Program-made: the position numbers and the translations under genes
Sequence record: OV032902.1
Strand: one strand, 5' to 3'
DNA length: 64,000 nt
Shown here: positions 1-64,000 of the stretch, one piece after another
Position numbering within the stretch: the stretch's first letter is position 1
How the letters are laid out: the number at the start of each line of letters is the position of its first letter
Notes under the pieces: generated by a model
Databases searched by the model: none
Told to the model about the DNA's origin: nothing
What the model saw: only the letters and a program-made list of their open reading frames with translations

Positions 1-3000
1 GGTATCACCACCATGGAAAACATGTTCTATGGTGCAGTAGCGTTTAACCAGCCTCTAGCGGCTTGGGATGTTTCAAACGTAACTAACTTTGCTCAGATGT
101 TCCGTGATGCTTCTGTGTTTAATCAAGCGATTCCATGTTGGAACGTTGCTAATGCAACAGACATGACTCGTATGCTTAACAATGCAGTAGCGTTCGATCA
201 GAATCTAAGTGCATGGTGTGTGGGCAATAACATTGCTACAGAGCCAACTGACTTTGACTCTGGTTCTGGCATTGCAGGTGTACTAGCTAAAGCTCCTCAA
301 TGGGGTGTTGCATGTTCTCCTGTTGCTGGTCTGAATGGTACAGGCGTACTAGCACGTTGGGATGTTGTTACTAACGACAACCTTTGGGCTGACGTAGGTA
401 AGACTCTTCCTGTTGGTGTAAACGGTATCGTTGCAGTGATTGAAGATAGTTCAGGTAACGGTAACGATGCAATTGTTTCAGGTAATGTTCGTTGGAGAAA
501 CGACAGTTCCGGTAACGGTTACTTGGATTTCGAAAACGGTGCTCAGTTAACAGCAGCTGGAATCACAGATGCTTATGACATTGCATTCGTAGTACCTGGT
601 GTAGGTAACACTTACATCGAGCGTCCTGCTGATGCTGGCGGTGCACACTTCTGGGGACAATCAGCAACCGGTGTAGTAGGCAGTCTATTGATTACTTCAA
701 CTGGTAATGGTTCAACTGTAGGTGGCTTCCAATGTCTACCATACCAAGAGAAAGTTACAACGTCACTATCTCGTTACTTCCGCAATGAAGACCTATTTAA
801 CAATGACCTAAGTGCTTGGGACATGAATGGCATCACAGATGTTTCACACATGTTCGAAGGCGCTGACTTCTTTGAAAATGGTGGTCAACCATTAGCGTGG
901 GATACGTCGACTATTACTGACATGTCTTACTTGTTCCGTGACTGTATTGCATTCAATCAGGATATCACTGGTTGGGTAACATCAGCAGTTACAGATATGA
1001 GTTACATGTTTAATGAGGCAAATGCATTCAACCAAGATATTGGTGGTTGGGACGTGTCTGCGGTAACTGTGTTTACATCTATGCTGCAAGGTGCAACTGT
1101 GTTTAACCAAGACTTGTCTGGTTGGACTACAACGGCTGCAACTCGCATGGATAACATGTTCCGTGACGCAGTAGCGTTTAACTCTGATGTAAGTAACTTT
1201 GACATGAACGGCGTAACACGTGCTGATTACATGTTCTCTGGTTGTACGGTCTTTAACAATGCTGGTATCTCACTAGCTACTTGGGACGTAAGTACGATTC
1301 AGAACTTCTCAGGTATGTTTAATAGTGCTGAAGCATTCGACCAAGACATTACGACATGGACAACGACAAGCGCAACAGCAATGGCTAACATGTTTACCAA
1401 TGCTAAAGCGTTTAACCGTAACATCACAGGCTGGGATGTTGCTAATGTAACTAGCTTCTACAACATGTTCCGTGGAGCAACACTGTTTAACAATGGTGCG
1501 GCAAACGACGGTACTGAAGGTCCAGTGATGAACTGGGATGTTACAGGTGCAACTGATAACCAAGCGTTCCGTGGTATGTTCCAAGATGCGGTAGCGTTTA
1601 ACTGTGAAATGCCTAACTGGGTAATCATTGGTCTAGCAATGGACATGATGAATGGTTGTGCTAAGTTTAACCAAGATATCTCTTCTTGGGACTTAACGGC
1701 AACTACTTACCTGACTTCATTCTTGCGCAACTGTGCAGTGTTTGACAACAAGGGTGCAGCGTTAACTGTTAATGCTCCTCTATGTACTCACTTCAATACG
1801 TTCCTTGCTGGATGTTCAGTATTCAATCAAGACGTAACGATGGTGATGTCGTCAGCTACTAACACAGCTGGTATGTTCCAAGATACTTCGGTATTTAATG
1901 GCGCTATCAGTGGCTTCGATATGAGCGGCGTTACAAACGCAGCGTTGATGTTTAGCGGTGCAGCTAAGTTCAATCAGCCTATTGGTGATTGGGAAGTACA
2001 AAACATTCAGAACTTCTTAAGCTTCTTGAGTGGTGCGGCCGAGTTTAACCAAAAGCTGACATGTTGGGATGTAGGTTCTGCAACTAACATGAATAACATG
2101 TTCTCAGGAACTACAGCGTTTGATCAAGACATCTCTACATGGTGTACTCCAAGCATCACTGCTGAACCAACTGACTTTAAGACTGGTTCAGGTATCAGTG
2201 CAGCTAACGAGCCAAACTGGGCGACTATGGGCGGATGTACTCCAGGAGCAGGTTCAATTGCATCTGGCTCTACATTGGCTATTCTTGACCCGCGTGACAA
2301 GTCTAACTTGTTCCAAGACGTTGGTATGACTAACCCAGTAACAACAGCAGGTCAAACTGTATTAGCGGCTACTGATAGTTCAGGCAATGGCAATGACTTT
2401 GTCTTTGTGGACGGAACGGTAACATACCGTGAAGATACTAACGGCAACGGCATGCTAGAATATGGCCCAAGTGCTAAAGTGCGTGCTGTAGCGATTACGT
2501 CTACATATGACGTTGGCTTTATCGTACCTACTGTTGGTTACGGTTACATAGCTTCAACGGCAATTGCAGGCGGCGCTGAGTTTGGCGGTCGTTCGGGTAC
2601 ACAGCAAGTAGGTCCTATGATCTTTACTGCGAGTGGCTTTGGTAACACCGTTAGCGGAACAGAATGTATCAGTTATGCAAGCGTTAGTCCATTTGCACTA
2701 GAGAGCTTCTTCCGTAGTGAAAACAACCCTGTATTTGCAAGCAACTGGGATTTGACGAATATTACTTCTATTGATAGTATCTTCTTCTTCTCCGATGCAG
2801 CTAATGCAAGTGGCGTGGAAACATGGACTAATACGGGCAATCTAGTTAGTATGCGTTATGCCTTTAATGGCAATAGCAGCCTAAACCAAGACTTATCAAA
2901 CTTTGATACTTCTAATGTACAAGACTTCTTTAGTACGTTCTCTGGCTGTAGTGCGTTTACTGGTACTGGACTAAGCAGTTGGGATGTCGGTTCAGCATCA

Positions 3001-6000
3001 ACAATGGCTTCAATGTTTAACGGCTGCATTAACTTCAACGAAGATCTTTCTTTGTGGAATGTAATCAACTGTAACAACTTTGATAGTACGTTCTCTGGCT
3101 GTCGTGTATTTAACAACGGCGAAGCAGCAGGTTCAAGTACTAAGCCACTAGCATGGGACATCAATACTACTGCTTCTGGCGGTGTTGAGATGGAATCAAT
3201 GTTTAAGAACGCGTGGGTGTTTAACCAAGACATTACTACGTGGAATATGTCTAACGTTGATAACATGCTGAAGATGTTCCAAGACGCGCGCGCATTTAAC
3301 AATGGTAATGCGGCAGGTGTTTCTCATGCTGTAAACTGGGACACAACTCGTGCTGAAACCACAAGTTACATGTTTGACAGTGCTTGGGCATTTAATGGCG
3401 ATATCTCTTCATGGGATACTTCTAACATTGAAGACATGAGCTACATGTTCCAAGATGCACAGGCGTTTAACCAGAATGTTGACCACTTTGACTTTACGTC
3501 AATTATCCCTAATGCTGGTGTCATTCGTGTGTTTAAAGACGCAGTAGCATTTAACAATGGTGAAACTGCCCTAGCAACAACTGCACCTATTACTTGGACT
3601 AACTTACCTGCTGGTTCAAACCTAACTGGTTTGTTCGAGAATGCAGATTCGTTTAACCAAGACCTGGCAATTAACTGGGCTAACGTAACTTCAATTTACC
3701 GCATGTTCTACAATAACGGTGGATTCAACCGTGACGTAAACGGATGGGATGTATCTGGCATTACAAGTCTAGAAGGCGTGTTCTATAATGCTACGGCATT
3801 TAACAACGGGTCTGCTGGCGGCGTAACAGATAACCCTATCACTTGGGATACAAGTTCAGCTACTACAATGGAAGCATTGTTCCGTGGCGCTACGAGCTTT
3901 GACCAAGATGTGAGTGGATTTAACCTTGCTAATGTAACAACGTTACGTCGTATGTTCCGTGATGCTGATAACTTTAATCAGCCGGTTGGTTCATGGGATG
4001 TTTCAGGTGTATCGCGCTTCGATGAAATGTTTGAAGGCACAGACGCATTCAATCAATCTCTAGGTTGTTGGGATGTTTCAGGTGCTACAAACATGGATAG
4101 TATGTTTGAAGCTGCTTTAGGTTTCAATCAAAGTATCTCTGGATGGTGTACGCCAAACATTACGGTTCGTCCGACTTCGTTTGCCGATGCATCGCCAATT
4201 AATGGTACTGCGAATGAACCTGATTGGACTAACATGGGTTCTTGTACTCCAGGTGCGGCAACGCTTTCCTCTGGAAGTACTTTGGCACTATTCGACCCAC
4301 GAGACATGACGTCGCTTTACCAGGATACTGCAAGGACGATTCCTGTAACAGCACCTGGAGACAGCGTACGCGGTATTGCTGATTTGTCAGGAAATGGCAA
4401 CCATGGTGTCATTGATGGCACTGCTGCCCGCTATCGTGAAGATGTTGATGGTAAAGGATTCTTGGATTTATTTGCAGGGTCTTCAATCAAAGTCGCTACT
4501 GTTACAGTTGCATACGATGTAGGCTTTATTATCCCGGGTATCGGTAATGGCTGGGAAGGATTCCTGGCAGATGCTGCCGGTGCAGAATACTGGGGCAAGA
4601 ATGATGACTGCTGTCGTGGACCGTTGATATTCACAGGAAGTGGATTTGGCTCTTCAATGGGCGGCGCAGAATGTATCGCATATGCTCCTGGTACAGTCTC
4701 GTCACTAGACCGTACGTTCTCTAAGGCCGTTTCTTCTGGCGGTAACTTCGCAGATTGGAATACCACTGGTGTAACGCGCATGGAATACATGTTCGAAGAA
4801 CAGCGTACCTTCACGGGTACTGGAGTTGAGAACTGGGATGTAAGTGCAGTAACATCTTTCCAATATATGTTTGATGATTGTGATGTCTTTAATGCCGACC
4901 TTTCAGCATGGGATACGTCATCGGGTACATTGTTCCGTTATATGTTTAACAGAGCCCTCGCATTTAACAATGGCGGCGCTGGTAACGATAAGCCTATGAC
5001 GTTTGACACCTCTTCGGCTACAGATCTATCCGGTATGTTCTTCGGTAACGATGTGTTTAACCAAGATGTGGCAGCGTTCAATACGGCCAATGCAACTACC
5101 TTGGCATCCATGTTTAATGGTGCGAATGCGTTTAACCAAGATGTGAATCATTTCGACTTGACTAAATGTACAAACATAGCAAGTATTTTCCAAAATGCTA
5201 CGGTGTTTAATAATGGTTCTTCAGCAGGAGCTTCTGACAATCCGTTGTCTTGGAGTACGCCGGCACTGACCATTACTTCGCGTGCCTTTGCTAGTACTCA
5301 AGCATTTAACCAGGACTTAAGTTCTTGGACCATGGATAATGTCTGGTGGACAGAAGCCATGTTTAACAACGCCGATGCGTTTAACCAAAACTTGAATGCC
5401 TGGAACATGGAGAAGATGAGCAATGCTTATCTAATGTTCTGGAATGCCGATATCTTTAATAATGGCGGTGCTATAGGTGCTGGTGCCCCAGGTGGTGATG
5501 CTCCATTGACTTGGACTACAACTGCCTTGAGTAATGCTGAGAATATGTTCGCAAGTACAGGTGAGTTTAACCAACCAATGCCAAACTTCGCGTTTGCGGC
5601 AGGTTCGACAACACGCACGAGCAAGATGTTCCAGTCAGCACCGAAGTTTAACCAAGATATCTCTATGTGGGATATGTCTAATGTGACTCGTCTGAGCTAC
5701 ATGTTCCAGAAAGCAATAGCATTTAACAACGGCTCTGCTCCTGGGGTAACTGACAATCCATTAGTATGGGATACATCAAAAGTTATTACGCTTCAAGGCA
5801 CATTTGCTGGCGCTGAGTCATTCAACCAGGATATCGAATCTTGGGATACGTCCAGTGTTACTAATATGAATCAAACATTTAGCTATACTTCTTCTGGAGA
5901 AGAATCCATCTTTAACCGACCATTAAACAAATGGAACGTTTCAAGTGTGACTAACTTCGAAGAAACGTTTGCCCGTAACCGTGCGTTTAATCAGCCACTG

Positions 6001-7539
6001 GCTTGTTGGAACGTAAGTGCTGCTACAAACATGGCTCAAATGTTTGAATCTGCCGACGCAATGGATGGAGACTTAAGTGCATGGTGTACGCCAAACATCA
6101 CTGCCGAGCCTACCAACTTTGTATTTGCATCTAACCTAGATGGACAGACGGCTAAGCACCCTGACTGGGCTAACATGGCTTCTTGTACTCCTGGAGTACC
6201 TACGGCTAGCTGGCCTGATGCTGTAGCTATCTTTGATATGACTGATGTAACTACGTTGTATCAAGATGCAGGTATGACTACGCCGGTAACGGCAGCTGGT
6301 CAATCTGTTGCTAAGATCGAAGACTTGTCAGGTAACGGCAACCACATGACGTGTACAGACACAACAGCTAAGCAAGACGATAACGGTAACTGGTACATCT
6401 GTCGTTTAACTTCAGGTGACATGACCATACCTTCGGCTGCTGGTTCAGGTGACTTTGCATTCGCGATTAACCCGCCGTCTGTAGGTTGGATTACCGGTGC
6501 AACAAACTTCCATAGTGGAGATTGGGGCTTTACTGGTAGTTCGCGTCGTGACTTTGCACAAATCATGATTGGCCCATCTGGTACAGACAATACTATCACA
6601 GGCATTGACTGTGGCGATGGGAAGAGCTGGTCTTGGGCTTCGGCTGCTTCGTCTTCAGACCGCGTGTCGATTGGACGTATTGCCGAGTTTGCTAATGTAA
6701 ACAGTGACATCTCTAACTTGAACATGAGATGGGTATTCGATGCGGAGCGCGCATTTAGCCGTGTAACCTTTGCTAACCCTAACGTGGACTTGTCAGGATG
6801 GAACATGGCAGCGGTAGAGGACATGCAGTACATGTTCAATCAATCTAACTTCGCAGGTAGTGTGGAAAACTGGGATGCTTCTAGCTGTACTAGCTTTGAA
6901 GGCATGTTCTACTTCTGTGCGGACTTTAACGGCGATGTGAGTGGTTGGACAACAAACACTACTGGTTACAGTACCAAGCAAATGTTTGGCGGTTGTACCA
7001 ATTTCAACTCTGGTGCATCTGTAGCGATTACCGGTCCAGATCTTTCAAACTTGACGAGTGCGACTTCGAACTGTTACGACATGTTCCGAGACTGTACGTC
7101 ATTTAACTGTCAGATTCCAACTGTTAACATCATTGGCGATAGCCTGGATGCAGCATACATGTTCCGTGGTTGTTCATGGTTCCAGAATGGCGGCGTAGCG
7201 ATTACGATTAATGGTGACAATGCACGTTCATTGATTAGTTTCTTTGACGGCTGTACGTTGTTCAACCAGCCTGTGACTGTTACATTCCCTACCAACAATC
7301 TACAACGTTGTCAGAGAATGTTCTATGGTTGTCAAGCCATGAATAGTCCTGTAGTTCTACCGCAGTCTAATGCTACTACCATCGTACATACAGTGGGTAT
7401 GTTCCAAGAGGCGATTAACTTCGACCAAGATATGTCTTACTGGTGTGTATCGCATATAGCTTCTAAACCAACTAACTTTGCAACCAATGCTCCAATTGAT
7501 GGAACCGCTAAGGAACCACAATGGGGTGCTGCTTGTTAA
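1..7539 (+). CDS. Giant DUF285/BspA-like (surface-protein 26-residue-type) repeat protein with interspersed phage-fibre-like domains; 5'-truncated by the window edge; putative virion fibre/adhesin
   Basis: Dozens of W(D/N)VSxVTxMxxMFxxAxxFNQDLxx repeats. Bases 1-12 are in frame and stop-free (GITT) and the track start at 13 falls mid-repeat, so the gene begins upstream. Confidence 0.85.
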   Translation, partial: GITTMENMFYGAVAFNQPLAAWDVSNVTNFAQMFRDASVFNQAIPCWNVANATDMTRMLNNAVAFDQNLSAWCVGNNIATEPTDFDSGSGIAGVLAKAPQWGVACSPVAGLNGTGVLARWDVVTNDNLWADVGKTLPVGVNGIVAVIEDSSGNGNDAIVSGNVRWRNDSSGNGYLDFENGAQLTAAGITDAYDIAFVVPGVGNTYIERPADAGGAHFWGQSATGVVGSLLITSTGNGSTVGGFQCLPYQEKVTTSLSRYFRNEDLFNNDLSAWDMNGITDVSHMFEGADFFENGGQPLAWDTSTITDMSYLFRDCIAFNQDITGWVTSAVTDMSYMFNEANAFNQDIGGWDVSAVTVFTSMLQGATVFNQDLSGWTTTAATRMDNMFRDAVAFNSDVSNFDMNGVTRADYMFSGCTVFNNAGISLATWDVSTIQNFSGMFNSAEAFDQDITTWTTTSATAMANMFTNAKAFNRNITGWDVANVTSFYNMFRGATLFNNGAANDGTEGPVMNWDVTGATDNQAFRGMFQDAVAFNCEMPNWVIIGLAMDMMNGCAKFNQDISSWDLTATTYLTSFLRNCAVFDNKGAALTVNAPLCTHFNTFLAGCSVFNQDVTMVMSSATNTAGMFQDTSVFNGAISGFDMSGVTNAALMFSGAAKFNQPIGDWEVQNIQNFLSFLSGAAEFNQKLTCWDVGSATNMNNMFSGTTAFDQDISTWCTPSITAEPTDFKTGSGISAANEPNWATMGGCTPGAGSIASGSTLAILDPRDKSNLFQDVGMTNPVTTAGQTVLAATDSSGNGNDFVFVDGTVTYREDTNGNGMLEYGPSAKVRAVAITSTYDVGFIVPTVGYGYIASTAIAGGAEFGGRSGTQQVGPMIFTASGFGNTVSGTECISYASVSPFALESFFRSENNPVFASNWDLTNITSIDSIFFFSDAANASGVETWTNTGNLVSMRYAFNGNSSLNQDLSNFDTSNVQDFFSTFSGCSAFTGTGLSSWDVGSASTMASMFNGCINFNEDLSLWNVINCNNFDSTFSGCRVFNNGEAAGSSTKPLAWDINTTASGGVEMESMFKNAWVFNQDITTWNMSNVDNMLKMFQDARAFNNGNAAGVSHAVNWDTTRAETTSYMFDSAWAFNGDISSWDTSNIEDMSYMFQDAQAFNQNVDHFDFTSIIPNAGVIRVFKDAVAFNNGETALATTAPITWTNLPAGSNLTGLFENADSFNQDLAINWANVTSIYRMFYNNGGFNRDVNGWDVSGITSLEGVFYNATAFNNGSAGGVTDNPITWDTSSATTMEALFRGATSFDQDVSGFNLANVTTLRRMFRDADNFNQPVGSWDVSGVSRFDEMFEGTDAFNQSLGCWDVSGATNMDSMFEAALGFNQSISGWCTPNITVRPTSFADASPINGTANEPDWTNMGSCTPGAATLSSGSTLALFDPRDMTSLYQDTARTIPVTAPGDSVRGIADLSGNGNHGVIDGTAARYREDVDGKGFLDLFAGSSIKVATVTVAYDVGFIIPGIGNGWEGFLADAAGAEYWGKNDDCCRGPLIFTGSGFGSSMGGAECIAYAPGTVSSLDRTFSKAVSSGGNFADWNTTGVTRMEYMFEEQRTFTGTGVENWDVSAVTSFQYMFDDCDVFNADLSAWDTSSGTLFRYMFNRALAFNNGGAGNDKPMTFDTSSATDLSGMFFGNDVFNQDVAAFNTANATTLASMFNGANAFNQDVNHFDLTKCTNIASIFQNATVFNNGSSAGASDNPLSWSTPALTITSRAFASTQAFNQDLSSWTMDNVWWTEAMFNNADAFNQNLNAWNMEKMSNAYLMFWNADIFNNGGAIGAGAPGGDAPLTWTTTALSNAENMFASTGEFNQPMPNFAFAAGSTTRTSKMFQSAPKFNQDISMWDMSNVTRLSYMFQKAIAFNNGSAPGVTDNPLVWDTSKVITLQGTFAGAESFNQDIESWDTSSVTNMNQTFSYTSSGEESIFNRPLNKWNVSSVTNFEETFARNRAFNQPLACWNVSAATNMAQMFESADAMDGDLSAWCTPNITAEPTNFVFASNLDGQTAKHPDWANMASCTPGVPTASWPDAVAIFDMTDVTTLYQDAGMTTPVTAAGQSVAKIEDLSGNGNHMTCTDTTAKQDDNGNWYICRLTSGDMTIPSAAGSGDFAFAINPPSVGWITGATNFHSGDWGFTGSSRRDFAQIMIGPSGTDNTITGIDCGDGKSWSWASAASSSDRVSIGRIAEFANVNSDISNLNMRWVFDAERAFSRVTFANPNVDLSGWNMAAVEDMQYMFNQSNFAGSVENWDASSCTSFEGMFYFCADFNGDVSGWTTNTTGYSTKQMFGGCTNFNSGASVAITGPDLSNLTSATSNCYDMFRDCTSFNCQIPTVNIIGDSLDAAYMFRGCSWFQNGGVAITINGDNARSLISFFDGCTLFNQPVTVTFPTNNLQRCQRMFYGCQAMNSPVVLPQSNATTIVHTVGMFQEAINFDQDMSYWCVSHIASKPTNFATNAPIDGTAKEPQWGAAC

Positions 7540-7553
7540 TGTAATACTTATTA

Positions 7554-7585
7554 GAGGGAGTCTTCGGACTCCCTCATCTTTTTTC
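7554..7585 (+). terminator. Intrinsic terminator
   Basis: GAGGGAGTC-TTCG-GACTCCCTC followed by a T-rich tract, right after the stop at 7539. Confidence 0.9.
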
Positions 7586-7598
7586 TTTCGTTAAATCT

Positions 7599-7613
7599 TA
7601 TGACCTCAAGGTC
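7599..7613 (+). promoter_or_regulatory. Putative late promoter (phiKZ-type TATG) with +1 hairpin
   Basis: AT-rich ...AATCT-TATG, then GACC-TCAA-GGTC; lies between the terminator and the 7646 start. Confidence 0.55.
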
Positions 7614-7645
7614 AAGTTTAATGCATTAACTTTATAGGCCACAAA

Positions 7646-9253
7646 ATGAAAGAAAATTTTGTAATCCACTTGATCAATGCAAGTGATTCGACCCCAACGG
7701 GTTGGGTACTTATTACTAACGAAGAATACTTTAATGGAGAGGAGTTGCAACCGTTCTCTATTATGGCTTCTTACGAGAAGAGTGTTTTAGTAAACTTCGA
7801 AGGTAAGATTTACAAGTCATTGTTTGCTATGGGCCCTGGAGACTTCAATGAGTCGGCATGGGTTCGTGTAGATCGAGCTTATTCAGAAATTCCAAAGGTT
7901 GATTCGACTCTGTCGTATCCTGAAGACGCTTTGGTATTAGATATTCTAGGGAATCTTAAGTACAGTATTTTCGCGGTAGCTCCGGGTGATACTTCTACTT
8001 GGGAAGACCCAACTACTGGTCTCGAAGTTGCTTCGGCATTTGCCTACTTCGAAGACGAACTAGAAACTAAGTCTCGCTTAGTATCTGGTAAAATGGTTAA
8101 GCTAGCTTCAGCTGATGATACAGCATTGCCTGATTTCGTTGGCGAGTTAGAAGACCCAGAAGAAGCTTATAAGGGCGACCTTACTGAAAAGGTTGTTGCT
8201 TATTATGATGCAAGTCAAATCGCTACGCTGAGCACTACGCTTGCTCCTGGTAATGTTCCAGCAGAAGATGAGCGAGTAGCTTTTGTTCGTGATATCTCAG
8301 GTAATGGTAACCACGCTATTCAGATGGATGTACGTAAGCGTCCAGTTCTTAAGCGTGATGCCAATGGTCGTTTCTTCCTGCGATTCAATCCAGGTAACTA
8401 CATGGAAACCAAGTTCCCGCATACTGGCGAAGTAAGTCAGTTTGTAAACTTTGCGGCAGCTGGTGTTCCTCGTTTCGTTGATACTTACGACGGCAAGATT
8501 CGTCTAGGTATGAAGTCAGAAGCAGATGAGCGTTACTGGGCATGGGGCGGTGAAGCTATTGTTGAAGCAGAACAAGACATTCTTATTCGTGATGAGATTC
8601 GTGCTAAGGTTGTCACGGACAAAGATTCGTATGCTCCTCGTACGCAGTTCTCTGGCTTTAACTTGTTCCGTGATGAAACCACTCTAGTTGACCACATGTC
8701 AGACTTCGACACTACTGGCATGAAAGCATTACCTGGCTTCCTAGAAGGCTGTCTAAACTTCAACGATGATATCTCAGGTTGGGATGTTACAGAGAGTACA
8801 GACTTCCGACGCTTCTTTAAGAACTGTCCATTGTTTGACGGTGAAATCTCTAACTGGGATACTACCAAGGCTACTCGTATGGATGAGATGTTCCAGGGTG
8901 CTACGGCATTCAACTCTGACATCTCTAGCTGGACAGTCGACAACGTAACCAGCTTCTACTGTATGTTCCGTTTTGCTGAGTCTTTTGATCAGCCGCTTAA
9001 TACATGGAATACAGGACTTGCTGAAAGTATGTCATTTATGTTTGAAGGCGCATTAGCTTTCAATCAACCCCTTTCTAACTGGGACCTTTCTTCTTGTCAG
9101 TTCTTGATGGCATTCCTTCGTGGAGCAACATCATTCGAACAAGATCTAAGTACCTGGTGTGTTTCTCATATTGCTATTCGTCCTACTGACTTTATGGACG
9201 AAGACGAAGTCAACGGCGACGCATTCGAACCTCGCTGGGGCGAAGCTTGTTAA
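7646..9253 (+). CDS. DUF285-repeat protein, 535 aa: N-terminal anchor module + fibre-like domain + repeats + Cys cap
   Basis: Repeats in the C-terminal third, DISGNGNH domain, ends WCVSHI..PTDF..EPRWGEAC; N-terminus resembles the ~200-aa cassette adaptors. Confidence 0.8.
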   Translation: MKENFVIHLINASDSTPTGWVLITNEEYFNGEELQPFSIMASYEKSVLVNFEGKIYKSLFAMGPGDFNESAWVRVDRAYSEIPKVDSTLSYPEDALVLDILGNLKYSIFAVAPGDTSTWEDPTTGLEVASAFAYFEDELETKSRLVSGKMVKLASADDTALPDFVGELEDPEEAYKGDLTEKVVAYYDASQIATLSTTLAPGNVPAEDERVAFVRDISGNGNHAIQMDVRKRPVLKRDANGRFFLRFNPGNYMETKFPHTGEVSQFVNFAAAGVPRFVDTYDGKIRLGMKSEADERYWAWGGEAIVEAEQDILIRDEIRAKVVTDKDSYAPRTQFSGFNLFRDETTLVDHMSDFDTTGMKALPGFLEGCLNFNDDISGWDVTESTDFRRFFKNCPLFDGEISNWDTTKATRMDEMFQGATAFNSDISSWTVDNVTSFYCMFRFAESFDQPLNTWNTGLAESMSFMFEGALAFNQPLSNWDLSSCQFLMAFLRGATSFEQDLSTWCVSHIAIRPTDFMDEDEVNGDAFEPRWGEAC

Positions 9254-9264
9254 CGGAGTATACA

Positions 9265-12200
9265 ATGTCTACTTTTGTACGTTTATTTAAATATGACGGC
9301 GATGGTGACGTAGAACTTAACTACGGCATCATTCCTACTTCTATTAACGCTGACCCAGAACGAGTAATCAGTCGCTACAGTCCAACTACGGATTATCCGG
9401 CTAACTCTTTTATTGTTCGTGATGGCGATGTGTACCATTCTCCTCATGGTTCTGCACCTGGTCCGTTTAACTCGGCAGAGTGGAATAACGTTGAAGGTTT
9501 ATTTGCGTTAGTTCAAACGTTTGATACTGATGCTGCTTATGATGCAGATAGTGTTATGCTTCATCCTCGCGATGATGCTCCGTATTATGCTGAGGCAGCA
9601 ACAGGCCCAGGCTCTCTAGATGGCGATGCATGGGTTCCGTTTACTGAAACTGATGCAGCTGTAACCCTTCACTGTTATCTCGACCCAGATAGCGATACAG
9701 AGCTTCCTACGGTCATCGCAGGTAAGTGCGTAGAGATCAAAGACATCTCTCTTCAAGAATCAGACTACCTGGATTACTTTGCTGGTTTCTATGATGCAAC
9801 AAACTCGTCAGAAATGGCAGTGAATGCAGACGGTACAGGCACAGTAACTAATGGCTCTATTGTTCGCTGGATTCGTGACTTGACTGGTAAAGGCAATCAC
9901 GGTATCCAAACAGACGATACGCTATGTCCTCGTTTCGTAGCCAAGCCAGGCGGCGGTGGTTATCTTCGATTTGACCCAGGCGGTCACTTTAAAGTTCCTA
10001 CGATTACAACACCTACTGACCATTGGTTATCATGTGCTGGTCGTGGTGAAGCTGTCTTCCTTGGTATCGATAACGACCGTGATGAATCTAATCCTGGTGC
10101 TACTCTAGGTATGAAGAACCACACTGATACCAAAGCATGGATCTGGAGTGGTGAAGCTATCGCAACTGAGCGTGTCATCCAAGAACACGAAGATTATGTT
10201 CTAGAAGACTTGAAAGAACTAACCGCTAAAGCTGAAGGCGATGTCTCTCCGCTAGGTGGCTGTTTTGAAAACGAGTCTCGTTTGTATCGTGTTATCCCTG
10301 GATTCAATACGCTTGGTCAGACAATGGCACAGACGTTCAAGAACTGTACTATCTTTACTGGTGGTGTTTCTGGATGGGATGTTCGCTTTATTACAAGTCT
10401 TATCGAAACGTTCTATGGTTGTGCAAACTTTAACGAGTCAATCGGTAACTGGCAAACTAATAACTTGCAGCTATTGACGTCTACATTCCAAGGTGCTTTC
10501 AAGTTTAACCAAGACTTATCGGCATGGGATGTATCTAAGGTGCGTACGTTTGATTACTGTTTTGCAGATACCACTGCTTACAATAATGGCGGTGTTAATC
10601 TACTTAACTGGACAACTCCAGCAGCAGAATCAATGACGGGCATGTTCCTTAATGCGCAATCCTTTAATCAAGAGCTTGGTTACTGGGATACGTCAAGCGT
10701 TACGTCTATGGAAAGTATGTTTGATGGCGCAGAAACATTTAACCAAGACATTGGTTCTTGGGATGTTTCCTTAGTTGCTAACATGGACCGTATGTTTTAC
10801 GGTACGACTGATTTCAATCAAGACATCTCTTGGTGGTGTGCGGATTCTATTCCTACCGAACCAACTGACTTTGATACGGATTCTGGTTTTGTAGACCAAG
10901 CCGCATTACAGCCTAACTGGGGCGGTTGTTTACCTACGGGCTTCATTGCCATCTATGAATACGATGATCCTGCTACAATGGGTGCAGCAACAACTGGCGT
11001 TGGTGGTGTTACTGATGGCACTAAAGTCGCATACGTTACGGACATTACTGGTAATGACAATCACGCTATCCAAGCAGACCCATTACTTCAGCCTACGTTC
11101 CGTGAAGTTGCAGATGGCAAAGGTTACTTAGAGTTTACTAATGACCAACATCTAGTTTGTGCGGCTATCACTAATCCAACTCACTGCGCATCTGCTCATG
11201 AAGGTCGTGGTACTGTACGTCACGCTACAATGGACAATACTGCTGGCATGAAAGTCGGCATTAACTTTGCAGCAGCGGATAAGAAATGGGAACTGGCTTC
11301 TCAGTCTTTTGCTGAAACAACTGTACTTCAAGATGATTGGGATTTCGAATTCGATCGCCGTGGAGCAGTGGCTAAGCAGAATGCTATTCCTGCTGGCTCT
11401 CAAGTTAAGTCTATGTTTGAAGACGAACAATACGTCACTGATGGCGTAGCTGCACTGACACTTCCTGACCTAACTGACATGACAGCTATGATGAAAGGCT
11501 GTTTCCGTTGGAATGAAGATATTGATGCATGGGATGTATCGTCTTGTACTGATATGACTTCTGCCTTTGAAGGCTGTGTAGCGTTTAATGGTACTTGTTC
11601 TTCTTGGAATGTGTCTTCTGTTGTGTCGTTTAACTCTATGTTTAAAACAGCAGCGCTATTCAATCAGGACATCACGAGTTGGGTTACGTCTTCTGCAACT
11701 GACATGTCTGGCATGTTTATGTTTGCTGGTAGCTTCACTCAAGATCTATCTGGTTGGAACACAGAGTTCGTTACTGACATGTCTCAGATGTTTGAGCGTT
11801 CATCAGTTAACTTCGACTTGTCTGCTTTAGATACAGCTGCGGTAGTTAACTTCAATCGAATGTTTGCTGACTCGAACTTCTTTAACCAAGACATCAACGC
11901 CGTAGATTTCTCTGCTGCTGAAGACATGGGTGGAATGTTCTACGGTGCAAAAGCATTTAACAACGGTGGTCAGGCCCTAGCTATTAATGCTCCTGTTGCT
12001 ACAACACTTAATCAGTTCCTGAGCTTCAGTGATGTTTTCAATCAAGACATTTCTGCTATGAATCTGCCTGCTGTAGAAACACTAGGTGGCTTCCTGTCTG
12101 GCGCTCAGTCGTTTAACAACATCATTGCTGGTTTTAGTGCTCCTGTTGCCACAGATGTGAATTCGTTCTTTGCTTATGCTCCTGGTTTTAACCAAGACAT

Positions 12201-12762
12201 TTCTGAGATGGTTCTACCTAACGTTACTGGCGTAAGTGCATTTGTACGTGGTTGTCCACTATATGACAATGGCGGCATGGCGGTTACGCATGACCCTGCT
12301 AAGTTTAACTTTGCTAATGTGGTTTCGTTAGATAACTTCTTTGAAGATTGTCCAGTATTCAATCAAGACGTAAGCACTATGGCTGCGGGTACACTTACTC
12401 GTACTAATGCTACGTTTAAGAATTGTGCTGCCTTCAATCAAGATGTATCTAGCTGGAACATGTCTAATGTTATTATTACGGAAGATATGTTTTCTGGTTG
12501 TACGAACTTTGATGGCGATCTAACTCTATGGTCTCTTGACTCACTAGAGAATGCTAACTACATGTTCTTGGATGCTGTGTCATTCACAGGTACAGGTGTT
12601 GGCGGTTGGTCGTTTGGTGCACTAATTACGGCAGAAGAAATGTTCCGTGGATGTACAGTAGTGGGTGACGTGTTTAGCGCATGGGACTTTACTGGTGTTA
12701 GTTCTACGGATGCATTTACAGATGCTCCATTAGTCGTTAGCTTCCCTATCGGTTACGTTTAA
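9265..12762 (+). CDS. DUF285-repeat protein, 1165 aa, two modules
   Basis: GGAG RBS before ATG 9265 (the track start at 9247 is upstream of the RBS); two DLTGKGNH/DITGNDNH domains each followed by repeats. Confidence 0.8.
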   Translation: MSTFVRLFKYDGDGDVELNYGIIPTSINADPERVISRYSPTTDYPANSFIVRDGDVYHSPHGSAPGPFNSAEWNNVEGLFALVQTFDTDAAYDADSVMLHPRDDAPYYAEAATGPGSLDGDAWVPFTETDAAVTLHCYLDPDSDTELPTVIAGKCVEIKDISLQESDYLDYFAGFYDATNSSEMAVNADGTGTVTNGSIVRWIRDLTGKGNHGIQTDDTLCPRFVAKPGGGGYLRFDPGGHFKVPTITTPTDHWLSCAGRGEAVFLGIDNDRDESNPGATLGMKNHTDTKAWIWSGEAIATERVIQEHEDYVLEDLKELTAKAEGDVSPLGGCFENESRLYRVIPGFNTLGQTMAQTFKNCTIFTGGVSGWDVRFITSLIETFYGCANFNESIGNWQTNNLQLLTSTFQGAFKFNQDLSAWDVSKVRTFDYCFADTTAYNNGGVNLLNWTTPAAESMTGMFLNAQSFNQELGYWDTSSVTSMESMFDGAETFNQDIGSWDVSLVANMDRMFYGTTDFNQDISWWCADSIPTEPTDFDTDSGFVDQAALQPNWGGCLPTGFIAIYEYDDPATMGAATTGVGGVTDGTKVAYVTDITGNDNHAIQADPLLQPTFREVADGKGYLEFTNDQHLVCAAITNPTHCASAHEGRGTVRHATMDNTAGMKVGINFAAADKKWELASQSFAETTVLQDDWDFEFDRRGAVAKQNAIPAGSQVKSMFEDEQYVTDGVAALTLPDLTDMTAMMKGCFRWNEDIDAWDVSSCTDMTSAFEGCVAFNGTCSSWNVSSVVSFNSMFKTAALFNQDITSWVTSSATDMSGMFMFAGSFTQDLSGWNTEFVTDMSQMFERSSVNFDLSALDTAAVVNFNRMFADSNFFNQDINAVDFSAAEDMGGMFYGAKAFNNGGQALAINAPVATTLNQFLSFSDVFNQDISAMNLPAVETLGGFLSGAQSFNNIIAGFSAPVATDVNSFFAYAPGFNQDISEMVLPNVTGVSAFVRGCPLYDNGGMAVTHDPAKFNFANVVSLDNFFEDCPVFNQDVSTMAAGTLTRTNATFKNCAAFNQDVSSWNMSNVIITEDMFSGCTNFDGDLTLWSLDSLENANYMFLDAVSFTGTGVGGWSFGALITAEEMFRGCTVVGDVFSAWDFTGVSSTDAFTDAPLVVSFPIGYV

Positions 12763-12770
12763 TATTACAA

Positions 12771-12805
12771 CAACCCGTCCCGAAAGGGGCGGGTTGATTG
12801 TTTTT
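12771..12805 (+). terminator. Intrinsic terminator
   Basis: CAACCCGTCCC-GAAA-GGGGCGGGTTG followed by a T tract. Confidence 0.85.
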
Positions 12806-12810
12806 ACACA

Positions 12811-12836
12811 TCTATATTACCAACGTGGTTATTCAT
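12811..12836 (+). promoter_or_regulatory. Putative early promoter (phiKZ-type TATATTAC)
   Basis: TCTATATTAC-CAACGTGGTTATTCAT upstream of RBS AGGAG and ATG 12853; the motif recurs at four other operon heads. Confidence 0.7.
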
Positions 12837-12852
12837 CTATAGGAGACCAAAT

Positions 12853-13065
12853 ATGAAGATGGGACTACATCGACTGATAGGTCAAAAGACTGGTGCTATG
12901 CCAAAGCAAGAAGTCAAAAAGCCTAGACTCGTAAAAGAGATCATGGCTGAGCCTCAGTGGTTAGAATATCAAGGCAAGAAGTACATCGGTACAACGGTTC
13001 GTTATCGTGACCCTATTAGTTACGAAATCGAAAAGATTGAAACTGACTTCACGGAGATCAAGTAA
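12853..13065 (+). CDS. Hypothetical protein, 70 aa
   Basis: AGGAG RBS; first ORF after the promoter; stop overlaps the next start. Confidence 0.7.
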   Translation: MKMGLHRLIGQKTGAMPKQEVKKPRLVKEIMAEPQWLEYQGKKYIGTTVRYRDPISYEIEKIETDFTEIK

Positions 13066-14018
13066 TGCGTATTGGTATTCCATGTCAGATTGTCGAGGAG
13101 TACGAAAAGCGTAATGGTACAAAAGACATACGCAGTATAAAAGGTGCACTTATCGGAAAGATGCAAGTTGCTCAATGGTTTAAATACAAAGAGCAAGGCA
13201 TCCATGAAGAAAAGCTAATGGAGAAACTACAACAGAATTTGGATGCACTTATCTTCCAATTAGAAGTTGTCGCTAAGTTTCCTATTACAGCACGTATGCT
13301 TCGTATTAGTTCTGAGCTATTACCGCTTCGTGACTTTCCTGACGTAATGCCTACTTATGAAAAAGCTAACTTTAAATCTGTAGTTAATAAAGCTTTGAAT
13401 AAGGCGGGCGACATAATCAAAGAAAACAATATCCGTGTTAGTGTTCATCCAAGTCAATGGATTACGTTGTTCTCTGAGAATGACGAAACCGTAGATAAAG
13501 CTGAAGCACATATCAAGATTTGGATTGAGATGTTCCGCACTATGGGACTAGGTCCAACTGAGCACGGTGTTTGTATCGTTCTTCATACAAACGGCCAAAG
13601 AAAAGAAATGCGTTATTACGATACCGCTTTCAAACGCTGGCTGGCATTTGAAAACGATGAGAAACAAGCAGGCTTTGTTAAGACGTTAAAAGTCTGTCAA
13701 AAAGAAGGCATCCGTATGGTTGTCGATGTCCATCATTACTACTGCGAAAACAAGATGCATTTCTCTCTTAACTCAGACGAGATGTATGCCGTCTTAGCGA
13801 CGTGGAATGGTAAAGGTAGGGCAAAGATGCATTGGTCCTCTTCAAGAGGCACTAAGAACTTTAGAGAGCTTTGTAGCCATGCTGACTACATATCCGAAGA
13901 AGATATGGAAAGATGGTGGGAGTTCGGTTATCAATTTGACATTATGATAGAAGCCAAGCACAAGAACCTTGCTTCACATCTTGTCCACGACTATGTAACA
14001 AAACAAATGGGAATCTAA
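13065..14018 (+). CDS. uvsE: UV-damage endonuclease (UvsE/UVDE, TIM barrel)
   Basis: RISSELLP, RVSVHPSQW, IVLH, ENDE, DVHH, KMHWSSSR, HADYI and DIMIEAKHK match the UVDE metal-ligand motifs in order. Confidence 0.9.
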   Translation: MRIGIPCQIVEEYEKRNGTKDIRSIKGALIGKMQVAQWFKYKEQGIHEEKLMEKLQQNLDALIFQLEVVAKFPITARMLRISSELLPLRDFPDVMPTYEKANFKSVVNKALNKAGDIIKENNIRVSVHPSQWITLFSENDETVDKAEAHIKIWIEMFRTMGLGPTEHGVCIVLHTNGQRKEMRYYDTAFKRWLAFENDEKQAGFVKTLKVCQKEGIRMVVDVHHYYCENKMHFSLNSDEMYAVLATWNGKGRAKMHWSSSRGTKNFRELCSHADYISEEDMERWWEFGYQFDIMIEAKHKNLASHLVHDYVTKQMGI

Positions 14019-14019
14019 C

Positions 14020-14514
14020 ATGAAACATCTAAACTCTGAAACTCTAAACTACATTGGCGAAAAATTCAGCGGTCTTGAAATCATCGAAGACTTCAAACAT
14101 GAGTGTGGCTTTATGATCACTCCTGAAGTAAAAGCGATGCTTAACGCACTTGACTCTCTGCAACTACATACTGACATTACAGCTATGGAGATTGCTGAGT
14201 TTCTTGTAGACCATCAAGAATGTTCGCTACGTGACAACAATAAGTTTGACCCAGACTTTGGTTTGTTGCTTAACTTTGCAAGCTGTGAGAATACATTCCG
14301 TATCCGTTTGGGTGCTTTACATTCTTACCGCAATCGCAATCGTATTCTTGCTGAGCCTACACCAGAAGACTGCGGAATGACAAAAGTTCTTGGTCTGGGT
14401 GAATACCTAGTAGACGAAGAACTCAATGTCGTTGACGCGGATTGGTTCATGCAAGACTTGGACAGCCATGACGAAATCATGGTTACTGTAACTATCGCAG
14501 AGGAGGAACTATAA
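14020..14514 (+). CDS. Hypothetical protein
   Basis: 164-aa ORF tightly coupled in the operon. Confidence 0.7.
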   Translation: MKHLNSETLNYIGEKFSGLEIIEDFKHECGFMITPEVKAMLNALDSLQLHTDITAMEIAEFLVDHQECSLRDNNKFDPDFGLLLNFASCENTFRIRLGALHSYRNRNRILAEPTPEDCGMTKVLGLGEYLVDEELNVVDADWFMQDLDSHDEIMVTVTIAEEEL

Positions 14515-15122
14515 TGCCTGTTTACAACACCCTGCCATTCATGTTGAAAAACACTACCTTCAAACCGACTCGTTCATATCAGAACTGTACGATGGACCAG
14601 CTGTGGCGCATGCATAAAACCATCAATGCTTTAAACCCTAATTACAATCATACTGTGATTATGCCGGAGTCTCAAGCTAAAGCCTTCATGCAGCGTTACT
14701 ACGACAAGTTCCCTAAGGTAGATTTCTACTTTGTTCGTATTAAAGGTTGGGACCCAGAAGCTCGTGCAATGGATTACGAAATCATCATGAGTCGTGAAAC
14801 ATGCAAAAACAAGAAAGAACTTAACTGGCAGGCATTCTCACAAGTTGATTGGCTTAAAGACTTTAAGACACACATTAACAAGAAAGTCATGTCTGACCCG
14901 CGCAACCATGAATTGTCGAAGGGTACGCTTAATGACCTCATTCGTGATAAGTGGGATTCTACATCTCATGAGCAAGTTATTCGCGGCTACGAGCAGCGTA
15001 ACTTAACTCACAAAATCTTCTATAACTGGTATACTTCCGACGCCTACATGAACATGGACGGAGCTATTCCTAATCTAACTAAATCAACTCGTAAACCTGC
15101 ACTACCTACTAAAGAGGACTAA
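14514..15122 (+). CDS. Hypothetical protein
   Basis: 202 aa, GAGGAGG RBS, TAATG coupling. Confidence 0.75.
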   Translation: MPVYNTLPFMLKNTTFKPTRSYQNCTMDQLWRMHKTINALNPNYNHTVIMPESQAKAFMQRYYDKFPKVDFYFVRIKGWDPEARAMDYEIIMSRETCKNKKELNWQAFSQVDWLKDFKTHINKKVMSDPRNHELSKGTLNDLIRDKWDSTSHEQVIRGYEQRNLTHKIFYNWYTSDAYMNMDGAIPNLTKSTRKPALPTKED

Positions 15123-15125
15123 ATC

Positions 15126-16157
15126 ATGCCAGGACCTAAAACAGCAACACAAATTTTCGGCCTAGCTGGCCACGGTATTCCAACTGCATTGTTAGATGCA
15201 ATGCGTACAGAAGCAAGCAAGTTAGCTGTAATGAGCATTGCAGAAGAGACTAACGCTAAGTTTGCTAACATGATGCGTGAAGCAGCACATGCAGCAGAAG
15301 CGGGCAAGATGCTTACTATTGATTCTTTGGAGCAGCTTCGCGGTGGACTCGATGAGGGTGATTACTTCAGTCGTAAGCTACAGATGCAAAAGATAGCTGA
15401 GACGGCTATAACCAGAAATCATGGTTTTGGTCCAACACGCGATAGATCACATCTACTCCGTCGCGCTTATGCAGTGCACCAGCCTTTCGATGGAAGTCAC
15501 ATTCAATACCATCAAGACATCATGCGTGCCCACTGGGACTTACCTGAGTATCCAACTTACTTTGGTACAAACAAAATGGGATATCGATGCAACCTAGTTA
15601 ACATTGGTAAATTCCTTGTTAAGTTCCCTGAGATGCATTTACCCCAGTTAGTTACTGTATCTGTTTTGCCTGGTTCAACTTACGATATGGTTAAGCTGAA
15701 AGGCACTAAGCGTCTAGTGAAAGCTCCATCTCACTTTATGTTTAATCTGCATGGTCATGGCTATCTATACACTTGGCAACTAGAAATTCTCCGTCGCGTC
15801 AAAAATGAGGCATTCGCCCCATTAATTGAGGCAGCTATGCGTTTCGGTTACCACTTCCCTATGGGTGGTTATAATGAGTGGTTGCACCTGGATACCAAGT
15901 TAAACCGTATCCCGACAACTATTCGTACCAGCATCGGAACTAAGATGAGCTTAGCACCACACTGGCTCAAAATTCCGTACAATGTGTTTACGACTAAGTT
16001 TATTTTCAGTAAACCTAATCCTCTCACTGATGGTCCTACCCCTGCTTACTATCATCCGTATGGTCGTTACAACATCCCTGCGGTAGAACAATACCATCAC
16101 GATTATCTCGCTAACTTTAAATACAGTCCATTGGACATGGAGTTCAAAAATGCGTAA
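15126..16157 (+). CDS. Hypothetical protein
   Basis: 343 aa, GAGG RBS. Confidence 0.75.
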   Translation: MPGPKTATQIFGLAGHGIPTALLDAMRTEASKLAVMSIAEETNAKFANMMREAAHAAEAGKMLTIDSLEQLRGGLDEGDYFSRKLQMQKIAETAITRNHGFGPTRDRSHLLRRAYAVHQPFDGSHIQYHQDIMRAHWDLPEYPTYFGTNKMGYRCNLVNIGKFLVKFPEMHLPQLVTVSVLPGSTYDMVKLKGTKRLVKAPSHFMFNLHGHGYLYTWQLEILRRVKNEAFAPLIEAAMRFGYHFPMGGYNEWLHLDTKLNRIPTTIRTSIGTKMSLAPHWLKIPYNVFTTKFIFSKPNPLTDGPTPAYYHPYGRYNIPAVEQYHHDYLANFKYSPLDMEFKNA

Positions 16158-16542
16158 GCTAATTTGTCGTGTTATTAAGGCGGTCCGTGAAGATCGCCAA
16201 ACCCCTTCTCATGGCGGCTGGGGTACAGCTCGTTTAGATGAACGTCGCAAAACATGCGACCGTCTTCAGAAAGAGCTTCTCACAATGGAAGACATTCAGT
16301 TAGCCGTCTACGCTGATTTCGCTGAATTTCTGTACCATCTTCCTCAGACATCTGTGCCTGGTAGCTTCCACGAGCAATTAGAAGAAATCATGGAAAAGCG
16401 CATGTACCTTTTAGATGCTGTCCGTACTTGTGGCATGGTGCAAGCTTTCCTTCATGAAAGTAGTGAGGCAATCCTGTTTATCACTGCTGGCAAACTTAAA
16501 GACATCCAAGAACAATACGGAGTTTCCGATGAGCAAAACTAG
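16150..16542 (+). CDS. Hypothetical protein
   Basis: 130 aa, GGAG RBS, short overlap with the upstream gene. Confidence 0.7.
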   Translation: MRKLICRVIKAVREDRQTPSHGGWGTARLDERRKTCDRLQKELLTMEDIQLAVYADFAEFLYHLPQTSVPGSFHEQLEEIMEKRMYLLDAVRTCGMVQAFLHESSEAILFITAGKLKDIQEQYGVSDEQN

Positions 16543-17194
16543 ACTAGCGTTTACCGTCGCTTTCAACAAAGCGGCACTTACTGAAGAACAAGCTAAGCTG
16601 CTTGAGTCTTTCTATCGTCAAGACCTGGCTAAGATGGCTCGTGCTAACAATATCATTAAGTTGATGGGTATTCCTAAGATGTCTGATGCAAGTCGTGATA
16701 TCTTTCATTTGATACATAACATCAAAGTAAGTCGCGGTGGCAGTGTACCTGAACGCATCCGTATCAGTATCTGTCTAGAAGCTACGGGTTCAATGCCTCA
16801 TCTTATCCGTGCGTTAAACGCACTATTGGAAGAGCTAAAGCCTGCACTTGATGATTACGATGGTGATCTGCGTTTTGCGCGTTATGCTGAAGATACTAAG
16901 AAGATTCAGTTCTGTGCGCATCACAAAGAAAACTCTGCCTTTGCCGTAAGTGACACACAGTGTATTGAACCTGACGCAGAAATCTTACTTAAGAAGTTAG
17001 AGGACCGTGTCATGCATCAATTGAAGTTACGTGAAATGAGCTTTGCTCGTGCGAAGCCTACTGCCAAAGGTGGCACGGTAGTTAAAGCCGAAGGTCTAAC
17101 GGGCGCATCTGTTGAGCCGTACGAAGTCGGCTATGATGAAAATGGTGAAGCGGTTTATTTTTCAGCTGAAAATACTCAAGACGGAGAAGAGTAA
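16529..17194 (+). CDS. Hypothetical protein
   Basis: Start moved to ATG 16529 (GGAG upstream); acidic C-terminus. Confidence 0.7.
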   Translation: MSKTRLAFTVAFNKAALTEEQAKLLESFYRQDLAKMARANNIIKLMGIPKMSDASRDIFHLIHNIKVSRGGSVPERIRISICLEATGSMPHLIRALNALLEELKPALDDYDGDLRFARYAEDTKKIQFCAHHKENSAFAVSDTQCIEPDAEILLKKLEDRVMHQLKLREMSFARAKPTAKGGTVVKAEGLTGASVEPYEVGYDENGEAVYFSAENTQDGEE

Positions 17195-17195
17195 A

Positions 17196-17723
17196 ATGAA
17201 ACAACTAACTATGGTTATGGCCATTGACCGTAATGGCGCACTGGGTCGCGGTAACGATCTTATCATCCGCGATAAGAAAGACATGGACTTCTTTAAGTCT
17301 GTGACTAAAAACAAGACAACCATTATGGGCTACAAGACATGGCTGTCTATTGGCGCTAAGCCTCTGCCTGGCCGTACGGCAATTGTACTGACAAGTACTC
17401 CAGTAGCTGCCGAAATCGCACACCCTGGCGATACTGCTTTCTTCGTTAACTGTAAAGAAGAAGCACTTCGCATTGCTCGTGCTATTAACCGTGATGCTGT
17501 TGTTATTGGTGGCGGTCAAGTATACCGTGAATTCCAACAAGATGCAGATGTTATCTGGATGACTACTTGGGATACGGTTATCGAAGACGCAGATGTTTTC
17601 CTTTCTGCTTCTATCTACGACGGACGTATTGGTGAGACCATCGAACGTCTAACGCACAAGGATGGCTTTACTGGTCTAATCCGTGCATACAAATGGGCTG
17701 ACCCGGAGAAGAAAAATGGCTGA
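17196..17723 (+). CDS. folA: Dihydrofolate reductase (divergent)
   Basis: AIDRNGALG, DMDFFK, IMGYKTWLSIG, PLPGR, VIGGGQVY; start at ATG 17196 after GGAG. Confidence 0.85.
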   Translation: MKQLTMVMAIDRNGALGRGNDLIIRDKKDMDFFKSVTKNKTTIMGYKTWLSIGAKPLPGRTAIVLTSTPVAAEIAHPGDTAFFVNCKEEALRIARAINRDAVVIGGGQVYREFQQDADVIWMTTWDTVIEDADVFLSASIYDGRIGETIERLTHKDGFTGLIRAYKWADPEKKNG

Positions 17724-18267
17724 ACATCGTAAGGTACAAGTTGGCGTTATCAAAGGACGCTTTTCAACAAAAGACATGCCTGACACAGTCAGAAAGCTTT
17801 TGCTGTTTATTCAAGAGCGTTGCTCTACTGAGTTGATTATGGATGCATGGCGTAAAGCTCATCGTGAAGTAAAGGGCTACGATTCCATGGTCGGCGATAG
17901 CGTCGAAAAGCTAGTCGAGAACATGGATGTAGAAGATGCACGTAGTTTCCTTCACCAGTATCAATTAGAGCTGCACTTCTCTGCTCAGATGTTGCCAGGT
18001 AACTTTGCTGTTGCCATGGAAACATTCTTCTCAGTCATTTCTGCTTATCGTCGTGAGATTCGCTACCCAGGCATGATGTATTGTCTGCGTGCTAAAAACT
18101 CGGCGAAAGTCTGTCATTTCTTTACAGGTATCTATAACCAATCACACCGTGGGGTTGAGCATACTACACCACAAGGTCTTCTGGCGTGTCCTTTATATAA
18201 GGAATATCAAGTCGGTAAAATCTTTGGCGGTATTGCTCAAGTGGTTGAAGACTCTAGCTACCAGTAA
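17716..18267 (+). CDS. Hypothetical protein
   Basis: GGAG RBS before ATG 17716. Confidence 0.7.
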   Translation: MAEHRKVQVGVIKGRFSTKDMPDTVRKLLLFIQERCSTELIMDAWRKAHREVKGYDSMVGDSVEKLVENMDVEDARSFLHQYQLELHFSAQMLPGNFAVAMETFFSVISAYRREIRYPGMMYCLRAKNSAKVCHFFTGIYNQSHRGVEHTTPQGLLACPLYKEYQVGKIFGGIAQVVEDSSYQ

Positions 18268-18506
18268 TGAAACCTCCCCCATCGACCCCGTTAAGCGAAG
18301 TAATAACTACTATTATTGGTAGCTTTATTGCTTGTGGCTTAATGGTTGGACTTCCTTACATTGCCAAGGAATGGCGATATGATGATCTGCGCAAAACAAG
18401 CGCGGAACTGATTAAGGACAGGGAAACCAAAACATGCCCACCACCCCACGGTGGGCAGGTCACTGGTTGTGAACTAAACAGAGAAAATAAAAATAAGAGG
18501 CAATGA
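18267..18506 (+). CDS. Small membrane protein
   Basis: One hydrophobic segment (IITTIIGSFIACGLMVGL); TAATG coupling. Confidence 0.6.
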   Translation: MKPPPSTPLSEVITTIIGSFIACGLMVGLPYIAKEWRYDDLRKTSAELIKDRETKTCPPPHGGQVTGCELNRENKNKRQ

Positions 18507-18694
18507 CCATGGAAATTAAGAAACCGGAACATGCCGAAATCCTGACTGGCAAAGAGCCAACGACTGACACTAAGTCAGACATTCCTGATCGCGCAAGGGA
18601 GAATCAAAATGCGAACACTAATGGCAATACCTGTGATAGTACTTATTGCGGTGATAATCTTGTTGGGCGTCTTTCTACCGACGGAGAATCCTAA
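18503..18694 (+). CDS. Possible small protein, 63 aa, overlapping the next gene
   Basis: ATGA coupling to the previous stop and GAGG RBS, but overlaps 18609..19181 by 86 nt. Confidence 0.35.
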   Translation: MTMEIKKPEHAEILTGKEPTTDTKSDIPDRARENQNANTNGNTCDSTYCGDNLVGRLSTDGES

Positions 18695-19181
18695 CTATGG
18701 CTTTGAAACCACGCAGGAAGAACCAGCCTCTTTTACCCCAGTGTTTGAAGACGAAGATGACGATCGAGAGTTCGAACTATCTGACGGAATCTCTATTGAA
18801 GCCGACGGAGACATCAACATCGGAGACTTCGAAATCGAAACAGATGAAATCATGGCCGGACTTGCCGCGGGAGCAGCTGGAAAAGCTGGCCACTCCAAGT
18901 TTAAAGCAGGCGCTAAAGGAACTGGAACGCAGCGAGCAAAACCAGCAGGTGTCGTTCTCAATCCGAAGCCAGGGGCGAGCAGTCCAGCCAAGCGAGTGGA
19001 TATCAAACAGTCTGTACGTCCGGCAGCCGCTAATGCTGTATTGGCTCCGAGGGGAAATAACGCTGGAGGAACTAGTGGGACTAAATCAGGGAACACTAAC
19101 TCCACTGCGAAAACTAAACTGGACACCAAACCAGCTCCTCCGCCACCGCCTCCTAAGAGGAACAAATCACGCAAGCGTTAG
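18609..19181 (+). CDS. Membrane-anchored low-complexity protein (TM, acidic patch, Gly/Ala, basic Pro-rich tail)
   Basis: AGGGAG RBS; N-terminal hydrophobic helix; atypical GGA-rich Gly codons. Confidence 0.65.
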   Translation: MRTLMAIPVIVLIAVIILLGVFLPTENPNYGFETTQEEPASFTPVFEDEDDDREFELSDGISIEADGDINIGDFEIETDEIMAGLAAGAAGKAGHSKFKAGAKGTGTQRAKPAGVVLNPKPGASSPAKRVDIKQSVRPAAANAVLAPRGNNAGGTSGTKSGNTNSTAKTKLDTKPAPPPPPPKRNKSRKR

Positions 19182-19212
19182 AGGATATCCTATATATCCT
19201 AGGGAGTTTTAA

Positions 19213-19857
19213 ATGTTTGAAAATATAGCAATCGGCTGGTATCTGATACTGGCTGTTTTCGCTGTGGCTGTTATTGTGGCGTCTAACAAGCGCCACAAGA
19301 ATGACCCAGGTAATCCAGCGTATGGTCTAGACGAAGAAGTTGATATTCCTTCTCCTGATGATAGTCGCAAAGACTTATTGCAAATGTCCGTAATGGGCGA
19401 GCAATTTGATCGAGAGCGACGAGACGTAGATCAGATCACCGACTTTATGAAAGATCAAGACGGCAAGATGTTTCGTTTTACTCTTTCCATGCAAGGCAAA
19501 AGTCATGACTTCGTTTGGTCGGCTAACGTCGTTGGTGAGAATCTAGAAAACCTTGTCATTAACGGCTATTACTCTTTAGAGACTTGGGTAGAGTTGGTAG
19601 AGTCAGACAGAATGCATATCTGGCTTTTCAATTTCGATCATGTTCCAACTATCTACGATACTCATGATTCTTCTGGGATTTCTTTCGTGCCTGGTGACGT
19701 TGCCAACGTAAAAGACGTCAATAAAGATAAGCAGTATTATTTTTATGGGCGCACTGAGAATGGCCTGGCTGATTGGCGAGAAAAAGGCCCTGCGTCTACT
19801 GGGCGAATCTTTCGTTCAATGTACTTTAAAAGGAAGTATGCAAATGCGAACACATAG
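19213..19857 (+). CDS. Membrane-anchored hypothetical protein
   Basis: N-terminal TM (IGWYLILAVFAVAVIVA); GGGAG RBS. Confidence 0.75.
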   Translation: MFENIAIGWYLILAVFAVAVIVASNKRHKNDPGNPAYGLDEEVDIPSPDDSRKDLLQMSVMGEQFDRERRDVDQITDFMKDQDGKMFRFTLSMQGKSHDFVWSANVVGENLENLVINGYYSLETWVELVESDRMHIWLFNFDHVPTIYDTHDSSGISFVPGDVANVKDVNKDKQYYFYGRTENGLADWREKGPASTGRIFRSMYFKRKYANANT

Positions 19858-20245
19858 TCGTGAAAACGTCGAACTTAAGTCTTGTTGGTGTTTTCCAATA
19901 AAACGCTTTGACTTAGCTAGTGCCTACAGCACTGACTCACTAACTGTCTCTTTTATCTTTGATGGAGACAATTACCGCATCAATCACGATGCAGTTGAAG
20001 AAGTTCCAAACGGTGTAAGTATTACCCATCGTGAACTCATCATTGCTCCTGCCGTTATCTCCCTGAAAGGAGACAGCACGGTATTTACGGTGACCTTTAG
20101 TAATCTACATAGTCTGATTCGAGACATGGCACCTGATGAATATCTCACAGTCGAAGTAGAGCATACTCTAGACGGCATCGTTGATTACATCGCGCTCACT
20201 AAAAAGACGTGTGATCTTAATCCAATCCCAATCGAAATCTCTTAA
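19838..20245 (+). CDS. Hypothetical protein
   Basis: AAGGA RBS before ATG 19838. Confidence 0.6.
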   Translation: MQMRTHSRENVELKSCWCFPIKRFDLASAYSTDSLTVSFIFDGDNYRINHDAVEEVPNGVSITHRELIIAPAVISLKGDSTVFTVTFSNLHSLIRDMAPDEYLTVEVEHTLDGIVDYIALTKKTCDLNPIPIEIS

Positions 20246-20255
20246 GGAGAACCAC

Positions 20256-21305
20256 ATGGCTAAATCAGCACCCCAACTTGGCTTTGTCCGTGAATCAGAA
20301 GAAACATTGTCTCACGACATCACTAACCGTGGCGCAACTATGCGTATGCATCTGGCCCCTCTAAAGAACGAGGGTGTTCCGATGAAAGAGTTGTTTTCTC
20401 ATTGGGACCAACACGGTAACGTGGCGTTAAACGGCATTGCTCTTACAGTTGTCAATGATGACGGCAAAGAAGAACTTGTATCCTATGTAGAGATGGCACC
20501 TACTCAAGCGATCGCTATTCTCAATATGGAAACAAAGCGCAATCAAAACATCAAGTTCTTGTTGGGCAAAGAAGACCAGCAAAAAGTCTTCGGTCGTGTC
20601 CTGCCAGGTCTTAATCAACTCGAAGTGAATGTTTGCATCGACGAAGAGAAAGGCATACATGGCGATTATACGCTCGTCAACAATGGTGGCTTTGAAGCAC
20701 CTAGCAGTCTTAAGTTTACAGATCCTGCAAACGAAAAGATTCGTGTTTACTTTGGTGCTATCTCGGGTAAAGACGATACGCTGTTAAATATCTTTGCTAT
20801 TAACAAAGCACAGAATGACAAGATAGATGAAGCTCGTGAAAACCCTACCGAGGAGTTAGAAGTCGATCTTAATTCTACTAGTCCTTTTGGCGAATACAGA
20901 AAGACATCGGAAGTTGAATACGAAACAGTCATGGCATGGCGTTTAACTCCAGCGCAATTGATTGAAGCATCCATGATGGGTACAATTAACGTTATTGATA
21001 AAGTTCCTAATTGGGAGCATTGCGATGATTTATGTATTACTCATGCCTGTACGTTCGACGGTGGTGGCTTTACTGCTAAACTTCGTAAGACAGCCATCGG
21101 TAGAAGAAATGGTTGGGTTGTGACAGAAGATACGGATAAAGATGACAAGATCTTCGGTATCGGTATTGACATCCATGCGCTATCTTTTGACGCTGATAAG
21201 TTTGACTTAAACGTAGTAGCTTTCTTCAATCCAACGAAAGACTATTCTAACTTGTACGACATCGTGCACGTTGCACTAACATTGGAGCCTAAACAAAATG
21301 GGTAA
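20256..21305 (+). CDS. Hypothetical protein, 349 aa
   Basis: AAGGAG RBS before ATG 20256. Confidence 0.75.
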   Translation: MAKSAPQLGFVRESEETLSHDITNRGATMRMHLAPLKNEGVPMKELFSHWDQHGNVALNGIALTVVNDDGKEELVSYVEMAPTQAIAILNMETKRNQNIKFLLGKEDQQKVFGRVLPGLNQLEVNVCIDEEKGIHGDYTLVNNGGFEAPSSLKFTDPANEKIRVYFGAISGKDDTLLNIFAINKAQNDKIDEARENPTEELEVDLNSTSPFGEYRKTSEVEYETVMAWRLTPAQLIEASMMGTINVIDKVPNWEHCDDLCITHACTFDGGGFTAKLRKTAIGRRNGWVVTEDTDKDDKIFGIGIDIHALSFDADKFDLNVVAFFNPTKDYSNLYDIVHVALTLEPKQNG

Positions 21306-21462
21306 CTCATACACCGTAACATGGATGTGCGGAAAAGAAATCATCCAAGAAGTCTACCGTGGCGAATCTCTTTTAAAGGCGATTCTCGCTTATCTAAAAG
21401 CTCGTAAGAACAAACCGGAAGGTGCGTACTATATCGAGTTTATGGACCGTAGCTTCAATTAA
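21298..21462 (+). CDS. Small hypothetical protein, 54 aa (below the ORF-track cutoff)
   Basis: GGAG RBS; MGNSYTVTWMCGKEII...FMDRSFN*; fills the gap before the terminator. Confidence 0.6.
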   Translation: MGNSYTVTWMCGKEIIQEVYRGESLLKAILAYLKARKNKPEGAYYIEFMDRSFN

Positions 21463-21467
21463 TACTT

Positions 21468-21503
21468 ACCCTACTTGCCTTCGGGCAGGTAGGGTTTATT
21501 GTT
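21468..21503 (+). terminator. Intrinsic terminator
   Basis: ACCCTACTTGCC-TTCG-GGCAGGTAGGGT followed by TTATTGTTT. Confidence 0.85.
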
Positions 21504-21519
21504 TGATCTCTTTTTTATT

Positions 21520-21542
21520 TCTATATTACCAACATGGTCATC
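21520..21542 (+). promoter_or_regulatory. Putative early promoter
   Basis: TCTATATTAC-CAACATGGTCAT, T-rich upstream, ahead of ATG 21570. Confidence 0.7.
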
Positions 21543-21569
21543 CGGGCATAAACATAAAAGGAAACCACC

Positions 21570-22094
21570 ATGTCGGTCAAGTTATTAAAAACTCAATTAC
21601 ATAATCTGCGTGCCTACATCAAGTATGAAGAAGACACAGATTCATTGATAGTTGAACTCAAGAACACCAAAAGCCTAGAGAACGACGAATGGGTAACTAT
21701 TCATCGCATGGGCTTTAAAGACTTTGGTCGAGCTGCTAACGAAGACGTAACGATTAGATTTTCAATGTACAACAGTTTACATAAAGCTGTGGACATCGCA
21801 TCTATTACGATACCATTCTATCCTGGCAACTACGAGTTCGAAGAAGTCGTACTCCCACTTATCTTCCGCAGTGATGGACGTGTAACACAAAACAATCCTA
21901 TCATTCCGCGATTCGTGGAAGTAAAGCACTACCAGAACAAAAACACTCACTATGTCTGGAAAGATAATCATAACGCTCATAACTTTATGCGTATGGTCAT
22001 CACAGGCAAGTGGACTCTTCAACCTTGGCCTCTTACTCATCTGGCCCCTGGAACACACGTGGACAAAGAATATGCTACATACATGGACGACTAA
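21570..22094 (+). CDS. Hypothetical protein
   Basis: 174 aa; first gene after the early-type promoter. Confidence 0.75.
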   Translation: MSVKLLKTQLHNLRAYIKYEEDTDSLIVELKNTKSLENDEWVTIHRMGFKDFGRAANEDVTIRFSMYNSLHKAVDIASITIPFYPGNYEFEEVVLPLIFRSDGRVTQNNPIIPRFVEVKHYQNKNTHYVWKDNHNAHNFMRMVITGKWTLQPWPLTHLAPGTHVDKEYATYMDD

Positions 22095-22434
22095 ACGAGC
22101 AGAGATCTGCTATACGTTTGTCGAAGATACAATCGAAATTGAAACTTTTGCCTTGGATGAAATATACCGAGGTAAAGGTTTTGCTAAACAAGAGATGTTA
22201 GACTTTGTAAAGTACACGCAACAATATGACTTTACTGCTGTTCGTCTTTCTGCTTTTGATTCCCGTGACTCTAAAAGTGAAGCTGGCCTAAGTCAGTATT
22301 ATCTAGAAGAGTTTTACAAGAAACTAGGTTTCACTATTTACGACTATGTCAATATCGAAGGCATAGAAACCCCACGGTTCGTTATGCTTAAAAGCGAATG
22401 GAACAGTCTAATCGAGGAAAATGAAAATGTCTAA
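22072..22434 (+). CDS. GNAT-family acetyltransferase-like protein
   Basis: FALDEIYRGKGFAK (acetyl-CoA motif A) and FYKKLGF (motif B); start uncertain. Confidence 0.7.
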   Translation: MLHTWTTKRAEICYTFVEDTIEIETFALDEIYRGKGFAKQEMLDFVKYTQQYDFTAVRLSAFDSRDSKSEAGLSQYYLEEFYKKLGFTIYDYVNIEGIETPRFVMLKSEWNSLIEENENV

Positions 22435-23305
22435 ACCGTACGTTAACTATCAAAGTGTAAGTCCTGATGCTCTACACAACCTGCTGAAAATCCACGGCCC
22501 TACTTTCCAAGGTTTCACTGAGTCCACAATCGAATTCGAAAAGCTTTCGTTGCGTGGTGTTTGGGTTCCTAAAGCATATCAAGAACGTGCTCTAGAATCA
22601 ACCAAGGTAACTTTCGTAGAAGTAGACGGTTGTTTGGCTTTGACGTCTTATCCTGTCTGTGATACTTATAGTACTTTCCTAGCGGCTAAGTTTGACATTG
22701 GCGAAAGCTACGAACCAGACGGTGACGGTAAGATCCCTGAGTCAGGCGTCATTGAATTCTGGGGAGCTGGAAGTACAGCACTAGCTGAACTTTATGACGG
22801 TAAACTCCATGAATATCGTGGTAACTACTGGCTGGCGTTTAACAGCATGGCGGAGTTCGTTGAGCAGTATTCTAAATTGAAGTTACTGAGATCGAAACCA
22901 GAAGTTGCGACTGTGGTTCTTTCTTACATGTTTACCGAAACACCTGGTTGGGCAGGCGGTGTTCAAGGTGAGTTTTATCTAGATGGCGAGTGGTTTGAGT
23001 TTGCTGCAACAGGTAATCTCACTACAACTATCCAGCAAAAGATGTATCACTTCTTTGAGGGTAGTGGTGGTATTCCATTCAACGTCATGATGAAAACAGA
23101 TGCTTTTGAATCTGAAGTAGCAGATGAAATCTGTGAGCGCATGTCTGAAGAAGGCCAAACGGAATTCATTTACCGTAACCTTCGTCCAATCCTGAAACAT
23201 GCCAGAACTGGTAAAGTCCAGTACAAAGCGTTCTCAGTTGAAGATCGCGAGTACTACGACATCGTAACACAAGACCGTAATTACACACTAGAACTAGAGG
23301 GCTAA
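22421..23305 (+). CDS. Hypothetical protein
   Basis: 294 aa, GAGG RBS. Confidence 0.75.
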   Translation: MKMSKPYVNYQSVSPDALHNLLKIHGPTFQGFTESTIEFEKLSLRGVWVPKAYQERALESTKVTFVEVDGCLALTSYPVCDTYSTFLAAKFDIGESYEPDGDGKIPESGVIEFWGAGSTALAELYDGKLHEYRGNYWLAFNSMAEFVEQYSKLKLLRSKPEVATVVLSYMFTETPGWAGGVQGEFYLDGEWFEFAATGNLTTTIQQKMYHFFEGSGGIPFNVMMKTDAFESEVADEICERMSEEGQTEFIYRNLRPILKHARTGKVQYKAFSVEDREYYDIVTQDRNYTLELEG

Positions 23306-23309
23306 GAAA

Positions 23310-24113
23310 ATGGTATCAGCAAAATTCCACGATATTCCTGAAACAGTATTCGCACGTCTGTTTGAAGGTGAAGAGCGCTTTGTCGTTCTTCCTTGTAAAG
23401 GTTTAATTCAGTTAAGCGACAATACGTTCATTACTGATGTACCTGAACGACTTTGGCCTGTTAATACTGGACTTGACATGGACGTAATCCAGATTTCGTA
23501 CTCTCGTCAACCTGAGGGCAATGCACTAGTACTCTATCGTTTCCCGATGACATCTGCTGAAGATGTAAAGAACTACGTGTTTGAAAAAGAAACCTGTGGT
23601 ATCTCTGATTACGTAGACCAAGTTATCGGCGAGCGCGTAGAAAAACGACGTGAAGATCTGAAAGGTCGCATGAAAGATCTGGGTGAGCGCAAGCGTTTCC
23701 AAATGCAATCGCACCCTGAGTCTCGTCGCAATATCTTCTGGGACCCGCAATGGTCTAAGTGGATTGCCGAACGTTCTCCTATGGTTACGGAAAATGACGA
23801 AGACTTGTTCGAAATGGCACAAGACCTAGATCGTCGCTTTACTCAGTTATGGGATAAGCAGCAACATGAGAACTATGATCTACTGAAAAAGTTCATGGAT
23901 ATCATGACTGAGCTTTATCCTCATAAGTCTCCTGCGGACATCATTGCTGATCTAACAGCCGATACATTTGGCTGGTTCACTGAATATGGTCAGCCTCGCG
24001 GTAACTTTGAAGATCTGGAAATCGCTAGTGTTCCTGCTGGCAACAAAGAAGAGTTTGAGTTCTGGCACAAACTTTCTATTACTTTAAAGGATAAACGTCA
24101 AGATGGCTGCTAA
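23310..24113 (+). CDS. Hypothetical protein
   Basis: 267 aa. Confidence 0.75.
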   Translation: MVSAKFHDIPETVFARLFEGEERFVVLPCKGLIQLSDNTFITDVPERLWPVNTGLDMDVIQISYSRQPEGNALVLYRFPMTSAEDVKNYVFEKETCGISDYVDQVIGERVEKRREDLKGRMKDLGERKRFQMQSHPESRRNIFWDPQWSKWIAERSPMVTENDEDLFEMAQDLDRRFTQLWDKQQHENYDLLKKFMDIMTELYPHKSPADIIADLTADTFGWFTEYGQPRGNFEDLEIASVPAGNKEEFEFWHKLSITLKDKRQDGC

Positions 24114-24366
24114 TCCTGCACGTGAGGTGGCCAAGCGCCACTTCAATGAAACACTAAACGGCGTGGCAATGAGTGAGCGCCCTGAGTATTCTAAATCACT
24201 GCCACATCTTAAATGGATGCTGTACATGATCATTATGGGCGAGCTCTCTTCAGAAACGAAAGAGAACCGCTGGTTGGGTTATGTACAGTGTGCTTTAGAT
24301 TTCCATGGTTTGATTACTGTGGAATCCGAGCGCAATGCAACGAGGGATATCTTCAATGGATATTAG
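24103..24366 (+). CDS. Small phage hypothetical protein (HLxWML...KxxRWLGYVQ motif)
   Basis: The motif resembles a small-protein family I recall from many phages; not verified. Confidence 0.6.
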   Translation: MAANPAREVAKRHFNETLNGVAMSERPEYSKSLPHLKWMLYMIIMGELSSETKENRWLGYVQCALDFHGLITVESERNATRDIFNGY

Positions 24367-24772
24367 ACATAGACCCGGTATTTCAACCCGTGAAGTAATC
24401 GAGTTTCTTAATAGCGGTACTAACTTTGCCGTTCTTAAGGAATCACTAGAAACCAAAGAGAAGTCAGTTAAGTGGCTCGTCATTCAGCGTAAATATGCCA
24501 TTCAGATGATCGGTTTCTTGCGCAACCACAAAGAGTTATTTCCGCACAAGCGCCGTAAGGTTGGTCGTGCGATTAACTACGTGGAACAATACATCGCTTA
24601 TCTGAATAAGTATCTTAATGAAGCCAGAGAAAAATTCCGCGGTAAACACGGAATCTTGGGTTATGTCGTTAAACCAATAAAAGACATGCCAGAGCGTCCG
24701 AATTTAGTACGCGGTAAAGACTTAGTCATTGGTGATGACACTTACGTAACTTACAAACCAAAAGGAATGTAA
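24356..24772 (+). CDS. Hypothetical protein, RRKVGR-motif paralog 1
   Basis: GAGGG RBS before ATG 24356; similar to 26621..26920. Confidence 0.7.
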   Translation: MDIRHRPGISTREVIEFLNSGTNFAVLKESLETKEKSVKWLVIQRKYAIQMIGFLRNHKELFPHKRRKVGRAINYVEQYIAYLNKYLNEAREKFRGKHGILGYVVKPIKDMPERPNLVRGKDLVIGDDTYVTYKPKGM

Positions 24773-24773
24773 A

Positions 24774-25427
24774 ATGAAACACTATCGTCAATTGGTGCTG
24801 CAAGAGATGTTAGACTTGTTTGCAGCGCGTGCTAAGTATTTCCGTAACTTCATTATTACGGATAAGGTAACTATCTATCTAGGCAAAGACCACGAAGGTC
24901 CTGAAGAGCCTAAGGAAGGTAGTCTGGTTTTCTCGCATGACCATGTAGCTGGCAAGTTCAGTATTCTCATGGGTAGTAACGAAGAGATGGCTCGTATTCG
25001 TGCTTTACAAAACGAAGAGTCTATGGTTGACTTGGGACTTATCCATACATGGGTGTCTGATCCCTTCGACTTAAAAGGGTTGGAAGACGAAGAGTTTACC
25101 TTTGAAGTAAAAGGTTCACGCTGGAATAAAAACCCTATTGAATCATATTATGGCACGCCATGTATGAAGGTGGTGAAAAACATTGACATTCAACTTCCTA
25201 AAGACAAAAAGTTTCATCTGCGTCTGACGGACAAGCTTGACCCTGTTATTGATCATGGCTTAACAGTGTTTAGCATTATCGCCACTGGTTCTTCTGGCGG
25301 TGGTCATGGCGAAGGTCATTGGGACTCTGGTTTCCTATTCGATACCGAACTAGGTTACATTGCACCTAACCCTAAACGCCACAAAATCGAAATCACACTA
25401 CCATTTGCTGAAGTTAATTTCAAGTAA
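24774..25427 (+). CDS. Hypothetical protein
   Basis: 217 aa. Confidence 0.7.
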   Translation: MKHYRQLVLQEMLDLFAARAKYFRNFIITDKVTIYLGKDHEGPEEPKEGSLVFSHDHVAGKFSILMGSNEEMARIRALQNEESMVDLGLIHTWVSDPFDLKGLEDEEFTFEVKGSRWNKNPIESYYGTPCMKVVKNIDIQLPKDKKFHLRLTDKLDPVIDHGLTVFSIIATGSSGGGHGEGHWDSGFLFDTELGYIAPNPKRHKIEITLPFAEVNFK

Positions 25428-25437
25428 GGAGCACAGC

Positions 25438-26091
25438 ATGAAGTTTAAGTTAAACACAGATCTACGCGAACGTACCGGTAATCTCCTGTCTAGCTTCCGT
25501 AACTATAAAGACGCTCCAGAAGGTCATCATACGTTTTGTGTCCCAGGTGATGGTCTTATCAAGCGCAAGCGTCTTCTAACGGCTATGATGTCTTGGATGC
25601 GCTTTATGCATCACGAAGAAAACATCTCTTACAATGATGTTGACCTACGTGTTCGAAAACTGTCTGGTCCTTTCCTTAAAGTGAAGGGTCTTAAGAATAC
25701 CGAGCACGGCGTATTCTGGTTATTAGAAGGCGGTGCTATCTTAGACCCTCAGACTGTTCATGGTTACTCCATGAAGAAAGAGTATCAAGCACACTGGGAC
25801 ACATTTGCTCCGCTTATCTGGCAGGTAATGTATGTTCGCGGTATGGATGACATTCCTCGCTTTACGTTGATCACGGATTACGAAATCATGCAGAAGTATG
25901 TTAAAGCTAATCCGAACAAAGGCATCTTTACTCGTGCGGTACTGGGTAAGTTTCCTCGTCGCCAAGCAATGGGTAGCGTAGATTGTTCTCTGCCTAAAGA
26001 CGGTAATCCTGATTGTCAGATGCTGACATTAGAACAAGGTTACTGGAAGACCTTTGAACAAGAACAAGAATGCATTACGGGAGGCCTATAA
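25438..26091 (+). CDS. Hypothetical protein
   Basis: AAGGAG RBS before ATG 25438. Confidence 0.7.
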   Translation: MKFKLNTDLRERTGNLLSSFRNYKDAPEGHHTFCVPGDGLIKRKRLLTAMMSWMRFMHHEENISYNDVDLRVRKLSGPFLKVKGLKNTEHGVFWLLEGGAILDPQTVHGYSMKKEYQAHWDTFAPLIWQVMYVRGMDDIPRFTLITDYEIMQKYVKANPNKGIFTRAVLGKFPRRQAMGSVDCSLPKDGNPDCQMLTLEQGYWKTFEQEQECITGGL

Positions 26092-26306
26092 TGGATATCA
26101 TCTTTATCTTTGTTTGTTATACGGCAATCCAATTCTTGGGCGGGATGAGTACATCTGTTTTTGCTGATCTTAAGAAAGGTCCTGCGGATGGAATTAGCCC
26201 TGCTATCGGTTGGGCTATCTGGAGTGCTACTCAGTTAGGTCAAATCATTCTCCTGGCTATTATCATCAAGCTAGGTTATCCATATCTGGAGGCTATCTTT
26301 GGCTAA
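26091..26306 (+). CDS. Small two-TM membrane protein
   Basis: GGAGG RBS; two hydrophobic segments. Confidence 0.65.
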   Translation: MDIIFIFVCYTAIQFLGGMSTSVFADLKKGPADGISPAIGWAIWSATQLGQIILLAIIIKLGYPYLEAIFG

Positions 26307-26610
26307 GATACTATTCTGTGTTTTATACATCAGTATGGCTCTTACCCTTAGTCGACCATGGGCGGTACTTAACAGTCCGCCCTTGACCAATCGTTCTGTA
26401 TTCGTACGCAGACGTTTTGCTGTAGATGCCGCTGACATGAAGCTCTTTAGCATAGAGTTACAAACCACAAAGTGGGAATGCGGCGATACGGATTGGTCTA
26501 GAGGCTGGGGCAAGTCACTCGGTGATTTAACCAGAACAATCAAAACACTGAAGACCTGCGTGGACTTCGATAATCCAAAGGGTCAAGCGGCCCTAGCTAA
26601 ATACGTATAA
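26299..26610 (+). CDS. Hypothetical protein, start uncertain (TTG 26299 or ATG 26437)
   Basis: Open frame; the C-terminal 57 aa look more protein-like than the 5' part. Confidence 0.4.
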   Translation: MAKILFCVLYISMALTLSRPWAVLNSPPLTNRSVFVRRRFAVDAADMKLFSIELQTTKWECGDTDWSRGWGKSLGDLTRTIKTLKTCVDFDNPKGQAALAKYV

Positions 26611-26620
26611 GGAAAGAATC

Positions 26621-26920
26621 ATGGCTACTCGCGAATCTCTTGATCTGTTGGCATACACGCAGAACCAGAAAGACGTACTGAAGACTCTGCGTATTCGTGG
26701 GGCTCTTCAACGTCATATTGAACACATCGAAAAGAAAGAAGCACCTCGCGGCTACTTCCTCCGCATGTGGGATACAACCAATACTGTAATTCGTCTATTG
26801 GAAGTTCATCGCAAGATGCATCCCAAAGACAGACGCAAGGTAGGTCGCTGTATTGCAGACCTACAGTTGTTAGCCGCTACATTCAAGCGCCGCTGGCGTC
26901 TAATGTTAAAAGGAGCATAA
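26621..26920 (+). CDS. Hypothetical protein, RRKVGR-motif paralog 2
   Basis: AAGGA RBS; HRKMHPKDRRKVGRCI. Confidence 0.7.
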   Translation: MATRESLDLLAYTQNQKDVLKTLRIRGALQRHIEHIEKKEAPRGYFLRMWDTTNTVIRLLEVHRKMHPKDRRKVGRCIADLQLLAATFKRRWRLMLKGA

Positions 26921-26921
26921 C

Positions 26922-27386
26922 ATGGCTGCATTCGGAGCTGCGTTCGCTATGGAGGTTACTAAAGGTAACAAACCTAAGCGTCCTAAATACTCGGTACGTC
27001 AACATCGTGCCGCTATCCTCTATAAGTGTCCGCACTGTGAAGGCTTTAACATGCTGGAGCGTACTGGTCAGGTTCAGACTACTGCGACAGAAGAAGACAT
27101 CTCGTATTGTATTACTTCTGCACGCTGGTTTACCTGTGGTGACTGTAATGTTCCAGTCCCTATGGATGAAGCTATTAAGCGCAACCGCAAAACTTTAACC
27201 AACATAGAGCACACGCTTGTTCTTGCTGCGGTAATAAAGCAAGATAGTAAGACTAAGGTATATGATATCTTAGAGCGTAACAATCACGCACTCAATCCGC
27301 CTTCGCGTAGACTTGTTGAGTTGTACGACAAATACTATCCAACTGATCCTTTATCTGTAATGGAATATGAAGAAAATGAAGATTGA
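26922..27386 (+). CDS. Zinc-ribbon-containing protein
   Basis: CPHC...CGDC pair; AAGGAG RBS. Confidence 0.65.
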   Translation: MAAFGAAFAMEVTKGNKPKRPKYSVRQHRAAILYKCPHCEGFNMLERTGQVQTTATEEDISYCITSARWFTCGDCNVPVPMDEAIKRNRKTLTNIEHTLVLAAVIKQDSKTKVYDILERNNHALNPPSRRLVELYDKYYPTDPLSVMEYEENED

Positions 27387-27657
27387 TCATCTGTCTGGCT
27401 TTGAAGCTTTAACTGGTGCTGTTAACCAAGATATCCCTCTGGGTAAGTTTCTAGACTTTTGGCTTGCTGTTCGTAAGCAACAAAAAGAACTGGATGCTCT
27501 TAATCAGCGCATTGGTCAAATGTGTTACGATTACATGGATGCATGTGAAGCTGGTAAAACACCCGCATGTATTACTGAAGCTCGCACAGCGCGCGAAAAC
27601 AAACGCAAAGAACTCGATAGCTTTATTACTGAGTTCGTAGCAGCAAACCCTAAATAA
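27367..27657 (+). CDS. Hypothetical coiled-coil protein
   Basis: 96 aa, helical. Confidence 0.65.
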   Translation: MKKMKIDHLSGFEALTGAVNQDIPLGKFLDFWLAVRKQQKELDALNQRIGQMCYDYMDACEAGKTPACITEARTARENKRKELDSFITEFVAANPK

Positions 27658-27667
27658 GGAAAACAAA

Positions 27668-28228
27668 ATGGAAGCTAAAGCTCTAAAAGAAAAATACCAC
27701 GGCAAAATCGCCCACGTTTCATCGAAAGGTATTTCGATTAATGCTGAAACCCCAATGTACGTTCCGGCCCTGCAAAACACACCGTTTGAAAAATACTTCT
27801 ATGTAGAGGTAGTCGAAATGGAAGACATGCCTGATTCTGTTGTCTTTCGTTTCTTCGATTTCATCCGTGCGATTGCGGCATGTCCTAGAAAGACAGGTGA
27901 AGTCCGTCTAGCGGTACGTTATGACTTCGATGCTGCTCCTGAGGAAGACCACATTCGTTTAGAAGAAGGCGATATCTTTCAAGTCATCCCAGAAGACTGG
28001 GAGTACGATTTAAATGGAAGACCGATCATTTTCCAGGCTACTGAACTTACGTTCATCCTTGACCAAAAGATCACGTACGAAGAGTACGCTAAGCTCCCTG
28101 AGAAGTATCCTGGTCTGAAAGAACTCACACCAAAAATCATTTGCAATCCAAACGGATATTACTCGACCCTATTCGACGATGTCCGTAGTGTTTCGGAAAA
28201 GAATATCACGAGGCTTCAAAATGGATAA
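27668..28228 (+). CDS. Hypothetical protein
   Basis: 186 aa, AAGGA RBS. Confidence 0.7.
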   Translation: MEAKALKEKYHGKIAHVSSKGISINAETPMYVPALQNTPFEKYFYVEVVEMEDMPDSVVFRFFDFIRAIAACPRKTGEVRLAVRYDFDAAPEEDHIRLEEGDIFQVIPEDWEYDLNGRPIIFQATELTFILDQKITYEEYAKLPEKYPGLKELTPKIICNPNGYYSTLFDDVRSVSEKNITRLQNG

Positions 28229-28538
28229 AAGTTTCTACGATGGCTGCAAGGCCATCGATCATCATCTAACACACGGCGTTGTTTTCAACGTCAGCTTTAA
28301 GGACACTAGTATGATTCTTATTTATCAGAACACCATTGACGATGGTTTAATCCGTGAACGTGAATTTCATTTCGATGAGCCGGTCACCATTAAACACGGC
28401 AATGTACTTAAGTCTGGTGTTGGTAGTTTCCGTCTACCTATCAAGGGCAAGCTAAAAGTTTATGCTTCGAAACAACCGGTACGCATAGACCACAGCAAGC
28501 CTGCTTATGAACCTAACCAAAAGAAGGGTAAGAAATAA
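28221..28538 (+). CDS. Hypothetical protein
   Basis: GAGG RBS before ATG 28221. Confidence 0.6.
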   Translation: MDKSFYDGCKAIDHHLTHGVVFNVSFKDTSMILIYQNTIDDGLIREREFHFDEPVTIKHGNVLKSGVGSFRLPIKGKLKVYASKQPVRIDHSKPAYEPNQKKGKK

Positions 28539-29368
28539 TGGGTACATTTATTATCTTGTTTTTCCTCGTGCTTTATGTTGGCATCTTTCTGCTTTACAAA
28601 GATAAGTGGATGGAGAACACTTTCGTAGAGCGCGTTCGCACTATTCGCTGGCCTGACGTTTATGTTCCAATGACTAAAGAAGAAGTCGCTGAACAAGCTG
28701 AAGTCTTCAAGTATTGGTACGACAAGATGCGTGCCGATAACATTCAATTCCGTGGTCATGAACATGTCATTGGTTGTCTAGAATGGACGATCAGAGATTT
28801 GTTTTATCAGCAACTTAATGAGCCGGATTACTTCACATTCTTAGAAGGATACATGATCAATAATCCTGAAACAGGTGAGATTTATCGTGCTCGTCGCAAT
28901 ACAAACAGTACTCCTGACTTTGACCCGTATTCTTGGGAGCTTGTTGCATTGCGTCCTGAAGAAACCGGAATTGATTTCGACGTCAAAGACTGGGAACCTG
29001 ACTTATTGGTATTCGATGCACTGCCTCCTCTGGAAACAGTAGACGAAGGTGAAGTTGTTGTATTGGCTACATTCGAATTCCGTCGTAAGTGGGTTAACAA
29101 TGGTGAGCGTTGGGCACCTGCATCTCGTATGTGGGTAGAACTACCTAGCTTTAACTTTACTGACGGGTTAGATTGGGTAGAAGGTCAACGTGCTGTACTG
29201 GACGACAAGTTTGATCCATGTAACGGAATGATCTTTGAATTTAACAACGGCGAATGGAAGTTCCGTCGCGATTACGACAACAAAGAGAACTGGCCATTTA
29301 ACGGAGTGACTCCTGACCAATGGTTAGATTACTTTAGTATTGATATGGGTCAATGGGAGGAAGCGTAA
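28538..29368 (+). CDS. Membrane-anchored protein, paralog A
   Basis: N-terminal TM; C-terminal LDDxxD..G.(I/V)F...NGE.K motif shared with the next gene. Confidence 0.75.
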   Translation: MGTFIILFFLVLYVGIFLLYKDKWMENTFVERVRTIRWPDVYVPMTKEEVAEQAEVFKYWYDKMRADNIQFRGHEHVIGCLEWTIRDLFYQQLNEPDYFTFLEGYMINNPETGEIYRARRNTNSTPDFDPYSWELVALRPEETGIDFDVKDWEPDLLVFDALPPLETVDEGEVVVLATFEFRRKWVNNGERWAPASRMWVELPSFNFTDGLDWVEGQRAVLDDKFDPCNGMIFEFNNGEWKFRRDYDNKENWPFNGVTPDQWLDYFSIDMGQWEEA

Positions 29369-30372
29369 TGACTGCTGCTTTAATTATCTTCGGTTGTCTG
29401 TTTGTTTGTCAGCAGATTTATAAACGCCGTATCTGGTTGTTCTATGATCACATTCGTGAAGATAGTTCTACGTACGAGGTTTCTCCTCTAACGGGCCAGA
29501 AGCAATGGCTGACTGCCGAGCAGTATACTGCTGAGATGGACGAGCATGTCAAGGACTATCATGAAACCGTCACAAGTGCCAATCCTCTCTGGGTGTGGAT
29601 GCCATGGCATTGGGATTTCCAGGACATACCAGAGGCGATTCGCCTGGCCAAGTCTACGTACTGGCATTTAAAGGCCGAAGCACTCATGACAGATTGTCGC
29701 CGCATAGGAGCTAATGCTGACATAGATGGCGATATCTTTACACTTCCTATTCATTCTACGGTAGGCATGTTTAACGACTGTGCTGTTTTCAATCAAGATT
29801 TATCAGGTTGGAAAGTTAGCGAAGTTTGTGAACCTGGTATTGATATAAGTAGAAAGTTTCAGGCAGGATTTAAAACTGATGAAGAGGTAGAGATTGATCT
29901 TCATCGCACTATTTCTAAACTATCCGCACATCGCCCTATACAGCCCGGCGAAATAACCCCAAGTGATCTTATCGATCAAATTCGTCGCAGTCAGATAAAC
30001 TGGGATGACATTTCCGATAAGCCTCATTTCGGCGTTAGCTTGCCTGATCCTGAGCTTTATAAGCCAGGTGATTTCTTTGAGCTTTCTAACGAAGTTATTC
30101 AGTGCCGCTATGTTTTAATCGGCATGGATGACTTTAAAGAATGGAAGGAAGTTACTCCGGCTCAGATTCGTATCGACGTAATCGGCAATACCTATGACCT
30201 GGGACTTCCTGATGGAATGCTAGTCGAACTAGATGATGAATACGATTACCGCCATGGTAAAGTTTTCGTTATCCGTAACGGCGAAGCTAAACTAATTAAA
30301 CGAGATGCCGGCGATATGTTTGGTTTCACACCAGTAGAATATCGTGAACTCGCATCAACGAGGTATCTATGA
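29368..30372 (+). CDS. Membrane-anchored protein, paralog B, with a single DUF285-like repeat
   Basis: GGGAGG RBS; N-terminal TM; internal GMFNDCAVFNQDLSGWKVS. Confidence 0.75.
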   Translation: MTAALIIFGCLFVCQQIYKRRIWLFYDHIREDSSTYEVSPLTGQKQWLTAEQYTAEMDEHVKDYHETVTSANPLWVWMPWHWDFQDIPEAIRLAKSTYWHLKAEALMTDCRRIGANADIDGDIFTLPIHSTVGMFNDCAVFNQDLSGWKVSEVCEPGIDISRKFQAGFKTDEEVEIDLHRTISKLSAHRPIQPGEITPSDLIDQIRRSQINWDDISDKPHFGVSLPDPELYKPGDFFELSNEVIQCRYVLIGMDDFKEWKEVTPAQIRIDVIGNTYDLGLPDGMLVELDDEYDYRHGKVFVIRNGEAKLIKRDAGDMFGFTPVEYRELASTRYL

Positions 30373-31031
30373 TCTCTAAACTAAAACGTGCCGATCGACA
30401 TGGTCGGCTTGAACTACCTTTGTGGTTTGTTGGTTGGACAGCGCTGTTTGCTGTCCTATTTACCATTGTACTGTTCGCTGTGGGCATTTACCACATCGAG
30501 GTGAACAAGGATGGGGCTAACATCCAAAGCTTCTCAGATGCGCTCTGGTTGGGCGTAATGACTGTGTCCACTGTTGGTTACGGTGACCGATTCGCTACTA
30601 GTGATGCTGGTCGTGTCCTAGTAACGGCGTTTATCTTCAGTGGACCTATCTTGCTAGGTTTGTTTATGACTATCGGTCAAGGTATCTTCCGTACCAATGC
30701 CAATGTCACAAACCGTGAACAGATGTCTGTGATGATGGAGCAGCTAAGATTGCTTAATGTTATTCAGGGTCACTTGAATATCGATGAGCCTATTACTGCC
30801 GATGCACATGGACTAGATGAGTTTATCTTCCAAACGAAATACAACTCTCTGAAGTATAAGGGTTGGATTACGTTAGGTAAAGATAATACTGGTACGTTTG
30901 TAATCGCTATCGTAGCCGACTCTAAGAAAGATGGCATCATGCCTCTTAAGCGTCACATCTACGCAACCGATGATTATGACTATGCATGGAATCTCATGCA
31001 GTTCTACATCAAAGACGAACGCGTGTTTTAA
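30369..31031 (+). CDS. Two-TM potassium channel (KcsA/Ion_trans_2-like)
   Basis: TM1, pore helix SFSDALWLGVMTVS, selectivity filter TVGYGD, TM2 (GRVLVTAFIFSGPILLGLFM). Confidence 0.9.
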   Translation: MISKLKRADRHGRLELPLWFVGWTALFAVLFTIVLFAVGIYHIEVNKDGANIQSFSDALWLGVMTVSTVGYGDRFATSDAGRVLVTAFIFSGPILLGLFMTIGQGIFRTNANVTNREQMSVMMEQLRLLNVIQGHLNIDEPITADAHGLDEFIFQTKYNSLKYKGWITLGKDNTGTFVIAIVADSKKDGIMPLKRHIYATDDYDYAWNLMQFYIKDERVF

Positions 31032-31038
31032 TAAGAAC

Positions 31039-31090
31039 CCTACCTGCCGCAGGGCAGGTAGGTATTCTTTGTTCTTTATTTTTTTTTTCT
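31039..31090. terminator. Terminator between convergent blocks (probably bidirectional)
   Basis: CCTACCTGCC-GCAG-GGCAGGTAGG followed by a long T tract, at the +/- strand junction. Confidence 0.8.
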
Positions 31091-31657
31091 TTATAGGTTG
31101 TCGTGGATAACAAGACCATCATGGATAATCATGTCGTCGTAGAACTCAATAAGTTCACCGGCTTCAATCCAGTCACCATAAAAGAAAACACCTTCAGGAA
31201 TCTCAAGCGTTCTATCTCTCAATTCTTCCAGTTTATAAAGTGTAAGTGTCTTAAGCTCATCACCTGAGTTAATCAACATCCACTCGTCGCTTACCCAATC
31301 AACAGACACGCCAGGAGTCCGACGACAATACAGGTTTCCATTGCGGTATACAATGTCTTCCATTCGATAGAGTCGAAATGGCTTGAACGGATTAATATAA
31401 CCTTTCCGTACCTCGATAGGGTGAGCACTTTGTCTCGCTCCTTTCTTGTACCAGGCTTCTCGTTCACCGAGGTAGATAACGCCTCCGCCGCCCTCTGGTT
31501 CTGTCGTGTCAACGATGTTACCGTCTGAGGGGATAGACTCGTAGATTTTGGTCTTTTTGAATTTATCATAGAAGTGATGACTCGTTACGTAGATATTAAT
31601 CGGAGTAAACTCTTGGCCATTCATGACGTAGAGTTTGGTTACATACGCCTTTTCCAT
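31091..31657 (-). CDS. Cassette A gene 7: adaptor/anchor protein (~190 aa), putative virion protein
   Basis: AGTAGGTG RBS before ATG 31657; paralog of 38309..38953 and 48295..48915. Confidence 0.75.
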   Translation of the reverse strand: MEKAYVTKLYVMNGQEFTPINIYVTSHHFYDKFKKTKIYESIPSDGNIVDTTEPEGGGGVIYLGEREAWYKKGARQSAHPIEVRKGYINPFKPFRLYRMEDIVYRNGNLYCRRTPGVSVDWVSDEWMLINSGDELKTLTLYKLEELRDRTLEIPEGVFFYGDWIEAGELIEFYDDMIIHDGLVIHDNL

Positions 31658-31663
31658 GGACAC

Positions 31664-32143
31664 CTACTTAGGGATAGTTCCCAGTAATTCAAAATTAGCA
31701 ATAGCAAACGGAGTGTTAGCGGTAAGCATTACTTTGGTACGCAATAGCTTAATCTCATTCACACCGTCTGCGATAACTACGACACCGATAGGATATTCTT
31801 TTGCTGTGTTGTAAACACCATAAAAGAAACCCTCGTTTTCTTTCGTTGCCCAAAACAAACGCCAGTAGTTATGATCAAACAAAGGTTTGGTCTCACCCTG
31901 AGGAATATCTTTAACGCAACGGAAATAGCCAATTGACGAACGGATTTCATCACCAAAGACATAAGCCTTGCCTTCTTCCATAGACGCATAAGTATTCACG
32001 TCTGGATTGATAGGTGGCTGTTCATACGGGTCAGCATCTGCATTAGTAAATGACACGATGTCATTAATAGTGCGAACGATTTCTTGACCTGTACTATTCA
32101 ATGGGTCAGAAGCAGTAGGCTTAGAAACAATTGGATTCGTCAT
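31664..32143 (-). CDS. Cassette A gene 6: short paralog of the N-terminus of the 500-aa protein
   Basis: STGQEIVRTIN helix motif + GYFRCVKD..NYW.LFW; paralog of 38956..39450. Confidence 0.75.
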   Translation of the reverse strand: MTNPIVSKPTASDPLNSTGQEIVRTINDIVSFTNADADPYEQPPINPDVNTYASMEEGKAYVFGDEIRSSIGYFRCVKDIPQGETKPLFDHNYWRLFWATKENEGFFYGVYNTAKEYPIGVVVIADGVNEIKLLRTKVMLTANTPFAIANFELLGTIPK

Positions 32144-32760
32144 TCTATTTTACCTTCTAGCTCTACGCTGTAACAATACATGAAGCGACGCGAGGTACGC
32201 TTCGGACGGATAACAGACACTGCGGACTGTCTGTATAGCTTACTGTATGGAAGTTCTTTAACAACCGTAACAGCAGCTTGACGATATAGGCTCGCACTAT
32301 CTTTGATGCGGATTACAGAAGTTGCAGTCACGCGATACATGTGAGATGGGTCACGTTGTCGCACAACAGTTACAGCGGCTTGTCTGTATAACTTAGCAGC
32401 TCCCTTAATCTTAATTACCGACACTGCGGACTGTCGATATAGATTAGCGGGTTCTGGCATCTTCATAATGTAATCAACAGACATCGAAGTAAGGTTCGGG
32501 CCTGGATTCGGTTTCAGGATATAATCAATAGAAGCACCCGTCACATTAGGTCCCGGATTAGGAGCCATGATGTAATCAATAGATGCACCATATGTTTGCA
32601 CAGACTGTTGATCTGTATAAACTACTGATATTTCCTGTGCCTTGATATTAGGACCAGTGGCAGGCCCAAGAACTAACGAGAGCTCCTGAGCCTTAATGTT
32701 CGGACCATCTGAAGGACCTAAGACCAAAGACATCTCATGTGCATTGATCTTAGTACTCAT
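32140..32760 (-). CDS. Cassette A gene 5: 11-repeat beta-strand 'scaffold' protein
   Basis: ~17-aa repeats in three classes: 3x (K/N)I(N/K)A(H/Q)E.S.V, 3x (GA/SM)S.DYI, 5x LYRQ.AV.V. Confidence 0.75.
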   Translation of the reverse strand: MSTKINAHEMSLVLGPSDGPNIKAQELSLVLGPATGPNIKAQEISVVYTDQQSVQTYGASIDYIMAPNPGPNVTGASIDYILKPNPGPNLTSMSVDYIMKMPEPANLYRQSAVSVIKIKGAAKLYRQAAVTVVRQRDPSHMYRVTATSVIRIKDSASLYRQAAVTVVKELPYSKLYRQSAVSVIRPKRTSRRFMYCYSVELEGKIE

Positions 32761-34061
32761 TTCCAGGTCTCATACCAAAGCAGAACTTTCTGCGGTTGTG
32801 CTTTAATCTTATCAAAGAAAGCTTTCAAGCTAGAGCTTCCTGACGAACGCATATAGAAAGAACCACCTGACTGAGTGAATACATCACTATAAGTCATGCC
32901 GTCCTCTGTGCCCAGATAGACACGCATGTAAGTATGCACTGCACCATCTGGATCTTCTACAACGTTATTGCCAAGGTTCTTGATGTAACCCCCGCCAGTA
33001 GAGTTAATTTGAAACTCTTTCCAGCCAAAGCCACGCCAAGCACTATTGCCTGAAATCTTGTCAGCGTTATTATCGAAACCAACACCGGCACCAAAGTTAC
33101 CCATGTTAAACAAAGACGCATCAAAGTCAGCTTTTAAACCAAACGACAAACCAGCTACGTCACTAACACTCCATGGCTGTCCTGTCAATGGATTCGTCTC
33201 AGAAACCGTAAGGATAGGACCAGGGGTCAAATCAACGTGTGCGTATAGCGGCCACTTAAGTTCTTCTGTGTCAGTACCATCAGTAACGACAGGAGAGAGC
33301 CTAGGAGCGTCTGTATCAGCCGTTGCGGTAATAACATTAGACATTACAACGGCCTTAATGCTAAGGTCGCCTACAACGCCATTCAGAGGGTCTGTGTGTT
33401 TGAATGTCTGTATAGCAGGAACAGAAGTATTAAAACCTTCTTTAGTAACTGCCGTACCTTGAACGTTAGCTAAGTCACCATCCATCTCCGAGATATCGCC
33501 TAGAGCATCTGGAGCAGATGTAGCCAGACGGAAACCACGAGTGTCACTGTCAGCAACAATGATCTCACCAACATGACAACTGGTTGCACGGAACACACTG
33601 ATATGTGTAGTACCAAAACCAATAACGTTCTTTGCCCATGTAGTTACTTCATTGCCGTCCGCATAAATCGTGATGCCTTGTTCGTTAACATGGAAATCAA
33701 ACGTTCTCATCGAAGAGTTACTGAAAGTATGTGTCTCACGAACATAATTCAATGCATCGCAATACTCTACTTTCATTTTGGCATTACTTACCGAAACTTG
33801 GATGTAACCTTTCGAGCCACTTGAATCATTAAAGTAAAACTTAACGTAGCGAGAAGAAACACTACCGCCAGAAGCAATGGCATGAAGCCAGTATTCTTTC
33901 TCGCCATTCAAATCAATAGTTCGAGTAGAGCTATCGGGAATAGATGATACATCGCCAAAGGAAGCATGCGTACATGGAATCATCGTGGTGCGACCATCTG
34001 AACCATCAATGGCTGCATTGCCTCGAACAGTACTTGCATTAAGTACATTGATAATAGCCAT
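32757..34061 (-). CDS. Cassette A gene 4: ~434-aa putative adhesin/receptor-binding paralog
   Basis: GEIIVADSDTRGFRL...NPLTGQPW core shared by six paralogs. Confidence 0.65.
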   Translation of the reverse strand: MAIINVLNASTVRGNAAIDGSDGRTTMIPCTHASFGDVSSIPDSSTRTIDLNGEKEYWLHAIASGGSVSSRYVKFYFNDSSGSKGYIQVSVSNAKMKVEYCDALNYVRETHTFSNSSMRTFDFHVNEQGITIYADGNEVTTWAKNVIGFGTTHISVFRATSCHVGEIIVADSDTRGFRLATSAPDALGDISEMDGDLANVQGTAVTKEGFNTSVPAIQTFKHTDPLNGVVGDLSIKAVVMSNVITATADTDAPRLSPVVTDGTDTEELKWPLYAHVDLTPGPILTVSETNPLTGQPWSVSDVAGLSFGLKADFDASLFNMGNFGAGVGFDNNADKISGNSAWRGFGWKEFQINSTGGGYIKNLGNNVVEDPDGAVHTYMRVYLGTEDGMTYSDVFTQSGGSFYMRSSGSSSLKAFFDKIKAQPQKVLLWYETWK

Positions 34062-35347
34062 TATAAAGCCTCCACAAATAGACGAACTTTACCGCCAACG
34101 TTATTCTTAAAGATGTTATTGAAAGCAGCAACTTCCGTACCACGGTATCGTGAAACATCCCAAGAAAGAGTATTAGAAGCAACAGTTCCATCAGGTGCAA
34201 CTGCATGAATACGGATTTGATTGGCTCCGTCCCATTTGCCGTTATTCGCAGCACTAAAATAGAACATGTTGGTGTTGTACACCATTGCCAGTGTAATGGC
34301 AGACCCGCTAGGGAAAGTACCTTCAGCTGAACCATTGCCCGTATCCATTCCGTAATACAGGCCACTCTGGGCTACTGTTACAGATACGTCAGACGCTACG
34401 TTCTGGAAACCAAACTGCATTGACTCTGCATCAGCTTTAAGCCATTGTTCGCCAGTATGAGGATTGACGTTAAAGACCTTGGCTGAACCATTAGCGTACT
34501 GCTGTAATAGCTCGAAGGAACCAATGTCGTGATTTGTACCATCAGAAACAATTGGCTTCATGAACGGATTGGCTGCGTCTGCTTTAGCAAAGGAAGTATG
34601 ATTAAAAACCATAGCTTCTGGAACCATACCTGCCACTGAAGAATCAATGCCTTCAAAGGTAAATGTCTGTTGGCTATCAACACCGCCAGTAGACATAAAG
34701 TCATTCGTCAATCGATCAGTATTGATATCACTGACTTCACCAGCCCATTCAGACAATGCGCCTTTAGCTGCTACCTTACCTTCACTTAAACGCATGCCGC
34801 GAGTATCTTTAGTAGAGATAATGATCTCCCCGATACCTGTACTCGTAGCGCCCGTTTCCCACTCGTAGCTAAACGCAGCGATTTGAGTACCGGTATTGAT
34901 GTTCATAGCTAGATCTGGTTTAGCAGTACCGTCTACATAACCATAGACTCTGCCTGTCGTACCATCAATAAACAAATCGATGTCTTTATAGCCTGCGGAA
35001 CCTAGATGCCAGCTAGAGGAGCTTGAGCTAGGTGAGCTGAATGAACCGTGTCCCATCCAAAAGAATGGATACTTGCCGCCGCCCGTATTGTAAAACTCGA
35101 ACTTAACCTTTTCATCACTGTAGGCACGACTAAAGTGCCAGCGGAAATGAACCCAAAAGGAATTCGATGTTTCTGCAAAGTCATGACGGAATTGAGTAAT
35201 GCGCTCGCCCTTAGGAATACGACGAGTAAGAATATTACTGTCCGCAGCAATAGCTCCTTGGCGAGGGTCTACAGAAGAACCAGCCATATTGGAGTTATTG
35301 TTAAGAATACGCATACTGTCCAGATTACCAGTTGCTAGAATAGCCAT
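34061..35347 (-). CDS. Cassette A gene 3: ~428-aa putative adhesin paralog
   Basis: GEIIISTKDTRGMRL...NPHTGEQW core. Confidence 0.65.
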   Translation of the reverse strand: MAILATGNLDSMRILNNNSNMAGSSVDPRQGAIAADSNILTRRIPKGERITQFRHDFAETSNSFWVHFRWHFSRAYSDEKVKFEFYNTGGGKYPFFWMGHGSFSSPSSSSSSWHLGSAGYKDIDLFIDGTTGRVYGYVDGTAKPDLAMNINTGTQIAAFSYEWETGATSTGIGEIIISTKDTRGMRLSEGKVAAKGALSEWAGEVSDINTDRLTNDFMSTGGVDSQQTFTFEGIDSSVAGMVPEAMVFNHTSFAKADAANPFMKPIVSDGTNHDIGSFELLQQYANGSAKVFNVNPHTGEQWLKADAESMQFGFQNVASDVSVTVAQSGLYYGMDTGNGSAEGTFPSGSAITLAMVYNTNMFYFSAANNGKWDGANQIRIHAVAPDGTVASNTLSWDVSRYRGTEVAAFNNIFKNNVGGKVRLFVEAL

Positions 35348-35350
35348 GTC

Positions 35351-36706
35351 TTACTCCTCGAACGTAACAAAGATCGTAGAGTTATCTTTAAACAACTCAT
35401 CTAGTTTTGTACTAGTAACCGCATCGGTTTGATACCAACCACCTACTTGTTCAATGAACGTAACTGTTTCAGTTACACCATCAGCATTACTGAAAGTAGC
35501 ATCTAGGTTCGTCTTACCGCCCCACTGCTTAGTGCCATCGAACTCAAGAGAGATCTTCTTGGTAGAACCATCTCGGAAAAGGGTAAGCATTTCGGTTTGG
35601 TCGTCTGCGGTATGATGCATTGTCTGTGAACCATTGGCTTGGTCCACGCCGTAACGCCCACTAAAGCCTAGCATGGATACTACGTTTACTGTGAAGTTAG
35701 GACCTTTACTGATTTCCACACCTACCTGCATGCTGTTAAGGTCAGCCTTTGTCCAAGGTAAACCTGTGTGAGGGTTAGTCAACAGGATGTCTTGGTGCGT
35801 ACCTAGAGCAGAGTTCTCGTCAAGGTTAGTACCAGCGCCCACAGTATAGTGGTCATTAGAACCAAACATGATTGTATTCTTTAGATGCTTAGCAGCAGCT
35901 GTCGCTTGTGCGTCTGCCACAGAACCAACACCAACAGCAAGGATTTCATACTTGTCCATGTCGACGCCGCCTTTAACGTCACCGACAGCAAAGTTCTGTT
36001 TGCCTGGTCCATAGAACTTGAACGCGTCTTGAGTTAGCTCTTCGCCAAGGTCACTGTATGAACCTTCAGCTTCTTGTTTAACGCCTTCGTTTTCCATGAC
36101 GTGTTCGATAACGCGCATGCCGATAGTTTCTTCGTCTTCAGTCAGAACCATCTGCGTAATAGAGCCGTCACAGATAATACCGTGTGAAAGATTACGCCAG
36201 TCAAGTTGCTGCATCTTAGTTACAGTAGCTTCGCCTTGGAATTGTTCGTCTGCCCAGAATGCTACTTTACCTGTATTGTTATTCATACGAATATCAATAT
36301 TGTAAGCACCACCAGGACGAGTGAATGAAATCTGTGTCTGACCGGCAGAAGAACCATCCGGCATAAACTGAATGACCAGCTTAGTACTTGTTACTGAGAC
36401 CCAGATATTGAATGTACTTAATGCGATGTTTGATTTACCGATACGAATATCAGGATTACCGCCCGCAGAGGTCGCGCAGAAGTGCAGCCAAAGGATACCT
36501 TTCTCCGTGCTGAATTGGCGAAGTGGGAATTTACTGCGTTCGTAGTTGTCAATCAGATGCGACTGACGGTAGTAAGAAAACTTGTTATCGCCTGTGGATG
36601 CATCAAGAATCTTCAGGTTACGAGCACGAAGGTCGTAATCCGAGTTAAACTGGTAGCCGCTTTGTACTTCGTAATTGACGTCGTTTTGAATATATAGAAA
36701 TGACAT
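35351..36706 (-). CDS. Cassette A gene 2: 451-aa putative adhesin paralog
   Basis: MSFLYIQN; ETIGMRV...NPHTGLPW core. Confidence 0.65.
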   Translation of the reverse strand: MSFLYIQNDVNYEVQSGYQFNSDYDLRARNLKILDASTGDNKFSYYRQSHLIDNYERSKFPLRQFSTEKGILWLHFCATSAGGNPDIRIGKSNIALSTFNIWVSVTSTKLVIQFMPDGSSAGQTQISFTRPGGAYNIDIRMNNNTGKVAFWADEQFQGEATVTKMQQLDWRNLSHGIICDGSITQMVLTEDEETIGMRVIEHVMENEGVKQEAEGSYSDLGEELTQDAFKFYGPGKQNFAVGDVKGGVDMDKYEILAVGVGSVADAQATAAAKHLKNTIMFGSNDHYTVGAGTNLDENSALGTHQDILLTNPHTGLPWTKADLNSMQVGVEISKGPNFTVNVVSMLGFSGRYGVDQANGSQTMHHTADDQTEMLTLFRDGSTKKISLEFDGTKQWGGKTNLDATFSNADGVTETVTFIEQVGGWYQTDAVTSTKLDELFKDNSTIFVTFEE

Positions 36707-38208
36707 TATATAACCTTACATTCAAGGGTGAACGCGATGTCTGCTAATGTAGAGTCAGCAGACCCTTTAACTTGTAGTTTGATGAGATCGGTGGTCGAGA
36801 AATTGACCGTGGCAGGTACACTAAACGTGCCTTCTGTTTCGCCTGCATTCCAAGTAACCGTACCAACTTCTGTGTCGTTCTTAAGGATAGAAATAACACA
36901 TGTTCCTGTAGCAGCTGTTTGAGCAACAGCAGAAGATGCTAATGGAATCGTAGCAAGTTGGAACTTACGTACTGGATTGTCTACACATAAAAGCTCGTCA
37001 TCACGTAGTGTTTCAGACAAGAAAGCTTTTGTATAGTGTAACTCAGGTTTAGTGAAGGATAGTTTTTGTGTCCAATCATTCGCATCAAAGGCTTTTGGTA
37101 GAATCGTAGCTTTGGCTGTATAAACATACAGATTGATTCCGTCGGCTACAAGAACACTATCGTCTGCAACATAGGTGTTAGCAGCTGAAAAGTATCCCTT
37201 GAATTCTCCACCTTTGTGGATGGTCTCATGGTTGTCCCACTGAATGGGATCAAAAGGACCGGCAGCAATATTTAATTTTGCAGAGAGAACATCAATCTCA
37301 CCGTCATCATTAATGCGTGTTATCACGTCGTATTTGTTATATGATGCGGTAGCGTCAAATCGATTTCTGTATCGACCGCCAATGAGAAATGTTTCTTGCA
37401 AATTCCAGAGCGAAAGATTAAAAGCAGAAGAGTTGTCGATGTTAGTGCGAGCAACGTATAACTTGATGTTACCGTCAGCTTCTTCTTTGATTACGGTGTC
37501 ACCAGTAATGTAGTTAACACCTGCACCATATCGACCTTTGTAGGAAGGTAGTTGTACGTCTAGTCGTAAAGTCCACTCATTGACATCGAATGCTTTCGGC
37601 TCTATGTCCAATTTACATTCGTATACTTTCGTACCCAGTACCACAAGGTCATGCTCTTCGTAAGAAAGAGCTACGTTGTGATTACCGCGCCAATGCGAGT
37701 GTACGTCATTTACGGTAGCGTTGAGTTCTGTTAGAACTTCAAAGTTATTAGCGTCATACGGAACTGGGTCCGAGAACACTTTTGATTTAATTATCTTTAT
37801 GGTTTCCGACTCAACCTTAAGAAAGACTAAGTCAATGAACAAAGGTTTGCTTGCGTCATACATACCACCCCAGATTTCCCCCGAAATATCCGGAACATAA
37901 AACAAGTCCCAGTAATTACTGTCGGTGATAGGTATGTTGTTTCCCGCAGGCATTTCCTTTACACACTTAAAGAAACCGAACTTCAATCTCATCTCTGTAC
38001 CCAGAGGATACGCAAGATTAGGATTGTAGACAGTTTCTACTTGGACGCCAACTCCAGGAGCTGGTTCCGTCACATGGTCTTCTAAGATACCCGTGATATC
38101 AATCAACCCGTTGACAGTTTCGGCAAGATCTTTACCGTTACTGTTTTCTGGATGATCTTTCTCCGGGTGAGACACTAGCTTTTTAACGTTGTGTGATGTA
38201 GTTCTCAT
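36706..38208 (-). CDS. Cassette A gene 1: 500-aa fibre-like protein with Trp-capped ~55-aa repeats
   Basis: Start MRTTSH at 38208; repeated G.(F/Y)...Y...D.V....Y.A....F....W units; C-terminal beta domain ending ADSTLADIAFTL. Confidence 0.7.
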   Translation of the reverse strand: MRTTSHNVKKLVSHPEKDHPENSNGKDLAETVNGLIDITGILEDHVTEPAPGVGVQVETVYNPNLAYPLGTEMRLKFGFFKCVKEMPAGNNIPITDSNYWDLFYVPDISGEIWGGMYDASKPLFIDLVFLKVESETIKIIKSKVFSDPVPYDANNFEVLTELNATVNDVHSHWRGNHNVALSYEEHDLVVLGTKVYECKLDIEPKAFDVNEWTLRLDVQLPSYKGRYGAGVNYITGDTVIKEEADGNIKLYVARTNIDNSSAFNLSLWNLQETFLIGGRYRNRFDATASYNKYDVITRINDDGEIDVLSAKLNIAAGPFDPIQWDNHETIHKGGEFKGYFSAANTYVADDSVLVADGINLYVYTAKATILPKAFDANDWTQKLSFTKPELHYTKAFLSETLRDDELLCVDNPVRKFQLATIPLASSAVAQTAATGTCVISILKNDTEVGTVTWNAGETEGTFSVPATVNFSTTDLIKLQVKGSADSTLADIAFTLECKVI

Positions 38209-38239
38209 GGATAAAATTTCCATTCTAATTAAAAGAAAC

Positions 38240-38257
38240 GGTCTTCGGGTGACCATA
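38240..38257 (-). promoter_or_regulatory. Putative late promoter (TATG) with +1 hairpin, cassette A
   Basis: Minus strand TTAATTA-TATG, then G(+1)GTC-ACCCGAA-GACC. Confidence 0.55.
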
Positions 38258-38258
38258 T

Positions 38259-38301
38259 AATTAAACCGAAAAAATAAACCTCCTGACCCGAAGGCCAGGA
38301 G
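38259..38301 (-). terminator. Intrinsic terminator ending cassette B
   Basis: Minus strand CTCCTGGCC-TTCG-GGTCAGGAG followed by GTTTATTTTTT. Confidence 0.85.
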
Positions 38302-38308
38302 AATTTAG

Positions 38309-38953
38309 TTAGTCTTCATCAGGACTTGTACTACCATCATCTCGGAAAAGACGCAAGTTATCATGGAGTATCATCTCATCCCAAAAGGATGTGGTATCCG
38401 TGATAATCTCAGGCTTCTCTTCTTCGACGGTATCTGGATCGAACGGTTCTTCTGCGTACTCCAATCGGTCGCCGTAAAAGAACACGCCGTATTTCATTTC
38501 GAAAGGTTCTGTTTCAAAGTCAATAGAATCGTAAACAGTCAATGCTGGTATCTGGTGGCCAGACTCTACTTCTACCCATTCTTCAGGACGCCAAATTCCT
38601 TTACCTGCATCTAAGCGAGAAAAGATTTTGCCGCCATAAGAGATAACGTCAAACTTGTCGTAATGCTCTTCTGGATTAAAGTAAGAGATGAAACCTTGGT
38701 GTACTGTGATAGGAAGAAGCTTACGGTTATTCTTACCGGTGTAAAAAGCCTTGTCTTCTTCCAACAGGATAACGCCCGTATCCTTTTCGTCAATAACACT
38801 ATCGACAAGATACTGGACGTCACCATTGATTTCATATACTGCATCCTTTACAAAGCGTTCGTAAAACGTACGACTTGTAAGGTAAACGTTCAGTGGAACT
38901 TCTAGACTTTGGTCAATCGTGAATAGTCGAACGATAAAACTTCTGTCTAGCAT
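38309..38953 (-). CDS. Cassette B gene 7: adaptor/anchor protein, 214 aa
   Basis: Paralog of 31091..31657 (F.V.L..., GF(I)..F.P...Y...D.I.Y.G...W). Confidence 0.75.
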   Translation of the reverse strand: MLDRSFIVRLFTIDQSLEVPLNVYLTSRTFYERFVKDAVYEINGDVQYLVDSVIDEKDTGVILLEEDKAFYTGKNNRKLLPITVHQGFISYFNPEEHYDKFDVISYGGKIFSRLDAGKGIWRPEEWVEVESGHQIPALTVYDSIDFETEPFEMKYGVFFYGDRLEYAEEPFDPDTVEEEKPEIITDTTSFWDEMILHDNLRLFRDDGSTSPDED

Positions 38954-38955
38954 AA

Positions 38956-39450
38956 TTACACCTTAGGAATACGTTGTGTGATTTTGAATTTCGAAATATC
39001 GAAAGCGGTATTAGCAGGGATGAGAACTTGTGATACAAGCACTAGAATCTCAGAGCCCTGTTCGTACAGCACAGTAACACCAGCAGGATACTCTAGTGTG
39101 TTGGTGTACATACCGCCGAATGCCGTAAGATCTTGGGCTGGCATCCAGAATAGCTTCCAATAGTTTCGATCTGTAATATCTACAGTCTGACTTGCAGAGA
39201 TGTCCTGAACACAACGAAAGTAGCCTTGTGCGCTGCGTAGTTCATCGCCTACTGCATAAGCCTTAGACTGATCGTAATAATCGTAAGTGTTCACGTTAGG
39301 ATTTACCTCTGGTTCAGCATTGATAGATTCAGCGCCTGTACGCTCTACAAGGAAGTTAGCCGTGTTAATGATAGTTTGGTACAGATCATTAGCAGGGTCT
39401 TCCTTAGTAGACATAGAGACGATTTTACGTAAGGGACGTTCAGTGTTCAT
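38956..39450 (-). CDS. Cassette B gene 6: short paralog of the N-terminus of the 499-aa protein
   Basis: VNPNVNTY...GDELRSAQGYFRCVQDI...NYWKLFW. Confidence 0.75.
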   Translation of the reverse strand: MNTERPLRKIVSMSTKEDPANDLYQTIINTANFLVERTGAESINAEPEVNPNVNTYDYYDQSKAYAVGDELRSAQGYFRCVQDISASQTVDITDRNYWKLFWMPAQDLTAFGGMYTNTLEYPAGVTVLYEQGSEILVLVSQVLIPANTAFDISKFKITQRIPKV

Positions 39451-39459
39451 ACATTCTCC

Positions 39460-40083
39460 TTACTTCAAATCTACAACGTATGAGTTTACGAAACGGCGTC
39501 GCTTAGGTCCCGCAGGAACAACGACAACCGATACTGTTTGCTTGTGTACTTTACCGTACCAGTAAATAGGTGCGACAACAGTAGAAGCTGTTTGCTTATG
39601 TAGACGTGCCTCCGGTGGTGGAGGAGCAATAACAATCGAAATCGTTTGTTTGTGTAGCTTCGCCTTCAAGTTACTTGGAGCAACAACTACCGATACAGTT
39701 TGTTTATGTACGTCTGCCAATGGAGCAGGGAACATAACTACATCAATATAAGCTGACTTAACATTAGGTCCTGGCTGTGGAGCTAGAACAACATCCTGAT
39801 AAGCTGACTTGACAAAAGGACCTAGTTCGGGCTGAAGGACTACGTCTTGATAAGCTGACTTTATATTTGGGCCTGAAATGGGAGCGAAGACAACGTCTTT
39901 ATACAAGCTCTTCGTCGTAACCAGATTTTGTGTGCGCATTACAACAGAAATCTGCTGGTGAGAGACACGAGGACCTGGGTCCGGTTTCATAACAACAGAA
40001 ATCTGCTGATGTGCTACCTTTGGACCCGGTTCTGGTTTTAATACAAGAGAGACCTGTTGATGGCGTACATCAGTTGTACTCAT
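39460..40083 (-). CDS. Cassette B gene 5: 11-repeat beta-strand 'scaffold' protein
   Basis: 3x HQQ(V/I)S.V, 4x KS(A/L)Y.DVV, 4x HKQT.S.V; C-terminal RRF..Y.V.L as in cassette A. Confidence 0.75.
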   Translation of the reverse strand: MSTTDVRHQQVSLVLKPEPGPKVAHQQISVVMKPDPGPRVSHQQISVVMRTQNLVTTKSLYKDVVFAPISGPNIKSAYQDVVLQPELGPFVKSAYQDVVLAPQPGPNVKSAYIDVVMFPAPLADVHKQTVSVVVAPSNLKAKLHKQTISIVIAPPPPEARLHKQTASTVVAPIYWYGKVHKQTVSVVVVPAGPKRRRFVNSYVVDLK

Positions 40084-40093
40084 GGTCTACTCC

Positions 40094-41416
40094 TTATGAG
40101 ATTGGACGGATAATCGCCTTAACGGTTGTATTCTCGGCAGCCACAAAATCATCACGGCAGCCGTCAGGGACTACGCCTTCGTATCTGGTAGAGCCATCAT
40201 ACTCTAGAGTAAATTCATACCCTTTTCCGTTAACAAGTACCGACACTAAAATCTTAGACTCGCCAGTGCTGATGAGTCCATTGCTACCGCCAGTGAACGA
40301 AATATTGAATTCGGAAGGACTTCCTGACTTAGAAAAGAAACGATTAATAGTTTCTCCTGTCATTGCCTTGGTTGTAGAACCAAAGATGACCGTAGTGGCC
40401 ATTCCGTATTCGTTGGATGCTGACTTACCGACTGTGATTTCAAAATCCGACTCTAATGCCTGAACACCGAATTGCATGTTATCGAAATCGGTGTTTGTCC
40501 ATACTTGTCCCGTAAGCGGATTAGTATGCATGATAGTTGTCAAAGAACCAGCGTGACTGTCCGGCCCCTGTCCGATAGGAGTTGCGCACTCTTTAGGCGA
40601 GCCGCTGTCATTAACTATATTAGCCAAGAACGGAGCTGTAGACGATGACGTCGCAGACGCTACCGTGCCAATGATAACAGCCTCTGGAACAAGACCTGCG
40701 GCCTTAGCAGAAGTAGGAATATTCTCATAGTCATACGTTTGTGAGCTGGCACCAGTTGCAGATGCGAATGTAATCGGGTCTAGCTGATCGCCAGAAATAT
40801 CCGCATAGCTGCCACTAAAGCCAGTCAGTGCACCATCACTTTCTGCGTCTACTGTTAGCAGGCGCATTCCTCGTGTATCCGAATCAGAAACAATAATCTC
40901 TGTCATTCGATTACCATTTAATGCACGAGCAGCAAAACCATGTAAGGTATTTACAGGATGCGATGTACCCATCCAACCGGCAGTGTCTTCTCCATCGATT
41001 ACACCGTCACGGTAAATTCTAACGGTATTGCCGGTAATCTGAATGTCCCAGTCATGCGGGTCATTTGAACCAACGGCACCCGCTGTAGGAGTAATCGTGG
41101 AAACCAGTGACGCTCCCTGATAAACCTTGAATAGTCCATCAGAGCCATCAATCAAAACGGCAGCAATGTCTGCATTATTGGTACTCTTGAAACGGGCAGC
41201 TACATCTCGACTGCCTGCTCGAAAGTGAATCCAGATAGAACCCGTAGTGGTTTCCTCAAATGGTGCGAAATCAGCAAAGTTGTTATCAATCGACCAAGAT
41301 TGAAAATCGCCGGAGTTAGATGTCGCCGAGGTACTCGTACGTTGGTTACCAGCCTGCAAAGAGTTAGCTAGAGGAACATGCATCGTTGCGATGTTTATTA
41401 CGTGTAAAATAGCCAT
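40094..41416 (-). CDS. Cassette B gene 4: 440-aa putative adhesin paralog
   Basis: TEIIVSDSDTRGMRL...NPLTGQVW core. Confidence 0.65.
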   Translation of the reverse strand: MAILHVINIATMHVPLANSLQAGNQRTSTSATSNSGDFQSWSIDNNFADFAPFEETTTGSIWIHFRAGSRDVAARFKSTNNADIAAVLIDGSDGLFKVYQGASLVSTITPTAGAVGSNDPHDWDIQITGNTVRIYRDGVIDGEDTAGWMGTSHPVNTLHGFAARALNGNRMTEIIVSDSDTRGMRLLTVDAESDGALTGFSGSYADISGDQLDPITFASATGASSQTYDYENIPTSAKAAGLVPEAVIIGTVASATSSSTAPFLANIVNDSGSPKECATPIGQGPDSHAGSLTTIMHTNPLTGQVWTNTDFDNMQFGVQALESDFEITVGKSASNEYGMATTVIFGSTTKAMTGETINRFFSKSGSPSEFNISFTGGSNGLISTGESKILVSVLVNGKGYEFTLEYDGSTRYEGVVPDGCRDDFVAAENTTVKAIIRPIS

Positions 41417-41427
41417 GGTCTAACTCC

Positions 41428-42759
41428 TTATGCATTACCGATGATCGTGAAGTATAACTTCTTACCTACGTCTTTCTCAATAGATTCAGAAATACGAAGC
41501 GCGAGGTCACTGCCGAAAAGTCGGAAGTAGTTACCAGTTTCATGAGGAATCTCTAAAATTCCACCTGGTCCGTCTTCTACCGCAATTTTAAGCGTCACCG
41601 AACTAAAGCCGTTGTCGCCACCACCGTCAAACTCTAGGAACATGTCGCCATTCTGTTTAAATGCTAACGCATAGAGCGCAGCATGAGCGCCACCATGTGT
41701 CATGTCACCAGAAATAATAGTAGAGTTAAGTTTACCGTAGCCGAATTGAACTGGGCTACCGCCAAGGTTATCGGTGTCCGTTACAACAGTCATTGCAACA
41801 TTGCGAATACGCAGACTAGATGTATCGATCAGAGCAGATGACCATTGACCACCAGTAAGAGGAGCCACAGCATCAATGTTCTGGTTTAGGTTTGCATCCG
41901 TTTCTGTCGACAGTACACGGTAACCGATAAGATGCTCATCTGTACCGTCAAACAGAGAGTACTCCAAGACAGGAGAGTCAGGTGTACCTACGATGTCTGC
42001 AACAGAACCCACGTTAACTCCAACAACCTTCATGCCAGAAAGCTGAACGTTAGAGAAGTTAAGGTCAAGTACTGAGCCAGCAGCAGGAGATGACATAGCA
42101 GCTTCAGTAAGCGATGTAGTTTGAATATCAGAAAGAGAACCACTGAAATCATTCTGTGCGCCGATAGAAGCGGGCTTGGTGGATTGAACGCGCCAGCCGC
42201 GAGTATCTGTATCCGAGAAACAGATTTCAGACAAATAGGCACTGGAACTTGCCAGATTAAACGTCATGTATGATAACTGACGAGATCCCATATAGCCGTT
42301 CGAACCACCAAAGGCACGTGCGCCGTTTATATAAACGTCAAACTTGTTTTCCGCTCCATTCCAATGAATATCGACGTCATTGAAATCGTTCTGACTCATA
42401 CTAGGACTCAGACCACCGGTTGAAGGAGTAGACGATGAATTGTTTGCACCAAAAGCATTAGCAGACAGTTTAAAGTTAGTGTAACCAGCATCAGAGCCGC
42501 CTGCCTCATAATGGACCTTCATGGTAAGGTTACCAGAACTAGGTCTTAGACGGAAATGCATCCAAAGATTTTCAGTGGACAATGTAACCGGTAGACGGAA
42601 GAAGGTATCCGAATCTGTCCATTGGCTAAATGCCCAGTCAGTAACAGTATCCAGGGCAGTAGCGTCAACAACGCCAGCGGTACGCTCATCTTCTGACGTG
42701 TATTCTTTACCTGACTGAACAGAAGCGTTGCCTGGGTTGAGAGTATGAATAATAGTCAT
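41428..42759 (-). CDS. Cassette B gene 3: 443-aa putative adhesin paralog
   Basis: SEICFSDTDTRGWRV...APLTGGQW core. Confidence 0.65.
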   Translation of the reverse strand: MTIIHTLNPGNASVQSGKEYTSEDERTAGVVDATALDTVTDWAFSQWTDSDTFFRLPVTLSTENLWMHFRLRPSSGNLTMKVHYEAGGSDAGYTNFKLSANAFGANNSSSTPSTGGLSPSMSQNDFNDVDIHWNGAENKFDVYINGARAFGGSNGYMGSRQLSYMTFNLASSSAYLSEICFSDTDTRGWRVQSTKPASIGAQNDFSGSLSDIQTTSLTEAAMSSPAAGSVLDLNFSNVQLSGMKVVGVNVGSVADIVGTPDSPVLEYSLFDGTDEHLIGYRVLSTETDANLNQNIDAVAPLTGGQWSSALIDTSSLRIRNVAMTVVTDTDNLGGSPVQFGYGKLNSTIISGDMTHGGAHAALYALAFKQNGDMFLEFDGGGDNGFSSVTLKIAVEDGPGGILEIPHETGNYFRLFGSDLALRISESIEKDVGKKLYFTIIGNA

Positions 42760-42769
42760 TTTCTTATCC

Positions 42770-44125
42770 TTATACTGTTACGTAAATCTTAACTAGTTTA
42801 CCTAGCTGGCCTTGCAGCCAAGTAGTAATCGCAGGGTCTGTTACACTGTAATCGATTGTAGCGAACGTCACGGTAGCCGATGCTTCCGTACCGTCTTCAC
42901 TCACAAGACGAACAGTAACAGTATTGGCATTATCGAACTTAGTATCGGTATCGAAGCGAATAGTGAAAACGTTACTTGCAGTAATGGCATTACAGCGAAT
43001 CAAAGCATTACCCGCAGTCTTGTCGGTTGAGATAGAAGTAAACTCACCAGCAAAGCCATCAGCATAGCCAAAGTAAGTTCCGCTATCTGCAACAATCATT
43101 CGACCAACCGGCGGAGCACTGTAAGAGAAACCAGCTTCTAGAGCATTGATTTCAGCAATTGTCCATGCTGCACCAGTAGCAGGGTTTATTTCCATGATGT
43201 CTTTCTGATGCAAAGCATCTGAAGCCGTATCAATGATTGAACCTTTGCCTTTGTATTCAGTACCACCTATCTTGATAACGTTCTCACCGAAGTTATCTTC
43301 AAATAGTTCATCTGCCGAGGCAATAGTGTTGATAGACACGGCACGTACTTCCATGTCAGTCAGGTCTACACCTGCTTTAATGTCTTCGTACGTAAATGTT
43401 TGACTACCAGCGGCGTCAGTAGACATACCTGCCTCAGTTAGCGTGATTGATTGAACATCACTTAGGTTGCCTGTAAGGTCAGTACTTGTACCTAGTGCTT
43501 CTGGTGGAAGTTCGATGAGACGCATACCTAGAGTAGGGATACCCTGTGTAATGATTACTTCGGCAGCACCTGAGCTTACATTAGACGAGTCATTATACCA
43601 CCATTTAAAATCGGAAGCATCCAGAGTCGCTATGCTAGAGTTAGTGCCTTCGCCTACTTTATTTTCGTTAACAAAAGCAGCCCATGCACCAGAAGTAATA
43701 TTGATCTTCACGTCTATGGAACAACGCTGGTTAGTAGGGATAACCGTTTCGCCATAGATTTCAACCGAAGAACCTTTTTCGACATAGATGCCTAGGTTAC
43801 TGGAAGAAGTACCAAAGATCATAAAGTGCGCGCGATTAGAACCTTTTCTTTCGCCTTCAGGGAAGAAGTCGATTTGACAAGCACTAAAGCCTTCGTTCAT
43901 ACGGAAATGAAACCACAGATCATCTGTTTCGTTTTCGAAATCTTCCAGAACACGATAGTTGTAATGCATGTTGTGATCTATGCCGCGCTGATAGTCTGGG
44001 TGACGGTGGCCGTTAGACGTAGACGTCGTTGTACGTTTATCTGTGTTAGTAAAAACGTCATTAGGACCTAAGTCTTTACGGAAGTTAGAGTCACACTCGT
44101 TTTGGATGTATAGGAATTTTGCCAT
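42770..44125 (-). CDS. Cassette B gene 2: 451-aa putative adhesin paralog
   Basis: MAKFLYIQN; PTLGMRL...NPATGAAW core. Confidence 0.65.
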   Translation of the reverse strand: MAKFLYIQNECDSNFRKDLGPNDVFTNTDKRTTTSTSNGHRHPDYQRGIDHNMHYNYRVLEDFENETDDLWFHFRMNEGFSACQIDFFPEGERKGSNRAHFMIFGTSSSNLGIYVEKGSSVEIYGETVIPTNQRCSIDVKINITSGAWAAFVNENKVGEGTNSSIATLDASDFKWWYNDSSNVSSGAAEVIITQGIPTLGMRLIELPPEALGTSTDLTGNLSDVQSITLTEAGMSTDAAGSQTFTYEDIKAGVDLTDMEVRAVSINTIASADELFEDNFGENVIKIGGTEYKGKGSIIDTASDALHQKDIMEINPATGAAWTIAEINALEAGFSYSAPPVGRMIVADSGTYFGYADGFAGEFTSISTDKTAGNALIRCNAITASNVFTIRFDTDTKFDNANTVTVRLVSEDGTEASATVTFATIDYSVTDPAITTWLQGQLGKLVKIYVTV

Positions 44126-44135
44126 GATAAAAACC

Positions 44136-45635
44136 TTATATTACCTGACCTTCGATGGTTACAGAAATGTTAGCAAGAGTAGTATCAGCTGTACCATCTT
44201 GAGTTAACACTAAAGTATCACCGGTAGTGAATGTAGAGTCCGCAGCGAATACAACTGTAGCTGTTGTTGCTCCGGCAGCAAAGTTCAAACGTCCTACCGC
44301 AGTAGAACCATTAGAGATGATTAAAGATGTAGCATTCGTAGAGGCTACTTGAGCTACTGCACTAATACCTGCGCCACCAGCAGCAATTGTAAAGTCACGA
44401 ACAGGAACCTCAATAAAGAGTACCTCGTCGTCTGCGATGGTGTCCATGATAACGGCTTTGGTTACATGAAGAGCAGGCTTAACAAACGTTTGATTAGAAT
44501 CCCACTTGCTTAGATCAATAGGTCCAGCAGGGATTGTTTCTTTAGCGGTCAGTACTTGTAGGTTACCTGAGCCGTCATCATAGAGGACAACGTCACCTTC
44601 GCCATAAGTATTAGCGGCACTAAAGTCACCTCGGAATTCACCACCTTTAAGGATGGTAGTTTTAACCGTCCACTCACCAGCTTGGAATGGACCAGCAGTA
44701 ATTAAAGCATTCGCTTCCAGGATGTCGATTTCACCGTCAGCGTTTTCATTGGTAACGATATCAAACGGGTCATAGTTAGTCACCGTTGAGAAGGCACCTT
44801 TAAACTTACCGCCTACTTTGAAGATAGCCTTTAGCGACCACTGAGCTGAATTGAAAGCACCAGTAGGAACATCTGCGTCTGCTTCATATAGGTTATGATA
44901 ACCCACCAAGTCAACGTAAATGACCAAGTCACCTTTCTTATATGCAACGGCCGTATCGAACGTACCTTTATAAGTAGGCTGGTAGACAGTAGTAAGGATT
45001 GTCCATGCCGCTGGATTGAATGTACCCGCTAACTGACTTGTGTTAGCTTGATAAACGATGTTCTCAATGTAAACGATATCTTCTTCATCATAATCAGAAG
45101 TTTCGCTGAACATACCTTTCCATGCAGCTGAACCACCTGTCGACATAACTTCATGCAAAACAGTAAAGTTGTTTTCGTCGTAAGGTGTATCTGCGTCGAT
45201 TGGACCAATAGCCTTAATAATAAGAATACGGTCTGGCTCAACTTTGTATAGTACCTCACCTTGAACAATGGCTTGAGTCTCGTCAAACTCTCCGCCGAAT
45301 ACATCACCTACTGACGAAGGTAGGTAAAATAAGTCCCAGTGATTTTTATCAGTCAAAGGGATATTGTTGTTGGCTGGCATATCTTCCGTACAGCGAAAGA
45401 AACCAAAAGGAGTTCTGATTTCTGAACCTACTAAATACGGGAAGTTCGGATTGTAGACTGTGTCGACTACGACAGCAGGGGGTGCATCAGGAACCAGACT
45501 TGGGTCTAGTTCGGCACCAGTAATATCAATCAGCCCGTTAAGTACCTCAGCCAGATCTTTACCGTTCGGGTTACGAGGGTCGTATCTGTCTGGATAAGTA
45601 ATGAGCTTCTTTATCTCATGAGAGGTTGTACGCAT
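44136..45635 (-). CDS. Cassette B gene 1: 499-aa fibre-like protein with Trp-capped repeats
   Basis: GGAG RBS before MRTTSHEIKK at 45635; colinear paralog of 36706..38208. Confidence 0.7.
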   Translation of the reverse strand: MRTTSHEIKKLITYPDRYDPRNPNGKDLAEVLNGLIDITGAELDPSLVPDAPPAVVVDTVYNPNFPYLVGSEIRTPFGFFRCTEDMPANNNIPLTDKNHWDLFYLPSSVGDVFGGEFDETQAIVQGEVLYKVEPDRILIIKAIGPIDADTPYDENNFTVLHEVMSTGGSAAWKGMFSETSDYDEEDIVYIENIVYQANTSQLAGTFNPAAWTILTTVYQPTYKGTFDTAVAYKKGDLVIYVDLVGYHNLYEADADVPTGAFNSAQWSLKAIFKVGGKFKGAFSTVTNYDPFDIVTNENADGEIDILEANALITAGPFQAGEWTVKTTILKGGEFRGDFSAANTYGEGDVVLYDDGSGNLQVLTAKETIPAGPIDLSKWDSNQTFVKPALHVTKAVIMDTIADDEVLFIEVPVRDFTIAAGGAGISAVAQVASTNATSLIISNGSTAVGRLNFAAGATTATVVFAADSTFTTGDTLVLTQDGTADTTLANISVTIEGQVI

Positions 45636-45664
45636 GTTATGAGCTCCGTCGTACATTAATCTTA

Positions 45665-45681
45665 GTGGTCTTTGCCACATA
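45665..45681 (-). promoter_or_regulatory. Putative late promoter (TATG) with +1 hairpin, cassette B
   Basis: Minus strand TTAATTT-TATG, then G(+1)TGG-CAAAGA-CCAC. Confidence 0.55.
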
Positions 45682-45682
45682 A

Positions 45683-45727
45683 AATTAAACCGAAAAATAA
45701 ACTCCCCCTGCCCGAAGGCAGGAGGAG
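45683..45727 (-). terminator. Intrinsic terminator ending the tailspike unit
   Basis: Minus strand CTCCTCCTGCC-TTCG-GGCAGGGGGAG followed by TTTATTTTT. Confidence 0.85.
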
Positions 45728-45733
45728 GATATA

Positions 45734-48298
45734 TTAATCTACATAACCAGCGTGCATTGCGAACTTGAACCAGTGACGTGCATTGGTATCAGGGTCGAAT
45801 ACAATATCTGTACCAGTGTTGTTAATGATCTGGAATTCAGCACGGATGTACGGAACGCCAGAAGCATTTTCGATAACACGGTAACGAGGGTTAGTAACAT
45901 GTACTAGTTGATCTAACGGTGGTTGATCGTCCCAACTTTCACCCGGGTCAGTCTTCAGAGATTCGTGGTAAACATAGTTCATTGTGATAGAAACATTTTC
46001 CCAATCGAAATCCTCAGCAGAAATACCGCGAGGGAAGTTAGTCAGAGAGATAAACGCTTCGTAAGGTTCATCAGCCTTAAGAGTCTTACCCTTCAGGTTG
46101 ATTGCCTTGCTTTCGTAGCTAAGTACGTTCATGATGAACTGATCAGTAATACCGATGCCATCTGCTACCGCTGCTACGCTCTTACCAGCGCCAGGGGCAT
46201 TTGCATTCTTAGCCGAGAAACGCATCTTCCAGTCAAACTCTAACTGGCCATCCCAAGGAGTCTTATCGTAGACCCATGGACGGAATACGTATTCACGTTG
46301 ACCACAGAACAAACCTTGGAATTCACCGATGTTCGAACCAGCAGGAGACTGTACGTCACCACCTAGTCGTTCGTGCTCTTGGTAAGCGGTCAAGTGCAAC
46401 AGGTGAATAGATTTGCTTCGTGTCTCTACTAGGGAACCAAACACGTCACTACGAGGGTGAGTGATATGGTTCTTAGACATAGCAGAGTAAACGTTAGAAT
46501 CCGCGTTAGTGTCCGCAGCTGTTTCTTCTAGGTAGCGCATCTTACACATTGTGTTACGACGAATATCCGTAGATGTTGTCGTAAAGTTAATGTCGTTAGA
46601 GAACGCACGAGGAGTTACAGCTAGACATGCAGACCAACGACATGGGTTCCAGTCAGCTTTGTCTTTAATAGCAGACGTACCGAATGGGTCGATGTTGTGC
46701 GCATCAAAGTGTTTCTCTGCCGATACACCATTACCAGTAGTACCACGAGTACCAAAGTAGAAAGCACCACCACGGTTACCGAACGTATCGAAGTTACCGA
46801 TGTCGTTAACTGAAGCAATGTATGTGTATTTAGCGTGAGTAACAAGACGACCATCTGGAGTAGGCCATTGACCTTTATCACGGGTGTTCATAGACGTTTG
46901 GTAAGCATCACGTAGATACATGCCCCAACCGCCGTTGTTAACCGCACCACAAGAAGTCCAAGTGTTGTGCATCAAGTCTTCGTAACCAGCAGGGTTGTAC
47001 CAGCCATCAAGGCCATTGTTACGACCTAGACATAAATGGAACGTATTGTACGCACCATCGATAAGCAACCAACCATTCCAAGGCATGTAGTCACAAAGAA
47101 TGTTAGTGAACTTGTTGTAAGATGAACGTGCTTGTGAGTAGAACTTACCTTCCAAGAACGGAGTCATCTGTGAAGCAGCAGAAGGGTACGACTGTAGGTT
47201 GTACAGAGAAACTTCAACAGTTTCAGTGCCAGCAGGTAGACCGCCAGGTACAACAACAGTAGTAGTCGTATCGCCTTCAGCAATAGGCTTATGATAAGCA
47301 CGCTCTTCACCAGCATTCGGCATGTAGTCAGCATCCACATCAGGACGAGAAGTACATTGACGGTTCTTAGCGAAGATACCTACAACACCGCCGCCTAGTT
47401 TAGCACCAACGTTAGCCATACGAAGAATTTCTACACCCGATGCATCAAAAGCACGTACCCAGCGAACTAGCGGGATGTCAATTGTGTTATCTGGGATAAC
47501 TTCTTCTGGCGTGCTGAAACCACCAACTTCAGGAACGATGATTTCTGCATGGCCACCAGCAGTAGTAGAGAAAGACGTTAGTCCTTCCCAAACGTTTGGC
47601 TTAGCAAAACGCTTCTGTGGGAAAGTGTTGTTTTGAGCCGCCCAGTATTGCTGCGTTGAAGGAGCAGTAGTTGGACCAGCAATTGCAGGAAGAGGAGGAG
47701 TATGACCTGTAACGATGCCGTTACCGCCGTCGCCTTCTTGCTTAAGTGTACCGATAACAGCAAAGTCACCGATGTCAGCAGAACCACATTGGGTACGGAT
47801 ACCATCGTTGTCATTGCCGCCAATAGGCATGAATGCCGTAGCGTATTCGATAAGGCCTTGTAGAGCATCGCTCGACGCACCAGCAATCTGCTTACGACGA
47901 ATGAATGAACCTTGACCTTTAAACTTACCCGAGCCTACAGGGATAAGTAGGTTACCGACGATCGGGAAATAACCACGACCAACGACAACATTGAATTTAG
48001 CGTTGATACTAGTAAGATCAACATCTAAGCCGTTTTCATCTTTAGTACCTAGGGCTTGTTCTAGCTTGAGCTGGTTACGTTCTGCCATCGCAGTACCTGC
48101 AATAGGGTCGATAGCAAAATTGATTTCAGCTTCTTCTTTAGTTTCGCCTAGGCTTTCAAGAAACACTGTAACATCACCCTCTTCAGCCGAAGCCTGGATG
48201 ATGTCAATCATCGCGTTGATAACATTCGCCAGGTCTTCACCTGTTGAGTTACCAGTGTCACCCAGAATGCCAGCTGTAATTTTATTGAGTTGTGTCAT
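45734..48298 (-). CDS. Putative tailspike/depolymerase-like virion protein, 854 aa
   Basis: N-terminal STGEDLANVINAMIDI anchor helix, then AMAERNQLKLEQAL...VVVGRGYFPIVGNLLIP...FKGQG, typical of the entry to a right-handed beta-helix; Gly/Asn/Trp-rich body. Confidence 0.55.
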   Translation of the reverse strand: MTQLNKITAGILGDTGNSTGEDLANVINAMIDIIQASAEEGDVTVFLESLGETKEEAEINFAIDPIAGTAMAERNQLKLEQALGTKDENGLDVDLTSINAKFNVVVGRGYFPIVGNLLIPVGSGKFKGQGSFIRRKQIAGASSDALQGLIEYATAFMPIGGNDNDGIRTQCGSADIGDFAVIGTLKQEGDGGNGIVTGHTPPLPAIAGPTTAPSTQQYWAAQNNTFPQKRFAKPNVWEGLTSFSTTAGGHAEIIVPEVGGFSTPEEVIPDNTIDIPLVRWVRAFDASGVEILRMANVGAKLGGGVVGIFAKNRQCTSRPDVDADYMPNAGEERAYHKPIAEGDTTTTVVVPGGLPAGTETVEVSLYNLQSYPSAASQMTPFLEGKFYSQARSSYNKFTNILCDYMPWNGWLLIDGAYNTFHLCLGRNNGLDGWYNPAGYEDLMHNTWTSCGAVNNGGWGMYLRDAYQTSMNTRDKGQWPTPDGRLVTHAKYTYIASVNDIGNFDTFGNRGGAFYFGTRGTTGNGVSAEKHFDAHNIDPFGTSAIKDKADWNPCRWSACLAVTPRAFSNDINFTTTSTDIRRNTMCKMRYLEETAADTNADSNVYSAMSKNHITHPRSDVFGSLVETRSKSIHLLHLTAYQEHERLGGDVQSPAGSNIGEFQGLFCGQREYVFRPWVYDKTPWDGQLEFDWKMRFSAKNANAPGAGKSVAAVADGIGITDQFIMNVLSYESKAINLKGKTLKADEPYEAFISLTNFPRGISAEDFDWENVSITMNYVYHESLKTDPGESWDDQPPLDQLVHVTNPRYRVIENASGVPYIRAEFQIINNTGTDIVFDPDTNARHWFKFAMHAGYVD

Positions 48299-48915
48299 TT
48301 GTGAATCTCCAACTGATTGTGAATTTCAAGATCACGATGTAGCTCGCCCAATGTAGAGCCAGCTTGGTAAAGTGATTCGATATTTGGGTCTGTGTCCTTA
48401 GGACGTCTCATTCGATTCTTGGTCCTTGTAGGACGACCCAACTCGATGATCATAGAATCACCAAGTACAGTAGATTCTGCACCACCTGTATCAGAGTAGT
48501 ACGTAACATCGGTAAGGGTATATTCAGGACGCACAAGAACCCACTCTTTGCGCTTGAACGGACCTTTACCAGGAGCACGACGAATGTAGACATTACCACC
48601 AACAATGGCTAAGTCTTCATCTGCGTAGTACTTTTCAGGGTCGAAGGGAGCTACATAAGCCGTACCTGATTCTAAAGGTAGTAGAGTACCCTCAGTAACA
48701 GCACGATAAAACTTTCCTTCTTTACTTAGCAATGAACCCAGAAAACGACGAACGTAAGTTTCGCTTTCTGTAATCGCTACTTGGGTTTCAACATTAGTGC
48801 TGAAGTCCGCAACCAAGCGACCATGAAGATCTTTACTAACGATATAGTAATTGGTATTCTCGATAGTTCCATCTGTCTTGAATAACGCCAACCTTAAAAT
48901 AAGTTCATTTTTCAT
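48295..48915 (-). CDS. Adaptor/anchor protein, 206 aa (third paralog)
   Basis: Same AGTAGGTGTC leader as 31657; PFDPEKYY.DED...GG.VY.RR.PG.G.F...EW.LV motif. Confidence 0.75.
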   Translation of the reverse strand: MKNELILRLALFKTDGTIENTNYYIVSKDLHGRLVADFSTNVETQVAITESETYVRRFLGSLLSKEGKFYRAVTEGTLLPLESGTAYVAPFDPEKYYADEDLAIVGGNVYIRRAPGKGPFKRKEWVLVRPEYTLTDVTYYSDTGGAESTVLGDSMIIELGRPTRTKNRMRRPKDTDPNIESLYQAGSTLGELHRDLEIHNQLEIHK

Positions 48916-48947
48916 TACGACACCTACTTCGTTGAAAAAGATTTATA

Positions 48948-48966
48948 GGTCTTTCCTGAGACCATA
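48948..48966 (-). promoter_or_regulatory. Putative late promoter (TATG) with +1 hairpin
   Basis: Minus strand AAATCT-TATG, then G(+1)GTCT-CAGGAA-AGACC. Confidence 0.55.
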
Positions 48967-48992
48967 AGATTTGATTTGAAACAAATGTTAAT

Positions 48993-49018
48993 TCTATATT
49001 ACTGACATGGTTATTCAT
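48993..49018 (+). promoter_or_regulatory. Putative early promoter
   Basis: TCTATATTAC-TGACATGGTTATTCAT ahead of RBS and ATG 49036. Confidence 0.7.
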
Positions 49019-49035
49019 TCATAAAGGAAAATATA

Positions 49036-49980
49036 ATGTATTTCGACCCATTGAAAGAACTTCAGATCACTGAAGGCAACTTGGAATCAACTGACTACCC
49101 TCGCGGTACTTGGTTCCGTTGTGCCGAGTTTAACTGTATTCCTCGCGGTTGGAAATTCCATGCTAAAGACAAAGTAGCTCAATGGCTGCCTACTCGTCTT
49201 TTGGCTCTAGACATTGACGAGGTTTTAACAAACCAAGCAACTGCGTCTCGTTTAGATTCTACGCCAACAATCTGTCCTGCTAAAGTTTCTATGTTAGTGG
49301 AGCTTTGTCTGCGATTCGATCTTAAAGTGTTTCTGTGCAGCACTTGGGCATCGCATTCTAAAACTGGTGTAGGAAATAAAAAGACTCTAGAAGCTATGGG
49401 CTTTCCGCCTAAAGTCATCTTTGAAGAAAGTCATGCGTTCCGCAAGGATGCAGCATATCGTGGAGTTAATCTTCATAATATGCTTAGCCTTCCGGAATGT
49501 AATCACGTTATCGACTATGTCATCGTAGACGATAGTCAAGATTACCTTCCGTACCAACTTGACCATCTAGTGCATGTTTCGGCATTGGATGGTTTCACTG
49601 TAACTGACTTCGAAAAGATTGAGGCATACTTCGGTTTTGCGGCACCTCATCTTTCAGGTCAGCTAAATGCGACTATGGGACCACGTCGTTATGGTTACAG
49701 CCTAGGTTATTTTAAGAAGAATCTTCCGACCTATGATTTCCATAAGTCAGAGTTCTATCCTGGTGACTACTTTGTCTTCGCAGACACTGTATTCTGTGCC
49801 ACGTCCCGTATCCTCAAAACAGATAGTCCGCTTCGTCTATCTGGTGCACATGCAAACTGTCGTGTAGTGACAATAGCAGAAATTGCACAAAAGGGTCATT
49901 ATGACTTCATGAAGCGTCAAGGTGTTGACTGGGAATTATACAAACCAATCAAGTTCCCTAAAAACATCGAAGTAAAATAA
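49036..49980 (+). CDS. HAD-superfamily protein (resembles the 'Swiss Army Knife' RNA-repair-type HAD domain)
   Basis: LALDIDEVL (DxD motif I), FLCSTWA (SSxW-like motif II), YVIVDDS (motif IV), HVSALDGFT. Confidence 0.65.
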   Translation: MYFDPLKELQITEGNLESTDYPRGTWFRCAEFNCIPRGWKFHAKDKVAQWLPTRLLALDIDEVLTNQATASRLDSTPTICPAKVSMLVELCLRFDLKVFLCSTWASHSKTGVGNKKTLEAMGFPPKVIFEESHAFRKDAAYRGVNLHNMLSLPECNHVIDYVIVDDSQDYLPYQLDHLVHVSALDGFTVTDFEKIEAYFGFAAPHLSGQLNATMGPRRYGYSLGYFKKNLPTYDFHKSEFYPGDYFVFADTVFCATSRILKTDSPLRLSGAHANCRVVTIAEIAQKGHYDFMKRQGVDWELYKPIKFPKNIEVK

Positions 49981-50013
49981 TTTGTACAACCCGACATATA
50001 AAGGAGAATCATT

Positions 50014-50316
50014 ATGTCAATTTCAGCGCAAACTCTAAACCTTCTAGCAAAAGATTCTGAAGGCACTCGTTTCTTTAAAGTTATCGGCAAGAAAGACGGC
50101 AAGATCACTATCTCTGTTGACCCTCAAAATGAACTGGGTGTTGAAGAAGTAACGATCAAAATGCCTGAAGGCCTAAAAGCAAAAGTAAACGACAAAGTTG
50201 CGATCACGCTAGACGGCGACAAGCAGAAGTTTGAAGTTACTAGCAAAGAAGCAATCGGCAAAACTAGCCGTTCTTCTACGCCTCGTCACAGCATGGATTC
50301 TAATGCTGGTATGTAA
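50014..50316 (+). CDS. Hypothetical small beta-barrel-like protein
   Basis: 100 aa, AAGGAG RBS. Confidence 0.7.
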   Translation: MSISAQTLNLLAKDSEGTRFFKVIGKKDGKITISVDPQNELGVEEVTIKMPEGLKAKVNDKVAITLDGDKQKFEVTSKEAIGKTSRSSTPRHSMDSNAGM

Positions 50317-50324
50317 TACCCGTC

Positions 50325-50365
50325 CATCCTCTGCCTTCGGGCAGGGGATGTCTTATTCTTTTTTC
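50325..50365 (+). terminator. Intrinsic terminator
   Basis: CATCCTCTGCC-TTCG-GGCAGGGGATG followed by a T tract. Confidence 0.85.
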
Positions 50366-50380
50366 TAATAAGGACTTGCC

Positions 50381-50959
50381 ATGACAACTATAGTCGCCAT
50401 TAACGGTTACCTAGCCGCTGACCAAAATCATGCCTCCTATCAAAACTTGCCACGTTACGTTGCTCAGAAAATGCACGCCTCAGAACACAATTCAATTATG
50501 GGTGCAATCTACGGTGACTCTACATCGCTGGCTGAACTTTACCAGATGTCTACTCTTTTAGAAATCTACATGCATCGCTGTCGAACAAAAGACGAAGAGC
50601 TAAAAGAGAAATGTGCCGAAGCAGCCGATATGCTTAAGAAGATAGTCGGACATAACGACTTCCTAGCTATTCAGAAATGTGGAGAAGATATTTTGACGAT
50701 TCACGTTGCTGACGGGGGAGTTGATCTTCCTTGGCGTGAAGACGGAATTGCTTTTGGTACGGGATGCTTCATTGCTAAGGCTATGTATCATATCCAAAAA
50801 CAAAACGATGAGTTTGACATCCGTGAGATCATGGGACACTGCATTGCCATTGACCCTCAAACTGGCGGAGGTTATACAGTCTGCAACGGAGAAACGTTGT
50901 TTGATGCTCGTGACCTCACTGACGACGATATCCGTAAAGCAATTGAGAAGGCGATGTAA
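50381..50959 (+). CDS. Ntn-hydrolase / HslV-proteasome-subunit-like protein
   Basis: M-TTIVAINGYLAAD (N-terminal Thr after Met removal), IAFGTG (GSG-like), IDPQTGG (D..TGG). Confidence 0.65.
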   Translation: MTTIVAINGYLAADQNHASYQNLPRYVAQKMHASEHNSIMGAIYGDSTSLAELYQMSTLLEIYMHRCRTKDEELKEKCAEAADMLKKIVGHNDFLAIQKCGEDILTIHVADGGVDLPWREDGIAFGTGCFIAKAMYHIQKQNDEFDIREIMGHCIAIDPQTGGGYTVCNGETLFDARDLTDDDIRKAIEKAM

Positions 50960-51495
50960 TGACTAACTTTATTCTTATGTTTCGCAAGAAACTAATTGTC
51001 CCTGCCACAATGGCAACTCGTAACAATATGGCGTCTGATAGTCCATCTATCCGTCGTACTGAATACGGTACATCTATCTTTGGCTCAGTAGTAGATCTGT
51101 CTTACTACAACTTCATTAAACGTGGTACTGTTGAGAACTTATGTACGGCAAACAATAATGCTCGTCCTCAGTTCGTTAACGTGCTGCCTGACGGTACGGT
51201 TGAGTTCCGTACAATAGACGCCAATGACGATCGTGTGCGCGAAGCAATGATGACATTCACTCCTGAAGATGATCTCATCGTTTGTTTTGCTCAACAAGAC
51301 AGTCGCATCCAAGTTCTTGAAACTCTCGGTTACAAGTACGAGTACGGTCAAGAATACAAACTCATCGAGATGATGGAAAATATGTTCCCTAGCATGGGTA
51401 AGTACATCGTCGTAGATATTGCAACTATGGCTAAGAAAGCTGTAGCTAATAAACCACAACCACGTCCAATCATAATTAAGCGTCAATACAAATAA
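50959..51495 (+). CDS. Hypothetical protein
   Basis: 178 aa, TAATG coupling. Confidence 0.7.
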   Translation: MTNFILMFRKKLIVPATMATRNNMASDSPSIRRTEYGTSIFGSVVDLSYYNFIKRGTVENLCTANNNARPQFVNVLPDGTVEFRTIDANDDRVREAMMTFTPEDDLIVCFAQQDSRIQVLETLGYKYEYGQEYKLIEMMENMFPSMGKYIVVDIATMAKKAVANKPQPRPIIIKRQYK

Positions 51496-51506
51496 GGAAT
51501 ACTATC

Positions 51507-52391
51507 ATGTGTAAGAAAACTTGCGGTAACTGTGAATCTGGCTGTAAACGTACAAAGATGATGGTTTTTTCTCATCTCAACAAAAAGCATGAAGAAAATC
51601 TTCAGAACCTAATGTCTAAAAACTTTTATCTGGTTAAAGACAATGCGGCTCTTTTGGCTTTCCCTAAAGAAAACAAATATGCTTATGCGGGTGACATGTT
51701 TGACATGGAAGACAAGATCAAAGAAGGTTGGACTTTGCAGTATGGTCTTAAGTACTACCACAATCAACTGTTCGAACTGCTTAAATTCATTCGTGGAATG
51801 GACATTAAGTTGGTACTTGATGATTGGGAAGGCATTGAGATTGATTATGCAAAATATACTGACGAAGCTCTTTGGGAACTTTCTCGCATGCCTACGACTC
51901 TGCATGACTTCCGTCTTAAAGGTCTGGACCTTACCGTTGGCCAGGTAATTCTTGATAATCATTGTTTTAATGCTGAAGTACTGCTCAACGTTATCAAGAA
52001 CGATGATCGTGAAATCACGTACAATGATTATGTCATGATGTGCGGTAACTATGGTCTAATGCCTGAGATGGTTCCACTGTTTAAAGTTAAAGTGAATACC
52101 AAGCCAGCTGTATTGGACTATGCGGTACATCGCTTTACTATAGGCAGTAAGTCTTACCTTCTTGAGCAAACGATGCTACAGCGCCCTGGTGTTTGCAATG
52201 ACTTAAAAGCATGTTACTGGGAAGAAGGTACCGATAATCTAATCGATCTTCCTGACACTGCTATCCCTTCAACCACGATTAGTAATCGTGACGTAATCAC
52301 GTCTACTATGGGAGTTCTTTCTGCACATAGTGGCGACTTCACTTCTTACAGCTACGAGGCTATTTTATGGAACAATACTACGGATTCTTAA
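51507..52391 (+). CDS. Hypothetical protein with N-terminal Cys cluster
   Basis: MCKKTCGNCESGC; AAGGA RBS. Confidence 0.7.
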   Translation: MCKKTCGNCESGCKRTKMMVFSHLNKKHEENLQNLMSKNFYLVKDNAALLAFPKENKYAYAGDMFDMEDKIKEGWTLQYGLKYYHNQLFELLKFIRGMDIKLVLDDWEGIEIDYAKYTDEALWELSRMPTTLHDFRLKGLDLTVGQVILDNHCFNAEVLLNVIKNDDREITYNDYVMMCGNYGLMPEMVPLFKVKVNTKPAVLDYAVHRFTIGSKSYLLEQTMLQRPGVCNDLKACYWEEGTDNLIDLPDTAIPSTTISNRDVITSTMGVLSAHSGDFTSYSYEAILWNNTTDS

Positions 52392-52819
52392 TTTGGTTCC
52401 TGGGCTTAGTTGCCTGGGTTTCTATTTTCATTGCTATGTACAGTAAATGGCGAGCAGTTCAAATGCTCGTCGAGTACATGGCCCCTGGACCACGTTCTTA
52501 TGAACAACGTCAAAATACGCTGGCCTATATTAAGACGCGCAACGAACACGAGGCGCGTTTTCCTCATGGGACTATCCGTTACAGCGAAGATACTTTCATT
52601 ATCCTCAATGCTGACGGAAGCGGCACATTACATGTACGTGACGTATCTATCGAAGAAGTCTTTCAGAAAGAGTGGCCTGGTCACAAGGAAGACTTTGCTC
52701 ACATGCATGTAACAGCAGAAGACATTGCGTTCTTCGAAAAACAACTTTGGTCTGATTTGTCAGCCAAGCTCCATTTCTCAATCAAGAAAAAAGAAGGTGA
52801 TGTATGCGTGGTTTCTTAA
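52367..52819 (+). CDS. Membrane-anchored hypothetical protein
   Basis: N-terminal TM (GFLIWFLGLVAWVSIFIAM). Confidence 0.7.
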   Translation: MEQYYGFLIWFLGLVAWVSIFIAMYSKWRAVQMLVEYMAPGPRSYEQRQNTLAYIKTRNEHEARFPHGTIRYSEDTFIILNADGSGTLHVRDVSIEEVFQKEWPGHKEDFAHMHVTAEDIAFFEKQLWSDLSAKLHFSIKKKEGDVCVVS

Positions 52820-53361
52820 CCGACTCTCGCTCAGAAGTCGTAGAGGTAGTTTTCTGTGAACGCGATGGTGTTCCGTTTGAAGCACGTTACGGTGCTACTC
52901 GTCTAGACATTACAACTGAAATGGTAGACAGCGAAAGTTTCATCGTTATTCCTGCTGACCAAGAAGACATAGAAGGCGCAATGATCAGCACTAGCTTTGG
53001 CACGTATGTCATGTACAAGACCGAAGACGGCTGGACTGCTACTCATGTCGGAAAGTTGATTAGTGCAAACGGCAACGGCATGAAGATGACTTATCGCATC
53101 ATGGATGAGAAGGCTACGTTCCGCCGTGTCGAAGGCATGCCATGGCCACGTGACATTCAGCGTGCGGGTATCGCTACTTGTAAACGTTTGGGTCACAAGG
53201 TACATTATCTCTTTGACAGTGTTCCAAATCACCTGCTTGACTTAGAACAAGACGATTTGACTCTAACTCTAACAAGCGAACGTACTACTCCTTGGGGCAA
53301 AAAGTACACCACGTCGAACATGGATACCATCCGTCAATTCCTGATGGACTATCACGTTTGA
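52804..53361 (+). CDS. Hypothetical protein
   Basis: 185 aa, AAGGTG RBS. Confidence 0.7.
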   Translation: MRGFLTDSRSEVVEVVFCERDGVPFEARYGATRLDITTEMVDSESFIVIPADQEDIEGAMISTSFGTYVMYKTEDGWTATHVGKLISANGNGMKMTYRIMDEKATFRRVEGMPWPRDIQRAGIATCKRLGHKVHYLFDSVPNHLLDLEQDDLTLTLTSERTTPWGKKYTTSNMDTIRQFLMDYHV

Positions 53362-53374
53362 TAAATCATTAATC

Positions 53375-53384
53375 TCTATATAAC
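53375..53384 (+). promoter_or_regulatory. Possible early promoter variant (TCTATATAAC)
   Basis: One mismatch to TCTATATTAC; intergenic, ahead of GAGG RBS and ATG 53421. Confidence 0.45.
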
Positions 53385-53420
53385 CTAATTGCATATCCAC
53401 CAATAAACGAGGAAAAACAT

Positions 53421-54020
53421 ATGCCAGCTCATACAGACTTCGGCGCTTCACTTACTTCACATGGCCCTACAAAAGTTTTCACCCAGGTTAAAGACAACAA
53501 GCGTGCAGACTTTACTATTCACGGCGATGATGTTCAAGTAGTCAACGGCGTCATTCTTGTGGACGGTAAAAAGTTTACTGCTCAGGAAATTGTCTACTCT
53601 CTTATTTCGGGCAATGAAGAATTGGTTAATATCCCACCAGGCATTCACATCGGTGAGCTTCTGGGTGTTAACCAGAACTATGTTACTTTAGCTTGTATGG
53701 CTCCTTTCTCTGGTCGTGAAGAGCTACGCGAAATTAACATCAAGTTCGAAGACCACGCCATCTATCATATCAATCTCATGTTCAGTCCGTACATCGCACC
53801 TGGTGAGACTTTTACGATTGATGGTACTAAATACGTTGCTCTGCAAGGCGTAGCATGGTCACTGTCTCATATGGCAGTAGCTTCTGATACTAAAGCAGAA
53901 ATCGTAACAACCGCATCAGTAATGAAATGGCTCCTTGAAGAAGAGATGATTGCCCCATTGGGTAAAAACATCACCATTCAAGAAAACGCCGATTCTCTAC
54001 TTGTTGTAACTAAGCGCTAA
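53421..54020 (+). CDS. Hypothetical protein
   Basis: 199 aa, GAGG RBS. Confidence 0.75.
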   Translation: MPAHTDFGASLTSHGPTKVFTQVKDNKRADFTIHGDDVQVVNGVILVDGKKFTAQEIVYSLISGNEELVNIPPGIHIGELLGVNQNYVTLACMAPFSGREELREINIKFEDHAIYHINLMFSPYIAPGETFTIDGTKYVALQGVAWSLSHMAVASDTKAEIVTTASVMKWLLEEEMIAPLGKNITIQENADSLLVVTKR

Positions 54021-54036
54021 GCGCATCCTTAATAAC

Positions 54037-54065
54037 GCCCTCTGCGGAGGGCATCTTTCTTTTCT
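54037..54065 (+). terminator. Short intrinsic terminator
   Basis: GCCCTC-TGCG-GAGGGC followed by ATCTTTCTTTT. Confidence 0.65.
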
Positions 54066-54084
54066 TATCGTTGGAGATAACATC

Positions 54085-54729
54085 ATGAACTCAGTATTTA
54101 CTTTCACTACATCTAAAGCAGGCGAAAAAATGACAGGCATCGAGAAAGGCTCTCGTGTCACCATGCTAGACGGCAACGTTCTAGACGCCTTGGGTAAAAA
54201 GGTCCTAGTGAACAATACAGAAGAATCTGCTTCTGAAGTATTCAAAAACATGTGTGGTAAAGATGAGCGTCCGTTCTTTGTAGAAGCGCTTCCTCTATCA
54301 CAAGGCGCTATTGATTTACAAGACATCGTGTTTCTTAACCCTGAGCAGGTTGAACTACGCACAGGTCTTGCAGTAATGCGTCTGACAATTTCTACCGAGT
54401 ACGCTTCAATCATCACAGATATGGGTTGGACCAACTACGGTAAATTCGAGCTGTTGTTACCTGAAGACGTTTCTATGAAAGCACTTCAAGAAACAATGCA
54501 GAAGTTCTTTGACAAAGTAGATTTCGTTCCTCTTTACAACACAGGCGGTTGGGAAGACGCAGCGGACTTACCTGCTAAGAACTACAAACGTTTCGTGGGC
54601 AACGTAATTAAATCATTCGGTGAGGGCTGGCCTCGTCGTTTCTTCCACGCTCACAATCCTTACTTTACTGGTACAGTGGAGATTCTTCCTGTACTTGCTA
54701 AAGAACTAGAACTAATCGACTCAATCTAA
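54085..54729 (+). CDS. Hypothetical protein
   Basis: 214 aa, GGAG RBS. Confidence 0.75.
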   Translation: MNSVFTFTTSKAGEKMTGIEKGSRVTMLDGNVLDALGKKVLVNNTEESASEVFKNMCGKDERPFFVEALPLSQGAIDLQDIVFLNPEQVELRTGLAVMRLTISTEYASIITDMGWTNYGKFELLLPEDVSMKALQETMQKFFDKVDFVPLYNTGGWEDAADLPAKNYKRFVGNVIKSFGEGWPRRFFHAHNPYFTGTVEILPVLAKELELIDSI

Positions 54730-54738
54730 GAGGTATTT

Positions 54739-55113
54739 ATGACTATTAAAATCCTAGACCCAATGAACTTCCGTCGCAATGCTGATGCTGCTCAGCGCGG
54801 TCTCGATATTGATAAGTCAACTATTGAAGTTGGTGAAAGCGAGCAAGATGCGTTAGATAAAGGCCTTGACTTCTATCTAATCCCTTCTTGTGGAAACCAA
54901 CACAAAATCGCCCTGGCTTCCGGGGCGATTAAACGTTTGACTATTTCTCGTGCTGGCAATGGAGTAGATGAATGCGAAGTATGTGTCGCTATCTCCAAGA
55001 CAGTACGTAAACGCACCACTGCTCAAGTTAAGCAGGGGCAAAACCGTCGTCGCATTGAGCTTATTCATGAGGCTCGCGAACTTGGTGTGTCAGTAGAAGA
55101 ACTGGCCGCTTAA
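54739..55113 (+). CDS. Small Zn-motif protein (C-x3-H...CxxC) with an EARELG tail, paralog 1
   Basis: FYLIPSCGNQH...ECEVC...RRRIELIHEARELGVSVEEL. Confidence 0.65.
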   Translation: MTIKILDPMNFRRNADAAQRGLDIDKSTIEVGESEQDALDKGLDFYLIPSCGNQHKIALASGAIKRLTISRAGNGVDECEVCVAISKTVRKRTTAQVKQGQNRRRIELIHEARELGVSVEELAA

Positions 55114-55168
55114 TCTTAATGCCTTACTCAGGCAAACACGTTATCGTTATTATACAGAGGATATTATC

Positions 55169-56251
55169 ATGACTATTTCATCAGAGCAAAAGCAAGTAAC
55201 TCATACTCCGACTCCTGCTCCATTGCAGACTCCACAATTCAATCAGCGCCGCAACGTTATCTCTCGCTGGCCATGTCAAGACGAAGAGCAACCTGCACCG
55301 CACAAGTGGACAGAGAAGCAAATTGCGTTTCTTAAGAATCAGCCTCTAGAACTAGGTCTTCTAAAGGTCTTTCGTGAACTTGGCCTTATTGGCGCTGCCG
55401 CTCGTTTTCCTATCGAGGATTTGAACTGGTCGCTCTATGACTTTTTCACTATGTCCGTAGAGCATACGGCTCACAATAACCATTTGCCAACAGTCCTTGA
55501 TGACGCTATCCGTTTCCGTTTCTATGACATCGATTCCGGTCAGTTCGTAATCGAGTTCTGTGAGGGTCTGGTTATTCGTGTTCGCGAAGAAAAGATCATT
55601 GTTACTTCGCCTATTGGCGGTTTCACTCCGCACGGTTTCCGTGGTAAGCCATTAGTCAACGAAGTAGGTGAAATGCGCAAGCACTATGACCGCAAGAGTG
55701 GACGCATGAAGCGCCAAACGGTTCCTCAGCAGACCACAACGTACGAGTCAGTTGAAGTGCCTTTCCCTTCATTTGGTGGCGCGGAACACAGCATCATGGT
55801 TCGTTCTGATGGCGTCTACGTAAATCGTTCTGGTTGTGGTGTAAACATCAATCACATTTCGGGTGATGACCAAAGCGGCGGTTACGATCTAAGCTTCTCT
55901 CAGCCTGATCGTCGCGTTTATGTTTATCGTGCAGACGGCATCCAGATTGAATCAGTGGCTACTGGACCTACCAATCATGCTGAAACTCGCCATATTTATT
56001 GTCTAGAGAAAAAGCGTCTGATTCGTAGTACTAGCATGTCTGGCGTGACTAAATACCACTACAGTCCTGAAGGCCTGAAAATTAAAGAAGAGCTTATTGG
56101 TGAGAATCCTCGTGATGACCATGAGCTTCACTTTGTTTACCAACGCAATAGCGACGGAAAGGTTGTTGCTATTCATACCAATAGCGTTGGTGCTGAAAAC
56201 AGCATCTATCGCTTAGATAACATGACCGTATCTCTTAAGGAGTACAAATAA
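55169..56251 (+). CDS. Hypothetical beta-rich protein with Y.Y...G hairpin-like units
   Basis: 360 aa, GAGG RBS; VYVYRADG, YHYSPEG, FVYQRNSDG. Confidence 0.7.
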   Translation: MTISSEQKQVTHTPTPAPLQTPQFNQRRNVISRWPCQDEEQPAPHKWTEKQIAFLKNQPLELGLLKVFRELGLIGAAARFPIEDLNWSLYDFFTMSVEHTAHNNHLPTVLDDAIRFRFYDIDSGQFVIEFCEGLVIRVREEKIIVTSPIGGFTPHGFRGKPLVNEVGEMRKHYDRKSGRMKRQTVPQQTTTYESVEVPFPSFGGAEHSIMVRSDGVYVNRSGCGVNINHISGDDQSGGYDLSFSQPDRRVYVYRADGIQIESVATGPTNHAETRHIYCLEKKRLIRSTSMSGVTKYHYSPEGLKIKEELIGENPRDDHELHFVYQRNSDGKVVAIHTNSVGAENSIYRLDNMTVSLKEYK

Positions 56252-57117
56252 TGGAAATGAAACTTAGCTATACTGGCGAGCACGCAATGGCCGTCATGTT
56301 TCATCTGGATGGTTTTGCCTTCCACATTGATTCTATGTCGGAGCTATCGCAAAGTCGCGTTATGTCGGAAAGCGAGCACGTACTTACACGTGAAGTTTGT
56401 CCTACTAATGGCTTCTTTATTCTCGACCAGTTAATTACGGCTTTAGCGTTTCGCTTGGTTCGTAATCATGACGGTGTTAAGAGTTTTGATATCTTCCAAT
56501 CCGGCGAGTACATTAGCCTTCATGCAAATGACGGCAGTGAGCACCGCCTGCGTTTTGAGTTTACTTCTTGCAGTGGTCCTGAAGTTCACTACGAAACAAT
56601 CCAAAATGGCGCAGTTAAACTAACTGCTCTGTTTGAAACGTTCTACGCTGATGCTGGCACGCTGCTTGTTCTTACTTATACGGATACGGGCAGTAGCTTA
56701 GTAGAAGGTAATACTACTTCTTACTTCTACCGTGACGTAGACAAAAAAGTGGATTACTCTATGCGTGGTCCTCATGGCCATACTCGCATGATGCGTGTGT
56801 TTGGTAAATACGACCCAGAGGTATTTCCTCGTATTCCTGGTTTGTTCTGTATGAAGTTAGACCTGGATGTTGGCGGAAATGGCACCATTTATCAAATCGG
56901 TCCTGAGAATCGTTTGTTAAGTACAATCGAAATCAAAGACATTGGTGATAGTACTAAGTCTTTAGAGTTCGTACGTAAACCGCGTAACGATAACGACCAT
57001 CCAGCATCGCTTGCATGGTCTGTTACTGTGTTTGGCGATGAGCGTGGCTACAAGACAGAATGGATGGATGTTAAGGCATCTGCGAAAACTCATCGAGTTC
57101 TTGTTTTTAACGACTAG
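56251..57117 (+). CDS. Hypothetical protein
   Basis: 288 aa, AAGGAG RBS. Confidence 0.75.
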   Translation: MEMKLSYTGEHAMAVMFHLDGFAFHIDSMSELSQSRVMSESEHVLTREVCPTNGFFILDQLITALAFRLVRNHDGVKSFDIFQSGEYISLHANDGSEHRLRFEFTSCSGPEVHYETIQNGAVKLTALFETFYADAGTLLVLTYTDTGSSLVEGNTTSYFYRDVDKKVDYSMRGPHGHTRMMRVFGKYDPEVFPRIPGLFCMKLDLDVGGNGTIYQIGPENRLLSTIEIKDIGDSTKSLEFVRKPRNDNDHPASLAWSVTVFGDERGYKTEWMDVKASAKTHRVLVFND

Positions 57118-57136
57118 TTTGCGCTGGTCAACTAAC

Positions 57137-57162
57137 GCCCTCTTAGGAGGGCTTTCTTTTTT
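57137..57162 (+). terminator. Short intrinsic terminator
   Basis: GCCCTC-TTAG-GAGGGC followed by TTTCTTTTTT. Confidence 0.7.
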
Positions 57163-57181
57163 ATCTATCGGAGAATAAATT

Positions 57182-57814
57182 ATGGAAGGTTATATCTGGC
57201 TAGCGTTTGTAGCCGCTATCATTCTTTTAGGTACGATTGCATTGGGTATTTGGATTGGCAAGAAGATCGGCAAGAGCATCGCTGAGCGCAATGACGCTAA
57301 ACTTAAATCTGCACTGGAGCGCGATATGGCCCGTTTGCGTGCCACTCAACCAGTATCTGCATCGCGTCAGTCTATGGCGAGCTCTCAGGTTAACCGCGCT
57401 TACCCTAATAAGCTAACTGATAAGCATGGCTCTAAAGGCGTGGCTACTCGCGTTATCAAAGACAGCGACGTAGAGTTTGACGAAGATGATTTTGATGATG
57501 ATCTAGAAGACCTAATGGAACTAAATCGTGAAGGTACTGAAGCTGACCGTGATTACCTCAACAAGTGGACAGCCGACGAAAAGAAAAGCGACGATGGTTC
57601 TGATCTTCTAGTGGCGCTAGGTGCTGGTGCTGCCATAGGTGCTGCTGCGGCTGTTGCGTTATCTGAAGAAGATGACGACCCAATGGAAACAGTAGAAGAG
57701 TGTACGCGCTCGTTTGCTGAATCTGTGCCGGAGCCAGAAGCACCACAATACGAGTCGGCCCCTGAGCCATCTTACGACTCTGGTTCTTCATTTGATAGCG
57801 GAGACAGTGAGTAA
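57182..57814 (+). CDS. Membrane-anchored acidic low-complexity protein
   Basis: N-terminal TM, DEDDFDDD patch, GAGAAIGAAAA segment, Ser/Asp tail. Confidence 0.75.
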   Translation: MEGYIWLAFVAAIILLGTIALGIWIGKKIGKSIAERNDAKLKSALERDMARLRATQPVSASRQSMASSQVNRAYPNKLTDKHGSKGVATRVIKDSDVEFDEDDFDDDLEDLMELNREGTEADRDYLNKWTADEKKSDDGSDLLVALGAGAAIGAAAAVALSEEDDDPMETVEECTRSFAESVPEPEAPQYESAPEPSYDSGSSFDSGDSE

Positions 57815-58362
57815 TGTCAACTACAGCAATCGTTGCTATTTCGGTTGCTGTATTTCTTTCAGTAGCAGTAATCTGTTTTACTTACTTAGAAGTACAGCGA
57901 CGTAAGGAATACAAAAAAGAAATCGATGAACTCGTTGAAGAAAACGAGGCTAAAGTAGAAGTAGCGCAGGAACCTCATTCTGATGAGTTTACAAAAGCCA
58001 TAGAAGTTCTACAGCAGCTAGACCAGTTCGTAGATTACGAAATGAATGCAGTTGGACGTGTTGATGACATGGCTGAATTAGCTGAAGAAATCAACAAGCG
58101 TTTCCGCATGGACTTAAAACATCACAACATGTGCTTTACCTACTTAAGTAGAGACGAGCGCATTACGTTAACATGGATTATCGTGGCAAGCTATTTTGAA
58201 AAGCATCATGAAGTTCTGTTGACGTTTAAGTTCAAAGGTGCATTCGAGCAAGCTAAGTTAGAGCGCCTACCTGTACCAGTACGTAATGCATTCTTAGATG
58301 CAGGCAAGTACTACAGTGAACGTGACGGCGTAATTACTTACGGTCGTATTGCAACATCATAA
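57814..58362 (+). CDS. Membrane-anchored hypothetical protein
   Basis: N-terminal TM followed by a coiled segment. Confidence 0.75.
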   Translation: MSTTAIVAISVAVFLSVAVICFTYLEVQRRKEYKKEIDELVEENEAKVEVAQEPHSDEFTKAIEVLQQLDQFVDYEMNAVGRVDDMAELAEEINKRFRMDLKHHNMCFTYLSRDERITLTWIIVASYFEKHHEVLLTFKFKGAFEQAKLERLPVPVRNAFLDAGKYYSERDGVITYGRIATS

Positions 58363-58397
58363 AAGGAGGGAGCTTCGGCTCCTTCCTTTATCTTTTT
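58363..58397 (+). terminator. Intrinsic terminator
   Basis: AAGGAGGGAGC-TTCG-GCTCCTTCCTT followed by a T tract. Confidence 0.85.
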
Positions 58398-58431
58398 CGC
58401 ATATCTATTTATTTTTGATTGTTTGTAAATC

Positions 58432-58441
58432 TCTATATTAC
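58432..58441 (+). promoter_or_regulatory. Putative early promoter
   Basis: TCTATATTAC with AT-rich upstream, ahead of AAGGAG and ATG 58479. Confidence 0.65.
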
Positions 58442-58478
58442 CATAGTGAGATTAATCCATTAAGCTAAGGAGCTTAGC

Positions 58479-59234
58479 ATGAAACCACGCAAAATTGGTA
58501 AAGCAAAATTTAACCGTCTAGTAGAAGAACGCAAAGGCTGGCAGCGTGCTGTTGCTATTACAAATGTCTTGTTTAGTTCTTGGGTACACATTGACGATGC
58601 GCCAGAGGACTACTATAAACGTCGCTCTGAGTTAAATACTTTATGGCCGGAAGGCTCTGTACTGGATGTTGATCCTGATCGTATTCGTCAGATTTACAAA
58701 GAAGGAGAAACACACTTCTATCGCGAACTTCGCCGCACAGGTATCTTTATCTTCTGGTACTCTACAGAGTTTGATTCATCGCATCAGAAACGCTATGCGC
58801 ATCTTTACGGCGAACATCATTTCCCTAGTCTTGATGACTATCTAAAAGCAGTTCCTCGTATCCAGCATCGTCGCAAATGTCGTCGCGGTATGAAAGAACT
58901 AATGGCACACAGCCGTCGTCGTGCACGCCGTAATGCAGATCGTCTTTGCAAGCAATGGAGAAAGATTCTAGATAAAGACAAGCTAGCCGCTAACATCGGT
59001 AAGGTTACCTCTGACTTATCTAATCTAGATTGTAAAAAGCTTGTGGGCGAATCAATGGGCAATACGATCTCCTTAAGAGCATCTAACATTGAAGACCAGG
59101 TGCTGCGTCGTGAGATTCTTGAAGCCCACGGAAATGAGATTAAACCTTATCAAATGCAGATGATGGGTCGTCTATCTCGCATGCAATCAGGACAAAAACT
59201 AGAAGGCCCTAGTGGCGACTTCGATGGAGAATAA
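58479..59234 (+). CDS. Hypothetical basic protein
   Basis: 251 aa, Arg/Lys-rich; first gene after the promoter. Confidence 0.75.
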   Translation: MKPRKIGKAKFNRLVEERKGWQRAVAITNVLFSSWVHIDDAPEDYYKRRSELNTLWPEGSVLDVDPDRIRQIYKEGETHFYRELRRTGIFIFWYSTEFDSSHQKRYAHLYGEHHFPSLDDYLKAVPRIQHRRKCRRGMKELMAHSRRRARRNADRLCKQWRKILDKDKLAANIGKVTSDLSNLDCKKLVGESMGNTISLRASNIEDQVLRREILEAHGNEIKPYQMQMMGRLSRMQSGQKLEGPSGDFDGE

Positions 59235-59236
59235 AA

Positions 59237-59704
59237 ATGGAAACAACAAAAGTCTATCGTTTTGAGATAGAAAAAGATGGGGCCTGGAAAGGGCCCTTTA
59301 CTGCTGGTCATGGTCATCGTACTTGTCCTAATGGCCTAATGAAAGAACCACAAGAAGAAGGTTTAGATTTCTCGTGGGGAATGTTGAGTGCCGTAGAGCG
59401 TCCTTGTCAGATGATGAACTGGGTGTCTCCTATTCAATACAAAGAAATGTATGAGATGGGATATCGCCTAGCTATCTATGAAGTCAAGGAAGCTCAACAT
59501 GGTGAAACTCAATCTGTCTTTCATAAGTCCGATATCGTAAGTGTCGAACGCTTCGAAGATTGGTACGATGCAAAGGAATTTGTTTTGGCTGATGAGTGGC
59601 GTAAGTTTTCAAATGGCGACGAAGAGTACGTCGAAAAGAAGATGACGCGTTTTCGTAATGCGAGAGCTAAACGTGAAGCAGGGAAAGGCATGGAGGTTGT
59701 ATGA
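59237..59704 (+). CDS. Hypothetical protein
   Basis: 155 aa, GGAG RBS. Confidence 0.7.
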   Translation: METTKVYRFEIEKDGAWKGPFTAGHGHRTCPNGLMKEPQEEGLDFSWGMLSAVERPCQMMNWVSPIQYKEMYEMGYRLAIYEVKEAQHGETQSVFHKSDIVSVERFEDWYDAKEFVLADEWRKFSNGDEEYVEKKMTRFRNARAKREAGKGMEVV

Positions 59705-60102
59705 TTCAAGTAAGTAACACTTGGCGTCGTATGCGCGTTGATTGCGCCATTCTGATAACAGACAAAAATATGTGTTATGTTGAATGGGTGGCCGAAAACA
59801 GGGAAGAAGCCAATCGCGTTAGTGCTAAGCTAATGCTCGGCAAGCCTTGTAAAAGAAATCCTCAGCATAACTACTTTCATGAAGTTAAAGATGGAGAAGT
59901 TATCAGACGTGAAGGTACTATTCGATACATCAAGGGCACAAGTAATTGTGTTCACTGTAAACGAGACGCTGGCGTAGAGCGTAACCGTAAACGCTTTGCA
60001 GCAGAACAGAAAAGTAATGGCGCTGCCGGCGAAGCCCGTCGTCGTGCCGAAGCAATTCGTGAGGCTAGAGAACTAGGCCTCAATGTAGAAGACATATTGT
60101 AA
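59701..60102 (+). CDS. Small Zn-motif protein with an EARELG tail, paralog 2
   Basis: GKPCKRNPQH...NCVHC...RRRAEAIREARELGLNVEDIL; GGAGG RBS. Confidence 0.7.
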   Translation: MIQVSNTWRRMRVDCAILITDKNMCYVEWVAENREEANRVSAKLMLGKPCKRNPQHNYFHEVKDGEVIRREGTIRYIKGTSNCVHCKRDAGVERNRKRFAAEQKSNGAAGEARRRAEAIREARELGLNVEDIL

Positions 60103-60113
60103 AGGAAAATACA

Positions 60114-61043
60114 ATGCACAAACTAATCGATTTTTACCAAGTAATCTGCCCTAACTCAGGAGCACGTCCTACTTTCGGCAACACACGCAAGAAGTCTCTT
60201 AAGATGCTTAATGCCTTGGGTGTCGACATTTACGTAACTCCTCGTTCTAAGCGTGAACTTAATCCGTCTGATGTTCCTGACATATCGGTGTACTTTGATC
60301 GCTGGCGTTTTGCTCTGACTGAAACTCGTCTAAGTAAGTTCGTTGTGGATGGTAAACTATTACCGCCTAACAAGACAAGTGAGTTAGTGAACGGCAAAGC
60401 CAAAGCGGGTAAAGTCATGCAAGACTTCCTAGACGGTCATGCTAAGAAGTACAAGTTCATTATCGTGGACAAGTACATGCTAGAGCCGCACAAGGCAATC
60501 TTTAACACGGGTAAGTTCTGGTTCCATATTTCTACTGGCACTCACGAGGATAAGATTACCAAGATGCAAATGCTGTCAGAAGAAAGCATTACTAAGGGAG
60601 CTACTCGCTTCTGGTCCTGTCGTTCTATTGCCAAGCACCTTGACTTGAGTGGCTTGCGATTTGCTGTTGATGACAAACCAGTCGAATGGGATGGATTACG
60701 TTCATTTATGATTAAGCTTCATGAGCAGATGATGTTGGATGGAAACTTCTTTCCTGAAGTCGGACGCTACACATGGGGAGCATCAATGCGCCAATGGATG
60801 ACAGATCATCGTTACCCTTACGGTGCACCACTGGAAGATCTAATATCTTTCCTTAATCACGGAAACCACAAACTATCAATTGTTGATCAAGATGGAGAAA
60901 CGCTGTACCATGTCAACAGTAAATTCAAAGCCGAGGAGGTTGGGGATGTCAATCGACGCTCATGTACCAACGGGTCTAGTAACCAGAACGGAAGCTCATC
61001 GCTTCTCGAAAAAGCCGTGCATCGTAAGATGCGCTGGTTCTAA
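60114..61043 (+). CDS. Hypothetical protein
   Basis: 309 aa, AAGGA RBS; 3' end overlaps the next gene. Confidence 0.7.
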   Translation: MHKLIDFYQVICPNSGARPTFGNTRKKSLKMLNALGVDIYVTPRSKRELNPSDVPDISVYFDRWRFALTETRLSKFVVDGKLLPPNKTSELVNGKAKAGKVMQDFLDGHAKKYKFIIVDKYMLEPHKAIFNTGKFWFHISTGTHEDKITKMQMLSEESITKGATRFWSCRSIAKHLDLSGLRFAVDDKPVEWDGLRSFMIKLHEQMMLDGNFFPEVGRYTWGASMRQWMTDHRYPYGAPLEDLISFLNHGNHKLSIVDQDGETLYHVNSKFKAEEVGDVNRRSCTNGSSNQNGSSSLLEKAVHRKMRWF

Positions 61044-61284
61044 AGAAGAGGCCATAGCTAGACGCATGCGTTTCTATGCTGGCCCTGTATGTCCTAAGAA
61101 CCACAGAATACGAGATCTAGTTACACATACTAAGATTCCTTTTTCTGTTCGCTTCAAACGTGACGACAAGTGCGCTTGGTGTACCTTCTTTGCACGCGTC
61201 AACGCGCGTAAACCTAAGAAAAAGAAAGGTACGCGTATTCGAGACGGATACGCTACTTACAAAGACAAATCCCATCGCGGATAA
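60946..61284 (+). CDS. Small Zn-motif protein, paralog 3
   Basis: GAGGAGG RBS 6 nt before ATG 60946; SKEEAIARRMRFYAGPVCPKNH...KCAWC. Confidence 0.6.
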   Translation: MSIDAHVPTGLVTRTEAHRFSKKPCIVRCAGSKEEAIARRMRFYAGPVCPKNHRIRDLVTHTKIPFSVRFKRDDKCAWCTFFARVNARKPKKKKGTRIRDGYATYKDKSHRG

Positions 61285-61332
61285 AGGAAGGGGCTTCGGC
61301 TCCTTCCTCTGTTTTTCTTTCTTTTTCTTTTT
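61285..61332 (+). terminator. Intrinsic terminator
   Basis: AGGAAGGGGC-TTCG-GCTCCTTCCT followed by a long T tract. Confidence 0.85.
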
Positions 61333-61374
61333 CAACAAATCGTAAAAATCGTGTGTCTTTATAAGGAGAACCAC

Positions 61375-62112
61375 ATGCGAGTTTTAAAACCAATAGTAGC
61401 GAGACATCTGTTTCCTACTCAGATTTATCTTCTGCTGGAACACATGGGTATCGTCGGATTACGTTGGGATATCCTCGGCAAAATTAAAGGTACATGGATG
61501 ACAGCCTATGGCGTCGATGGTGAAGTACGTCTTACCGAAGACGATAATTTGAAATCCATCGGTAAACATATTGCGGCTATCTATGGCAATGACACTACTT
61601 TCATCTGTCACAAAGTAAGTTCTACCCTGCGCATCAAGTTCAGTGGTCCTGACATGGAAAAGATTGTCAGCGTGGCAGATGGTCCGCATTGCTGTGCTAA
61701 GCATCGTCCTGTTCGTTACGTGCAGTCGGGAGACGAAGTATCTGAAGTAGTAGAGCATCCTGGTGGCCGTACGAATGTTTTCAAAATGGACAGTAACGAG
61801 AACGTTCGCTTTATCAGTCCGTCTACTGAAGTTATCTATGACTCAGAAGAATGGGTTCGTGGCTACAAGGTTCGTGACCGTGAATTCGAATATCTCGATT
61901 ATGACGGCACTAGAGTTCCAACTGCCATCATGACCGGCACCGAAACTGTAAGTAGCTATGACCTTACTGTGAATGCAGATGGTCGCGTTACAAAGGTTTC
62001 TGCGGGAGCAACCGTTTTACTTGATCTGTCTGAAGCATGGGATTATGTAGACTCCCTACCTCCAGGTGATTACCACCACAAACACTTTGACCGTATGTTT
62101 AAGAAGGACTAG
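61375..62112 (+). CDS. Hypothetical protein
   Basis: AAGGAG RBS before ATG 61375. Confidence 0.7.
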   Translation: MRVLKPIVARHLFPTQIYLLLEHMGIVGLRWDILGKIKGTWMTAYGVDGEVRLTEDDNLKSIGKHIAAIYGNDTTFICHKVSSTLRIKFSGPDMEKIVSVADGPHCCAKHRPVRYVQSGDEVSEVVEHPGGRTNVFKMDSNENVRFISPSTEVIYDSEEWVRGYKVRDREFEYLDYDGTRVPTAIMTGTETVSSYDLTVNADGRVTKVSAGATVLLDLSEAWDYVDSLPPGDYHHKHFDRMFKKD

Positions 62113-62114
62113 TT

Positions 62115-62426
62115 ATGTTAGCTTTTCTTTTTGTTGCCTCTCTTGTAGTCAACGCCGCTTTACTTGTTCTATATAAGAGCAAGAAACGTTCTGTGCGCAT
62201 TCTTAGTGAACGCAGTACACATCAGTATCGTCAACTGGCACGTTGGCGCGCTGTTCATGCTCACATGCGCAATGCCGCCTATAACCAGCAACTGGGCAAT
62301 GTCGAGTACATGCAAACCATAAAGTCTGCTACTGATGCAGCATCGGAAGGAGATGAGTATGGTTTCACTGAACTCATCAAAACACTAAACGAACTAAACG
62401 AGGAAGCTCGAAAATGCAAGCGTTAA
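62115..62426 (+). CDS. Membrane-anchored small protein
   Basis: N-terminal TM. Confidence 0.7.
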   Translation: MLAFLFVASLVVNAALLVLYKSKKRSVRILSERSTHQYRQLARWRAVHAHMRNAAYNQQLGNVEYMQTIKSATDAASEGDEYGFTELIKTLNELNEEARKCKR

Positions 62427-63052
62427 TGGAAACAGTATCCACCAACATCTACTTCTACATGATGGTCGCCTTTGGCGTATTGGCTTTTGTCTTTATGTGT
62501 ATTGCCGGTCGCAAGCACAATCAAGTAATTGAACGTGACGACCAGTTATCCAGGCTCCGCGTTCATTGCTATGGCATCCGTGAAACTCTGACTACGTTAC
62601 ATGCTAATCGTCTCGATTTGCCTTTGCCTTATGTTTGTGCACTCAGCAATTACATGCACGAACTACAATTAACGCTAGTAGATAAGTTCCGTCGTGAAAT
62701 CCTGGAGCGAGACTTTGATCAGTTAAACGAATTCGTTCTTTATCTTCAGCGTACACAGGAACGAAGAAAGTTTGTTTTCTATATTACTGAAGGGAAGTAC
62801 TACCTAGTAGATACACGAACCAACAAAGCTCATACATCCTCTGCTACCGCGATCATCTTAGATGGCAAAGAAGCTGATTGTAAAGTAATGGAAGTATGGA
62901 TTGATCGTGAAGCACAATGCCTCAAGATGTTCGACCCTGATGGTACACTGCATGTCCCAAGTTTCTGGATTGCGGCATTCCCTGACGAGTACGACTTTGA
63001 GAAAGGTCTTCAAGAAATGGAGTTTAAGAACTATGGAAACGTTGCACAGTAA
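62414..63052 (+). CDS. Membrane-anchored hypothetical protein
   Basis: N-terminal TM; GAGG RBS. Confidence 0.7.
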   Translation: MQALMETVSTNIYFYMMVAFGVLAFVFMCIAGRKHNQVIERDDQLSRLRVHCYGIRETLTTLHANRLDLPLPYVCALSNYMHELQLTLVDKFRREILERDFDQLNEFVLYLQRTQERRKFVFYITEGKYYLVDTRTNKAHTSSATAIILDGKEADCKVMEVWIDREAQCLKMFDPDGTLHVPSFWIAAFPDEYDFEKGLQEMEFKNYGNVAQ

Positions 63053-63638
63053 TGCTATTGCTGCAATCTTCGTTGTTATGCTCTTAGCGATCTTCGGATT
63101 GCTTTGGGCATGGCGCTGTTCCCGCAAAGAGTATTGGGACGAAGAGAAAGAGACTAACCGTTATCGAGCAATGCTAGATCAAGCGGAATGTCTAAATAAA
63201 GATAGAGAGTGGATGACTACGCTCTTCTTTACTATCGAGACTTACTACTATATCCTTCCTCGTATTTGGAAAGCGTATAAAATGGGCGTGCAGTCTCGTG
63301 ACGAAGTCTGCATAAAACAAACGATAGCTCTCCTTAAGTCCTATCGTGAATTTTACTCGACGGTTAAGAGTAATCCAGGATGGTATATTAAAGTCAACGC
63401 CACGAACAGCGTCCCTATGTTTATCAAACCAGGTGGACTGCTTATGGCTAAGACTATGTACTACAAATATGTTCACTTGAGTATCCATCAAAACGGCATG
63501 ATTAAAATGACGGTTCCAGTGGGTGAAAGCGTACAGTCTTGTTTGCTCCGTGATTTCTTAATTGAACCAGAGGTAGAAATCGGCCCTTCGTTCTGTCAGC
63601 AATTATCGGTGAGTCATGAACCTCGAAAACTTCCTTAG
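63033..63638 (+). CDS. Membrane-anchored hypothetical protein
   Basis: GGAG RBS before ATG 63033; TM AAIFVVMLLAIFGLLWAW. Confidence 0.7.
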   Translation: METLHSNAIAAIFVVMLLAIFGLLWAWRCSRKEYWDEEKETNRYRAMLDQAECLNKDREWMTTLFFTIETYYYILPRIWKAYKMGVQSRDEVCIKQTIALLKSYREFYSTVKSNPGWYIKVNATNSVPMFIKPGGLLMAKTMYYKYVHLSIHQNGMIKMTVPVGESVQSCLLRDFLIEPEVEIGPSFCQQLSVSHEPRKLP

Positions 63639-64000
63639 AAAACAGGCTAAGCTGAAACATGCGGCTGCGATGTATTACACTGAAGATAATCCTATCATGA
63701 ATGATGAAGATTATGATGCTTTGTATCGTCTGGTCGTAAAAGCTGAGCCTATGTTCCCTGATGCGGTTGACCCAACGTCACCAACTCAAACAGTAGGTGG
63801 TCCACTGTCTGCCTATCTTGATCCAGTAGAACATCAAGAACCTATGTTAAGCTTAGACAACATCTTCCTTAAAGAAGAGTATGACAAGTTTATCAAAGAC
63901 ACTGATGTTAAGTCTTACTACTGTGACGAGAAGATGGATGGTTTGGCCCTGTGTCTAATCTATCGATTTGGTGTGCTTACACAAATACTAACTCGTGGTA
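63616..64000 (+). CDS. ligA: NAD-dependent DNA ligase, N-terminal part (3'-truncated; absent from the ORF track)
   Basis: My translation from ATG 63616: ...AMYYTEDNPIMNDEDYDALYR...DPTSPTQTVGG...HQEPMLSLDN...DEKMDGLALCLIYRFGVLTQILTRG, i.e. domain Ia plus the KxDG adenylation motif. Confidence 0.95.
   Translation, partial: MNLENFLRKQAKLKHAAAMYYTEDNPIMNDEDYDALYRLVVKAEPMFPDAVDPTSPTQTVGGPLSAYLDPVEHQEPMLSLDNIFLKEEYDKFIKDTDVKSYYCDEKMDGLALCLIYRFGVLTQILTRG

Follow-up and report, generated by a model that had tools for sequence, protein, structure and literature searches.

DUF285/PARCEL proteins are best known as bacterial surface proteins, such as the lipoproteins of Mycoplasma and Listeria, in which a repeat of ~25 aa builds an LRR-type solenoid, and PARCEL elements have been reported to be horizontally mobile and prone to expansion (PMC2996958). 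Viral members include OBP_145, the proteins of Aeromonas phages D6 (gp156) and D3, that of Klebsiella N1M2 and the BspA-like proteins of AaV, all of them DUF285 solenoids with the same cap (phrog_35701) as the protein described here. Two DUF285 proteins, AaV_052 and AaV_382, were found in Aureococcus virus particles by mass spectrometry (PMC7507832). The closest described system is ORF200 of Vibrio phage vB_VhaM_pir03 (pir03; QNI21147.1, 19,254 bp), reported in 2020 as a 'putative PARCEL protein' from a DUF285/PARCEL match alone, with neither architecture nor function given (PMC7765460). Here we describe a giant gene of the same kind in the Vibrio jumbo phage vB_VpaM_sm033 (sm033), of which no mention was found in the literature, starting from a window of 64,000 nucleotides (bases 1-64000 of OV032902.1).

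Gene, supermodules and solenoid fold

The last 127 nt of OV032902.1 repeat its first 127 nt exactly, indicating that the record is a circular assembly cut within the giant gene. Once the overlap is counted a single time, the joined open reading frame starts at record position 305445, in a frame that is unannotated upstream, and runs for 22,221 nt without a stop, encoding 7,406 aa (807 kDa, pI 4.1). The part within the window, frame 1 of positions 1-7539, contributes 2,512 codons without a stop, in agreement with the first-pass annotation, which had called a DUF285 protein of more than 2,500 aa and advised recovering the upstream sequence for its true start; 4,894 further codons were indeed recovered around the ends of the record. 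Support for the junction comes from the 127-nt overlap and from homology: module S9 crosses it and gives a single 650-aa HSP to module P9 of pir03. The features of the window that concern this gene and its neighbours are listed below.

1-127 (no strand): circular-assembly overlap of 127 nt, exact duplicate of the record end, counted once
1-7539 (+ strand): 3' third of the giant ORF, residues 4895-7406, an open frame joined across the overlap
199-318 (+ strand): two-cysteine cap ending supermodule 9, W-C at nt 214
319-2244 (+ strand): supermodule 10, with D.SGNGN domain at about nt 319-770, ~17 DUF285 repeats and cap W-C at nt 2140
2245-4248 (+ strand): supermodule 11, with D.SGNGN domain at about nt 2245-2700, ~18 DUF285 repeats and cap W-C at nt 4144; structure modelled
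4249-6186 (+ strand): supermodule 12, with D.SGNGN domain, ~14 DUF285 repeats and cap W-C at nt 6082
6187-7536 (+ strand): supermodule 13, 450 aa, with ~7 recognisable Cys-rich repeats and final cap W-C at nt 7441
7554-7575 (+ strand): terminator-like GC hairpin with T run, just 3' of the giant ORF
7646-9253 (+ strand): SM033_00002, 535 aa, with the N-terminal domain of the giant (hhalign), one supermodule of LRR fold and a cap
9265-12762 (+ strand): SM033_00003, 1,165 aa, with the N-terminal domain of the giant (hhalign) and two supermodules
12771-12796 (+ strand): strong terminator-like hairpin at the end of the 00002-00003 pair

The giant protein begins with an N-terminal domain of 175 aa, after which come 13 supermodules. 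Each of these is made of a beta-rich D.SGNGN domain (~150 aa), 7-19 DUF285/PARCEL repeats and a two-cysteine cap. An iterated HMM placed the cap-plus-domain units at residues 604, 1131, 1614, 2023, 2628, 3189, 3690, 4336, 4961, 5603, 6271 and 6917, and the final cap at residue 7370. In the window the cap motif W-C..PT.F..P.W..C starts at nt 214, 2140, 4144, 6082 and 7441 (residues 4966, 5608, 6276, 6922 and 7375 of the full-length protein), at or within one nucleotide of the first-pass positions (about 213, 2140, 4144, 6083 and 7441), and after each of the first four comes a D.SGNGN(D/H) domain, with DUF285 repeats behind it. The window units of 642, 668, 646 and 450 aa align over their whole length with 29-41% identity, and 15 units, those of the paralogs included, align end to end. 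The proposal of a supermodule of ~650 aa in at least four copies thus holds as a higher-order repeat of ~450-670 aa, but the count was too low, 13 instead of four. Identity among the supermodules is 25-40%, and the giant protein contains at least 179 repeats. Supermodule 13 is the terminal, shortest and most divergent of the 13. The cysteine pair of the caps covaries, cap 7 lacking both cysteines in sm033 and in pir03, and cap 5 carries one variant that is identical in the two phages.

Pfam DUF285 (PF03382) matches the window part with 1126 bits in 21 stretches (cut-off 25) and the upstream parts of the ORF with 1142 and 1508 bits, and NCBIfam TIGR02167 (PARCEL) matches with 52 bits (cut-off 30). 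In the model of SM033_00002 the solenoid (pLDDT 80-90) superposes on LRR proteins of bacterial, plant and animal origin with Z 12-13 and rmsd 2.9-3.8 over 176-190 residues (VIA-align). The AF2 model of supermodule 11 (mean pLDDT 74.8) has a confident solenoid and a beta domain partly below 50; its Foldseek matches were weak, LRR proteins being the sole kind among them. By structural modelling, the DUF285/PARCEL repeats of the giant form an LRR-type solenoid, as in the bacterial surface proteins. Unlike these, the giant is phage-encoded, its repeats are split into 13 capped solenoids with a second domain between them, and it carries neither a lipoprotein signal nor a membrane anchor, targeting signals that are present in the founding bacterial DUF285/PARCEL members though not in every member. 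No lipobox was found at the N-terminus (MSLLPTIIRLYHHQGTQD, mean hydropathy 0.06), nor any signal peptide or convincing membrane segment, the highest-scoring 19-residue segment anywhere in the protein (1.69) lying within a beta domain.

At the DNA level, TTTAACCAAGAY occurs seven times and GCATTTAACAA five times in the ORF part of the window and neither occurs in the other 51 kb; they are the codons for the conserved F-N-Q-D and A-F-N-N core of the repeat. The longest exact direct repeat within the 22 kb is 24 nt, and a blastn self-comparison of the giant gene returned four short matches only. Length variation by recombination at these codon strings, as suggested in the first-pass annotation, is therefore unsupported, given modules only 25-40% identical and no longer exact DNA repeat. 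Collapse or expansion of repeats during assembly is rejected as well, since DNA repeat copies are just 60-80% identical across at most 72 nt. A simple scan at seed 11 found no inverted repeats in the coding DNA, and the giant-gene DNA has no word longer than 14 nt in common with its reverse complement; these comparisons address simple inverted repeats, as distinct from the degenerate dyad symmetry defined by Roske et al. The GC content of the giant-gene region equals that of the remaining genome, for which reason recent horizontal acquisition is rejected.

The D.SGNGN domain and its LamG-like relatives

The N-terminal part, or head, of the D.SGNGN domain is conserved as YD..LFQD.GT.PVT..G..V..D.SGNGNH..YRED.NG.GYL.F. 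No Pfam family was matched by two copies of the domain even at E<=10, PHROGs and NCBIfam held no family for it, PDB sequence profiles gave no meaningful match, the ESM Atlas no usable match, and an IMG/VR search no confirmed relative. A word-based protein search with SM033_00002 retrieved three homologs only, and a whole supermodule was found among 50,697 phage records in pir03 and C-ZP2022 only. At the level of the domain, a search of 1.84 billion representatives detected 4,795 relatives with E<=1e-3.

The head aligned by hhalign to 60 small phage-contig proteins with a probability of 99.8% (E 5e-29, 74 columns). Pfam Laminin_G_3 matches 13 of these 60 (best E 6.6e-7), and no second family recurs. 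One protein, P0025, contains seven heads and seven Laminin_G_3 stretches (E 2e-44) and, where coordinates are given, a head at residues 687-751 directly precedes a Laminin_G_3 match at 757-881. These Laminin_G_3-carrying intermediates demonstrate, at the level of sequence profiles, that the head of the giant's domain corresponds to the head segment of LamG/ConA-like modules, an assignment that is transitive and not made by direct family match. LamG-like modules (Laminin_G_3, PF13385; ConA-like lectin/glucanase superfamily) with an N-terminal D.SGNGNH head occur in proteins of phages and bacteria, likewise form tandem arrays, as in P0025, and are present in P22-like phage contigs; the giant, in contrast, recognisably keeps only the ~75-aa head, and the other ~80 aa of its domain fall short of the length of a canonical LamG sandwich. 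Models of the domain, computed from alignments of 5 and 7 rows of window sequences, are beta-rich with pLDDT below 50 over most of the domain, and comparison with 'LamG-like jellyroll' proteins in BFVD gave weak matches (E 2.6e-4, TM ~0.25).

The first-pass picture of a bacterial solenoid spliced with a phage domain is borne out to the extent that the head is common to LamG-like modules, among them those of P22-like contigs. A recent splice is not supported: the GC content is that of the genome, and the unit is old, its paralogs being 25-40% identical and its modules conserved one by one in pir03.

Orthologs, paralogs and gene neighbourhood

Judged by sequence and gene order, the giant gene is the syntenic ortholog of pir03 ORF200: in both phages a helicase gene, the gene of an EPTP protein and the giant gene are followed by UvdE and DHFR. 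ORF200 encodes 6,417 aa with 11 supermodules, compared to 7,406 aa with 13 in sm033, in whose record the gene runs across the two ends and 13.7 kb of the gene lack annotation. The N-terminal domains share 51% identity. From S1-P1 to S9-P9 the modules pair one to one as reciprocal best hits of almost the same length, with identities of 39-57%, compared to 28-37% for paralogs and 38-64% for core genes. Modules 2-6 are equal in length to within 0-2 aa, and as far as residue 3189 the module boundaries differ by no more than 2 residues. No one-to-one match exists for the distal modules, which make up the window part and differ in number and kind. C-ZP2022 carries a copy of the ORF200-type giant gene, and P0006 is a third ortholog, with 11 modules. 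A metagenomic contig shows the order giant, 00002-like, 00003-like and then UvdE, and supermodule 12 is the closest relative (42%) of the terminal module of a metagenomic ortholog. In BONAISHI, the nearest published relative of pir03, no DUF285 match was found, suggesting that the giant gene is dispensable for virion design.

The OBP_145/D6-type proteins, compared to the giant, have one large non-repeat body (phrog_17273) with the solenoid at its C-terminal end; neither a D.SGNGN domain nor a 13-fold supermodule is present in them. The DUF285 genes of OBP and of Aeromonas phage D6 belong to the tail/baseplate cluster, with genes for virion structural proteins on one side and one for a baseplate protein on the other. 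OBP_145 is annotated as 'hypothetical protein' and its neighbour as 'virion structural protein', from which it may be that OBP_145 escaped detection in the phage particle.

The N-terminal domain of the giant recurs in SM033_00002 (hhalign probability 98%, E 1e-13) and SM033_00003 (95%), and has no Pfam, PHROG or NCBIfam match. By hhalign this domain is unrelated to SM033_00299, which is annotated as a tail fibre, and to 00300 and 00301. By eye, its motif 'Y..G..V...G.IY......G.F....W..V' resembles CBM5/12 chitin-binding hairpins, which Pfam did not confirm. The giant gene is predicted to be co-transcribed with the EPTP-protein gene, from which it is separated by an 11-nt gap with an RBS, terminators bounding the unit. 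Its flanking genes serve DNA metabolism (helicase, DprA, UvdE, DHFR) and do not belong to the main structural block; upstream, at a distance of 9-24 kb, there is an annotated tail-fibre gene together with other genes of 2,300 aa.

Possible function of the giant protein

The best reading, to which we give about an even chance, is that of a virion-anchored, multivalent adhesin fibre whose distal modules would set its specificity. The N-terminal domain, we infer, may dock the giant, SM033_00002 and SM033_00003 onto the virion. The giant chain would form a flexible, probably non-trimeric, beads-on-a-string filament, with an estimated length of ~100-150 nm (13 small domains and at least 179 repeats of ~0.48 nm). 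Through its lectin-like domains and the concave faces of its many LRR solenoids it could attach, weakly but multivalently, to glycans and proteins of the host surface or of particles, and exchangeable distal modules could determine the specificity. The DUF285 proteins in Aureococcus virus particles, the place of the DUF285 genes in OBP and D6, and the tail-fibre gene upstream in sm033 speak for this reading. The long segmented adhesin of the first-pass annotation accordingly remains the most reasonable function, with a putative place in the virion, and nothing was found in favour of the host mimicry or decoy binding suggested alongside. Against the fibre reading, no part of the protein matches PHROGs of known tail-fibre function, the matches being to 17273, 22899, 3649 and 35701 of unknown function, and classical fibres are trimeric beta-structures, whereas LRR solenoids are normally monomers. 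Neither a virion proteome nor any fibres on the particle appear in the papers on pir03 (PMC7765460) and BONAISHI.

A non-virion protein that acts in the infected cell or after lysis, as a decoy, a coat of debris or biofilm, or a block to superinfection, is an unlikely alternative. The non-structural neighbouring genes, the lack of a match to known fibre families, the label of OBP_145, which is not structural, and the cell-surface nature of DUF285 proteins elsewhere all speak for it. Yet an 807-kDa chain with no signal peptide or membrane anchor could exit by lysis only, a diffusible decoy of 7,406 residues per copy would be very costly, and, besides an N-terminal domain common to three genes, there is a pattern of conserved proximal and variable distal modules of the kind seen in attachment organelles. 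Somewhat less probable still is a virion decoration or scaffold (a whisker on the head or tail sheath, a net or a spacer), in which length would be functional and binding specificity would have no role. Such a part would account for the nearly constant length of modules 2-6 despite 44-57% identity and for one anchor domain on paralogs with 1, 2 and 13 units. A pure ruler, however, would not tolerate distal modules that vary between lineages in number (13 and 11) and kind, and binding is what LRR and LamG-like domains typically do. A PARCEL tract that expands selfishly, or else an artefact of assembly, in either case without a selected function, for which the mobility and expansion of PARCEL elements (PMC2996958) and the lack of the gene in BONAISHI could be cited, is very improbable and largely refuted by a stop-free 22-kb frame in at least four lineages, by modules whose orthology follows position, whose length is conserved and whose divergence is no faster than that of core genes, by a GC content equal to the genome's, and by repeats (longest exact copy 24 nt) that have diverged too far for an assembler to collapse or expand them.

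Within the adhesin reading, we tentatively propose, as a possibility that we consider rather doubtful, that the giant and its two short paralogs represent an attachment organelle of a type new to phages, in which single-chain, non-trimeric filaments of 1, 2 and 13 units, with LRR solenoids and lectin-like domains in alternation, would be suspended from one common anchor domain and have their host or substrate range tuned by swaps of whole distal supermodules and not by point mutation at a tip. If so, the 807-kDa giant would rank with the largest structural proteins in cultured phages.

The giant gene alone occupies ~7% of the sm033 genome, and more than 8% together with its two paralogs. Two thirds of it are concealed in the GenBank record by the cut point inside the gene and 13.7 kb of missing annotation, which can mislead comparisons of gene content and host range among Vibrio phages considered for therapy in aquaculture. 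In jumbo-phage genomes few parts are understood as poorly as very large repeat genes, and the conserved, colinear array of 13 units of binding type described here, with stable proximal and exchangeable distal parts and with paralogs that share its anchor, makes the question of their function testable.

A single gene across the record junction

The sequence is located at positions 1-64000 of OV032902.1 (Megablast), the record of Vibrio phage vB_VpaM_sm033, which is 320,253 bp long and was deposited as linear; none of the papers searched mentions this phage. Window 1-7539 provides 2,512 open codons in frame 1 starting at the first base, and no forward-strand CDS is annotated from record position 305,434 to the record end, a stretch that stays open throughout as a single frame (4,936 codons) and runs off the end. 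The same 127 nt stand at the start and at the end of the record, as is typical of a circular assembly path. When this overlap is included only once, the upstream frame joins window 1-7539 in phase, giving 22,221 nt (7,406 codons) with a sole, terminal stop. The join was confirmed independently by homology, as supermodule S9, which straddles the junction, aligns with its counterpart in pir03 (Vibrio phage vB_VhaM_pir03) in one 650-residue HSP. With the upstream sequence recovered, the gene is three times larger than was visible in the first-pass annotation; its true extent, hidden by the linearisation point of the record, is new here. The predicted product (807 kDa, pI 4.1) has neither an N-terminal hydrophobic leader nor a convincing membrane segment.

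Architecture of the 13-unit protein

The first-pass annotation described a DUF285 protein assembled from a repeated supermodule, an observation confirmed here as real and larger than described. Window 1-7539 matches Pfam DUF285 with 1126 bits over 21 stretches, the proposed cap motif is present at nt 214, 2140, 4144, 6082 and 7441, and a D.SGNGN(D/H) domain follows each of the first four caps. The four units (642, 668, 646 and 450 aa) align end to end at 29-41% identity. An HMM built from these four copies and iterated over the full-length protein placed cap-plus-domain units at residues 604, 1131, 1614, 2023, 2628, 3189, 3690, 4336, 4961, 5603, 6271 and 6917, with a first domain lacking a cap near residue 175 and the last cap at 7370, indicating an N-terminal domain of about 175 aa followed by 13 supermodules of 409-668 aa. 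Each supermodule comprises a ~150-aa beta-rich D.SGNGN domain, 7-19 DUF285 repeats (at least 179 recognised across the protein; named PARCEL repeats in NCBIfam) and a cap, W-C-V..I...PT.F...P.WG..C. Both cap cysteines are present in 11 of the 13 caps; cap 7 has neither, cap 5 is a variant (W-D...P-C-x-S-D-C), and pir03 repeats both exceptions at the same positions. This covariation would be compatible with a disulfide-closed cap. Three antisense ORFs of 127-179 aa inside the gene (window 2856-3302, 4431-4814 and 6300-6839, minus strand) are most likely by-products of biased repeat composition; nothing points to their being genes.

The array is diverged in both protein and DNA. The supermodules share 25-40% protein identity, the longest exact direct repeat in the 22-kb gene is 24 nt, only four short matches pass when the gene is compared with itself by blastn, and its DNA repeat families reach 60-80% identity across no more than 72 nt; repeat collapse in the assembly is therefore unlikely. 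The GC content equals that elsewhere in the window. The recurrent codon strings, earlier proposed to promote length variation, encode the F-N-Q-D / A-F-N-N core and provide no more than microhomology; rapid length variation through recombination is therefore not supported.

The solenoid was modelled confidently by AlphaFold (pLDDT 80-90) in SM033_00002, a one-unit paralog, and aligns with bacterial, plant and animal LRR proteins (Z 12-13). A model of supermodule 11 of the giant protein (mean pLDDT 74.8) gave only weak LRR matches in Foldseek. The closest BFVD models are those of the pir03 giant and of viral proteins named 'BspA/26-residue repeat'.

The D.SGNGN domain was modelled at pLDDT <50 and has no match of its own in Pfam, PHROG, PDB sequences or the ESM Atlas. 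A profile of seven window copies found 4,795 relatives among 1.84 billion representative proteins, many of them proteins of 240-290 aa with the head 'WYDPSD.STLFQD.AGTTPVTA.GQ.V..I.DKSGNGNHA.Q..RPT...D..G.YL.FDG.DD', whose genes sit in P22-like phage contigs. Profile-profile comparison of the 27 giant-type domains with 60 of these small proteins gave 99.8% probability (E 5e-29), limited to the first ~74 columns. Pfam Laminin_G_3 was matched by 13 of these 60 (best E 6.6e-7), with no second recurrent family. The protein P0025 contains seven heads and seven Laminin_G_3 stretches, and where coordinates are available a head (687-751) directly precedes a Laminin_G_3 match (757-881). These three lines tie the head to LamG-type modules, and on profile evidence the domain is assigned as a putative LamG/ConA-like module head with a shorter and diverged sequence behind it. 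New here is the architecture of 13 units, each made of a LamG-like head, an LRR solenoid and a cap.

Orthologs, paralogs and transcription units

The sm033 gene is an ortholog of one already noticed in pir03, 'ORF200' (19,254 bp), for which a PARCEL/DUF285 match was reported, no function was assigned and which its authors called 'not described in phages up to date' (PMC7765460). Both genomes share the order helicase, EPTP-domain protein, giant gene, UvdE, DHFR. The pir03 product (6,417 aa) contains 11 supermodules, P1-P11, with boundaries at 602, 1129, 1612, 2022, 2626 and 3189, within 2 residues of those in sm033 and drifting apart afterwards. When all modules were compared with one another, the pairs S1-P1 to S9-P9 came out as reciprocal best hits (39-57% identity, versus 28-37% for paralogs), and no one-to-one partners were found for S10-S13 or P10-P11. 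Core proteins of the two phages share 38-64% identity; the nine proximal modules therefore evolve as normal conserved genes do. A 6,272-aa Logan ortholog has 11 similarly placed modules, and a metagenomic contig with the order giant, 00002-like, 00003-like, UvdE has an S12-like last module and hence lacks S13. The window thus encodes the distal end of a conserved protein, where it is variable; the finding that modules 1-9 are positional orthologs and that the distal modules vary is new here. In Vibrio phage C-ZP2022, the annotation divides the ortholog into two overlapping CDS (18,414 and 765 nt; region L036:2985-22146), probably because of a frameshift or a sequencing error close to the 3' end and not because there are two genes. 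Among jumbo phages, DUF285 solenoids are frequent (89 of 50,697 phage records).

Directly downstream, SM033_00002 (535 aa) and SM033_00003 (1,165 aa) contain one and two supermodules and share the 125-aa N-terminal domain of the giant (hhalign probability 98% and 95%, respectively), a paralog set with one common N-terminal domain that is new here. The flanking features are as follows.

Record 303772-305433 (region L001:8519-10180): EPTP-domain protein, 553 aa, directly upstream of the giant ORF (Pfam EPTP, E 5e-5)
Window 7554-7575: terminator-like hairpin after the giant ORF
Window 12771-12796: terminator-like hairpin after the SM033_00002-SM033_00003 pair

The EPTP protein, retained in pir03 as 'EAR-like protein', resembles the shared N-terminal domain weakly and only in its first 50-75 residues. 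Its gene is preceded by a terminator-like hairpin and separated from the giant start codon by an 11-nt gap with a GGAG-type ribosome-binding site, and the two genes appear to be co-transcribed. A fourth family member in the sm033 genome, an 849-aa DUF285 frame outside the window (record 75688-77682), also has a weak D.SGNGN-type segment.

Candidate function and other giant genes

We consider it an even chance that the giant protein is a virion-anchored multivalent adhesin filament, 100-150 nm long as estimated from general LRR geometry. An N-terminal domain common to 1-, 2- and 13-unit proteins and the lack of an export signal are as expected of an N-terminally anchored attachment organelle, as are the combination of conserved proximal with exchangeable distal modules, the presence of two kinds of domain whose usual role is ligand binding, and caps with paired cysteines. 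Also compatible are an annotated tail-fibre gene and two other genes of ~2,300 aa 9-24 kb upstream, the position of DUF285 proteins in OBP and Aeromonas phage D6, flanked by virion-structural genes on one side and a baseplate gene on the other, and the detection of two DUF285 proteins in Aureococcus virus particles (PMC7507832). The DUF285-solenoid proteins of Aeromonas phages D6 and D3 have a tail-cluster gene context, and their bodies belong to phrog_17273 (function unknown), with no match to a known fibre family. Other observations speak against a virion role: the genes next to the giant gene function in DNA metabolism, a PHROG search matched no known fibre family, OBP_145 is labelled only 'hypothetical', and BONAISHI lacks a DUF285 match. 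A role outside the virion, including the decoy binding suggested in the first-pass annotation, is unlikely, and a purely structural decoration or ruler slightly more so; both were scored below the adhesin filament, and a functionless repeat expansion is highly improbable.

Two tandem minus-strand cassettes (window 31091-48298), preceded by an 854-aa ORF without family match, each encode a ~515-aa protein with a weak tail-fibre PHROG match (phrog_7049 or phrog_9851), three 430-450-aa paralogs in phrog_6368 (function unknown) and small genes; they look like a duplicated fibre or adaptor module. Upstream of the giant gene, record 281883-296994 (region L003:31884-46995) encodes two more very large proteins, one of 2,351 aa that is annotated as 'tail fiber protein' and weakly matches phrog_9851, and one of 2,282 aa without family match. 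With the DUF285 genes included, about 16% of the genome is taken up by a few giant proteins that are probably surface-exposed. SM033_00302 (557 aa; record 297091-298764, L001:1838-3511) gave a sub-threshold, chitinase-like Glyco_hydro_18 match (E 1.3e-6, 28.7 bits against a cut-off of 29.6), and the D6 DUF285 protein bears the annotator's remark 'putative chitinase'. The match in SM033_00302 is of interest in a phage of chitin-associated Vibrio.

Follow-up and report, generated by a model that had tools for sequence, protein, structure and literature searches.

Hairpins at the presumed start of predicted phiKZ-type late promoters in the giant Vibrio phage sm033 as candidate 5′-terminal protective stems

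What guides a phiKZ-type non-virion RNA polymerase to its promoters, given a consensus of four nucleotides, is still unanswered (PMC4666361, PMC12809450). The late promoters that this enzyme reads in phiKZ carry TATG, whose G is position +1 (PMC4666361). We met the same question in bases 1-64000 (hereafter the window, 64 kb) of Vibrio phage vB_VpaM_sm033 (OV032902.1), a 320-kb chimallivirus, where an earlier note had described four TATG sites that lead directly into hairpins. This giant, nucleus-forming phage has a gene for the nuclear shell, and several split β and β′ RNA polymerase genes are annotated in its genome. One gene, at genome positions 247079-248650, encodes a protein whose entire length aligns with phiKZ gp123 (E = 1e-38), the β-like subunit of the non-virion RNA polymerase that contacts TATG (PMC12809450).

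The four sites are present as described, with the T of TATG at 7599 (+), 38257 (-), 45681 (-) and 48966 (-). Each 4-5 bp stem opens at the G of TATG, and pairing is kept while stem sequences differ (GACC/GGTC, GGTC/GACC, GTGG/CCAC and GGTCT/AGACC, with loops of 4, 7, 6 and 6 nt). At site 1, an intrinsic terminator with a 9-bp GC-rich stem, a UUCG loop and a T run (7554-7585, +; terminator scan and sequence) ends the giant DUF285 gene upstream. It is followed by the motif TAAAT-CT-TATG (7592-7602, +; predicted +1 at G 7602), which matches the logo of phiKZ late starts, by the hairpin GACC-UCAA-GGUC (7602-7613, +; -5.0 kcal/mol) and, after a 44-nt leader, by a gene for a DUF285/BspA-like repeat protein (7646-9253, +; Pfam PF03382, E 8e-64, and annotation). 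Site 2 likewise has an intrinsic terminator on its 5′ side (38279-38302, -; terminator scan), then TTAAT-TA-TATG (38254-38264, -; predicted +1 at G 38254) and the hairpin GGUC-ACCCGAA-GACC (38240-38254, -; -5.1 kcal/mol), which a simple scan also calls weakly terminator-like on account of its U-rich tail. The gene behind it (36706-38208, -; 46-nt leader) is the first of appendage cassette copy 1 and encodes 500 aa with a tail-fibre-like C-terminus (PHROG tail-fibre matches; annotation).

Site 3 repeats this arrangement, with a terminator at 45702-45727 (-; terminator scan), the motif TTAAT-TT-TATG (45678-45688, -; predicted +1 at G 45678) and the hairpin GUGG-CAAAGA-CCAC (45665-45678, -; -4.5 kcal/mol, z -3.7). 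After a 43-nt leader comes the first gene of appendage cassette copy 2 (44136-45635, -), a paralog of 36706-38208. Sites 2 and 3 thus head two paralogous gene cassettes and are not independent of each other. At both, the ATG within TATG shares the reading frame of the gene, and we considered whether TATG might simply be a start codon. The two N-terminal extensions this would imply have no similarity to each other, and both paralogs begin MRTTSH at their annotated starts, so we rejected this reading. Site 4 carries a variant motif, CAAAT-CT-TATG (48963-48973, -; predicted +1 at G 48963), and the hairpin GGUCU-CAGGAA-AGACC (48948-48963, -; -6.0 kcal/mol), with a 48-nt leader before a 206-aa gene of no known family (48295-48915, -) and then an 854-aa gene (45734-48298). 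The intergenic region that holds it is divergent, with an early-type TATATTAC promoter facing away from it on the + strand.

All four hairpins are the RNAfold minimum-energy folds of positions +1 to +24 (-4.5 to -6.0 kcal/mol). Taken singly, each is weak (z from -1.4 to -3.7), with 1 to 22 of 200 shuffles folding equally well. The stems of sites 1 and 2 can be extended into TATG by one or two pairs. A search of the 64-kb window against the curated Rfam models gave no match at the gathering score.

TATG is part of a longer motif at these sites, T(T/A)AAT-N2-TAT(G/A); the earlier note had reasoned from a 4-nt consensus and missed this 11-nt upstream motif. The four sites are the only non-coding copies of the late-type motif in the window, and a fifth gene-oriented intergenic TATG, at 49023 (-), has neither motif nor hairpin. 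The core, AAT-N2-TATG, matches the consensus of experimentally mapped phiKZ late promoters, in which the last base is +1. Using phiKZ starts from the supplement of bioRxiv 10.1101/2023.10.13.562163 (precision plus or minus 2 nt), snapped to TATG within 3 nt (49 of 66 kept), we found this core enriched, at 12 of the 49 mapped late starts against just 21 copies in the whole phiKZ genome. The logo of these 49 starts shows A at -8 in 25, A at -7 in 36 and T at -6 in 30, and AAT occupies -8 to -6 in each of the 17 sm033 motif copies.

The phiKZ late promoters (Yakunina 2015, PMC4666361; PMC12809450) thus share with the sm033 sites TAT(G/A) at the start point (mapped in phiKZ, predicted in sm033), the A(-8) A(-7) T(-6) preference, a position upstream of virion and appendage genes and a genome that encodes gp123 or its homolog. 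This resemblance supports the proposal that the sites are phiKZ-type late promoters for a non-virion RNA polymerase. In sm033, by contrast, the conserved upstream part extends further and varies less (T-W-A-A-T), half of the sites have a +1 hairpin, and the starts are predicted. Transcription from the TATA variants of phiKZ begins at the last A. In sm033, transcription would start at the last base of TATR; this +1 is assigned by homology with phiKZ, and the offset-0 position of the stems depends on it.

Plain TATG proved unsuitable as the unit of analysis, with a hairpin at 15 of 251 non-coding copies in the sm033 genome (6%) versus 2.75% of coding copies. Many intergenic TATG in this genome belong to early promoters of the type TCTATATTACC-N2-TATGG. 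A hairpin-first, motif-blind test of 4-mers was also set aside: TATG and TATA do not stand out in it, because non-promoter copies dilute their signal.

Anchored on the extended motif, the association exceeds chance. A Watson-Crick hairpin begins at the predicted +1 at 8 of the 17 non-coding motif copies in the sm033 genome, versus 0.64 expected from shuffles (P = 1.5e-8). Among the copies left after removing those from which the idea arose, 5 of 14 have one (P = 5e-5). Hairpin starts peak at offset 0 from the predicted +1, and ten sites have a stem there. This supports the claim that pairing, rather than a particular stem sequence, recurs at the predicted +1. We found several stem sequences, including GUGG, AGGG, GGUUG, AGUG and GCUGC, and twelve different loops that share no conserved sequence. 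GGUC/GACC recurs in 4 of the 10 stems, each time with a different loop, which may point to shared ancestry or to a reader that recognises this sequence. The stem at genome position 251864 is closed by a G·U pair, and that at 303745 is not the minimum-energy fold.

These numbers bear on the reading that the hairpins have no function and are chance inverted repeats or leftovers of duplicated terminator-promoter cassettes. The weakness of each stem on its own, the paralogy of sites 2 and 3 and the identical stems at 289007 and 297056 are what it would predict. However, chance fits poorly with the probabilities above, and duplication fits poorly with the details: sites 2 and 3 have their upstream 30 nt in common and keep pairing despite unrelated stems, and the identical stems enclose different loops. 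Orthologous hairpins are also kept in phage vB_pir03 and in C-ZP2022, with yet other stems, and one C-to-T change there yields a G·U pair. We consider absence of function very improbable. IMG/VR queries with nrdB, a cassette protein and the major head protein gave unrelated nrdB matches or nothing, and the covariation is therefore read from vB_pir03 and C-ZP2022. Across copies, paralogs and orthologs, structure is kept while stem and loop sequences vary freely, with two G·U pairs, which favours a structure in RNA rather than in DNA.

The earlier note had suggested that the hairpin might be a structure-encoded downstream promoter element that explains specificity. In that role, close to the promoter, it would help the non-virion RNA polymerase to initiate or to escape, through its structure as DNA or nascent RNA, and would lend specificity to the short consensus. 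Its position exactly at the predicted +1 agrees with this, as does the phiKZ promoter P119L, which needs positions +1 to +51 (a swap causes an about 30-fold loss) while phiKZ shows no conserved downstream sequence (PMC4666361). Other results point the other way. Nine of the 17 sm033 motif copies lack a Watson-Crick hairpin; such copies precede virion structural genes, among them conserved virion genes at 120703, 231471 and 236099. Copies of AAT-N2-TATR in related Vibrio phages are mostly without one, too (hairpins at 3/32, 2/28, 4/28 and 1/22). Of the 49 mapped phiKZ late TATG starts, 2 (4%) have a hairpin, versus 2.5% of 2601 other TATG; fold energy at mapped starts is no different (P = 0.48), and P119L itself has no hairpin. 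The enrichment that the note had proposed to test is thus seen after the extended motif in sm033 and not at mapped phiKZ TATG starts.

The G·U pairs speak for RNA, a stem of 4-5 bp is not long enough to be extruded from double-stranded DNA, and the sites have a sequence motif in common upstream. We judge a promoter element unlikely. The +1 hairpin is not a general promoter code, since mapped phiKZ late starts are not enriched for it. In the BONAISHI genome, the strict motif is not enriched (7 copies versus 15 in a reversed control). BONAISHI has a different element, long palindromes flanked by TATA.

The analogy with N4 that had been drawn fails. Hairpins read by the N4 virion RNA polymerase are DNA structures upstream of the start site, are needed for recognition and serve a single-subunit enzyme. 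As in N4, a short hairpin is tied to a phage-polymerase promoter in sm033, but here it lies downstream of the predicted +1, it is optional, being absent at those nine copies, and the polymerase is multisubunit.

A further reading holds that the sites are not transcript starts at all and that the hairpin marks RNA processing or follows the main terminator as a second, weak terminator or attenuator. The terminator-like call at site 2 would suit it, and so would genome position 75120, where motif and hairpin lie between a stop codon and a terminator. Yet a U-rich tail that passes the scan is found at one of the four window sites (site 2); sites 1, 3 and 4 fail, and the set of four does not qualify as intrinsic terminators or attenuators, taken as a GC-rich stem of at least 5 bp with a U run. 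The upstream motif, moreover, matches mapped phiKZ late promoters, and its copies occur also in divergent intergenic regions between virion genes. We consider this reading very improbable, too.

At 75120, where the terminator lies behind the hairpin, most transcripts would be about 50 nt. Short RNAs that arise from 5′ UTRs by premature termination are known from phiKZ and 201phi2-1 (PMC10914365, PMC11512511). The locus and its orthologs in vB_pir03 and C-ZP2022 have a comparable layout of motif, hairpin, intrinsic terminator and then gene, but in sm033 it is a single case, the other nine sites having no terminator in the leader.

The explanation we favour, and hold as possible though somewhat short of probable, is that the sites form a cassette of terminator, late promoter and 5′-terminal protective stem on accessory fibre and adhesin operons. 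By its sequence, each site would serve the phage-encoded, multisubunit non-virion RNA polymerase as a late promoter with its start at the last base of the motif; usually it follows immediately upon the intrinsic terminator that ends the unit before. In about half of the cases, bases 1 to 12-16 of the transcript would fold into a stem-loop of 4-5 bp that leaves no 5′ base unpaired. The stem-bearing promoters are mainly those with 35-64 nt leaders that drive accessory fibre/adhesin operons; genes behind hairpin sites are tail-fibre-like, DUF285/BspA-like, GH18-like or without an assigned family. Leaders have a median of 46.5 nt with a hairpin versus 25 nt without (P = 0.012; 17 sites).

In E. 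coli, RppH requires unpaired 5′ bases, pairing of the 5′ end slows RNase E cleavage of an RNA more than tenfold, and 5′-terminal stem-loops stabilise mRNAs (review PMC3997798). By analogy, the sm033 stem may act on RNA, not DNA, as a protective structure. With its 5′ end paired, the transcript would be closed to the pyrophosphohydrolase RppH and to the 5′-end sensor of RNase E, and mRNAs with long AU-rich leaders, which would lie open otherwise, would become more stable. Among the options raised by the earlier note, a stem that protects the 5′ end fits best, since it accounts for the long leaders, the G·U pairs, the lack of unpaired bases at the 5′ end and the AU-rich stretch of single strand after the stem. 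The stabiliser function itself is carried over from E. coli and is presumptive in Vibrio and in phage-nucleus infections. Against the model count the short, weak stems (-4.5 to -6 kcal/mol), the recurrence of GGUC/GACC and the terminator behind the hairpin at 75120.

The closest parallels are the 5′-terminal stabilising stem-loops of the enterobacterial ompA and papA mRNAs (Emory, Bouvet and Belasco 1992, as cited in PMC3997798). As there, the sm033 stem-loop would open the RNA without a single unpaired 5′ base, is kept as structure and not sequence, and is followed by a single-stranded AU-rich leader. It differs in being shorter (4-5 bp) and in going with a single class of promoters for a polymerase of the phage, and its function is predicted.

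The restriction of the stem to a subset of late-type promoters, mostly before fibre, adhesin and DUF285 operons, would also suit a tag for a phage or host RNA-binding protein that sets the fate of a late-mRNA subclass (translation timing, export from the phage nucleus or localisation). The recurrence of GGUC/GACC with differing loops would agree with such a reader, whereas the lack of conserved loop sequence and the non-uniform stems argue against it. We think this unlikely, and equally unlikely its most specific form, in which the +1 stem-loop is a deliberate tag on fibre/adhesin late mRNAs, read by a dedicated factor or by the non-virion polymerase, that controls promoter escape, export or translation timing. 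Were it true, a structure-coded layer would sit atop the AAT-N2-TATR promoter.

For the family, one outcome is a clear negative: the +1 hairpin is not the missing specificity determinant in phiKZ. The consensus is really longer, AAT-N2-TATR, and is common to Pseudomonas and Vibrio chimalliviruses, which aids late-promoter annotation in unstudied jumbo phages. The sm033 hairpins themselves add a modest new example, specific to this lineage, to a kind of element already known. The cassette of terminator, promoter and 5′ stabiliser is compact and testable, and could serve expression design in Vibrio or phage engineering. Should a factor prove to read the stems, they would be a first post-transcriptional mark on chimallivirus late mRNAs.

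The window corresponds to bases 1-64000 of OV032902.1, the record of Vibrio phage vB_VpaM_sm033 (sm033, 320,253 bp), and is identical (100%) to the record's first 64 kb. Its annotation lists a nuclear shell protein along with many split genes for RNA polymerase beta and beta', which is why we class sm033 as a phiKZ-like jumbo phage that forms a nucleus. The record carries no annotated genes from 305434 to 319195, and a single open frame of 4936 codons (305445-320252) runs stop-free up to its last bases. The frame probably represents a single giant fibre gene, DUF285/BspA-like, that the arbitrary record start splits; the relative vB_pir03 has a counterpart of 19 kb. The window's first gene (13-7539), which encodes a DUF285-like product of 2508 aa, may continue it, though the two frames join inexactly.

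At four TATG sites, the G opens a hairpin exactly as an earlier note described: GACC/GGTC with a 4-nt loop (site 1, G at 7602, + strand), GGTC/GACC with a 7-nt loop (site 2, 38254, -), GTGG/CCAC with a 6-nt loop (site 3, 45678, -) and GGTCT/AGACC with a 6-nt loop (site 4, 48963, -). Folding bases +1 to +24 of each predicted transcript gives these hairpins as the minimum-energy structures (-4.5 to -6.0 kcal/mol); each is weak on its own (z -1.4 to -3.7), and the stems at sites 1 and 2 can be extended into TATG by one or two pairs. A terminator scan places strong intrinsic terminators 20-25 nt upstream of sites 1-3; site 4 shares a divergent intergenic region with an early-type promoter, the two standing back to back. 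The start codon follows the G by 43-48 nt at all four sites. The first genes behind sites 2 and 3 both open with MRTTSH and head paralogous cassettes, so the four sites amount to three independent cases at most. Across 31091-45727, the window holds two diverged copies of this multi-gene appendage cassette, and a separate terminator, late motif and hairpin stand at the head of each. Rfam gave no matches within the 64-kb window.

Late promoters of phiKZ start at the G of TATG, which is necessary but insufficient; the downstream part of one of them, P119L, has a ~30-fold effect without any conserved sequence, with gp123, a beta-like subunit, binding the non-template strand at TATG (PMC4666361, PMC12809450). 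From 149 phiKZ starts mapped by ONT-cappable-seq (supplement, bioRxiv 10.1101/2023.10.13.562163), we analyzed the 49 of 66 "late" starts lying ≤3 nt from a TATG. Their logo shows A at -8 (25/49), A at -7 (36/49) and T at -6 (30/49). AAT-N2-TATG is found at 12 of the 49, with only 21 copies in the whole phiKZ genome, and several late starts are TATA variants starting at the last A. The window sites share the upstream motif T(T/A)AAT-N2-TAT(G/A), with a CAAAT variant at site 4, which by comparison with this logo and these mapped starts is the phiKZ late consensus in longer and cleaner form. Given this match and a full-length gp123 homolog encoded by sm033 (E = 1e-38), we accept the sites, by homology only, as late-type promoters whose predicted +1 is the final base of TATR (TATG or TATA).

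In sm033, the excess of hairpins over chance attaches to this extended motif. Counting Watson-Crick stems of ≥4 bp that start at the G and enclose a loop of 3-8 nt, we found hairpins at 15 of 251 non-coding TATG (6%) genome-wide versus 2.75% of 2072 coding ones, and rejected plain TATG as a predictor. By contrast, 8 of 17 non-coding strict-motif copies open a Watson-Crick hairpin at the predicted +1, where dinucleotide-preserving shuffles of the 26 nt downstream of each copy predict 0.64 (Poisson-binomial P = 1.5e-8). Leaving out the originally noted sites, 5 of 14 do so versus 0.51 expected (P = 5e-5). Hairpin starts peak at offset 0, with few at neighbouring offsets except nested stems at +1. 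A genome-wide motif search located further non-coding copies with a hairpin from the last base at genome positions 75120, 289007, 297056, 301190 and 303745, and one at 251864 closed by a G·U pair. In TATA variants the final A is paired, so here too the stem starts at the fourth base. Together, the shuffle, held-out and offset statistics indicate that the association is real and reaches beyond the window; chance or passive inheritance is unlikely given these statistics and the changed stems.

Many intergenic TATG in sm033 belong to a separate abundant class, TCTATATTACC-N2-TATGG, with the phiKZ early-promoter core TATATTAC. Members of this class, whose downstream part is conserved (ACCaAcaTGG), occur at window positions 12913, 21639, 49000, 53385 and 58445 and at some 20 further places genome-wide. 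Between small early genes at about 87.2-89.7 kb and 267.7-269.8 kb of the record (L002:37206-39741, L006:17725-19799), another recurring hairpin element, AAACTCGrwGyC...GrCwyC, stands immediately ahead of start codons or TATG.

The earlier note also raised the idea that the hairpin could be a structure-encoded promoter element, and our data speak against it. Nine of the 17 strict-motif copies lack a Watson-Crick hairpin (251864 pairs only through G·U), including those at 120703, 231471 and 236099, ahead of conserved virion genes. At about 120660-120690, where two virion genes diverge, one late-type copy on each strand overlaps the other, a putative compact bidirectional late promoter with a hairpin at neither copy. 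The enrichment sought at mapped phiKZ starts did not appear: hairpins follow 2 of 49 late TATG starts (4%) versus 2.5% of 2601 other TATG, the two sets show no difference in fold energy over +1 to +24 (P = 0.48), and P119L itself lacks a hairpin. A +1 hairpin is not the downstream determinant of phiKZ late promoters. The two phages share a late consensus and differ in the hairpin, present in sm033 and unenriched in phiKZ. Non-coding copies of the core AAT-N2-TATR carry hairpins at 10/37 in sm033, 3/32 in vB_pir03, 2/28 in C-ZP2022, 4/28 in Yong XC31, 1/22 in BONAISHI and 1/27 in phiKZ. Most Yong XC31 copies lie 15-30 nt ahead of a ribosome-binding site, so a stem cannot fit. Although the exact +1 register would suit a hairpin that acts at initiation or promoter escape, the hairpin-less sm033 copies, the phiKZ starts and the mostly hairpin-less relatives make this unlikely.

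In BONAISHI, 49 of 356 non-coding TATA open a hairpin, and dozens of long perfect GC-rich palindromes are flanked by TATA on both sides (L110-L124; e.g. record 4030/4051, 101118/101140, 136344/136365, 178819/178840). These palindromes are unlike the short sm033 stems and probably serve as bidirectional terminators in a house style.

Several features point to structure in RNA. As claimed earlier, pairing is kept while stems differ (GACC, GGUC, GUGG, GGUCU, AGGG, GUGGG, AGGUC, GGUUG, AGUG), and no two loops are alike. Sites 2 and 3 have near-identical terminators and motifs, base for base, followed after the G by unrelated sequence that still folds at both. Two orthologous places in vB_pir03 and C-ZP2022 retain the hairpin with different stems again, AGGCG/CGCCU and GCUGC/GCAGC; one is the junction between nrdB and DUF285, the other heads the appendage cassette. 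One C-to-T difference between these relatives turns a C-G pair into a G·U pair, which is functional only on the sense strand as RNA. Leaders are longer with a hairpin than without (median 46.5 versus 25 nt, P = 0.012), and AU-rich single-stranded sequence comes after the stem.

In the sm033 nrdB/DUF285 gap (record 75110-75183), a late motif and hairpin precede a strong intrinsic terminator ahead of the ribosome-binding site, a layout conserved in vB_pir03 and C-ZP2022 (L013:1328-1407; L100:170-252) that would give rise either to an attenuated leader or to a short RNA, about 50 nt long. This downstream terminator at 75120, and the flagging of site 2 as terminator-like by a simple scan, would suit a processing site or weak attenuator; the other sites do not fit, leaving this reading very doubtful.

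A stem-loop without an unpaired 5' base is a known recipe against 5'-end-dependent mRNA decay: RNase E cleaves RNA with a base-paired 5' end >10-fold more slowly, RppH requires unpaired 5' bases, and E. coli mRNAs are stabilised by 5'-terminal stem-loops (review PMC3997798, with the Belasco papers that it cites). From the predicted +1, the sm033 stems likewise leave no 5' base unpaired, though stabilisation is known for the E. coli mRNAs and inferred for sm033. On this ground we tentatively favor, at somewhat under even odds, a cassette in which a terminator is followed by a late promoter and a 5'-protective stem. The protecting stem envisaged earlier fits the observed features best (varied stems, G·U pairing, no unpaired base at the predicted 5' end, long leaders), and the stabilising role would follow by analogy. 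The genes behind hairpin promoters encode DUF285/BspA-like proteins, tail-fibre-like paralogs and a GH18-like protein. That only such a subclass of operons is concerned, and that four stems repeat GGUC/GACC, would also fit a tag for an RNA-binding factor, which is doubtful as loops are unconserved and no reader is known.

The promoter papers on phiKZ, 201phi2-1 and AR9 that we consulted make no mention of a hairpin at the late start site, and the association seems undescribed; the hairpin itself is a lineage-specific instance, of low folding energy, of a known kind of element. Two by-products are useful in their own right, namely the clean negative result in phiKZ and the extended late consensus AAT-N2-TATR, common to Pseudomonas and Vibrio chimalliviruses. 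In sm033, a 5' stem free of unpaired bases would protect late mRNA from 5'-end-dependent decay, and the cassette would punctuate accessory operons.

What the first reader, a model, noticed from the sequence alone, without database searches (positions are those of the whole stretch)
7646..48915. A shared anchor grammar links both cassettes, the tailspike unit and the DUF285 proteins
Seen: module X (N-terminal F/Y-V-x-L strand, then F.P...Y...D.(V/I)...G..Y......G.(F/W)...(E/A)W..V) occurs as stand-alone genes at 31091..31657, 38309..38953 and 48295..48915, and is fused to the N-termini of the DUF285 proteins at 7646 and 9265. Module Y (G.(D/E)(L/I)...(I/V/L)N..(I/V)) opens the 500-, 499-, 159-, 164- and 854-aa proteins. 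Two X genes also share the leader AAGTAGGTGTC. Inference: one attachment interface carries at least five interchangeable payloads, which implies the DUF285 proteins are virion appendages.
Basis: partly seen in the sequence, partly recalled or inferred. Interest (0 to 1): 0.7.

Follow-up and report, generated by a model that had tools for sequence, protein, structure and literature searches.

The report
Shared docking modules on phage appendage genes
A giant Vibrio phage puts one small N-terminal protein module, also made as three separate small proteins, at the front of very different large proteins and beside its fibre gene sets; this suggests a common mounting system for appendages, but nobody has shown these proteins are in the particle.

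Summary
The window is the first 64 kb of Vibrio phage vB_VpaM_sm033, a 320-kb nucleus-forming jumbo phage.

- **X family:** X1, X2 and X3 are true paralogs.
- **Quoted X motif:** it is a generic CBM5/12-type repeat. It also occurs four times in each 500-aa fibre and in many unrelated fibre proteins, so it proves nothing on its own.
- **N-module:** a ~160-aa module (N-terminal hairpin, two CBM5/12-like units, closing strands) heads all four DUF285 proteins of the genome. Profile-profile alignment (95%, 141 columns) and predicted-fold search (TM 0.53-0.61 to X proteins of two other phages) link it to X over nearly its whole length.
- **Y:** in four proteins it is a 160-aa domain. In the 854-aa protein it is only a ~26-residue peptide.
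- **Units:** terminators define three units, each holding exactly one X. This layout and the X subtypes recur in relatives.
- **Shared upstream element:** a TATG-plus-hairpin element precedes the three units and two of the three transcription units that hold the DUF285 genes.
- **Leader:** the shared 11-mer is a Shine-Dalgarno region.

Anchor function, X-Y contact and virion location remain inference. This is a new variant of the known modular anchor architecture of phage receptor-binding proteins.

The parts
1..7539 (+). C-terminal third of a giant DUF285 gene of about 7,406 codons. It starts at 305445 of the record and wraps over the record's ends. Its N-terminus, outside the window, carries the N-module.
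   Evidence: The record has a 127-nt exact terminal duplication. The reading frame is continuous once that is allowed for. DUF285 similarity. N-module at its start.
7592..7613 (+). Promoter-like element upstream of D1: an AT-rich box, TATG, then a short GACC/GGTC hairpin. It lies just after a terminator-like hairpin.
   Evidence: Same composite element as before the three fibre/spike units.
7646..9253 (+). D1, 535 aa: N-module (about aa 1-165, 7646-8140), a ~170-aa middle unit, then DUF285 repeats.
   Evidence: PF03382 213 bits. N-module HMM and alignment. Middle unit recurs in D2, the giant protein and SM033_00088.
9265..12762 (+). D2, 1165 aa: N-module (about aa 1-165, 9265-9759), then two rounds of middle unit plus DUF285 repeats.
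   Evidence: PF03382 414 bits. Predicted structure of aa 1-190, pLDDT 68.9. Fold hits to X proteins.
31039..31062 (.). Two-way terminator-like hairpin closing cassette 1 after X1.
   Evidence: 10-bp stem, 7 GC pairs.
31091..31657 (-). X1, 188 aa: stand-alone X protein and last gene of cassette 1.
   Evidence: Closest to the X of the matching cassette in a metagenomic relative.
31659..31669 (-). The 'leader' 11-mer before X1. It is a Shine-Dalgarno-like GGTG core and overlaps the stop codon of the 159-aa gene.
31664..32143 (-). S159: Y domain alone, homolog of the first ~160 aa of the 500-aa fibres.
   Evidence: blastp E 2e-21. hhalign 99.6%.
32140..32760 (-). R206: internally repetitive 206-aa protein, paralog of R207.
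   Evidence: sequence; E 6e-25.
32757..36706 (-). Three ~430-450-aa paralogs (434, 428 and 451 aa) of cassette 1. They belong to phrog_6368, function unknown.
36706..38208 (-). F500 fibre-like protein: Y domain (aa 1-~160, 37729-38208), four CBM5/12-type repeats and a C-terminal part matching tail-fibre PHROGs.
38240..38266 (-). Promoter-like element of cassette 1 (AT-rich box, TATG, GGTC/GACC hairpin).
38279..38302 (-). Terminator-like hairpin plus T-run that closes cassette 2 after X2.
38309..38953 (-). X2, 214 aa: stand-alone X protein and last gene of cassette 2.
   Evidence: Predicted structure pLDDT 73.6. Fold hits.
38956..39450 (-). S164: Y domain alone.
39460..40083 (-). R207: repetitive protein, paralog of R206.
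40094..44125 (-). Three ~440-450-aa paralogs (440, 443 and 451 aa) of cassette 2 (phrog_6368).
44136..45635 (-). F499 fibre-like protein: Y domain (45156-45635), CBM5/12-type repeats and a fibre-like C-terminus.
   Evidence: (PF02839 23.1 bits, below the cut-off).
45665..45689 (-). Promoter-like element of cassette 2.
45702..45727 (-). Terminator-like hairpin plus T-run closing the X3/854-aa unit.
   Evidence: 11-bp stem, 8 GC pairs.
45734..48298 (-). 854-aa protein. The Y peptide lies at aa 14-39 (48182-48259). Residues 47-851 are shared with proteins of two unrelated Vibrio phages. No family or fold assignment.
48295..48915 (-). X3, 206 aa: stand-alone X protein and first gene of its unit. 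Its stop overlaps the start of the 854-aa gene by 4 nt.
   Evidence: 48% identical to the X that precedes the 892-aa homolog in a metagenomic relative.
48919..48929 (-). The 'leader' 11-mer before X3 (Shine-Dalgarno-like).
48948..48974 (-). Promoter-like element of the X3 unit. It is nearly palindromic, so the same motif also faces the divergent gene at 49036.

Best explanation
The region encodes accessory appendage gene sets of a nucleus-forming jumbo Vibrio phage, built from two recurring N-terminal elements.

Element 1 (X, or the N-module) is a ~160-residue beta-rich fold: an N-terminal hairpin, two CBM5/12-type units (the first is degenerate in X) and closing strands. It occurs as the first domain of all four DUF285/BspA-like proteins of the genome and of other large proteins in relatives. 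It also occurs as three stand-alone ~200-aa proteins that add a conserved C-terminal tail.

Element 2 (Y) is a ~160-residue domain that opens the 500-aa fibres and is duplicated as stand-alone 159/164-aa proteins. Only its first ~26 residues are grafted onto the 854-aa protein.

Shown:
- the homologies;
- three terminator-bounded units with one X each;
- subtype-for-subtype conservation of this layout in relatives;
- a common TATG-plus-hairpin upstream element on the three units and on two of the three transcription units that hold the DUF285 genes (before D1-D2 and before SM033_00088).

Inferred: the N-terminal elements are mounting or oligomerisation domains by which varied distal parts are displayed on the particle. 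Each X, with its adjacent Y-bearing partner, would act as the unit's own adaptor. The DUF285 proteins would then be appendages mounted directly through their built-in copy of the module.
For: - X paralogy.
- The N-module is present on 4 of 4 DUF285 proteins of the genome.
- X against N-module: hhalign 95.4%, E 1.7e-8, 141 columns in register from residue 1.
- The HMM of the module's first 38 columns ranks X2 and X3 second and fourth among about 1,220 non-member ORFs, both at their N-termini. My estimate of the chance of that is about 2e-5.
- The Foldseek search with the D2 module model finds X proteins of pir03 and Yong XC31 at ranks 2-3 with TM 0.53-0.61. Generic CBM5/12 repeat proteins score TM about 0.22.
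- The module heads non-DUF285 proteins in BONAISHI (574 aa, E 1.9e-21; 605 aa, E 1.2e-9). In two proteins it is split by an inserted domain.
- Y domain: hhalign 99.6%.
- Y peptide: E 0.043 in sm033 and 4.1e-5 in a relative's 892-aa homolog. The rest of the 854-aa protein is shared with unrelated phages and the N-terminus is not.
- Terminators define the units.
- Same layout in pir03 and in a 64-kb metagenomic contig. X subtypes stay with their unit type.
- Shared upstream element. TATG is the phiKZ late-promoter core (PMC4666361).
- General rule, from established knowledge of tail fibres: the N-terminus is the virion-proximal end.
Against: - No virion proteome or image places any of these proteins in the particle.
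- The X to N-module similarity is remote (13-21% identity). Part of the score comes from the generic CBM5/12 unit: a plain HMM sees only that unit and scores F499 and F500 equally.
- Both models are of moderate confidence (pLDDT 74 and 69).
- X-Y contact rests on adjacency alone.
- The units lie 60-75 kb from the annotated baseplate, sheath and fibre genes. The capsid and sheath genes carry a different upstream motif, so timing may differ.
- X is last in two units and first in the third.
Confidence: 0.55

Rival explanations
1. There is no specific anchor. The shared element is an ordinary CBM5/12-type carbohydrate-binding or fibre-shaft repeat, which this phage group uses everywhere. X and the DUF285 N-termini are lectin-like parts that bind glycans (host surface polysaccharide or chitin) rather than mounting points.
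For: - 65 of 78 library hits of the X profile match only profile positions ~85-135, in 2-11 stretches each. All nine such proteins that were scanned score PF02839.
- X2 residues ~90-135 superpose on chitin-binding domains (42-55 columns, rmsd 1.3-2.1).
- F499, F500 and the 2351-aa fibre protein carry the same repeat.
- The N-module repeats match the F repeats at 57-87%.
Against: - The module is more than the repeat. It has a fixed N-terminal position, a conserved first hairpin and closing strands.
- The alignment runs full length and in register, and the fold match is full length.
- One X per unit, with subtypes that stay with their units, is not expected of a free lectin.
- No X protein reaches the Pfam threshold.
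Confidence: 0.22
2. X proteins are unit-specific fibre assembly chaperones. They help fold or trimerise the neighbouring fibre or spike proteins and are not part of the particle.
For: - Small proteins (~200 aa), one per fibre or spike unit.
- Tightly spaced with or overlapping a neighbour.
- Subtype co-segregates with the unit.
- Conserved C-terminal tail.

This is the usual genomic signature of fibre chaperones (established knowledge of Tfa- and gp38-type genes).
Against: - No match to any chaperone family in Pfam or PHROGs.
- The same fold is the covalent first domain of at least six large proteins, which a helper fold would not explain.
- In the cassettes X follows the payload-less S protein, not the fibre gene.
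Confidence: 0.15
3. The DUF285 proteins are not particle components. The shared module serves another purpose in the infected cell or after lysis, for example sorting, aggregation or adhesion of released protein.
For: - No proteomic evidence for particle location.
- The DUF285 genes lie among nucleotide-metabolism and helicase genes rather than structural genes.
- The upstream motif differs from that of the capsid and sheath genes.
Against: - Adhesin-type domains (LRR, CBM-like) and a 7,406-codon gene are costly for a lytic phage unless displayed.
- Same upstream element as the fibre cassettes.
- Two DUF285 proteins are packaged in an algal giant virus (PMC7507832), a weak precedent.
Confidence: 0.2

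Closest known systems
Branched receptor-binding protein systems with an N-terminal anchor, a branching domain and a conserved docking peptide (Klebsiella phages, Latka et al. 2019, PMC6872550; hyperbranched fibres of jumbo phage phiKp24, bioRxiv 10.1101/2022.03.15.484430)
   Same: Conserved N-terminal elements are shared by several fibre or spike proteins while the distal parts are exchanged. A short conserved N-terminal peptide sits on a protein whose remainder is shared with unrelated phages. Several appendage sets occur in one jumbo phage.
   Different: No T4 gp10-like domain was found. The module here is a hairpin plus CBM5/12-type units. It also exists as payload-less stand-alone genes (X and S), one pair per unit, and it heads DUF285 repeat proteins of up to ~7,400 residues.
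Carbohydrate-binding module family 5/12 (Pfam PF02839) repeats in phage fibres
   Same: The ~45-residue core of X, both units of the N-module and the repeats of F499 and F500 have this fold and motif.
   Different: The X proteins do not reach the Pfam threshold. In X the unit is embedded in a larger fixed architecture with an N-terminal hairpin, closing strands and a conserved tail.
DUF285 / BspA-like leucine-rich repeat surface proteins (Pfam PF03382; called 'PARCEL' in the vB_VhaM_pir03 paper, PMC7765460)
   Same: D1, D2, the giant protein and SM033_00088 are strong members.
   Different: They are phage-encoded, lack a signal peptide and are preceded by the N-module and a ~170-aa middle unit. 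Their location is unknown.
Tail fibre assembly chaperones (Tfa and T4 gp38 types)
   Same: Small, unit-specific genes next to fibre genes.
   Different: No sequence or fold match. The X fold is also a covalent N-terminal domain of large proteins.
phiKZ late promoters (TATG at the start site, read by the non-virion RNA polymerase; PMC4666361)
   Same: TATG or TATAG in an AT-rich setting directly upstream of each unit. The phage encodes phiKZ-type split RNA polymerase subunits and a nuclear shell protein.
   Different: Here the motif is extended by a conserved AT-rich box and is followed by a short GC hairpin. Start sites are not mapped. The capsid and sheath genes use another motif.

Membership tests
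CBM_5_12 (PF02839) | Pfam model score above the gathering cut-off (26.2 bits) | tested here: not met
   X1-X3 give no hit at E<=1. F499 scores 23.1 bits. The 2351-aa fibre protein of the same genome scores 109.5 bits.
CBM_5_12 (PF02839) | Small ~45-residue beta fold of chitin-binding domains | tested here: met
   The predicted X2 model aligns to chitin-binding domains of chitinases over 42-55 columns at rmsd 1.3-2.1. The model is predicted, not solved.
CBM_5_12 (PF02839) | Binds chitin or another glycan | not testable with these tools
   No binding data.
DUF285 / BspA-like LRR (PF03382) | Pfam model score above the cut-off (25 bits), in several repeats | tested here: met
   D1 213.2 bits and D2 414.4 bits. 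SM033_00088 161.6 bits. The giant ORF by phmmer.
Branched RBP systems (anchor / T4gp10-like branching domain / docking peptide) | T4 gp10-like branching domain on a primary RBP | tested here: not met
   No such hit in Pfam, PHROGs, PDB sequence search or fold searches for the proteins of the finding that were searched (X, S, F, TS, D1/D2; X2 and the D2 module). The other long fibre proteins of the genome were scanned against Pfam only.
Branched RBP systems (anchor / T4gp10-like branching domain / docking peptide) | Short conserved N-terminal peptide on an RBP whose distal part is exchangeable | tested here: met
   The Y peptide lies at aa 14-39 of the 854-aa protein and in the 892-aa homolog (E 4.1e-5). 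Residues 47-851 are shared with two unrelated Vibrio phages that lack this N-terminus.
Branched RBP systems (anchor / T4gp10-like branching domain / docking peptide) | Physical docking of the peptide on the partner domain | not testable with these tools
   Only single chains can be predicted here.
Tail fibre assembly chaperones | Membership of a known chaperone family by sequence or fold | tested here: not met
   No Pfam or PHROG family for X1-X3. No chaperone among the fold hits.
Tail fibre assembly chaperones | Gene directly downstream of the fibre gene it serves | tested here: inconclusive
   X follows the 159/164-aa Y-only gene in two units and precedes the 854-aa gene in the third.
phiKZ-type late promoter | TATG with the G as transcription start | tested here: inconclusive
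   The motif is present before X3, F499, F500 and D1 (TATG) and before SM033_00088, 00300 and 00302 (TATAG). Start sites are unknown.

The most novel reading that the evidence does not exclude
A nucleus-forming jumbo phage runs a separate 'appendage regulon', marked by a TATG-plus-hairpin element. In it, one undescribed docking fold mounts very different distal parts on the particle: two fibre sets, a spike-like protein and four BspA-like repeat proteins, one of ~7,400 residues. The payload-less X/S pairs serve as unit-specific connectors. The repeat proteins would make the virion 'hairy' and might bind surfaces other than the host receptor.
Probability: 0.15. Interest if true: 0.75.

Novelty: new variant of a known kind. 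Interest (0 to 1): 0.5.

Why it matters
Modular N-terminal anchors explain how phages carry several receptor-binding proteins. So far this is described mainly for T4 gp10-like branching domains. Here a different, unannotated fold plays the same formal role in a clade of nucleus-forming Vibrio jumbo phages. It links the enigmatic DUF285/BspA-like giant proteins to fibre gene sets through both protein architecture and a shared upstream element. That turns 'what are DUF285 proteins doing in viruses' into a question that one particle proteome or one cryo-EM map could answer. It also gives annotators a profile for some 15 'hypothetical' genes per genome in this clade.

Tried and rejected
- **Plain HMM and BLAST between X and D1/D2.** They find only the 45-residue repeat, so I rejected them as proof of a shared module.
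- **BONAISHI ORF141-142 as further module carriers.** Rejected: they are plain multi-repeat CBM5/12 proteins.
- **PDB sequence searches** for X, the 854-aa protein and F499: nothing significant.
- **Pfam and PHROGs** for X, S, R and the 854-aa protein: nothing.
- **Word-index searches** with the D1 and SM033_00088 N-termini found almost no extra relatives.
- **The short AT-box and TATG patterns taken separately** are not over-represented genome-wide. Only the composite with the hairpin is: 7 seen, about 0.3 expected by my estimate.
- **A frameshift at the record's ends in the giant gene** was considered and rejected. A 127-nt terminal duplication explains it.
- **'Tailspike' for the 854-aa protein** could not be confirmed.
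- **Papers:** no paper on sm033 was found. A term search of the pir03 and BONAISHI papers found no virion mass spectrometry.
Full report
**Source.** The window is identical to bases 1-64000 of Vibrio phage vB_VpaM_sm033 (OV032902.1, 320,253 bp). Elsewhere the record annotates a nuclear shell protein, split RNA polymerase beta subunits, a tail sheath and a major head protein, so this is a nucleus-forming phiKZ-like jumbo phage. Every gene between 7646 and 48915 is annotated 'hypothetical'.

**X genes.** The three genes at 31091-31657, 38309-38953 and 48295-48915 (- strand) are paralogs (blastp E 2.6e-30, 1.3e-12 and 1.5e-8). An exhaustive profile search of 1.84 billion proteins found about 13 full-length relatives of 180-245 aa. 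It also found about 65 long proteins that match only profile positions ~85-135, in 2-11 tandem stretches. All nine of those long proteins that I scanned score Pfam CBM_5_12. The X2 model superposes on chitin-binding domains over 42-55 columns. It also occurs four times in each 500-aa fibre and many times in the 2351-aa fibre protein of the genome. A plain X HMM scores D2, D1, F499 and F500 alike (E 0.0016-0.012), all on that stretch only. HMMs of the other parts of X do not find D1 or D2.

**The N-module.** The genome holds four DUF285 proteins:
- D1;
- D2;
- SM033_00088;
- a giant gene that starts at 305445 and, once the record's 127-nt terminal duplication is allowed for, runs in frame into window bases 1-7539, about 7,406 codons in all.

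All four begin with the same ~160-residue N-module: a hairpin, two CBM5/12-like units and closing strands. Three results tie it to X:
- Profile-profile alignment of the X family against these four N-termini gives 95.4%, E 1.7e-8, 141 columns, in register from residue 1. The repeat alone gives 87.5% over 44 columns.
- An HMM of the first 38 module columns ranks X2 and X3 second and fourth of about 1,220 other ORFs, both at their N-termini.
- A predicted model of D2 residues 1-190 (pLDDT 68.9) was searched against predicted viral structures. Its hits 2 and 3 are the 214-aa and 243-aa entries that were also the two best hits of X2 itself. Their lengths match the X proteins of pir03 and Yong XC31. 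The scores are E 2.7e-8 and 6.4e-8, TM 0.53 and 0.61, over up to 170 columns. Generic repeat proteins reach TM about 0.22.

The module also heads two non-DUF285 proteins of phage BONAISHI. In SM033_00308 (an EPTP-repeat protein) and in one metagenomic DUF285 protein it is split by an inserted domain.

**Y.** The 159- and 164-aa proteins are homologs of the first ~160 residues of the 500-aa fibres (hhalign 99.6%). In four of the five proteins 'Y' is therefore a whole domain, which itself contains CBM5/12-like hairpins. The 854-aa protein shares only residues 14-39 with it. That is the best non-member hit in the genome (E 0.043). The match is clearer in the 892-aa homolog of a relative (E 4.1e-5). 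Residues 47-851 of the 854-aa protein are 37-42% identical to proteins of two unrelated Vibrio phages whose N-termini differ. This is the usual sign of a phage-specific N-terminal adapter on an exchangeable body. No family or fold supports calling it a tailspike.

**Units and signals.** Strong terminator-like hairpins at 45727-45702, 38302-38279 and 31062-31039 divide the - strand into three units:
- X3 and the 854-aa gene;
- F499 through S164 and X2;
- F500 through S159 and X1.

Each unit therefore has one X, first in the spike-like unit and last in the cassettes. Each unit is preceded by an AT-rich box, TATG and a short GGTC/GACC hairpin. The same composite precedes D1, SM033_00088, SM033_00300 and SM033_00302. 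Seven instances fit the strict form, against about 0.3 expected by my estimate. TATG is the late-promoter core of phiKZ (PMC4666361). The capsid and sheath genes carry a different upstream motif. The 11-mer 'leader' is exact before X1 and X3. It is the Shine-Dalgarno region (GGTG core), and most cassette genes have a similar AAGG-type site. The X1 copy overlaps the preceding stop codon.

**Relatives.** Phage pir03 has one cassette that ends with a 161-aa Y-only gene and X. A 64-kb metagenomic contig has two cassettes, each running from F(Y) to S(Y) and X, followed by X and an 892-aa gene. It carries similar TATG-hairpin elements. X subtypes pair across genomes with their unit type: X1 with the first cassette's X (122 bits), X2 with the second cassette's X and with pir03's X (120 bits each), and X3 with the spike unit's X (48% identity, 213 bits). 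F and S proteins mostly follow the same pairing.

**Interpretation.** Architecture, conservation and shared signals are shown. Function is inferred. The most economical reading is that the N-module and the Y element are mounting or oligomerisation parts at the virion-proximal ends of varied appendages, with X/S pairs acting as unit-specific connectors. Rivals are a purely glycan-binding role for the repeats, a chaperone role for X, and a non-virion role for the DUF285 proteins. No particle proteome was found for this clade. Two DUF285 proteins are packaged in an algal giant virus (PMC7507832), which is only a weak precedent.

**Comparison and novelty.** The logic matches known branched receptor-binding protein systems (PMC6872550). 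The fold differs, no T4 gp10-like domain was found, and the stand-alone payload-less copies and the link to DUF285 proteins are not described. I rate it a new variant of a known kind.

Noticed in passing
window 1-7539 and record 305445-320253 (L011): The record's first and last 127 nt are identical. With that duplication collapsed, the unannotated ORF from 305445 continues in frame into the window's first gene, giving one DUF285 gene of about 7,406 codons. The record annotates only the last 2,508 codons.
   Followed up: yes
window 30369-31031 (+): A 220-aa protein annotated as a Kef-type K+ transporter contains a TVGYGD potassium-channel filter motif between hydrophobic stretches. It may be a small phage-encoded K+ channel.
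   Followed up: no
window 48944-48974: The promoter-like element before X3 is nearly palindromic. The same TAT(A/G)G-hairpin motif faces the divergent gene at 49036, so it may work in both directions.
   Followed up: partly
window 38256 and 45680 (- strand): The longer 516- and 514-aa ORF versions of the fibres start at the ATG inside the conserved TATG element. The annotated 500/499-aa starts are therefore more plausible.
   Followed up: partly
window 32757-36706 and 40094-44125 (-): Six paralogs of 428-451 aa (phrog_6368, function unknown) make up the bulk of both cassettes. pir03 has six or seven in a row.
   Followed up: partly
window 32140-32760 and 39460-40083 (-): The 206/207-aa proteins consist of two kinds of short internal repeats (about 20 residues each). 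No family match.
   Followed up: no
L011 3772-5433 (SM033_00308) and protein P0088: The N-module is split here: the hairpin and first unit sit at the N-terminus and the second unit and closing strands ~400 residues later, around an inserted domain (EPTP repeats in SM033_00308).
   Followed up: partly
L009 43130-43240 and L008 11857-11970 (capsid and sheath upstream regions): The major head and tail sheath genes share a different upstream motif (a TTTAAA-type box followed by a conserved TTTAGAA..CTAGAGGAAA leader). This suggests a separate promoter class from the appendage units.
   Followed up: no
L006 19620-22950: The ribonucleotide reductase alpha gene is annotated in two pieces with an HNH endonuclease gene between them, which looks like an intron or intein-type insertion.
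   Followed up: no
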